39,596 bases of DNA from Macrostomum lignano (GCA_002269645.1 NIVC01002765.1:1-39596); one strand, 5' to 3'; counted from the stretch's first letter, positions 1 to 39,596 are shown. Numbers and translations are program-made. Notes: generated by a model not told the origin, from the letters alone.

Positions 1-307
1 CCAGATTTTAGCGCTGAGGATCTGGTAGCTGAAGGTAAAGGTGACCCCAAAACGTATCTGAAAGCATTGAAACGCACATTGAAATGGCATCCGATGTATG
101 ACTTTTACTTTTATCATTTTTAGCCGGAAATGACAGCGTGCAGTCTATTAATGGGTGAGTGACGAAATCTATACGTGTACATTTACATTATACCTCGTGT
201 AGTCATTCGTGAATGAATGCTCCTCTGTGATGGACCCGCAGCAGCGCTAGCGCGCACGAGCAGCACGTCGATGTCACCCGACAGAACGAGCTGAGATTTT
301 TCTCAGG
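1..307 (+). other. Possible exon/intron fragments of an unidentified eukaryotic gene (candidate exons 1-34, 124-154, 245-307)
   Basis: Donor-like GTAAAG (35), GTGAGT (155) and GTAAG (308); acceptor-like T-rich tract ending TTTTTAG (123) and GCAG (244). Joining gives phase-compatible, stop-free PDFSAEDLVAE-A-GNDSVQSIN-G-ASAHEQHVDVTRQNELRFFS. The exons are short, so chance compatibility is substantial, and no homology was recognised. Confidence 0.3.
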
Positions 308-438
308 GTAAGATTTTACAGATGCATTGGATAGAGCAGCAGCAGGACATTGGAAGCCAGTGTCGGATCTGGAGATTCTCGATAGAGGGTTGGAGGTGAC
401 AAAGTCTTGGGCCGGTCGAAGGACCTAACGCTCGTATT

Positions 439-496
439 GGTAGCTTCCTAGCTCCATCTGTGGGTAGCTCCATGATGACCTGTGGGTAGCTCCATC
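439..496. repeat. Degenerate/truncated left-edge monomers of the array
   Basis: Seen directly: GGTAGCTTCC-TAGCTCCATC-TGTGGGTAGCTCCAT-GATGACC. These are partial units with internal deletions preceding the first intact monomer. Confidence 0.85.
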
Positions 497-3400
497 GAAT
501 GACCTGTGGGTAGCTCCATCGAATGACCTGTGGGTAGCTCCATCGAATGACCTGTGGGTAGCTCCATCGGATGAACTGAGGGTAGCTCCATCGATGAACC
601 TGAGGGTAGCTCCATCGATGAACCTGAGGGTAGCTCCATCGATGAACCTGAGGGTAGCTCCATTGGATGAACCTGAGGGTAGCTCCATCGGATGAATCTG
701 AGGGTAGCTCCATCGGATGAACCTGAGGTAGCTCCATCGGATGAATCTGAGGGTAGCTCCATCGAATGACCTGTGGGTAGCTCCATCGAATGACCTGTGG
801 GTAGCTCCATCGAATGACCTGTGGGTAGCTCCATCGAATGACCTGTGGGTAGCTCCATCGAATGACCTGTGGGTAGCTCCATCGATGAACCTGAGGGTAG
901 CTCCATCGATGACCTGAGGGTAGCTCCATCGGATGAACCTGAGGGTAGCTCCATCGGATGAACCTGAGGGTAGCTCCATGGATGAACCTGAGGGTAGCTC
1001 CATCGGATGAATCTGAGGGTAGCTCCATCGGATGAACCTGAGGGTAGCTCCATCGATGAATCTGAGGGTAGCTCCATCGAATGACCTGTGGGTAGCTCCA
1101 TCGAATGACCTGTGGGTAGCTCCATCGAATGACCTGTGGGTAGCTCCATCGAATGACCTGTGGGTAGCTCCATCGAATGACCTGTGGGTAGCTCCATCGA
1201 ATGACCTGTGGGTAGCTCCATCGAATGACCTGTGGGTAGCTCCATCGAATGACCTGTGGGTAGCTCCATCGAATGACCTGTGGGTAGCTCCATCGGATGA
1301 ACCTGAGGGTAGCTCCATCGAATGAACCTGAGGGTAGCTCCATCGGATGAACCTGAGGGTAGCTCCATCGGATGAACCTGAGGGTAGCTCCATTGGATGA
1401 ACCTGGGTAGCTCCATCGGATGAATCTGAGGGTAGCTCCATCGATGAACCTGAGGGTAGCTCCATCGGATGAACCTGAGGGTAGCTCCATCGAATGACCT
1501 GTGGGTAGCTCCATCGAATGACCTGTGGGTAGCTCCATCGAATGACCTGTGGGTAGCTCCATCGAATGACCTGTGGGTAGCTCCATCGAATGACCTGTGG
1601 GTAGCTCCATCGGATGAACCTGAGGGTAGCTCCATCGGATGAACCTGAGGGTAGCTCCATCGGATGAACCTGAGGGTAGCTCCATCGGATGAACCTGAGG
1701 GTAGCTCCATCGGATGACCTGTGAGTAGCTCCATCGAATGACCTGTGGTAGCTCCATCGAATGACCTGTGGTAGCTCCATCGAATGACCTGTGGGTAGCT
1801 CCATCGAATGACCTGTGGGTAGCTCCATCGAATGACCTGTGGGTAGCTCCATCGAATGACCTGTGGGTAGCTCCATCGAATGACCTGTGGGTAGCTCCAT
1901 CGAATGAACCTGAGGGTAGCTCCATCGATGAACCTGAGGGTAGCTCCATCGGATGAACCTGAGGGTAGCTCCATCGGATGAACCTGAGGGTAGCTCCATC
2001 GATGAACCTGAGGGTAGCTCCATCGGATGAATCTGTGAGTAGCTCCATCGAATGACCTGTGGGTAGCTCCATCGATGAACCTGAGGGTAGCTCCATCGAT
2101 GAACCTGAGGGTAGCTCCATCGATGAACCTGAGGGTAGCTCCATCGATGAATCTGAGGGTAGCTCCATGATGACCTGTGGGTAGCTCCATCGATGACCTG
2201 TGGGTAGCTCCATCGAATGACCTGTGGGTAGCTCCATCGAATGACCTGTGGGTAGCTCCATCGAATGACCTGTGGGTAGCTCCATCGAATGACCTGTGGG
2301 TAGCTCCATCGAATGACCTGTGGGTAGCTCCATCGAATGACCTGTGGGTAGCTCCATCGAATGACCTGTGGGTAGCTCCATCGAATGACCTGTGGGTAGC
2401 TCCATCGAATGACCTGTGGGTAGCTCCATCGATGACCTGTGGGTAGCTCCATCGAATGAACCTGAGGGTAGCTCCATCGATGAACCTGAGGGTAGCTCCA
2501 TCGGATGAACCTGAGGGTAGCTCCATCGGATGAACCTGAGGGTAGCTCCATCGATGACCTGTGGGTAGCTCCATCGAATGACCTGTGGGTAGCTCCATCG
2601 AATGACCTGTGGGTAGCTCCATCGAATGACCTGTGGGTAGCTCCATCGAATGACCTGTGGGTAGCTCCATCGAATGACCTGTGGGTAGCTCCATCGAATG
2701 ACCTGTGGGTAGCTCCATCGAATGACCTGTGGGTAGCTCCATCGAATGACCTGTGGGTAGCTCCATCGAATGACCTGTGGGTAGCTCCATCGATGAACCT
2801 GAGGGTAGCTCCATCGATGAACCTGAGGGTAGCTCCATCGGATGAACCTGAGGGTAGCTCCATCGGATGAACCTGAGGGTAGCTCCATCGGATGAACCTG
2901 AGGGTAGCTCCATCGGATGAACCTGAGGGTAGCTCCATCGGATGAATCTGAGGGTAGCTCCATCGATGAACCTGAGGGTAGCTCCATCGAATGACCTGTG
3001 GGTAGCTCCATCGAATGACCTGTGGGTAGCTCCATCGAATGACCTGTGGGTAGCTCCATCGAATGACCTGTGGGTAGCTCCATCGAATGACCTGTGGGTA
3101 GCTCCATCGATGAACCTGAGGGTAGCTCCATCGATGAACCTGAGGGTAGCTCCATCGATGAACCTGAGGGTAGCTCCATCGGATGAACCTGAGGGTAGCT
3201 CCATCGGATGAACCTGAGGGTAGCTCCATCGATGAACCTGAGGGTAGCTCCATCGATGAACCTGAGGGTAGCTCCATCGATGACCTGTGGGTAGCTCCAT
3301 CGAATGACCTGTGGGTAGCTCCATCGAATGACCTGTGGGTAGCTCCATCGAATGACCTGTGGGTAGCTCCATCGAATGACCTGTGGGTAGCTCCATCGAA

Positions 3401-6400
3401 TGACCTGTGGGTAGCTCCATCGAATGACCTGTGGGTAGCTCCATCGAATGACCTGTGGGTAGCTCCATCGAATGACCTGTGGGTAGCTCCATCGATGAAC
3501 CTGTGGGTAGCTCCATCGAATGAACCTGAGGGTAGCTCCATCGATGAACCTGAGGGTAGCTCCATCGGATGAACCTGAGGGTAGCTCCATCGATGAACCT
3601 GAGGGTAGCTCCATCGGATGAACCTGAGGGTAGCTCCATCGATGAACCTGAGGGTAGCTCCATCGATGAACCTGAGGGTAGCTCCATCGAATGACCTGAG
3701 GGTAGCTCCATCGAATGACCTGTGGGTAGCTCCATCGAATGACCTGTGGGTAGCTCCATCGAATGACCTGTGGGTAGCTCCATCGAATGACCTGTGGGTA
3801 GCTCCATCGAATGACCTGTGGGTAGCTCCATCGATGAACCTGAGGGTAGCTCCATCGATGAACCTGAGGGTAGCTCCATCGATGAACCTGAGGGTAGCTC
3901 CATCGATGAACCTGAGGGTAGCTCCATCGATGACCTGTGGGTAGCTCCATCGAATGACCTGTGGGTAGCTCCATCGAATGACCTGTGGGTAGCTCCATCG
4001 AATGACCTGTGGGTAGCTCCATCGAATGACCTGTGGGTAGCTCCATCGAATGACCTGTGGGTAGCTCCATCGAATGACCTGTGGGTAGCTCCATCGAATG
4101 ACCTGTGGGTAGCTCCATCGAATGAACCTGAGGGTAGCTCCATCGATGAACCTGAGGGTAGCTCCATCGGATGAACCTGAGGGTAGCTCCATCGATGAAC
4201 CTGAGGGTAGCTCCATCGATGAACCTGAGGGTAGCTCCATCGATGAACCTGTGGGTAGCTCCATCGATGAACCTGAGGGTAGCTCCATCGATGAACCTGA
4301 GGGTAGCTCCATCGATGAACCTGAGGGTAGCTCCATCGATGAACCTGAGGGTAGCTCCATGAGGGTAGCTCCATCGATGAACCTGTGGGTAGCTCCATCG
4401 ATGACCTGTGGGTAGCTCCATCGAATGACCTGTGGGTAGCTCCATCGAATGACCTGTGGGTAGCTCCATCGAATGACCTGTGGGTAGCTCCATCGAATGA
4501 CCTGTGGGTAGCTCCATCGAATGACCTGTGGGTAGCTCCATCGAATGACCTGTGGGTAGCTCCATCGAATGACCTGTGGGTAGCTCCATCGAATGACCTG
4601 TGGGTAGCTCCATCGAATGACCTGTGGGTAGCTCCATCGAATGACCTGTGGGTAGCTCCATCGATGAACCTGAGGGTAGCTCCATCGATGAACCTGAGGG
4701 TAGCTCCATCGGATGAACCTGAGGGTAGCTCCATCGGATGAACCTGAGGGTAGCTCCATCGGATGACCTGTGGGTAGCTCCATCGAATGACCTGTGGGTA
4801 GCTCCATCGAATGACCTGTGGGTAGCTCCATCGAATGACCTGTGGGTAGCTCCATCGAATGACCTGTGGGTAGCTCCATCGAATGACCTGTGGGTAGCTC
4901 CATCGAATGACCTGTGGGTAGCTCCATCGAATGACCTGTGGGTAGCTCCATCGATGAACCTGAGGGTAGCTCCATCGGATGAACCTGAGGGTAGCTCCAT
5001 CGATGAACCTGAGGGTAGCTCCATCGGATGAACCTGAGGGTAGCTCCATCGGATGAACCTGAGGGTAGCTCCATCGGATGAACCTGAGGGTAGCTCCATC
5101 GGATGAACCTGAGGGTAGCTCCATCGAATGACCTGTGGGTAGCTCCATCGAATGACCTGTGGGTAGCTCCATCGAATGACCTGTGGGTAGCTCCATCGAA
5201 TGACCTGTGGGTAGCTCCATCGAATGACCTGTGGGTAGCTCCATCGAATGACCTGTGGGTAGCTCCATCGAATGACCTGTGGGTAGCTCCATCGAATGAC
5301 CTGTGGGTAGCTCCATCGATGAACCTGAGGGTAGCTCCATCGGATGAACCTGAGGGTAGCTCCATCGATGAACCTGAGGGTAGCTCCATCGGATGAACCT
5401 GAGGGTAGCTCCATCGATGAACCTGAGGGTAGCTCCATCGATGAACCTGAGGGTAGCTCCATCGATGAACCTGAGGGTAGCTCCATCGATGAACCTGAGG
5501 GTAGCTCCATCGAATGACCTGTGGGTAGCTCCATCGAATGACCTGTGGGTAGCTCCATCGAATGACCTGTGGGTAGCTCCATCGAATGACCTGTGGGTAG
5601 CTCCATCGAATGACCTGTGGGTAGCTCCATCGAATGACCTGTGGGTAGCTCCATCGAATGACCTGTGGGTAGCTCCATCGAATGACCTGTGGGTAGCTCC
5701 ATCGAATGACCTGTGGGTAGCTCCATCGAATGACCTGTGGGTAGCTCCATCGAATGACCTGTGGGTAGCTCCATCGAATGAACCTGGGTAGCTCCATCGA
5801 TGAACCTGAGGGTAGCTCCATCGATGAACCTGAGGGTAGCTCCATCGATGAACCTGAGGGTAGCTCCATCGATGAACCTGAGGGTAGCTCCATCGATGAA
5901 CCTGAGGGTAGCTCCATCGATGACCTGTGGGTAGCTCCATCGAATGACCTGAGGGTAGCTCCATCGATGACCTGAGGGTAGCTCCATCGATGAACCTGAG
6001 GGTAGCTCCATCGATGAACCTGAGGGTAGCTCCATCGATGAACCTGAGGGTAGCTCCATCGATGACCTGTGGGTAGCTCCATCGATGACCTGTGGGTAGC
6101 TCCATCGATGACCTGTGGGTAGCTCCATCGAATGACCTGTGGGTAGCTCCATCGAATGACCTGTGGGTAGCTCCATCGATGAACCTGAGGGTAGCTCCAT
6201 CGATGAACCTGAGGGTAGCTCCATCGGATGAACCTGAGGGTAGCTCCATCGATGAACCTGAGGGTAGCTCCATCGATGACCTGTGGGTAGCTCCATCGAA
6301 TGACCTGTGGGTAGCTCCATCGAATGACCTGTGGGTAGCTCCATCGAATGACCTGTGGGTAGCTCCATCGAATGACCTGTGGGTAGCTCCATCGAATGAC

Positions 6401-9400
6401 CTGTGGGTAGCTCCATCGAATGACCTGTGGGTAGCTCCATCGATGAACCTGAGGGTAGCTCCATCGATGAACCTGAGGGTAGCTCCATCGGATGAACCTG
6501 AGGGTAGCTCCATCGGATGAACCTGAGGGTAGCTCCATCGGATGAACCTGAGGGTAGCTCCATCGGATGAACCTGAGGGTAGCTCCATCGGATGAATCTG
6601 AGGGTAGCTCCATCGAATGACCTGTGGGTAGCTCCATCGAATGACCTGTGGGTAGCTCCATCGAATGACCTGTGGGTAGCTCCATCGAATGACCTGTGGG
6701 TAGCTCCATCGAATGACCTGTGGGTAGCTCCATCGAATGACCTGTGGGTAGCTCCATCGAATGACCTGTGGGTAGCTCCATCGAATGACCTGTGGGTAGC
6801 TCCATCGATGAACCTGAGGGTAGCTCCATCGGATGAACCTGAGGGTAGCTCCATCGGATGAACCTGAGGGTAGCTCCATCGGATGAACCTGAGGGTAGCT
6901 CCATCGGATGACCTGGGTAGCTCCATCGAATGACCTGTGGGTAGCTCCATCGAATGACCTGTGGGTAGCTCCATCGAATGACCTGTGGGTAGCTCCATCG
7001 AATGACCTGTGGGTAGCTCCATCGAATGACCTGTGGGTAGCTCCATCGAATGACCTGTGGGTAGCTCCATCGAATGACCTGTGGGTAGCTCCATCGATGA
7101 CCTGTGGGTAGCTCCATCGATGACCTGAGGGTAGCTCCATCGATGAACCTGAGGGTAGCTCCATCGGATGAACCTGAGGGTAGCTCCATCGGATGAACCT
7201 GAGGGTAGCTCCATCGGATGAACCTGAGGGTAGCTCCATCGGATGAACCTGAGGGTAGCTCCATCGAATGACCTGTGGGTAGCTCCATCGAATGACCTGT
7301 GGGTAGCTCCATCGAATGACCTGTGGGTAGCTCCATCGAATGACCTGTGGGTAGCTCCATCGAATGACCTGTGGGTAGCTCCATCGAATGACCTGTGGGT
7401 AGCTCCATCGAATGACCTGTGGGTAGCTCCATCGAATGACCTGTGGGTAGCTCCATCGAATGACCTGTGGGTAGCTCCATCGATGAACCTGAGGGTAGCT
7501 CCATCGATGAACCTGAGGGTAGCTCCATCGATGAACCTGAGGGTAGCTCCATCGGATGAACCTGAGGGTAGCTCCATCGATGAACCTGAGGGTAGCTCCA
7601 TCGATGAACCTGAGGGTAGCTCCATCGATGAACCTGAGGGTAGCTCCATCGATGAACCTGAGGGTAGCTCCATCGAATGACCTGTGGGTAGCTCCATCGA
7701 ATGACCTGTGGGTAGCTCCATCGAATGACCTGTGGGTAGCTCCATCGAATGACCTGTGGGTAGCTCCATCGAATGACCTGTGGGTAGCTCCATCGATGAA
7801 CCTGAGGGTAGCTCCATCGATGAACCTGAGGGTAGCTCCATCGATGAACCTGAGGGTAGCTCCATCGGATGAACCTGAGGGTAGCTCCATCGGATGAACC
7901 TGAGGGTAGCTCCATCGATGAACCTGAGGGTAGCTCCATCGATGAACCTGTGGGTAGCTCCATCGAATGACCTGTGGGTAGCTCCATCGAATGACCTGTG
8001 GGTAGCTCCATCGAATGACCTGTGGGTAGCTCCATCGAATGACCTGTGGGTAGCTCCATCGAATGACCTGTGGGTAGCTCCATCGAATGACCTGTGGGTA
8101 GCTCCATCGAATGACCTGTGGGTAGCTCCATCGAATGACCTGTGGGTAGCTCCATCGATGAACCTGAGGGTAGCTCCATCGGATGAACCTGAGGGTAGCT
8201 CCATCGATGAACCTGAGGGTAGCTCCATCGATGAACCTGAGGGTAGCTCCATCGATGAACCTGTGGGTAGCTCCATCGAATGACCTGTGGGTAGCTCCAT
8301 CGAATGACCTGTGGGTAGCTCCATCGAATGACCTGTGGGTAGCTCCATCGAATGACCTGTGGGTAGCTCCATCGAATGACCTGTGGGTAGCTCCATCGAA
8401 TGACCTGTGGGTAGCTCCATCGAATGACCTGTGGGTAGCTCCATCGATGACCTGTGGGTAGCTCCATCGATGACCTGTGGGTAGCTCCATCGATGAACCT
8501 GAGGGTAGCTCCATCGGATGAACCTGAGGGTAGCTCCATCGGATGAACCTGAGGGTAGCTCCATCGGATGAACCTGAGGGTAGCTCCATCGGATGACCTG
8601 AGGGTAGCTCCATCGAATGACCTGTGGGTAGCTCCATCGAATGACCTGTGGGTAGCTCCATCGAATGACCTGTGGGTAGCTCCATCGAATGACCTGTGGG
8701 TAGCTCCATCGAATGACCTGTGGGTAGCTCCATCGATGACCTGTGGGTAGCTCCATCGATGAACCTGAGGGTAGCTCCATCGATGAACCTGAGGGTAGCT
8801 CCATCGGATGAACCTGAGGGTAGCTCCATCGATGACCTGGGTAGCTCCATCGATGACCTGTGGGTAGCTCCATCGAATGACCTGTGGTAGCTCCATCGAA
8901 TGACCTGTGGGTAGCTCCATCGAATGACCTGTGGGTAGCTCCATCGAATGACCTGTGGGTAGCTCCATCGAATGACCTGTGGGTAGCTCCATCGAATGAC
9001 CTGTGGGTAGCTCCATCGAATGACCTGTGGGTAGCTCCATCGATGACCTGAGGGTAGCTCCATCGATGACCTGAGGGTAGCTCCATCGATGACCTGAGGG
9101 TAGCTCCATCGATGAACCTGAGGGTAGCTCCATCGATGACCTGTGGGTAGCTCCATCGAATGACCTGAGGGTAGCTCCATCGAATGACCTGAGGGTAGCT
9201 CCATCGATGACCTGAGGGTAGCTCCATCGGATGAACCTGAGGGTAGCTCCATCGGATGAACCTGAGGGTAGCTCCATCGATGACCTGTGGGTAGCTCCAT
9301 CGATGACCTGTGGGTAGCTCCATCGAATGACCTGTGGGTAGCTCCATCGAATGACCTGTGGGTAGCTCCATCGAATGACCTGTGGGTAGCTCCATCGAAT

Positions 9401-12400
9401 GACCTGTGGGTAGCTCCATCGAATGACCTGTGGGTAGCTCCATCGAATGACCTGTGGGTAGCTCCATCGAATGACCTGTGGGTAGCTCCATCGAATGACC
9501 TGTGGGTAGCTCCATCGAATGACCTGTGGGTAGCTCCATCGAATGACCTGTGGGTAGCTCCATCGAATGACCTGAGGGTAGCTCCATCGATGAACCTGAG
9601 GGTAGCTCCATCGATGAACCTGAGGGTAGCTCCATCGATGAACCTGAGGGTAGCTCCATCGATGAACCTGTGGGTAGCTCCATCGATGACCTGTGGGTAG
9701 CTCCATCGAATGACCTGTGGGTAGCTCCATCGAATGACCTGTGGGTAGCTCCATCGAATGACCTGTGGGTAGCTCCATCGAATGACCTGTGGGTAGCTCC
9801 ATCGAATGACCTGTGGGTAGCTCCATCGAATGACCTGTGGGTAGCTCCATCGAATGACCTGTGGGTAGCTCCATCGAATGACCTGTGGGTAGCTCCATCG
9901 ATGAACCTGAGGGTAGCTCCATCGATGAACCTGAGGGTAGCTCCATCGGATGAACCTGAGGGTAGCTCCATCGGATGAACCTGAGGGTAGCTCCATCGGA
10001 TGAACCTGAGGGTAGCTCCATCGGATGAACCTGAGGGTAGCTCCATCGATGAACCTGAGGGTAGCTCCATCGATGAACCTGTGGGTAGCTCCATCGAATG
10101 ACCTGTGGGTAGCTCCATCGAATGACCTGTGGGTAGCTCCATCGAATGACCTGTGGGTAGCTCCATCGAATGACCTGTGGGTAGCTCCATCGAATGACCT
10201 GTGGGTAGCTCCATCGATGACCTGAGGGTAGCTCCATCGATGAACCTGAGGGTAGCTCCATCGGATGAACCTGAGGGTAGCTCCATCGATGAACCTGAGG
10301 GTAGCTCCATCGGATGAACCTGAGGGTAGCTCCATCGGATGAACCTGAGGGTAGCTCCATCGGATGAACCTGAGGGTAGCTCCATCGATGAACCTGAGGG
10401 TAGCTCCATCGAATGACCTGTGGGTAGCTCCATCGAATGACCTGTGGGTAGCTCCATCGAATGACCTGTGGGTAGCTCCATCGAATGACCTGTGGGTAGC
10501 TCCATCGAATGACCTGTGGGTAGCTCCATCGAATGACCTGTGGGTAGCTCCATCGAATGACCTGTGGGTAGCTCCATCGAATGACCTGTGGGTAGCTCCA
10601 TCGAATGACCTGGGTAGCTCCATCGATGAACCTGAGGGTAGCTCCATCGATGAACCTGAGGGTAGCTCCATCGATGAACCTGAGGGTAGCTCCATCGGAT
10701 GAACCTGAGGGTAGCTCCATCGGATGAACCTGAGGGTAGCTCCATCGATGAACCTGAGGGTAGCTCCATCGATGAACCTGAGGGTAGCTCCATCGAATGA
10801 CCTGTGGGTAGCTCCATCGAATGACCTGTGGGTAGCTCCATCGAATGACCTGTGGGTAGCTCCATCGAATGACCTGTGGGTAGCTCCATCGAATGACCTG
10901 TGGGTAGCTCCATCGAATGACCTGTGGGTAGCTCCATCGATGAACCTGAGGGTAGCTCCATCGATGAACCTGAGGGTAGCTCCATCGGATGAACCTGAGG
11001 GTAGCTCCATCGGATGAACCTGAGGGTAGCTCCATCGATGACCTGTGGGTAGCTCCATCGAATGACCTGTGGGTAGCTCCATCGAATGACCTGTGGGTAG
11101 CTCCATCGAATGACCTGTGGGTAGCTCCATCGAATGACCTGTGGGTAGCTCCATCGAATGACCTGTGGGTAGCTCCATCGAATGACCTGTGGGTAGCTCC
11201 ATCGAATGACCTGTGGGTAGCTCCATCGAATGACCTGGGTAGCTCCATCGATGAACCTGAGGGTAGCTCCATCGATGACCTGAGGGTAGCTCCATCGATG
11301 AACCTGAGGGTAGCTCCATCGATGAACCTGAGGGTAGCTCCATCGATGAACCTGTGGTAGCTCCATCGAATGACCTGTGGGTAGCTCCATCGATGAACCT
11401 GAGGGTAGCTCCATCGATGAACCTGAGGGTAGCTCCATCGATGAACCTGAGGGTAGCTCCATCATGACCTGTGGGTAGCTCCATCGATGACCTGTGGGTA
11501 GCTCCATCGATGACCTGTGGGTAGCTCCATCGAATGACCTGTGGGTAGCTCCATCGAATGACCTGTGGGTAGCTCCATCGAATGACCTGTGGGTAGCTCC
11601 ATCGAATGACCTGTGGGTAGCTCCATCGAATGACCTGTGGGTAGCTCCATCGAATGACCTGTGGGTAGCTCCATCGAATGACCTGTGGGTAGCTCCATCG
11701 AATGACCTGTGGGTAGCTCCATCGAATGACCTGTGGGTAGCTCCATCGATGACCTGTGGGTAGCTCCATCGATGAACCTGAGGGTAGCTCCATCGATGAA
11801 CCTGAGGGTAGCTCCATCGATGAACCTGAGGGTAGCTCCATCGATGAACCTGAGGGTAGCTCCATCGAATGACCTGTGGGTAGCTCCATCGAATGACCTG
11901 TGGGTAGCTCCATCGAATGACCTGTGGGTAGCTCCATCGAATGACCTGTGGGTAGCTCCATCGAATGACCTGTGGGTAGCTCCATCGAATGACCTGTGGG
12001 TAGCTCCATCGAATGACCTGTGGGTAGCTCCATCGAATGACCTGTGGGTAGCTCCATCGATGAACCTGAGGGTAGCTCCATCGGATGAACCTGAGGGTAG
12101 CTCCATCGATGAACCTGAGGGTAGCTCCATCGGATGAACCTGAGGGTAGCTCCATCGGATGAACCTGAGGGTAGCTCCATCGGATGAACCTGAGGGTAGC
12201 TCCATCGATGAACCTGAGGGTAGCTCCATCGAATGACCTGTGGGTAGCTCCATCGAATGACCTGTGGGTAGCTCCATCGAATGACCTGTGGGTAGCTCCA
12301 TCGAATGACCTGTGGGTAGCTCCATCGAATGACCTGTGGGTAGCTCCATCGAATGACCTGTGGGTAGCTCCATCGAATGACCTGTGGGTAGCTCCATCGA

Positions 12401-15400
12401 ATGACCTGAGGGTAGCTCCATCGATGAACCTGAGGGTAGCTCCATCGATGAACCTGAGGGTAGCTCCATCGATGAACCTGAGGGTAGCTCCATCGGATGA
12501 ACCTGAGGGTAGCTCCATCGATGAACCTGAGGGTAGCTCCATCGATGAACCTGAGGGTAGCTCCATCGATGACCTGAGGGTAGCTCCATCGAATGACCTG
12601 TGGGTAGCTCCATCGAATGACCTGTGGGTAGCTCCATCGAATGACCTGTGGGTAGCTCCATCGAATGACCTGTGGGTAGCTCCATCGAATGACCTGTGGG
12701 TAGCTCCATCGAATGACCTGTGGGTAGCTCCATCGAATGACCTGTGGGTAGCTCCATCGAATGACCTGTGGGTAGCTCCATCGAATGACCTGTGGGTAGC
12801 TCCATCGAATGACCTGTGGGTAGCTCCATCGAATGACCTGTGGGTAGCTCCATCGATGAACCTGAGGGTAGCTCCATCGATGAACCTGAGGGTAGCTCCA
12901 TCGATGAACCTGAGGGTAGCTCCATCGATGAACCTGAGGGTAGCTCCATCGATGAACCTGAGGGTAGCTCCATCGATGAACCTGAGGGTAGCTCCATCGA
13001 TGAACCTGAGGGTAGCTCCATCGATGAACCTGTGGGTAGCTCCATCGATGACCTGTGGGTAGCTCCATCGAATGACCTGTGGGTAGCTCCATCGAATGAC
13101 CTGTGGGTAGCTCCATCGAATGACCTGTGGGTAGCTCCATCGAATGACCTGTGGGTAGCTCCATCGATGAACCTGAGGGTAGCTCCATCGATGAACCTGA
13201 GGGTAGCTCCATCGATGAACCTGAGGGTAGCTCCATCGGATGAACCTGAGGGTAGCTCCATCGATGACCTGTGGGTAGCTCCATCGAATGACCTGTGGGT
13301 AGCTCCATCGAATGACCTGTGGGTAGCTCCATCGAATGACCTGTGGGTAGCTCCATCGAATGACCTGTGGGTAGCTCCATCGAATGACCTGTGGGTAGCT
13401 CCATCGAATGACCTGTGGGTAGCTCCATCGATGAACCTGAGGGTAGCTCCATCGATGAACCTGAGGGTAGCTCCATCGATGAACCTGAGGGTAGCTCCAT
13501 CGGATGAACCTGAGGGTAGCTCCATCGGATGAACCTGAGGGTAGCTCCATCGGATGAACCTGAGGGTAGCTCCATCGATGAACCTGAGGGTAGCTCCATC
13601 GAATGACCTGTGGGTAGCTCCATCGAATGACCTGTGGGTAGCTCCATCGAATGACCTGTGGGTAGCTCCATCGAATGACCTGTGGGTAGCTCCATCGAAT
13701 GACCTGTGGGTAGCTCCATCGAATGACCTGTGGGTAGCTCCATCGAATGACCTGTGGGTAGCTCCATCGAATGACCTGTGGGTAGCTCCATCGATGAACC
13801 TGAGGGTAGCTCCATCGGATGAACCTGAGGGTAGCTCCATCGGATGAACCTGAGGGTAGCTCCATCGGATGAACCTGAGGGTAGCTCCATCGATGACCTG
13901 TGGGTAGCTCCATCGAATGACCTGTGGGTAGCTCCATCGAATGACCTGTGGGTAGCTCCATCGAATGACCTGTGGGTAGCTCCATCGAATGACCTGTGGG
14001 TAGCTCCATCGAATGACCTGTGGGTAGCTCCATCGAATGACCTGTGGGTAGCTCCATCGAATGACCTGTGGGTAGCTCCATCGATGACCTGTGGGTAGCT
14101 CCATCGATGAACCTGAGGGTAGCTCCATCGATGAACCTGAGGGTAGCTCCATCGGATGAACCTGAGGGTAGCTCCATCGGATGAACCTGAGGGTAGCTCC
14201 ATCGGATGAACCTGAGGGTAGCTCCATCGATGAACCTGAGGGTAGCTCCATCGAATGACCTGTGGGTAGCTCCATCGAATGACCTGTGGGTAGCTCCATC
14301 GAATGACCTGTGGGTAGCTCCATCGAATGACCTGTGGGTAGCTCCATCGAATGACCTGTGGGTAGCTCCATCGAATGACCTGTGGGTAGCTCCATCGAAT
14401 GACCTGTGGGTAGCTCCATCGAATGACCTGTGGGTAGCTCCATCGAATGACCTGTGGGTAGCTCCATCGAATGAACCTGAGGGTAGCTCCATCGATGAAC
14501 CTGAGGGTAGCTCCATCGATGAACCTGAGGGTAGCTCCATCGGATGAACCTGAGGGTAGCTCCATCGGATGAACCTGAGGGTAGCTCCATCGATGAACCT
14601 GAGGGTAGCTCCATCGATGAACCTGAGGGTAGCTCCATCGATGACCTGTGGGTAGCTCCATCGAATGACCTGTGGGTAGCTCCATCGAATGACCTGTGGG
14701 TAGCTCCATCGAATGACCTGTGGGTAGCTCCATCGAATGACCTGTGGGTAGCTCCATCGAATGACCTGTGGGTAGCTCCATCGATGACCTGAGGGTAGCT
14801 CCATCGATGAACCTGAGGGTAGCTCCATCGGATGAACCTGAGGGTAGCTCCATCGGATGAACCTGAGGGTAGCTCCATCGGATGAACCTGAGGGTAGCTC
14901 CATCGGATGAACCTGAGGGTAGCTCCATCGATGAACCTGAGGGTAGCTCCATCGAATGACCTGTGGGTAGCTCCATCGAATGACCTGTGGGTAGCTCCAT
15001 CGAATGACCTGTGGGTAGCTCCATCGAATGACCTGTGGGTAGCTCCATCGAATGACCTGTGGGTAGCTCCATCGAATGACCTGTGGGTAGCTCCATCGAA
15101 TGACCTGTGGGTAGCTCCATCGAATGACCTGTGGGTAGCTCCATCGATGAACCTGAGGGTAGCTCCATCGATGAACCTGAGGGTAGCTCCATCGGATGAA
15201 CCTGAGGGTAGCTCCATCGATGACCTGAGGGTAGCTCCATCGATGACCTGTGGGTAGCTCCATCGAATGACCTGTGGGTAGCTCCATCGAATGACCTGTG
15301 GGTAGCTCCATCGAATGACCTGTGGGTAGCTCCATCGAATGACCTGTGGGTAGCTCCATCGAATGACCTGTGGGTAGCTCCATCGAATGACCTGTGGGTA

Positions 15401-18400
15401 GCTCCATCGAATGACCTGTGGGTAGCTCCATCGAATGACCTGTGGGTAGCTCCATCGATGAACCTGAGGGTAGCTCCATCGATGAACCTGAGGGTAGCTC
15501 CATCGGATGAACCTGAGGGTAGCTCCATCGATGACCTGTGGGTAGCTCCATCGAATGACCTGTGGGTAGCTCCATCGAATGACCTGAGGGTAGCTCCATC
15601 GATGAACCTGAGGGTAGCTCCATCGATGAACCTGAGGGTAGCTCCATCGATGAACCTGAGGGTAGCTCCATCGATGAACCTGAGGGTAGCTCCATCGATG
15701 ACCTGAGGGTAGCTCCATCGAATGACCTGTGGGTAGCTCCATCGAATGACCTGTGGGTAGCTCCATCGAATGACCTGTGGGTAGCTCCATCGAATGACCT
15801 GTGGGTAGCTCCATCGAATGACCTGTGGGTAGCTCCATCGAATGACCTGTGGGTAGCTCCATCGAATGACCTGTGGGTAGCTCCATCGAATGACCTGTGG
15901 GTAGCTCCATCGAATGACCTGTGGGTAGCTCCATCGATGAACCTGAGGGTAGCTCCATCGATGAACCTGAGGGTAGCTCCATCGATGAACCTGAGGGTAG
16001 CTCCATCGATGACCTGTGGGTAGCTCCATCGATGACCTGTGGGTAGCTCCATCGATGAACCTGAGGGTAGCTCCATCGATGAACCTGAGGGTAGCTCCAT
16101 CGATGAACCTGAGGGTAGCTCCATCGATGAACCTGAGGGTAGCTCCATCGATGACCTGTGGGTAGCTCCATCGATGACCTGTGGGTAGCTCCATCGAATG
16201 ACCTGTGGGTAGCTCCATCGAATGACCTGTGGGTAGCTCCATCGAATGACCTGTGGGTAGCTCCATCGAATGACCTGTGGGTAGCTCCATCGAATGACCT
16301 GTGGGTAGCTCCATCGAATGACCTGTGGGTAGCTCCATCGAATGACCTGTGGGTAGCTCCATCGAATGACCTGTGGGTAGCTCCATCGAATGACCTGTGG
16401 GTAGCTCCATCGAATGACCTGTGGGTAGCTCCATCGAATGACCTGTGGGTAGCTCCATCGAATGACCTGTGGGTAGCTCCATCGATGAACCTGAGGGTAG
16501 CTCCATCGATGAACCTGAGGGTAGCTCCATCGAATGACCTGTGGGTAGCTCCATCGAATGACCTGTGGGTAGCTCCATCGAATGACCTGTGGGTAGCTCC
16601 ATCGAATGACCTGTGGGTAGCTCCATCGAATGACCTGTGGGTAGCTCCATCGAATGACCTGTGGGTAGCTCCATCGAATGACCTGTGGGTAGCTCCATCG
16701 AATGACCTGTGGGTAGCTCCATCGATGAACCTGAGGGTAGCTCCATCGATGAACCTGAGGGTAGCTCCATCGATGAACCTGAGGGTAGCTCCATCGGATG
16801 AACCTGAGGGTAGCTCCATCGGATGAACCTGAGGGTAGCTCCATCGGATGAACCTGAGGGTAGCTCCATCGATGAACCTGAGGGTAGCTCCATCGATGAA
16901 CCTGAGGGTAGCTCCATCGAATGACCTGTGGGTAGCTCCATCGAATGACCTGTGGGTAGCTCCATCGAATGACCTGTGGGTAGCTCCATCGAATGACCTG
17001 TGGGTAGCTCCATCGAATGACCTGTGGGTAGCTCCATCGAATGACCTGTGGGTAGCTCCATCGATGAACCTGAGGGTAGCTCCATCGATGAACCTGAGGG
17101 TAGCTCCATCGGATGAACCTGAGGGTAGCTCCATCGATGAACCTGAGGGTAGCTCCATCGGATGAACCTGAGGGTAGCTCCATCGGATGAACCTGAGGGT
17201 AGCTCCATCGATGAACCTGAGGGTAGCTCCATCGATGAACCTGAGGGTAGCTCCATCGAATGACCTGTGGGTAGCTCCATCGAATGACCTGTGGGTAGCT
17301 CCATCGAATGACCTGTGGGTAGCTCCATCGAATGACCTGTGGGTAGCTCCATCGAATGACCTGTGGGTAGCTCCATCGAATGACCTGTGGGTAGCTCCAT
17401 CGAATGACCTGTGGGTAGCTCCATCGAATGACCTGTGGGTAGCTCCATCGAATGACCTGTGGGTAGCTCCATCGATGACCTGTGGGTAGCTCCATCGAAT
17501 GAACCTGAGGGTAGCTCCATCGATGAACCTGAGGGTAGCTCCATCGGATGAACCTGAGGGTAGCTCCATCGATGAACCTGAGGGTAGCTCCATCGATGAA
17601 CCTGAGGGTAGCTCCATCGATGAACCTGAGGGTAGCTCCATCGATGAACCTGAGGGTAGCTCCATCGAATGACCTGTGGGTAGCTCCATCGAATGACCTG
17701 TGGGTAGCTCCATCGATGAACCTGAGGGTAGCTCCATCGATGAACCTGAGGGTAGCTCCATCGATGAACTGAGGGTAGCTCCATCGATGAACCTGTGGGT
17801 AGCTCCATCGAGACCTGTGGGTAGCTCCATCGAATGACCTGTGGGTAGCTCCATCGAATGACCTGTGGGTAGCTCCATCGAATGACCTGTGGGTAGCTCC
17901 ATCGAATGACCTGTGGGTAGCTCCATCGGATGAACCTGAGGGTAGCTCCATCGGATGAACCTGAGGGTAGCTCCATCGGATGAACCTGAGGGTAGCTCCA
18001 TCGATGAACCTGAGGGTAGCTCCATCGATGACCTGTGGGTAGCTCCATCGAATGACCTGTGGGTAGCTCCATCGAATGACCTGTGGGTAGCTCCATCGAA
18101 TGACCTGTGGGTAGCTCCATCGAATGACCTGTGGGTAGCTCCATCGAATGACCTGTGGGTAGCTCCATCGAATGACCTGTGGGTAGCTCCATCGATGAAC
18201 CTGAGGGTAGCTCCATCGATGAACCTGAGGGTAGCTCCATCGATGAACCTGAGGGTAGCTCCATCGGATGAACCTGAGGGTAGCTCCATCGGATGAACCT
18301 GAGGGTAGCTCCATCGATGAACCTGAGGGTAGCTCCATCGATGAACCTGAGGGTAGCTCCATCGAATGACCTGTGGGTAGCTCCATCGAATGACCTGTGG

Positions 18401-21400
18401 GTAGCTCCATCGAATGACCTGTGGGTAGCTCCATCGAATGACCTGTGGGTAGCTCCATCGAATGACCTGTGGGTAGCTCCATCGAATGACCTGTGGGTAG
18501 CTCCATCGAATGACCTGTGGGTAGCTCCATCGAATGACCTGTGGGTAGCTCCATCGATGAACCTGAGGTAGCTCCATCGGATGAACCTGAGGGTAGCTCC
18601 ATCGGATGAACCTGAGGGTAGCTCCATCGGATGAACCTGAGGGTAGCTCCATCGAATGACCTGTGGGTAGCTCCATCGAATGACCTGTGGGTAGCTCCAT
18701 CGAATGACCTGTGGGTAGCTCCATCGAATGACCTGTGGGTAGCTCCATCGAATGACCTGTGGGTAGCTCCATCGAATGACCTGTGGGTAGCTCCATCGAA
18801 TGACCTGTGGGTAGCTCCATCGAATGACCTGTGGGTAGCTCCATCGATGACCTGTGGGTAGCTCCATCGATGAACCTGAGGGTAGCTCCATCGGATGAAC
18901 CTGAGGGTAGCTCCATCGGATGAACCTGAGGGTAGCTCCATCGATGAACCTGAGGGTAGCTCCATCGATGAACCTGAGGGTAGCTCCATCGATGAACCTG
19001 AGGGTAGCTCCATCGAATGACCTGTGGGTAGCTCCATCGAATGACCTGTGGGTAGCTCCATCGAATGACCTGTGGGTAGCTCCATCGAATGACCTGTGGG
19101 TAGCTCCATCGAATGACCTGTGGGTAGCTCCATCGAATGACCTGTGGGTAGCTCCATCGAATGACCTGTGGGTAGCTCCATCGAATGACCTGTGGGTAGC
19201 TCCATCGAATGACCTGTGGGTAGCTCCATCGATGAACCTGAGGGTAGCTCCATCGGATGAACCTGAGGGTAGCTCCATCGATGAACCTGAGGGTAGCTCC
19301 ATCGGATGAACCTGAGGGTAGCTCCATCGATGAACCTGAGGGTAGCTCCATCGATGAACCTGAGGGTAGCTCCATCGATGAACCTGAGGGTAGCTCCATC
19401 GAATGACCTGTGGGTAGCTCCATCGAATGACCTGTGGGTAGCTCCATCGAATGACCTGTGGGTAGCTCCATCGAATGACCTGTGGGTAGCTCCATCGAAT
19501 GACCTGTGGGTAGCTCCATCGAATGACCTGTGGGTAGCTCCATCGAATGACCTGTGGGTAGCTCCATCGAATGACCTGTGGGTAGCTCCATCGATGAACC
19601 TGAGGGTAGCTCCATCGATGAACCTGAGGGTAGCTCCATCGGATGAACCTGAGGGTAGCTCCATCGATGACCTGAGGGTAGCTCCATCGAATGACCTGTG
19701 GGTAGCTCCATCGAATGACCTGTGGGTAGCTCCATCGAATGACCTGTGGGTAGCTCCATCGAATGACCTGTGGGTAGCTCCATCGAATGACCTGTGGGTA
19801 GCTCCATCGAATGACCTGTGGGTAGCTCCATCGAATGACCTGTGGGTAGCTCCATCGAATGACCTGTGGGTAGCTCCATCGATGAACCTGAGGGTAGCTC
19901 CATCGATGAACCTGAGGGTAGCTCCATCGGATGAACCTGAGGGTAGCTCCATCGGATGAACCTGAGGGTAGCTCCATCGATGAACCTGAGGGTAGCTCCA
20001 TCGGATGAACCTGAGGGTAGCTCCATCGAATGACCTGTGGGTAGCTCCATCGAATGACCTGTGGGTAGCTCCATCGAATGACCTGTGGGTAGCTCCATCG
20101 AATGACCTGTGGGTAGCTCCATCGAATGACCTGTGGGTAGCTCCATCGAATGACCTGTGGGTAGCTCCATCGAATGACCTGTGGGTAGCTCCATCGAATG
20201 ACCTGTGGGTAGCTCCATCGATGACCTGAGGGTAGCTCCATCGATGAACCTGAGGGTAGCTCCATCGATGAACCTGAGGGTAGCTCCATCGATGAACCTG
20301 AGGGTAGCTCCATCGATGAACCTGAGGGTAGCTCCATCGATGAACCTGAGGGTAGCTCCATCGATGAACCTGAGGGTAGCTCCATCGATGAACCTGAGGG
20401 TAGCTCCATCGAATGACCTGTGGGTAGCTCCATCGAATGACCTGTGGGTAGCTCCATCGAATGACCTGTGGGTAGCTCCATCGAATGACCTGTGGGTAGC
20501 TCCATCGAATGACCTGTGGGTAGCTCCATCGAATGACCTGTGGGTAGCTCCATCGAATGACCTGTGGGTAGCTCCATCGAATGACCTGTGGGTAGCTCCA
20601 TCGAATGACCTGTGGGTAGCTCCATCGATGACCTGTGGGTAGCTCCATCGAATGACCTGTGGGTAGCTCCATCGAATGACCTGAGGGTAGCTCCATCGAT
20701 GAACCTGAGGGTAGCTCCATCGATGAACCTGAGGGTAGCTCCATCGGATGAACCTGAGGGTAGCTCCATCGATGAACCTGAGGGTAGCTCCATCGATGAA
20801 CCTGAGGGTAGCTCCATCGATGACCTGTGGGTAGCTCCATCGAATGACCTGTGGGTAGCTCCATCGAATGACCTGTGGGTAGCTCCATCGAATGACCTGT
20901 GGGTAGCTCCATCGATGACCTGAGGGTAGCTCCATCGATGAACCTGAGGGTAGCTCCATCGATGACCTGTGGGTAGCTCCATCGAGACCTGTGGGTAGCT
21001 CCATCGAATGACCTGTGGGTAGCTCCATCGAATGACCTGTGGGTAGCTCCATCGAATGACCTGTGGGTAGCTCCATCGATGAACCTGAGGGTAGCTCCAT
21101 CGATGAACCTGAGGGTAGCTCCATCGGATGAACCTGAGGGTAGCTCCATCGATGAACCTGAGGGTAGCTCCATCGATGACCTGTGGGTAGCTCCATCGAA
21201 TGACCTGTGGGTAGCTCCATCGAATGACCTGTGGGTAGCTCCATCGAATGACCTGTGGGTAGCTCCATCGAATGACCTGTGGGTAGCTCCATCGAATGAC
21301 CTGTGGGTAGCTCCATCGAATGACCTGTGGGTAGCTCCATCGATGACCTGAGGGTAGCTCCATCGATGAACCTGAGGGTAGCTCCATCGATGAACCTGAG

Positions 21401-24400
21401 GGTAGCTCCATCGATGAACCTGAGGGTAGCTCCATCGGATGAACCTGAGGGTAGCTCCATCGATGAACCTGAGGGTAGCTCCATCGATGAACCTGAGGGT
21501 AGCTCCATCGAATGACCTGTGGGTAGCTCCATCGAATGACCTGTGGGTAGCTCCATCGAATGACCTGTGGGTAGCTCCATCGAATGACCTGTGGGTAGCT
21601 CCATCGAATGACCTGTGGGTAGCTCCATCGAATGACCTGTGGGTAGCTCCATCGAATGACCTGTGGGTAGCTCCATCGAATGACCTGTGGGTAGCTCCAT
21701 CGATGAACCTGAGGGTAGCTCCATCGGATGAACCTGAGGGTAGCTCCATCGGATGAACCTGAGGGTAGCTCCATCGGATGAACCTGAGGGTAGCTCCATC
21801 GATGACCTGAGGGTAGCTCCATCGAATGACCGTGGGTAGCTCCATCGAATGACCTGTGGGTAGCTCCATCGAATGACCTGTGGGTAGCTCCATCGAATGA
21901 CCTGTGGGTAGCTCCATCGAATGACCTGTGGGTAGCTCCATCGAATGACCTGTGGGTAGCTCCATCGAATGACCTGTGGGTAGCTCCATCGAATGACCTG
22001 TGGGTAGCTCCATCGATGACCTGAGGGTAGCTCCATCGATGAACCTGAGGGTAGCTCCATCGGATGAACCTGAGGGTAGCTCCATCGGATGAACCTGAGG
22101 GTAGCTCCATCGGATGAACCTGAGGGTAGCTCCATCGGATGAACCTGAGGGTAGCTCCATCGAATGACCTGTGGGTAGCTCCATCGAATGACCTGTGGGT
22201 AGCTCCATCGAATGACCTGTGGGTAGCTCCATCGAATGACCTGTGGGTAGCTCCATCGAATGACCTGTGGGTAGCTCCATCGAATGACCTGTGGGTAGCT
22301 CCATCGAATGACCTGTGGGTAGCTCCATCGAATGACCTGTGGGTAGCTCCATCGAATGACCTGTGGGTAGCTCCATCGATGAACCTGAGGGTAGCTCCAT
22401 CGATGAACCTGAGGGTAGCTCCATCGATGAACCTGAGGGTAGCTCCATCGATGAACCTGAGGGTAGCTCCATCGATGAACCTGAGGGTAGCTCCATCGAT
22501 GAATCTGAGGGTAGCTCCATCGATGAACCTGAGGGTAGCTCCATCGATGAACCTGAGGGTAGCTCCATCGAATGACCTGTGGGTAGCTCCATCGAATGAC
22601 CTGTGGGTAGCTCCATCGAATGACCTGTGGGTAGCTCCATCGAATGACCTGTGGGTAGCTCCATCGAATGACCTGTGGGTAGCTCCATCGAATGACCTGT
22701 GGGTAGCTCCATCGAATGACCTGTGGGTAGCTCCATCGATGAACCTGAGGGTAGCTCCATCGGATGAACCTGAGGGTAGCTCCATCGGATGAACCTGAGG
22801 GTAGCTCCATCGATGACCTGTGGGTAGCTCCATCGAATGACCTGTGGGTAGCTCCATCGAATGACCTGTGGGTAGCTCCATCGAATGACCTGTGGGTAGC
22901 TCCATCGAATGACCTGTGGGTAGCTCCATCGAATGACCTGTGGGTAGCTCCATCGATGAACCTGAGGGTAGCTCCATCGATGAACCTGAGGGTAGCTCCA
23001 TCGATGAACCTGAGGGTAGCTCCATCGATGAACCTGAGGGTAGCTCCATCGATGACCTGTGGGTAGCTCCATCGAATGACCTGTGGGTAGCTCCATCGAA
23101 TGACCTGTGGGTAGCTCCATCGAATGACCTGTGGGTAGCTCCATCGAATGACCTGTGGGTAGCTCCATCGAATGACCTGTGGGTAGCTCCATCGAATGAC
23201 CTGTGGGTAGCTCCATCGATGAACCTGAGGGTAGCTCCATCGATGAACCTGAGGGTAGCTCCATCGATGAACCTGAGGGTAGCTCCATCGATGAACCTGA
23301 GGGTAGCTCCATCGGATGAACCTGAGGGTAGCTCCATCGGATGAACCTGAGGGTAGCTCCATCGATGAACCTGAGGGTAGCTCCATCGAATGACCTGTGG
23401 GTAGCTCCATCGAATGACCTGTGGGTAGCTCCATCGAATGACCTGTGGGTAGCTCCATCGAATGACCTGTGGGTAGCTCCATCGAATGACCTGTGGGTAG
23501 CTCCATCGAATGACCTGTGGGTAGCTCCATCGAATGACCTGTGGGTAGCTCCATCGAATGACCTGTGGGTAGCTCCATCGATGAACCTGAGGGTAGCTCC
23601 ATCGGATGAACCTGAGGTAGCTCCATCGGATGAACTGAGGGTAGCTCCATCGGATGAACCTGAGGGTAGCTCCATCGGATGACCTGTGGGTAGCTCCATC
23701 GAATGACCGTGGGTAGCTCCATCGAATGACCTGTGGTAGCTCCATCGAATGACCTGTGGGTAGCTCCATCGAATGACCTGTGGGTAGCTCCATCGAATGA
23801 CCTGTGGGTAGCTCCATCGAATGACCTGTGGGTAGCTCCATCGAATGACCTGTGGGTAGCTCCATCGAGACCTGTGGGTAGCTCCATCGATGAACCTGAG
23901 GGTAGCTCCATCGATGAACCTGAGGGTAGCTCCATCGGATGAACCTGAGGGTAGCTCCATCGGATGAACCTGAGGGTAGCTCCATCGGATGAACCTGAGG
24001 GTAGCTCCATCGGATGAATCTGAGGGTAGCTCCATCGAATGACCTGTGGGTAGCTCCATCGAATGACCTGTGGGTAGCTCCATCGAATGACCTGTGGGTA
24101 GCTCCATCGAATGACCTGTGGGTAGCTCCATCGAATGACCTGTGGGTAGCTCCATCGAATGACCTGTGGGTAGCTCCATCGAATGACCTGTGGGTAGCTC
24201 CATCGAATGACCTGTGGGTAGCTCCATCGAATGACCTGTGGGTAGCTCCATCGATGAACCTGAGGGTAGCTCCATCGATGAACCTGAGGGTAGCTCCATC
24301 GATGAACCTGAGGGTAGCTCCATCGGATGAACCTGAGGGTAGCTCCATCGGATGAACCTGAGGGTAGCTCCATCGATGAACCTGAGGGTAGCTCCATCGA

Positions 24401-27400
24401 TGACCTGAGGGTAGCTCCATCGATGATCTGAGGGTAGCTCCATCGAATGACCTGTGGGTAGCTCCATCGAATGACCTGTGGGTAGCTCCATCGAATGACC
24501 TGTGGGTAGCTCCATCGAATGACCTGTGGGTAGCTCCATCGAATGACCTGTGGGTAGCTCCATCGAATGACCTGTGGGTAGCTCCATCGAATGACCTGTG
24601 GGTAGCTCCATCGATGAACCTGAGGGTAGCTCCATCGGATGAACCTGAGGGTAGCTCCATCGGATGAACCTGAGGGTAGCTCCATCGGATGACCTGTGGG
24701 TAGCTCCATCGAATGACCGTGGGTAGCTCCATCGAATGACCTGTGGTAGCTCCATCGAATGACCTGTGGGTAGCTCCATCGAATGACCTGTGGGTAGCTC
24801 CATCGAATGACCTGTGGGTAGCTCCATCGAATGACCTGTGGGTAGCTCCATCGAATGACCTGTGGGTAGCTCCATCGATGACCTGTGGGTAGCTCCATCG
24901 AATGACCTGTGGGTAGCTCCATCGAATGAACCTGAGGGTAGCTCCATCGGATGAACCTGAGGGTAGCTCCATCGATGAACCTGAGGGTAGCTCCATCGGA
25001 TGAACCTGAGGGTAGCTCCATCGATGAACCTGAGGGTAGCTCCATCGATGAACCTGAGGGTAGCTCCATCGATGAACCTGTGAGTAGCTCCATCGAATGA
25101 CCTGTGGGTAGCTCCATCGATGAACCTGAGGGTAGCTCCATCGATGAACCTGTGGGTAGCTCCATCGATGAACCTGAGGGTAGCTCCATCGAATCTGAGG
25201 GTAGCTCCATCGAGACCTGTGGGTAGCTCCATCGATGACCTGTGGGTAGCTCCATCGAATGACCTGTGGGTAGCTCCATCGAATGACCTGTGGGTAGCTC
25301 CATCGAATGACCTGTGGGTAGCTCCATCGAATGACCTGTGGGTAGCTCCATCGAATGACCTGTGGGTAGCTCCATCGAATGACCTGTGGGTAGCTCCATC
25401 GATGAACCTGAGGGTAGCTCCATCGATGAACCTGAGGGTAGCTCCATCGATGAACCTGAGGGTAGCTCCATCGATGAACCTGAGGGTAGCTCCATCGATG
25501 ACCTGTGGGTAGCTCCATCGAATGACCTGTGGGTAGCTCCATCGAATGACCTGTGGGTAGCTCCATCGAATGACCTGTGGGTAGCTCCATCGAATGACCT
25601 GTGGGTAGCTCCATCGATGAACCTGAGGGTAGCTCCATCGATGAACCTGAGGGTAGCTCCATCGATGAACCTGAGGGTAGCTCCATCGATGAACTGAGGG
25701 TAGCTCCATCGAGACCTGTGGGTAGCTCCATCGATGACCTGTGGGTAGCTCCATCGAATGACCTGTGGGTAGCTCCATCGAATGACCTGTGGGTAGCTCC
25801 ATCGAATGACCTGTGGGTAGCTCCATCGATGAACCTGAGGGTAGCTCCATCGAATGAACCTGAGGGTAGCTCCATCGATGAACCTGAGGGTAGCTCCATC
25901 GATGAACCTGAGGGTAGCTCCATCGATGAACCTGAGGGTAGCTCCATCGATGAACCTGAGGTAGCTCCATCGATGAATCTGAGGGTAGCTCCATCGATGA
26001 ACCTGAGGGTAGCTCCATCGATGAACCTGAGGGTAGCTCCATCGATGACCTGTGGGTAGCTCCATCGAATGACCTGTGGGTAGCTCCATCGAATGACCTG
26101 TGGGTAGCTCCATCGAATGACCTGTGGGTAGCTCCATCGAATGACCTGTGGGTAGCTCCATCGAATGACCTGTGGGTAGCTCCATCGAATGACCTGTGGG
26201 TAGCTCCATCGAATGACCTGTGGGTAGCTCCATCGATGAACCTGAGGGTAGCTCCATCGATGAACCTGAGGGTAGCTCCATCGGATGAACCTGAGGGTAG
26301 CTCCATCGGATGAACCTGAGGGTAGCTCCATCGATGAACCTGAGGGTAGCTCCATCGATGAACCTGAGGGTAGCTCCATCGATGAACCTGAGGGTAGCTC
26401 CATCGAATGACCTGTGGGTAGCTCCATCGAATGACCTGTGGGTAGCTCCATCGAATGACCTGTGGGTAGCTCCATCGAATGACCTGTGGGTAGCTCCATC
26501 GAATGACCTGTGGGTAGCTCCATCGAATGACCTGTGGGTAGCTCCATCGAATGACCTGTGGGTAGCTCCATCGAATGACCTGTGGGTAGCTCCATCGATG
26601 AACCTGAGGGTAGCTCCATCGATGAACCTGAGGGTAGCTCCATCGATGAACCTGAGGGTAGCTCCATCGATGAACCTGAGGGTAGCTCCATCGATGAACC
26701 TGAGGGTAGCTCCATCGGATGAACCTGAGGGTAGCTCCATCGATGAATCTGAGGGTAGCTCCATCGATGAACCTGAGGGTAGCTCCATCGAATGACCTGT
26801 GGGTAGCTCCATCGAATGACCTGTGGGTAGCTCCATCGAATGACCTGTGGGTAGCTCCATCGAATGACCTGTGGGTAGCTCCATCGAATGACCTGTGGGT
26901 AGCTCCATCGAATGACCTGTGGGTAGCTCCATCGAATGACCTGTGGGTAGCTCCATCGAATGACCTGTGGGTAGCTCCATCGAATGACCTGTGGGTAGCT
27001 CCATCGATGACCTGTGGGTAGCTCCATCGAATGACCTGTGGGTAGCTCCATCGAATGAACCTGAGGGTAGCTCCATCGATGAACCTGAGGGTAGCTCCAT
27101 CGGATGAACCTGAGGGTAGCTCCATCGATGAACCTGAGGGTAGCTCCATCGATGAACCTGAGGGTAGCTCCATCGATGAACCTGAGGGTAGCTCCATCGA
27201 TGACCTGTGGTAGCTCCATCGAATGACCTGTGGGTAGCTCCATCGATGAACCTGAGGGTAGCTCCATCGATGACCTGAGGGTAGCTCCATCGATGATCTG
27301 AGGGTAGCTCCATCGATGAACCTGAGGGTAGCTCCATCGAGACCTGTGGGTAGCTCCATCGATGACCTGTGGGTAGCTCCATCGAATGACCTGTGGGTAG

Positions 27401-30400
27401 CTCCATCGAATGACCTGTGGGTAGCTCCATCGAATGAACCTGTGGGTAGCTCCATCGGATGAACCTGAGGGTAGCTCCATCGATGAACCTGAGGGTAGCT
27501 CCATCGGATGAACCTGAGGGTAGCTCCATCGATGAACCTGAGGGTAGCTCCATCGATGACCTGTGGGTAGCTCCATCGAATGACCTGTGGGTAGCTCCAT
27601 CGAATGACCTGTGGGTAGCTCCATCGAATGACCTGTGGGTAGCTCCATCGAATGACCTGTGGGTAGCTCCATCGAATGACCTGTGGGTAGCTCCATCGAT
27701 GAACCTGTGGGTAGCTCCATCGATGAACCTGAGGGTAGCTCCATCGATGAACCTGAGGGTAGCTCCATCGATGAACCTGAGGGTAGCTCCATCGGATGAA
27801 CCTGAGGGTAGCTCCATCGATGAACCTGAGGGTAGCTCCATCGATGAATCTGAGGGTAGCTCCATCGAATGACCTGTGGGTAGCTCCATCGAATGACCTG
27901 TGGGTAGCTCCATCGAATGACCTGTGGGTAGCTCCATCGAATGACCTGTGGGTAGCTCCATCGAATGACCTGTGGGTAGCTCCATCGAATGACCTGGGTA
28001 GCTCCATCGATGAACCTGAGGGTAGCTCCATCGATGAACCTGAGGGTAGCTCCATCGATGACCTGTGGGTAGCTCCATCGATGAACCTGGGTAGCTCCAT
28101 CGATGACCTGTGGTAGCTCCATCGAATGACCTGTGGGTAGCTCCATCGAATGACCTGTGGGTAGCTCCATCGAATGACCTGTGGGTAGCTCCATCGAATG
28201 ACCTGTGGGTAGCTCCATCGAATGACCTGTGGGTAGCTCCATCGAATGACCTGTGGGTAGCTCCATCGAATGACCTGTGGGTAGCTCCATCGAATGACCT
28301 GTGGGTAGCTCCATCGAATGAACCTGAGGGTAGCTCCATCGATGAACCTGAGGGTAGCTCCATCGATGAACCTGAGGGTAGCTCCATCGATGAACCTGAG
28401 GGTAGCTCCATCGATGAACCTGAGGGTAGCTCCATCGATGAACCTGGTAGCTCCATCGAATGACCTGTGGGTAGCTCCATCGATGAACCTGAGGGTAGCT
28501 CCATCGATGAACCTGGGTAGCTCCATCGATGAACCTGAGGGTAGCTCCATCGATGAACCTGAGGGTAGCTCCATCGATGACCTGTGGGTAGCTCCATCGA
28601 GACCTGTGGGTAGCTCCATCGAATGACCTGTGGGTAGCTCCATCGAATGACCTGTGGGTAGCTCCATCGAATGACCTGTGGGTAGCTCCATCGAATGACC
28701 TGTGGGTAGCTCCATCGAATGACCTGTGGGTAGCTCCATCGAATGACCTGTGGGTAGCTCCATCGATGAACCTGAGGGTAGCTCCATCGATGAACCTGAG
28801 GGTAGCTCCATCGATGAACCTGAGGGTAGCTCCATCGATGAACCTGAGGGTAGCTCCATCGATGACCTGTGGGTAGCTCCATCGAATGACCTGTGGGTAG
28901 CTCCATCGAATGACCTGTGGGTAGCTCCATCGAATGACCTGTGGGTAGCTCCATCGAATGACCTGTGGGTAGCTCCATCGATGAACCTGAGGGTAGCTCC
29001 ATCGATGAACCTGAGGGTAGCTCCATCGATGAACCTGAGGGTAGCTCCATCGATGAACCTGAGGGTAGCTCCATCGATGACCTGTGGGTAGCTCCATCGA
29101 GACCTGTGGGTAGCTCCATCGAATGACCTGTGGGTAGCTCCATCGAATGACCTGTGGGTAGCTCCATCGAATGACCTGTGGGTAGCTCCATCGAATGACC
29201 TGTGGGTAGCTCCATCGAATGACCTGAGGGTAGCTCCATCGATGACCTGAGGGTAGCTCCATCGATGAACCTGAGGGTAGCTCCATCGATGAACCTGAGG
29301 GTAGCTCCATCGATGAACCTGAGGGTAGCTCCATCGATGAACCTGAGGGTAGCTCCATCGATGAACCTGAGGGTAGCTCCATCGATGAACCTGAGGGTAG
29401 CTCCATCGATGACCTGTGGGTAGCTCCATCGAATGACCTGTGGGTAGCTCCATCGAATGACCTGTGGGTAGCTCCATCGAATGACCTGTGGGTAGCTCCA
29501 TCGAATGACCTGTGGGTAGCTCCATCGAATGACCTGTGGGTAGCTCCATCGAATGACCTGTGGGTAGCTCCATCGAATGACCTGTGGGTAGCTCCATCGA
29601 TGAACCTGAGGGTAGCTCCATCGATGAACCTGAGGGTAGCTCCATCGATGAACCTGAGGGTAGCTCCATCGGATGAACCTGAGGGTAGCTCCATCGGATG
29701 AACCTGAGGGTAGCTCCATCGATGAACCTGAGGGTAGCTCCATCGATGAACCTGAGGGTAGCTCCATCGAATGACCTGTGGGTAGCTCCATCGAATGACC
29801 TGTGGGTAGCTCCATCGAATGACCTGTGGGTAGCTCCATCGAATGACCTGTGGGTAGCTCCATCGAATGACCTGTGGGTAGCTCCATCGAATGACCTGTG
29901 GGTAGCTCCATCGAATGACCTGTGGGTAGCTCCATCGAATGACCTGTGGGTAGCTCCATCGATGAACCTGAGGGTAGCTCCATCGATGAACCTGAGGGTA
30001 GCTCCATCGATGAACCTGAGGGTAGCTCCATCGATGAACCTGAGGGTAGCTCCATCGATGAACCTGAGGGTAGCTCCATCGATGAACCTGAGGGTAGCTC
30101 CATCGATGAACCTGAGGGTAGCTCCATCGATGAACCTGAGGGTAGCTCCATCGAATGACCTGTGGGTAGCTCCATCGAATGACCTGTGGGTAGCTCCATC
30201 GAATGACCTGTGGGTAGCTCCATCGAATGACCTGTGGGTAGCTCCATCGAATGACCTGTGGGTAGCTCCATCGAATGACCTGTGGGTAGCTCCATCGAAT
30301 GACCTGTGGGTAGCTCCATCGAATGACCTGTGGGTAGCTCCATCGAATGACCTGTGGGTAGCTCCATCGAGACCTGTGGGTAGCTCCATCGAATGACCTG

Positions 30401-33400
30401 TGGGTAGCTCCATCGAATGAACCTGAGGGTAGCTCCATCGATGAACCTGAGGGTAGCTCCATCGATGAACCTGAGGGTAGCTCCATCGATGAACCTGAGG
30501 GTAGCTCCATCGATGAACCTGAGGGTAGCTCCATCGATGAACCTGAGGGTAGCTCCATCGATGAACCTGTGGTAGCTCCATCGAATGACCTGTGGGTAGC
30601 TCCATCGATGACCTGAGGGTAGCTCCATCGATGAACCTGAGGGTAGCTCCATCGATGAACCTGAGGGTAGCTCCATCGATGAACCTGAGGGTAGCTCCAT
30701 CGATGACCTGTGGGTAGCTCCATCGAGACCTGTGGGTAGCTCCATCGAATGACCTGTGGGTAGCTCCATCGAATGACCTGTGGGTAGCTCCATCGAATGA
30801 CCTGTGGGTAGCTCCATCGATGAACCTGAGGGTAGCTCCATCGGATGAACCTGAGGGTAGCTCCATCGGATGAACCTGAGGGTAGCTCCATCGGATGAAC
30901 CTGAGGGTAGCTCCATCGATGACCTGTGGGTAGCTCCATCGAATGACCTGTGGGTAGCTCCATCGAATGACCTGTGGGTAGCTCCATCGAATGACCTGTG
31001 GGTAGCTCCATCGAATGACCTGTGGGTAGCTCCATCGAATGACCTGTGGGTAGCTCCATCGAATGACCTGTGGGTAGCTCCATCGATGAACCTGAGGGTA
31101 GCTCCATCGATGAACCTGAGGGTAGCTCCATCGATGAACCTGAGGGTAGCTCCATCGGATGAACCTGAGGGTAGCTCCATCGGATGAACCTGAGGGTAGC
31201 TCCATCGGATGAACCTGAGGGTAGCTCCATCGATGAACCTGAGGGTAGCTCCATCGAATGACCTGTGGGTAGCTCCATCGAATGACCTGTGGGTAGCTCC
31301 ATCGAATGACCTGTGGGTAGCTCCATCGAATGACCTGTGGGTAGCTCCATCGAATGACCTGTGGGTAGCTCCATCGAATGACCTGTGGGTAGCTCCATCG
31401 AATGACCTGTGGGTAGCTCCATCGAATGACCTGTGGGTAGCTCCATCGATGAACCTGAGGGTAGCTCCATCGGATGAACCTGAGGTAGCTCCATCGGATG
31501 AACCTGAGGGTAGCTCCATCGGATGAACCTGAGGGTAGCTCCATCGGATGACCTGTGGGTAGCTCCATCGAATGACCGTGGGTAGCTCCATCGAATGACC
31601 TGTGGTAGCTCCATCGAATGACCTGTGGGTAGCTCCATCGAATGACCTGTGGGTAGCTCCATCGAATGACCTGTGGGTAGCTCCATCGAATGACCTGTGG
31701 GTAGCTCCATCGAATGACCTGTGGGTAGCTCCATCGATGACCTGTGGGTAGCTCCATCGATGAACCTGAGGGTAGCTCCATCGATGAACCTGAGGGTAGC
31801 TCCATCGGATGAACCTGAGGGTAGCTCCATCGGATGAACCTGAGGGTAGCTCCATCGGATGAACCTGAGGGTAGCTCCATCGGATGAATCTGAGGGTAGC
31901 TCCATCGAATGACCTGTGGGTAGCTCCATCGAATGACCTGTGGGTAGCTCCATCGAATGACCTGTGGGTAGCTCCATCGAATGACCTGTGGGTAGCTCCA
32001 TCGAATGACCTGTGGGTAGCTCCATCGAATGACCTGTGGGTAGCTCCATCGAATGACCTGTGGGTAGCTCCATCGAATGACCTGTGGGTAGCTCCATCGA
32101 ATGACCTGTGGGTAGCTCCATCGATGAACCTGAGGGTAGCTCCATCGGATGAACCTGAGGGTAGCTCCATCGGATGAACCTGAGGGTAGCTCCATCGGAT
32201 GAACCTGAGGGTAGCTCCATCGATGAACCTGAGGGTAGCTCCATCGATGAATCTGAGGGTAGCTCCATCGATGAACCTGAGGGTAGCTCCATCGATGAAT
32301 CTGAGGGTAGCTCCATCGAATGACCTGTGGGTAGCTCCATCGAATGACCTGTGGGTAGCTCCATCGAATGACCTGTGGGTAGCTCCATCGAATGACCTGT
32401 GGGTAGCTCCATCGAATGACCTGTGGGTAGCTCCATCGAATGACCTGTGGGTAGCTCCATCGAATGACCTGTGGGTAGCTCCATCGATGAACCTGAGGTA
32501 GCTCCATCGGATGAACCTGAGGGTAGCTCCATCGATGAACCTGAGGGTAGCTCCATCGATGACCTGTGGGTAGCTCCATCGAATGACCGTGGGTAGCTCC
32601 ATCGAATGACCTGTGGGTAGCTCCATCGAATGACCTGTGGGTAGCTCCATCGAATGACCTGTGGGTAGCTCCATCGAATGACCTGTGGGTAGCTCCATCG
32701 ATGAACCTGAGGGTAGCTCCATCGATGAACCTGAGGGTAGCTCCATCGATGAACCTGAGGGTAGCTCCATCGATGAACCTGAGGGTAGCTCCATCGGATG
32801 ACCTGTGGGTAGCTCCATCGAATGACCTGTGGGTAGCTCCATCGAATGACCTGTGGGTAGCTCCATCGAATGACCTGTGGGTAGCTCCATCGAATGACCT
32901 GTGGGTAGCTCCATCGAATGACCTGTGGGTAGCTCCATCGAATGACCTGTGGGTAGCTCCATCGATGAACCTGAGGGTAGCTCCATCGATGAACCTGAGG
33001 GTAGCTCCATCGATGAACCTGAGGGTAGCTCCATCGATGAACCTGAGGGTAGCTCCATCGGATGAACCTGAGGGTAGCTCCATCGGATGAACTGAGGGTA
33101 GCTCCATCGGATGAACCTGAGGGTAGCTCCATCGAATGACCTGTGGGTAGCTCCATCGAATGACCTGTGGGTAGCTCCATCGAATGACCTGTGGGTAGCT
33201 CCATCGAATGACCTGTGGGTAGCTCCATCGAATGACCTGTGGGTAGCTCCATCGAATGACCTGTGGGTAGCTCCATCGAATGACCTGTGGGTAGCTCCAT
33301 CGAATGACCTGTGGGTAGCTCCATCGAATGACCTGTGGGTAGCTCCATCGATGAACCTGAGGGTAGCTCCATCGGATGAACCTGAGGGTAGCTCCATCGG

Positions 33401-36400
33401 ATGAATCTGAGGGTAGCTCCATCGGATGAACCTGAGGGTAGCTCCATCGATGACCTGTGGGTAGCTCCATCGAATGACCGTGGGTAGCTCCATCGAATGA
33501 CCTGTGGGTAGCTCCATCGAATGACCTGTGGGTAGCTCCATCGAATGACCTGTGGGTAGCTCCATCGAATGACCTGTGGGTAGCTCCATCGAATGACCTG
33601 TGGGTAGCTCCATCGAATGACCTGTGGGTAGCTCCATCGATGACCTGTGGGTAGCTCCATCGATGAACCTGAGGGTAGCTCCATCGATGAACCTGAGGGT
33701 AGCTCCATCGGATGAACCTGAGGGTAGCTCCATCGGATGAACCTGAGGGTAGCTCCATCGATGAACCTGAGGTAGCTCCATCGGATGAACTGAGGGTAGC
33801 TCCATCGAATGACCTGTGGGTAGCTCCATCGAATGACCTGTGGGTAGCTCCATCGAATGACCTGTGGGTAGCTCCATCGAATGACCTGTGGGTAGCTCCA
33901 TCGAATGACCTGTGGGTAGCTCCATCGAATGACCTGTGGGTAGCTCCATCGAATGACCTGTGGGTAGCTCCATCGAATGACCTGTGGGTAGCTCCATCGA
34001 ATGACCTGTGGGTAGCTCCATCGATGAACCTGAGGGTAGCTCCATCGGATGAACCTGAGGGTAGCTCCATCGATGAACCTGAGGGTAGCTCCATCGGATG
34101 AACCTGAGGGTAGCTCCATCGGATGAACCTGAGGGTAGCTCCATCGATGAATCTGAGGGTAGCTCCATCGATGAACCTGAGGGTAGCTCCATCGATGAAC
34201 CTGAGGGTAGCTCCATCGAATGACCTGTGGGTAGCTCCATCGAATGACCTGTGGGTAGCTCCATCGAATGACCTGTGGGTAGCTCCATCGAATGACCTGT
34301 GGGTAGCTCCATCGAATGACCTGTGGGTAGCTCCATCGAATGACCTGTGGGTAGCTCCATCGAATGACCTGTGGGTAGCTCCATCGATGAACCTGAGGTA
34401 GCTCCATCGGATGAATCTGAGGGTAGCTCCATCGGATGAACCTGAGGGTAGCTCCATCGATGACCTGTGGGTAGCTCCATCGAATGACCGTGGGTAGCTC
34501 CATCGAATGACCTGTGAGTAGCTCCATCGAATGACCTGTGGGTAGCTCCATCGAATGACCTGTGGGTAGCTCCATCGAATGACCTGTGGGTAGCTCCATC
34601 GAATGACCTGTGGGTAGCTCCATCGAATGACCTGTGGGTAGCTCCATCGAGACCTGTGGGTAGCTCCATCGAATGACCTGTGGGTAGCTCCATCGAATGA
34701 ACCTGAGGGTAGCTCCATCGATGAACCTGAGGGTAGCTCCATCGATGAACCTGAGGGTAGCTCCATCGATGAACCTGAGGGTAGCTCCATCGATGAACCT
34801 GAGGGTAGCTCCATCGATGAACCTGAGGGTAGCTCCATCGATGAATCTGTGAGTAGCTCCATCGAATGACCTGTGGGTAGCTCCATCGATGAATCTGAGG
34901 GTAGCTCCATCGATGAACCTGTGGGTAGCTCCATCGATGAACTGAGGGTAGCTCCATCGGATGAACCTGAGGGTAGCTCCATGAGACCTGTGGGTAGCTC
35001 CATCGAGACCTGTGGGTAGCTCCATCGAATGACCTGTGGGTAGCTCCATCGAATGACCTGTGGGTAGCTCCATCGAATGACCTGTGGGTAGCTCCATCGA
35101 ATGACCTGTGGGTAGCTCCATCGAATGACCTGTGGGTAGCTCCATCGAATGACCTGTGGGTAGCTCCATCGATGAACCTGAGGGTAGCTCCATCGATGAA
35201 CCTGAGGGTAGCTCCATCGGATGAACCTGAGGGTAGCTCCATCGATGAACCTGAGGGTAGCTCCATCGATGACCTGTGGGTAGCTCCATCGAATGACCTG
35301 TGGGTAGCTCCATCGAATGACCTGTGGGTAGCTCCATCGAATGACCTGTGGGTAGCTCCATCGAATGACCTGTGGGTAGCTCCATCGATGAACCTGAGGG
35401 TAGCTCCATCGATGAACCTGAGGGTAGCTCCATCGATGAACCTGAGGGTAGCTCCATCGATGAATCTGAGGGTAGCTCCATGATGACCTGTGGGTAGCTC
35501 CATCGAGACCTGTGGGTAGCTCCATCGAATGACCTGTGGGTAGCTCCATCGAATGACCTGTGGGTAGCTCCATCGAATGACCTGTGGGTAGCTCCATCGA
35601 TGAACCTGAGGGTAGCTCCATCGATGAACCTGAGGGTAGCTCCATCGGATGAACCTGAGGGTAGCTCCATCGATGAACCTGAGGGTAGCTCCATCGATGA
35701 ACCTGAGGGTAGCTCCATCGATGAACCTGAGGGTAGCTCCATCGATGAACCTGAGGGTAGCTCCATCGAATGACCTGTGGGTAGCTCCATCGAATGACCT
35801 GTGGGTAGCTCCATCGAATGACCTGTGGGTAGCTCCATCGAATGACCTGTGGGTAGCTCCATCGAATGACCTGTGGGTAGCTCCATCGAATGACCTGTGG
35901 GTAGCTCCATCGAATGACCTGTGGGTAGCTCCATCGAATGACCTGTGGGTAGCTCCATCGATGAACCTGAGGGTAGCTCCATCGGATGAACCTGAGGTAG
36001 CTCCATCGGATGAATCTGAGGGTAGCTCCATCGGATGAACCTGAGGGTAGCTCCATCGGATGACCTGGGTAGCTCCATCGAATGACCTGGGTAGCTCCAT
36101 CGAATGACCTGTGGTAGCTCCATCGAATGACCTGTGGGTAGCTCCATCGAATGACCTGTGGGTAGCTCCATCGAATGACCTGTGGGTAGCTCCATCGAAT
36201 GACCTGTGGGTAGCTCCATCGAATGACCTGTGGGTAGCTCCATCGATGACCTGTGGGTAGCTCCATCGATGAACCTGAGGGTAGCTCCATCGATGAACCT
36301 GAGGGTAGCTCCATCGATGAACCTGAGGGTAGCTCCATCGGATGAACCTGAGGGTAGCTCCATCGGATGAACCTGAGGGTAGCTCCATCGGATGAATCTG

Positions 36401-39094
36401 AGGGTAGCTCCATCGATGAACCTGTGGGTAGCTCCATCGAATGACCTGTGGGTAGCTCCATCGAATGACCTGTGGGTAGCTCCATCGAATGACCTGTGGG
36501 TAGCTCCATCGAATGACCTGTGGGTAGCTCCATCGAATGACCTGTGGGTAGCTCCATCGAATGACCTGTGGGTAGCTCCATCGAATGACCTGTGGGTAGC
36601 TCCATCGAATGACCTGTGGGTAGCTCCATCGAATGACCTGTGGGTAGCTCCATCGATGACCTGAGGGTAGCTCCATCGATGAACCTGAGGGTAGCTCCAT
36701 CGATGAACCTGAGGGTAGCTCCATCGGATGAACCTGAGGGTAGCTCCATCGGATGAACCTGAGGGTAGCTCCATCGATGAACCTGAGGGTAGCTCCATCG
36801 AATGAACCTGAGGGTAGCTCCATCGATGAACCTGAGGGTAGCTCCATCGAATGACCTGTGGGTAGCTCCATCGAATGACCTGTGGGTAGCTCCATCGAAT
36901 GACCTGTGGGTAGCTCCATCGAATGACCTGTGGGTAGCTCCATCGAATGACCTGTGGGTAGCTCCATCGAATGACCTGTGGGTAGCTCCATCGAATGACC
37001 TGTGGGTAGCTCCATCGATGAACCTGAGGTAGCTCCATCGATGAACCTGAGGGTAGCTCCATCGGATGAACCTGAGGGTAGCTCCATCGATGACCTGTGG
37101 GTAGCTCCATCGAATGACCTGTGGGTAGCTCCATCGAATGACCTGTGGTAGCTCCATCGAATGACCTGTGGGTAGCTCCATCGAATGACCTGTGGGTAGC
37201 TCCATCGAATGACCTGTGGGTAGCTCCATCGAATGACCTGTGGGTAGCTCCATCGAATGACCTGTGGTAGCTCCATCGATGACCTGTGGGTAGCTCCATC
37301 GAATGACCTGTGGGTAGCTCCATCGAATGAACCTGAGGGTAGCTCCATCGATGAACCTGAGGGTAGCTCCATCGATGAACCTGAGGGTAGCTCCATCGAT
37401 GAACCTGAGGGTAGCTCCATCGGATGAACCTGAGGGTAGCTCCATCGATGAACCTGAGGGTAGCTCCATCGATGAACCTGTGAGTAGCTCCATCGAATGA
37501 CCTGTGGGTAGCTCCATCGATGAACCTGAGGGTAGCTCCATCGAACCTGGGTAGCTCCATCGATGAATCTGAGGGTAGCTCCATCGATGACCTGTGGGTA
37601 GCTCCATCGAGACCTGTGGGTAGCTCCATCGATGACCTGTGGGTAGCTCCATCGAATGACCTGTGGGTAGCTCCATCGAATGACCTGTGGGTAGCTCCAT
37701 CGAATGACCTGTGGGTAGCTCCATCGAATGACCTGTGGGTAGCTCCATCGAATGACCTGTGGGTAGCTCCATCGAATGACCTGTGGGTAGCTCCATCGGA
37801 TGAACCTGAGGGTAGCTCCATCGATGACCTGTGGGTAGCTCCATCGAATGACCTGTGGGTAGCTCCATCGAATGACCTGTGGGTAGCTCCATCGAATGAC
37901 CTGTGGGTAGCTCCATCGAATGACCTGTGGGTAGCTCCATCGAATGACCTGGGTAGCTCCATCGAATGAACCTGAGGGTAGCTCCATCGGATGAACCTGA
38001 GGGTAGCTCCATCGATGAACCTGAGGGTAGCTCCATCGATGAACCTGAGGGTAGCTCCATCGGATGAACCTGAGGGTAGCTCCATCGGATGAACCTGAGG
38101 GTAGCTCCATCGATGAATCTGAGGGTAGCTCCATCGAATGACCTGTGGGTAGCTCCATCGAATGACCTGTGGGTAGCTCCATCGAATGACCTGTGGGTAG
38201 CTCCATCGAATGACCTGTGGGTAGCTCCATCGAATGACCTGTGGGTAGCTCCATCGAATGACCTGTGGGTAGCTCCATCGAATGACCTGTGGGTAGCTCC
38301 ATCGAATGACCTGTGGGTAGCTCCATCGAATGACCTGTGGGTAGCTCCATCGAATGACCTGTGGGTAGCTCCATCGAATGACCTGTGGGTAGCTCCATCG
38401 AATGACCTGTGGGTAGCTCCATCGATGAACCTGAGGGTAGCTCCATCGATGAACCTGAGGGTAGCTCCATCGATGAACCTGTGAGGTAGCTCCATCGATG
38501 AACCTGAGGGTAGCTCCATCGATGACCTGTGGGTAGCTCCATCGAATGACCTGTGGGTAGCTCCATCGAATGACCTGTGGTAGCTCCATCGAATGACCTG
38601 TGGGTAGCTCCATCGAATGACCTGTGGGTAGCTCCATCGAATGACCTGTGGGTAGCTCCATCGAATGACCTGTGGGTAGCTCCATCGAATGACCTGGGTA
38701 GCTCCATCGAATGACCTGTGGGTAGCTCCATCGAGGGACCTGTGGGTAGCTCCATCGAATGACCTGTGGGTAGCTCCATCGAATGAACCTGAGGGTAGCT
38801 CCATCGGATGAACCTGAGGGTAGCTCCATCGATGAACCTGAGGTAGCTCCATCGGATGAACCTGAGGGTAGCTCCATCGGATGACCTGAGGGTAGCTCCA
38901 TCGGATGAATCCTGAGTAGCTCCATCGGATGAACCTGAGGGTAGCTCCATCGGATGAACCTGAGGGTAGCTCCATCGGATGAATCTGAGGTAGTTCCATC
39001 GATGAATCTGAGGGTAGCTCCAATGAGGGACCTGTGGGTAGCTCCATCGAGGACTGTGGTAGCTCCATCGAATGACCTGTTGGTAGTACCATTC
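449..39094. repeat. Giant interstitial tandem (satellite/minisatellite) array of 23-25 bp monomers, two monomer classes in alternating blocks
   Basis: Seen directly. The invariant core GGGTAGCTCCATC recurs every 23-25 bp from ~462 to ~39070 with no spacers or unique insertions and always in the same orientation. T-type is GAATGACCTGTGGGTAGCTCCATC; A-type is G(G)ATGAACCTGAGGGTAGCTCCATC. Monomer GC is 13/24 to 14/25 (54-56%), higher than the AT-richer right flank. Confidence 0.99.
20984..37000. repeat. Higher-order super-repeat, period ~9.74-9.77 kb (best-resolved copy pair ~21-27 kb vs ~30.7-36.8 kb)
   Basis: Rare variant monomers recur at fixed offsets: 23705/33476, 24715/34486, 24924/34695 and 25212/34983 (all 9,771 bp); 25080/34849 (9,769); 21828/31574 (9,746); 20984/30725 (9,741); 27053/36800 (9,747). 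Positions were read by eye; copy boundaries are not defined. Confidence 0.75.
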
Positions 39095-39113
39095 AGTCTT
39101 GTGAGTATTTCCA
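38730..39113. repeat. Increasingly diverged right-edge monomers of the array
   Basis: Seen directly: variants not noticed in the interior, including GAGGGACCTGTGGG (~38733, ~39025), GAATCCTGAGTAGC (~38887), GTAGTTCCATC (~38990), GAGGACTGTGGT (~39049) and the last unit GAATGACCTGTTGGTAGTACCATTC (39070-39094). A relic TGTGAGTATTTCCA (39100-39113) matches the variant TGTGAGTAGCTCCA at 12/14. Confidence 0.85.
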
Positions 39114-39458
39114 GGGTTAGCCGCTGAGAGTTTTTGGTATTTAACTGAAATTCTAAGTCATTATTTAGAATCGATTAATAATTAAAGTGAATTGCAATCC
39201 TACGAAGTTGAGTTAGTTTGTTAAGCTACGACGTGCGTAAAACTCGTGTCTAGCAGTGCGCTATCTATCCAGCCACATTTTACCAGCAACTAGACATGTG
39301 GCAAGTCTACAGTACGCTTTCAGTTGCAATCTAAAAGCTAGACAGAAGTGTGGGAGAGCAGGTTCATCATATTTTATGCTTGCTCTAGAATCGTTTCTCT
39401 TTATTTTTTACTGTGCCAAGCAATTTTTTTGCAATCTATTAAGTAATGTATAGGAGGT

Positions 39459-39596
39459 TCTCTCTTGCACTGTCTCTTAGGCGCGAAGCAATTTAATTCA
39501 CTGTACAGATCTGCCTTGCTAATATTACAGACGAACTGGTTCTGTGCCCCTAGAATTAGCGATTTCCTCCGTTCCCCCAGTGCGACTTTCTCTCGT
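39459..39596 (+). other. Candidate 3' splice sites in the right flank
   Basis: Pyrimidine tract TCTCTCTTGCACTGTCTCTTAG ends at 39480. A branch-point-like GCTAAT (39518-39523) is followed by TACAG (ends 39530). At least one frame is open from each site to the window end, but the stretches are too short to be significant. Confidence 0.22.

What the first reader, a model, noticed from the sequence alone, without database searches (positions are those of the whole stretch)
2165..37000. Hidden ~9.3-9.8 kb super-repeat: the array is about four copies of a ~9.7 kb unit
Seen: at least seven independent rare-variant pairs lie 9,769-9,771 bp apart. These are GACCGTGGG 23705/33476 and 24715/34486; GAATGAACC 24924/34695; GTGAGTAG 25080/34849; GAGACC 25212/34983; and GAACTGAG vs GAATCTGAG 23632/33403, 33787/24016 and 25691/35462. 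Offsets shrink leftwards: 9,741-9,747 (21-22 and 27 kb), ~9,530-9,556 (17497/27053, 17810/27339) and ~9,294 (2165/11459). Array length divided by period is about 4. Inference: either recent large unequal-crossover or rolling-circle amplifications of a 9.7 kb segment, or an assembler traversing the same repeat several times. The degenerate end units do not recur internally, so it is not a simple whole-array multiplication.
Basis: partly seen in the sequence, partly recalled or inferred. Interest (0 to 1): 0.7.

Follow-up and report, generated by a model that had tools for sequence, protein, structure and literature searches.

The report
Irregular super-units in a 24-bp satellite
The window is one 38.6 kb non-coding array of a 24-bp repeat. 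Its real 9.7 kb self-similarity is the distance between two similar 6.4 kb blocks separated by a shortened 3.4 kb copy, not a unit repeated four times, and this is ordinary satellite-DNA behaviour.

Summary
A roughly 9.7 kb lag is the strongest long-range self-similarity in the array. Positions 19680-26153 and 29422-35950 align at 98.0% identity, against 92.7% for random registers.

The idea of four copies of a 9.7 kb unit fails. The 9-10 kb lag ranks first only for windows at about 19.7-24.5 kb, and there are no clear peaks at twice or three times that lag.

The array has several levels:
- 1,609 monomers in two main types, arranged in alternating runs.
- 131 cassettes of about 13 monomers each.
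- Modules of about 1.3-1.7 kb, which I call Jα, M, β and β′.
- Super-units of variable length. Six successive Jα starts lie 7.1, 4.7, 3.2, 6.4 and 3.4 kb apart.

Every observed lag is a sum of these spacings: 9.75 kb = 6.36 + 3.36, and 9.5 kb = 3.16 + 6.36.

The 9.75 kb partners are not consistently each other's closest relatives, so this is not one clean recent duplication. The longest exact repeat is 617 bp, and the two blocks differ at 68 of 282 aligned monomer positions, which argues against an assembler loop.

The best reading is repeated out-of-register unequal exchange plus local conversion in a eukaryote-like satellite. The source organism was not identified. Interest is low.

The parts
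458..39086 (+). Tandem array of the 24-bp unit CTGTGGGTAGCTCCATCGAATGAC. About 1,609 monomers in a single orientation, with 50 monomer types.
   Evidence: TRF reports period 24, 1609.4 copies and 96% matches. Anchor-based decomposition gives A 775x, B 384x, C 189x and D 72x. GC skew is constant.
19680..26034 (+). Super-unit U1 (modules Jα-M-M-β′), 265 monomers, 6,355 bp. Left partner of the 9.75 kb pair.
   Evidence: Cassette table, chains at lag 405-409, 98.0% identity to its partner and 97.8% for U1 against U2.
26035..29398 (+). Shortened super-unit UΔ (Jα, partial M, β′), 141 monomers, 3,364 bp. It equals U with about 120-124 monomers skipped.
   Evidence: Chains at lag 141 and lag 265. 24484-28070 against 27858-31438 aligns at 98.0%. 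The one-gap model gives 94.5-95.8% identity.
29399..35758 (+). Super-unit U2 (Jα-M-M-β′), 265 monomers, 6,360 bp. Right partner of the 9.75 kb pair.
35759..38126 (+). Partial super-unit (M lacking its first cassette, then β′), 99 monomers.
   Evidence: Chains at lags 518-520, 188-191 and 109, cassettes 119-126, and the one-gap fit.
38127..39086 (+). Degenerate, variant-rich right end of the array.
   Evidence: Cassettes 127-130. 62% of the last 8 monomers are outside types A-D.
4752..11857 (+). Left super-unit Jα-M-β-β, 296 monomers, 7.1 kb.
   Evidence: Chain at lag 291-295, 3583-7907 against 10664-14895, 95.7% identity. Cassettes 14-36.
11858..16522 (+). Super-unit Jα-M-β, 194 monomers, 4.7 kb. 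Relative to the previous unit, one β is missing.
   Evidence: Lag 194-198 chain. One-gap fit skips 102 monomers.
16523..19679 (+). Super-unit Jα-M, 131 monomers, 3.2 kb.
   Evidence: Lag 131 chain. 97.6% identity to the first 129 monomers of U1.
450..4751 (+). Left edge of the array (two β-like blocks), variant-rich. It shares rare variants with the right third.
   Evidence: 22% of monomers are outside types A-D. Lag ~1474 chain.
303..39092 (-). Spurious 12,929-aa open reading frame. The minus strand of the monomer has no stop codon in any of the three frames.
   Evidence: ORF list. Stop counts per frame, and 384 of 1,608 monomers with a length not divisible by 3.
1..449 (.). Unique left flank. 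It holds the tail of a 40-codon open frame (1-123), followed by stop-rich sequence.
   Evidence: No homologue found.
39087..39596 (.). Unique right flank, stop-rich in all frames.
   Evidence: No match.

Best explanation
The window is a non-coding, eukaryote-like minisatellite or satellite array with an irregular hierarchy, not a fixed large period.

The levels are:
- Two main 24-bp monomer types, A (..AATGACCTGT..) and B/C (..(G)ATGAACCTGA..), which form alternating runs.
- Cassettes of about 13 monomers, each an A-run followed by a B/C-run.
- Recurring modules of about five cassettes: Jα (~1.5 kb), M (~1.65 kb) and β/β′ (~1.3-2.2 kb).
- Super-units, each starting with Jα, of 296, 194, 131, 265, 141 and 265 monomers.

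The module order along the array is: β β | Jα M β β | Jα M β | Jα M | Jα M M β′ | Jα m β′ | Jα M M β′ | M β′ | degenerate end.

The 9.75 kb offset is the distance between the two full Jα-M-M-β′ units (6.36 kb each), which are separated by a 3.36 kb internally shortened copy.

Inferred mechanism: repeated out-of-register unequal exchange (sister-chromatid or homologue), with breakpoints at module level, duplicating or deleting blocks of 2.4-7 kb. Slippage changes run lengths. Local gene conversion spreads variants between neighbouring modules, for example 'PNK' in U1 and 'DN' in U2. The centre of the array is the most homogenised, and both ends keep older variants.

What is shown: the structure, the identities and the lags. 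What is inferred: the recombination mechanism and the eukaryotic origin.
For: - Array and monomer types.
- 131 cassettes with a recurring length pattern 15,16,17,6,9,14,12,15,17,10.
- Jα starts at monomers 179, 475, 669, 800, 1065 and 1206. Most of the collinear chains found against a reversed-array control are differences of these or of the M/β′ positions: 291-295, 620, 1027, 194-198, 732-735, 131, 395-398, 538, 265, 405-409, 141, 329, 78, 109, 518. The lag 551-556 chain was not assigned to a module pair, and the lag ~1474 chain reflects similarity between the two array ends..
- Base-level identity of chains is 95.7-98.9%, against about 91-93% in random registers.
- Module matrices: Jα1206 is 98.9% identical to Jα179 and Jα1065 but only 97.4% to its 9.75 kb partner Jα800. 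M940 is 99.3% to M1269 (lag 329) but 97.5% to its partner M1347.
- One-gap models relate shorter units to longer ones.
- Variant fraction is 22% and 19-23% (62% in the last 8 monomers) at the two ends, and 3-4% in the middle.
- Non-coding: 384 of 1,608 monomers are not multiples of 3, the three frames are used equally, and cassette lengths are uniform mod 3.
- The same pattern (homogenised centre, variant ends, higher-order structure attributed to unequal exchange and conversion) is described for the Drosophila Rsp locus (PMC5411766).
Against: - The source organism and chromosomal context are unknown, so the eukaryotic origin is inferred only from non-coding flanks and the nature of the array.
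- No reads were available, so assembly correctness rests on internal evidence alone.
- The module boundaries and names are my own parse.
- Alternative histories give the same present structure: a 3.4 kb duplication or a 3 kb deletion, or a ~9.6 kb tandem duplication followed by replacement.
- The array-wide lag profile does peak at ~9.7 kb, and there are weak bumps near 19.5 and 29 kb.
Confidence: 0.8

Rival explanations
1. One fairly recent tandem duplication of a ~9.6-9.8 kb segment (about 16.5-26.0 kb copied to 26.0-35.8 kb), later blurred by conversion and by replacement of about 55-65 monomers in the first third.
For: - Lag 395-398 for monomers 660-750 and lag 405-409 for 800-1071 lie nearly on one diagonal and together span about one period.
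- This is the strongest lag-profile peak.
- 98.0% identity over 6.5 kb.
Against: - The diagonal breaks at monomers 720-780, where M731 faces β′1151 (scores 0.04-0.18).
- 'Orthologous' modules are not mutual nearest neighbours.
- The lag 141 and lag 265 chains are equally strong, at 98.0% identity.
- Monomer-type identity across the pair is only 76%.
Confidence: 0.12
2. Assembly artefact: the assembler walked the same ~10 kb repeat several times, so the true locus is shorter.
For: Long pure arrays are error-prone in assembly, and no read data were available to exclude this.
Against: - The longest exact repeat in the window is 617 bp. 99.9% of 600-mers and 100% of 1,000-mers in the array are unique.
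- The 9.75 kb partners differ by 48 monomer substitutions and 20 monomer indels in 282 columns.
- The rare variants recur in conserved local contexts, so they are not random consensus errors.
- Only 10 singleton monomer types occur in about 1,450 interior monomers.
Confidence: 0.04
3. One reading: a regular super-repeat of ~9.3-9.8 kb present about four times, possibly produced by rolling-circle amplification.
For: - Array length divided by 9.7 kb is about 4.
- Isolated pairs occur at 9.29 and 9.53 kb further left.
- Weak bumps appear near 19.5 and 29 kb.
Against: - For windows at 0-16 kb the best lags are 7.1, 4.7, 14.9 and 24.6 kb, and the 9-10 kb band ranks 3rd to 35th, apart from one weak first place at window 420 (score 0.27).
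- The 9,294 bp pair consists of two different variants.
- The rare-variant histogram has no excess at lags of 800-820 or 1200-1220 monomers.
- Super-unit lengths vary from 131 to 296 monomers.
Confidence: 0.02
4. The array is the coding sequence of a giant repetitive protein, read from the minus-strand ORF of 12,929 aa.
For: Minus-strand ORFs of 12,929, 12,825 and 9,162 aa exist.
Against: - All three minus-strand frames are stop-free in every major monomer.
- 384 frame-shifting monomers (21, 22, 23 or 25 bp) put the three frames to equal use (557/544/507).
- Cassette lengths are uniform mod 3.
- A protein search with the translation found nothing.
Confidence: 0.01

Closest known systems
Complex satellite loci with a homogenised centre, variant ends and irregular higher-order structure, for example the Drosophila melanogaster Responder (Rsp) locus (PMC5411766)
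   Same: - Two related monomer variants occur in a patterned arrangement.
- Low-copy variants concentrate at the array ends, and the middle is the most uniform.
- Large internal blocks are similar to one another, which is attributed to unequal exchange and gene conversion.
   Different: - The unit here is 24 bp rather than ~120 bp.
- The array is 38.6 kb rather than hundreds of kb.
- There are no transposon insertions.
- The organism and chromosomal location are unknown.
Regular higher-order repeats of primate alpha satellite
   Same: Structure above the monomer level. Copies of the larger unit are more alike (96-99%) than out-of-register comparisons (~92.7%).
   Different: No fixed multimer length: super-units range from 131 to 296 monomers. 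Monomer types differ by only 1-3 edits rather than 20-40%. The units are runs of like monomers, not ordered sets of distinct monomers.
Nested or variable-length tandem repeats (NTR/VLTR; NTRFinder, PMC3273788) and 'mosaic' tandem repeats (PMC10118999)
   Same: Two or more tandem motifs are interspersed in runs of variable length, of the form (A^n (B/C)^m)k.
   Different: The published definition expects clearly distinct motifs, usually of different length. Here the motifs are near-identical variants of one unit, and two further levels of organisation lie above the cassette.
Human hypervariable minisatellites mapped by variant-repeat (MVR) coding (from my own knowledge: Jeffreys et al. 1991)
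   Same: Unit length of tens of bp. Two or three variant types have an interspersion pattern that records the history of unequal exchange and conversion.
   Different: This array is roughly ten times longer or more than typical minisatellite alleles. No population data are available to show polarity or instability.

Membership tests
Non-coding tandem satellite / minisatellite array | Head-to-tail copies of one short unit in one orientation | tested here: met
   TRF reports period 24, 1609.4 copies and 96% matches. GC skew is constant.
Non-coding tandem satellite / minisatellite array | No reading frame is maintained | tested here: met
   384 of 1,608 monomers are not multiples of 3. Frames are used 557/544/507. 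Cassette lengths mod 3 are 50/44/37. The translation has no protein homologue.
Non-coding tandem satellite / minisatellite array | Eukaryotic nuclear origin and chromosomal location (centromeric, subtelomeric or other) | not testable with these tools
   The flanks have no match in any collection searched.
Regular higher-order repeat (alpha-satellite type) | A fixed-length multimer repeated along the array, giving peaks at 1x, 2x, 3x the period | tested here: not met
   Super-unit lengths are 296, 194, 131, 265, 141 and 265 monomers. The rare-variant histogram has no peaks at 800 or 1200 monomers. The 9-10 kb band is top only for windows 800-900 and 1000.
Regular higher-order repeat (alpha-satellite type) | Copies of the large unit are much more alike than monomers within it | tested here: inconclusive
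   Module copies are 96-99% identical against 92.7% out of register. However, the monomer types themselves differ by only 1-3 edits.
Nested / variable-length tandem repeat (NTR/VLTR) | Two or more tandem motifs interspersed in runs of variable length | tested here: met
   There are 131 A-family runs (mean 7.1 monomers) alternating with 130 B/C-family runs (mean 5.2).
Nested / variable-length tandem repeat (NTR/VLTR) | The motifs are distinct (edit distance above a threshold; PMC3273788) | tested here: inconclusive
   A and B differ by three edits in 24 bp, and C equals B plus one G. Whether that passes depends on the threshold chosen.
Single recent segmental (tandem) duplication or rolling-circle amplification of ~9.7 kb | Adjacent copies of equal length whose corresponding parts are each other's closest relatives | tested here: not met
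   Jα1206 is closest to Jα179 and Jα1065 (98.9%), not to Jα800 (97.4%). M940 is closest to M1269 (99.3%), not to M1347 (97.5%). The diagonal breaks at monomers 720-780.
Assembly expansion artefact | Identical or near-identical long copies | tested here: not met
   The longest exact repeat is 617 bp and 99.9% of 600-mers are unique. The partners differ at 68 of 282 aligned monomer columns.
Assembly expansion artefact | Read depth or spanning reads inconsistent with the assembled length | not testable with these tools
   No reads are available.

The most novel reading that the evidence does not exclude
The near-invariant 14-bp core GGGTAGCTCCATCG (intact in 97-99% of monomers) may be a protein-binding site. 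On that reading the array is a functional satellite, for example a centromeric or other chromatin-organising satellite, in an undescribed eukaryote. The homogenised centre and module-level layering would then record successive expansions, as in human centromeres. A less likely alternative is that the source is a prokaryote or a virus, where a 38.6 kb non-coding 24-bp array would be unprecedented.
Probability: 0.08. Interest if true: 0.5.

Novelty: new member of a known kind. Interest (0 to 1): 0.2.

Why it matters
The main value is as a corrected annotation.
- The window contains no gene. The 12,929-aa open frame is an artefact of a stop-free repeat.
- The 'hidden 9.7 kb period' should not be used to infer copy number or misassembly.

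The array is a clean, fully resolved example of how unequal exchange at several scales builds an irregular hierarchy from a 24-bp unit. Its variant map (50 monomer types, 131 cassettes) would make a good marker for studying array turnover, if the organism is identified and other individuals are sequenced. Beyond that, it adds nothing new in kind to what is known of satellite DNA.

Tried and rejected
- **Exact k-mer offset histograms (k = 30-60).** These gave no 9.7 kb peak, because 1-bp length differences between monomers smear the offsets. I replaced them with monomer-level analyses.
- **Stringent local self-alignment.** It gave only short hits, so I replaced it with fitting alignments scored against a reversed-array control.
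- **First lag profile.** It had a bookkeeping bug (start-based bins left empty) and was redone.
- **TRF with maximum period 2000.** It reported only the 24-bp period.
- **Cheap-gap base-level alignment of the short unit to the long unit.** It fragmented the gap, so I replaced it with an explicit one-gap model.
- **Exact-pattern scans for relatives or the source.** The monomer found nothing in viral, genome or metagenome collections.
- **Looser 3 x TAGCTCCAT pattern.** It returned 138 loci. All those inspected are unrelated minisatellites that share the 9-mer by chance.
- **Other searches that found nothing:**
  - protein searches with the array translation and with the 40-aa flank frame;
  - exact-protein look-up of the right-flank ORF;
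  - Rfam;
  - phage and plasmid BLAST;
  - flank scans of viral contigs;
  - full-text search for the monomer sequence.
- **CENP-B-box and G-quadruplex readings of the monomer.** I considered these by eye and dropped them. The monomer has no CGGG at the required spacing, and it has only one G3 tract per 24 bp.


Full report
**What the window is**

TRF finds a single array at 458-39086: period 24, 1609.4 copies, 96% matches, consensus CTGTGGGTAGCTCCATCGAATGAC. GC content (0.54) and GC skew (about +0.09) are flat across the array, so it has one orientation and no foreign insertions. Only about 450 bp on the left and about 510 bp on the right are unique.

I split the array at the anchor AGCTCCA. 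This gives 1,608 monomers of 50 types:
- A, AGCTCCATCGAATGACCTGTGGGT, 775 copies.
- B, ..CGATGAACCTGAGGGT, 384 copies.
- C, which is B plus one G (25 bp), 189 copies.
- D, which is A minus one A (23 bp), 72 copies.
- 46 rarer types.

The 14-bp core GGGT|AGCTCCATCG is intact in 97-99% of monomers. All variation lies in the 8-11 bp between cores.

**It is not coding**

The minus strand carries open frames of 12,929, 12,825 and 9,162 aa. This is only because the minus strand of every major monomer lacks stops in all three frames. Of the 1,608 monomers, 384 have lengths not divisible by three. The three frames are occupied about equally (557/544/507), and cassette lengths are uniform mod 3. A protein search with the translation found nothing.

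**Checking the observation**

GACCGTGGG occurs seven times, at 21828, 23705, 24715, 31574, 32585, 33476 and 34486. The cited pairs are 9,769-9,771 bp apart.

Evidence that the ~9.7 kb lag is real:
- A lag histogram of same-type rare monomers has its highest bin at 400-409 monomers, with 19 pairs against 7.6 expected (z 4.3). It shows no excess at 800 or 1,200 monomers.
- An indel-tolerant lag profile used 60-monomer windows fitted along the array and scored by rarity. Its strongest long-range peak is at 396-419 monomers (0.22 against an overall mean of 0.116).
- At base level, 19680-26153 aligns to 29422-35950 at 98.0% identity. Twenty-five random-register controls gave a mean of 92.7% and a maximum of 94.8% (z 8.2).

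Two caveats apply. At single-lag resolution the count at 408±1 monomers (11 pairs) is the largest but only equals the family-wise 95th percentile of label permutations. Lags of 43, 88, 266, 329, 78 and 109 monomers have 9-10 pairs each.

**Why it is not 'four copies of 9.7 kb'**

Fitting alignments, filtered against a reversed-array control, give many collinear diagonals. The main lags, in monomers, are:
- 291-295 (7.05 kb; 3.6-7.9 kb against 10.7-14.9 kb)
- 620 (14.9 kb)
- 1027 (24.6 kb)
- 194-198 (4.7 kb)
- 131 (3.15 kb)
- 395-398 (9.5 kb)
- 538 (12.9 kb)
- 265 (6.36 kb)
- 405-409 (9.7-9.8 kb)
- 141 (3.37 kb)
- 329 (7.87 kb)
- 518 (12.4 kb)
- 78 and 109

Their base-level identities are 95-99%. 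The 9-10 kb band is the best-ranked lag only for windows starting at monomers 800-900 and 1000, plus one weak case at 420. For the first 16 kb it ranks 3rd to 35th. With windows 660-1100 excluded, its mean (0.16-0.18) is no higher than the peaks near 7.1 and 11.7 kb.

**The actual architecture**

A-family and B/C-family monomers alternate in runs, with 131 A-family runs (mean 7.1 monomers) and 130 B/C-family runs (mean 5.2). This gives 131 cassettes with a median of 13 monomers, and an autocorrelation peak at 15 monomers.

The sequence of cassette lengths shows a recurring pattern, 15,16,17,6,9 | 14,12,15,17,10. I call the first five cassettes Jα (~1.5 kb) and the next five M (~1.65 kb). The blocks built around a very short 'landmark' cassette I call β, or β′ in the right half.

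Jα starts at monomers 179, 475, 669, 800, 1065 and 1206, which are bp 4752, 11858, 16523, 19680, 26035 and 29399. The spacings are 296, 194, 131, 265 and 141 monomers.

The array reads: β β | Jα M β β | Jα M β | Jα M | Jα M M β′ | Jα m β′ | Jα M M β′ | M β′ | degenerate end.

Most of the lags listed above are differences between Jα, M or β′ positions. The exceptions are a lag 551-556 chain that I could not assign and the lag ~1474 similarity between the two array ends. In particular:
- 406 = 265 + 141, the 9.75 kb lag.
- 388 = 296 + 92, a β-to-β shift.

So the 'shrinking offset' is three unrelated pairings, not one drifting diagonal.

One-gap models relate the shorter units to the longer ones:
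- 26035-29398 equals a full unit with 120-124 monomers skipped (94.5-95.8% identity).
- 16523-19679 equals the first 129 monomers of U1 (97.6%).
- 11858-16522 equals 4752-11857 with 102 monomers skipped (93.7%).

**Not one clean duplication, and not an assembler loop**

The two 6.4 kb units (19680-26034 and 29399-35758) are 97.8-98.0% identical at base level. Monomer by monomer, only 214 of 282 aligned columns carry the same type. There are 48 substitutions, many of them B/C or single-base length variants, and 20 monomer indels.

Corresponding modules are not mutual nearest relatives:
- Jα1206 is 98.9% identical to Jα179 and Jα1065, but 97.4% to its partner Jα800.
- M940 is 99.3% to M1269, but 97.5% to its partner M1347.

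The signature 'PNK' occupies two module junctions in U1, while 'DN' occupies three in U2. This points to local conversion within each unit.

The longest exact repeat anywhere in the window is 617 bp. In the array, 99.9% of 600-mers and all 1,000-mers are unique. Rare variants recur in conserved contexts, and interior singleton types are few (10 in about 1,450 monomers). The sequence therefore looks accurate and uniquely assemblable from long reads. Only read data could settle this.

**Mechanism (inferred)**

Variable-length super-units related by module-sized gains and losses are the expected products of repeated out-of-register unequal exchange, with slippage and gene conversion. So are variable run lengths, locally spread variants, a homogeneous middle and variant-rich ends. 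The fraction of monomers outside types A-D is 3-4% at monomers 500-700, against 22% at the left end and 19-23% near the right end, rising to 62% in the last 8 monomers. This is the classical Smith/Dover picture. The same features are described for the Drosophila Rsp locus (PMC5411766). Rolling-circle amplification would give equal-length, near-identical units, which are not seen.

**Comparison with known kinds**

- The alternation of two motifs in runs of variable length matches the 'nested / variable-length tandem repeat' definition (PMC3273788). The motifs here, though, are close variants of one unit.
- It does not meet the defining feature of a regular higher-order repeat, which is a fixed multimer length.
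- It most resembles complex satellites and long minisatellites with variant-repeat structure.

**Origin**

The source is unknown. Nothing related was found in the viral, prokaryotic-genome or metagenome collections, in phage or plasmid records, in Rfam, in the protein database or in the literature. The loose-pattern hits are unrelated repeats. The stop-rich flanks and the nature of the array suggest a eukaryote. That is an inference.

**Verdict**

The interpretation as a four-copy 9.7 kb super-repeat is not supported. What is present is an ordinary, if nicely resolved, hierarchical satellite array. Interest is 0.2, and I class it as a new member of a known kind.

Noticed in passing
window 303-39092 (- strand); also 448-38925, 11462-38950 and 425-11272 (- strand): Giant open reading frames of up to 12,929 aa span the array, because the minus strand of every major monomer is stop-free in all three frames. 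A gene caller would predict a spurious giant repetitive protein here.
   Followed up: yes
window 450-2200 compared with 23300-38900: Rare monomer variants S, R, Q, J, H and K occur at the far left end and again in the right third, but are nearly absent from the middle. For example, BBBHS occurs at 2065-2161 and 35378-35474. This suggests the middle was homogenised or expanded later, with older variants left at both sides.
   Followed up: partly
window 1-123 and ~95-125: The left flank begins with the last 40 codons of an open frame (PDFSAEDLVAEGKGDPKTYLKALKRTLKWHPMYDFYFYHF*). The stretch GTATGAC...TTTTTAG looks like a very short intron. No homologue was found, so it may not be a gene.
   Followed up: partly
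window 4322-4398 (monomer 'h', 14 bp) and 450-465 (monomer 'b', 16 bp): Truncated monomers: a 14-bp unit AGCTCCATGAGGGT inside the array, which TRF reports as a local 14/38-bp period, and a 16-bp unit at the left boundary. These may be footprints of exchange or deletion breakpoints within a repeat.
   Followed up: no
whole array: The 14-bp core GGGTAGCTCCATCG is intact in 97-99% of monomers, and all variation is confined to the 8-11 bp between cores. B-type monomers contain the palindrome ATCGAT. The cause could be a binding site or simply homogenisation.
   Followed up: partly
L013, L014, L031, L042 (WLWD01 contigs); L017, L022/L065, L046, L060: The loose 9-mer pattern scan pulled out several unrelated minisatellite arrays in metagenome contigs, with units of about 22-26 bp that contain TAGCTCCAT. 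They share only the 9-mer with this array.
   Followed up: partly
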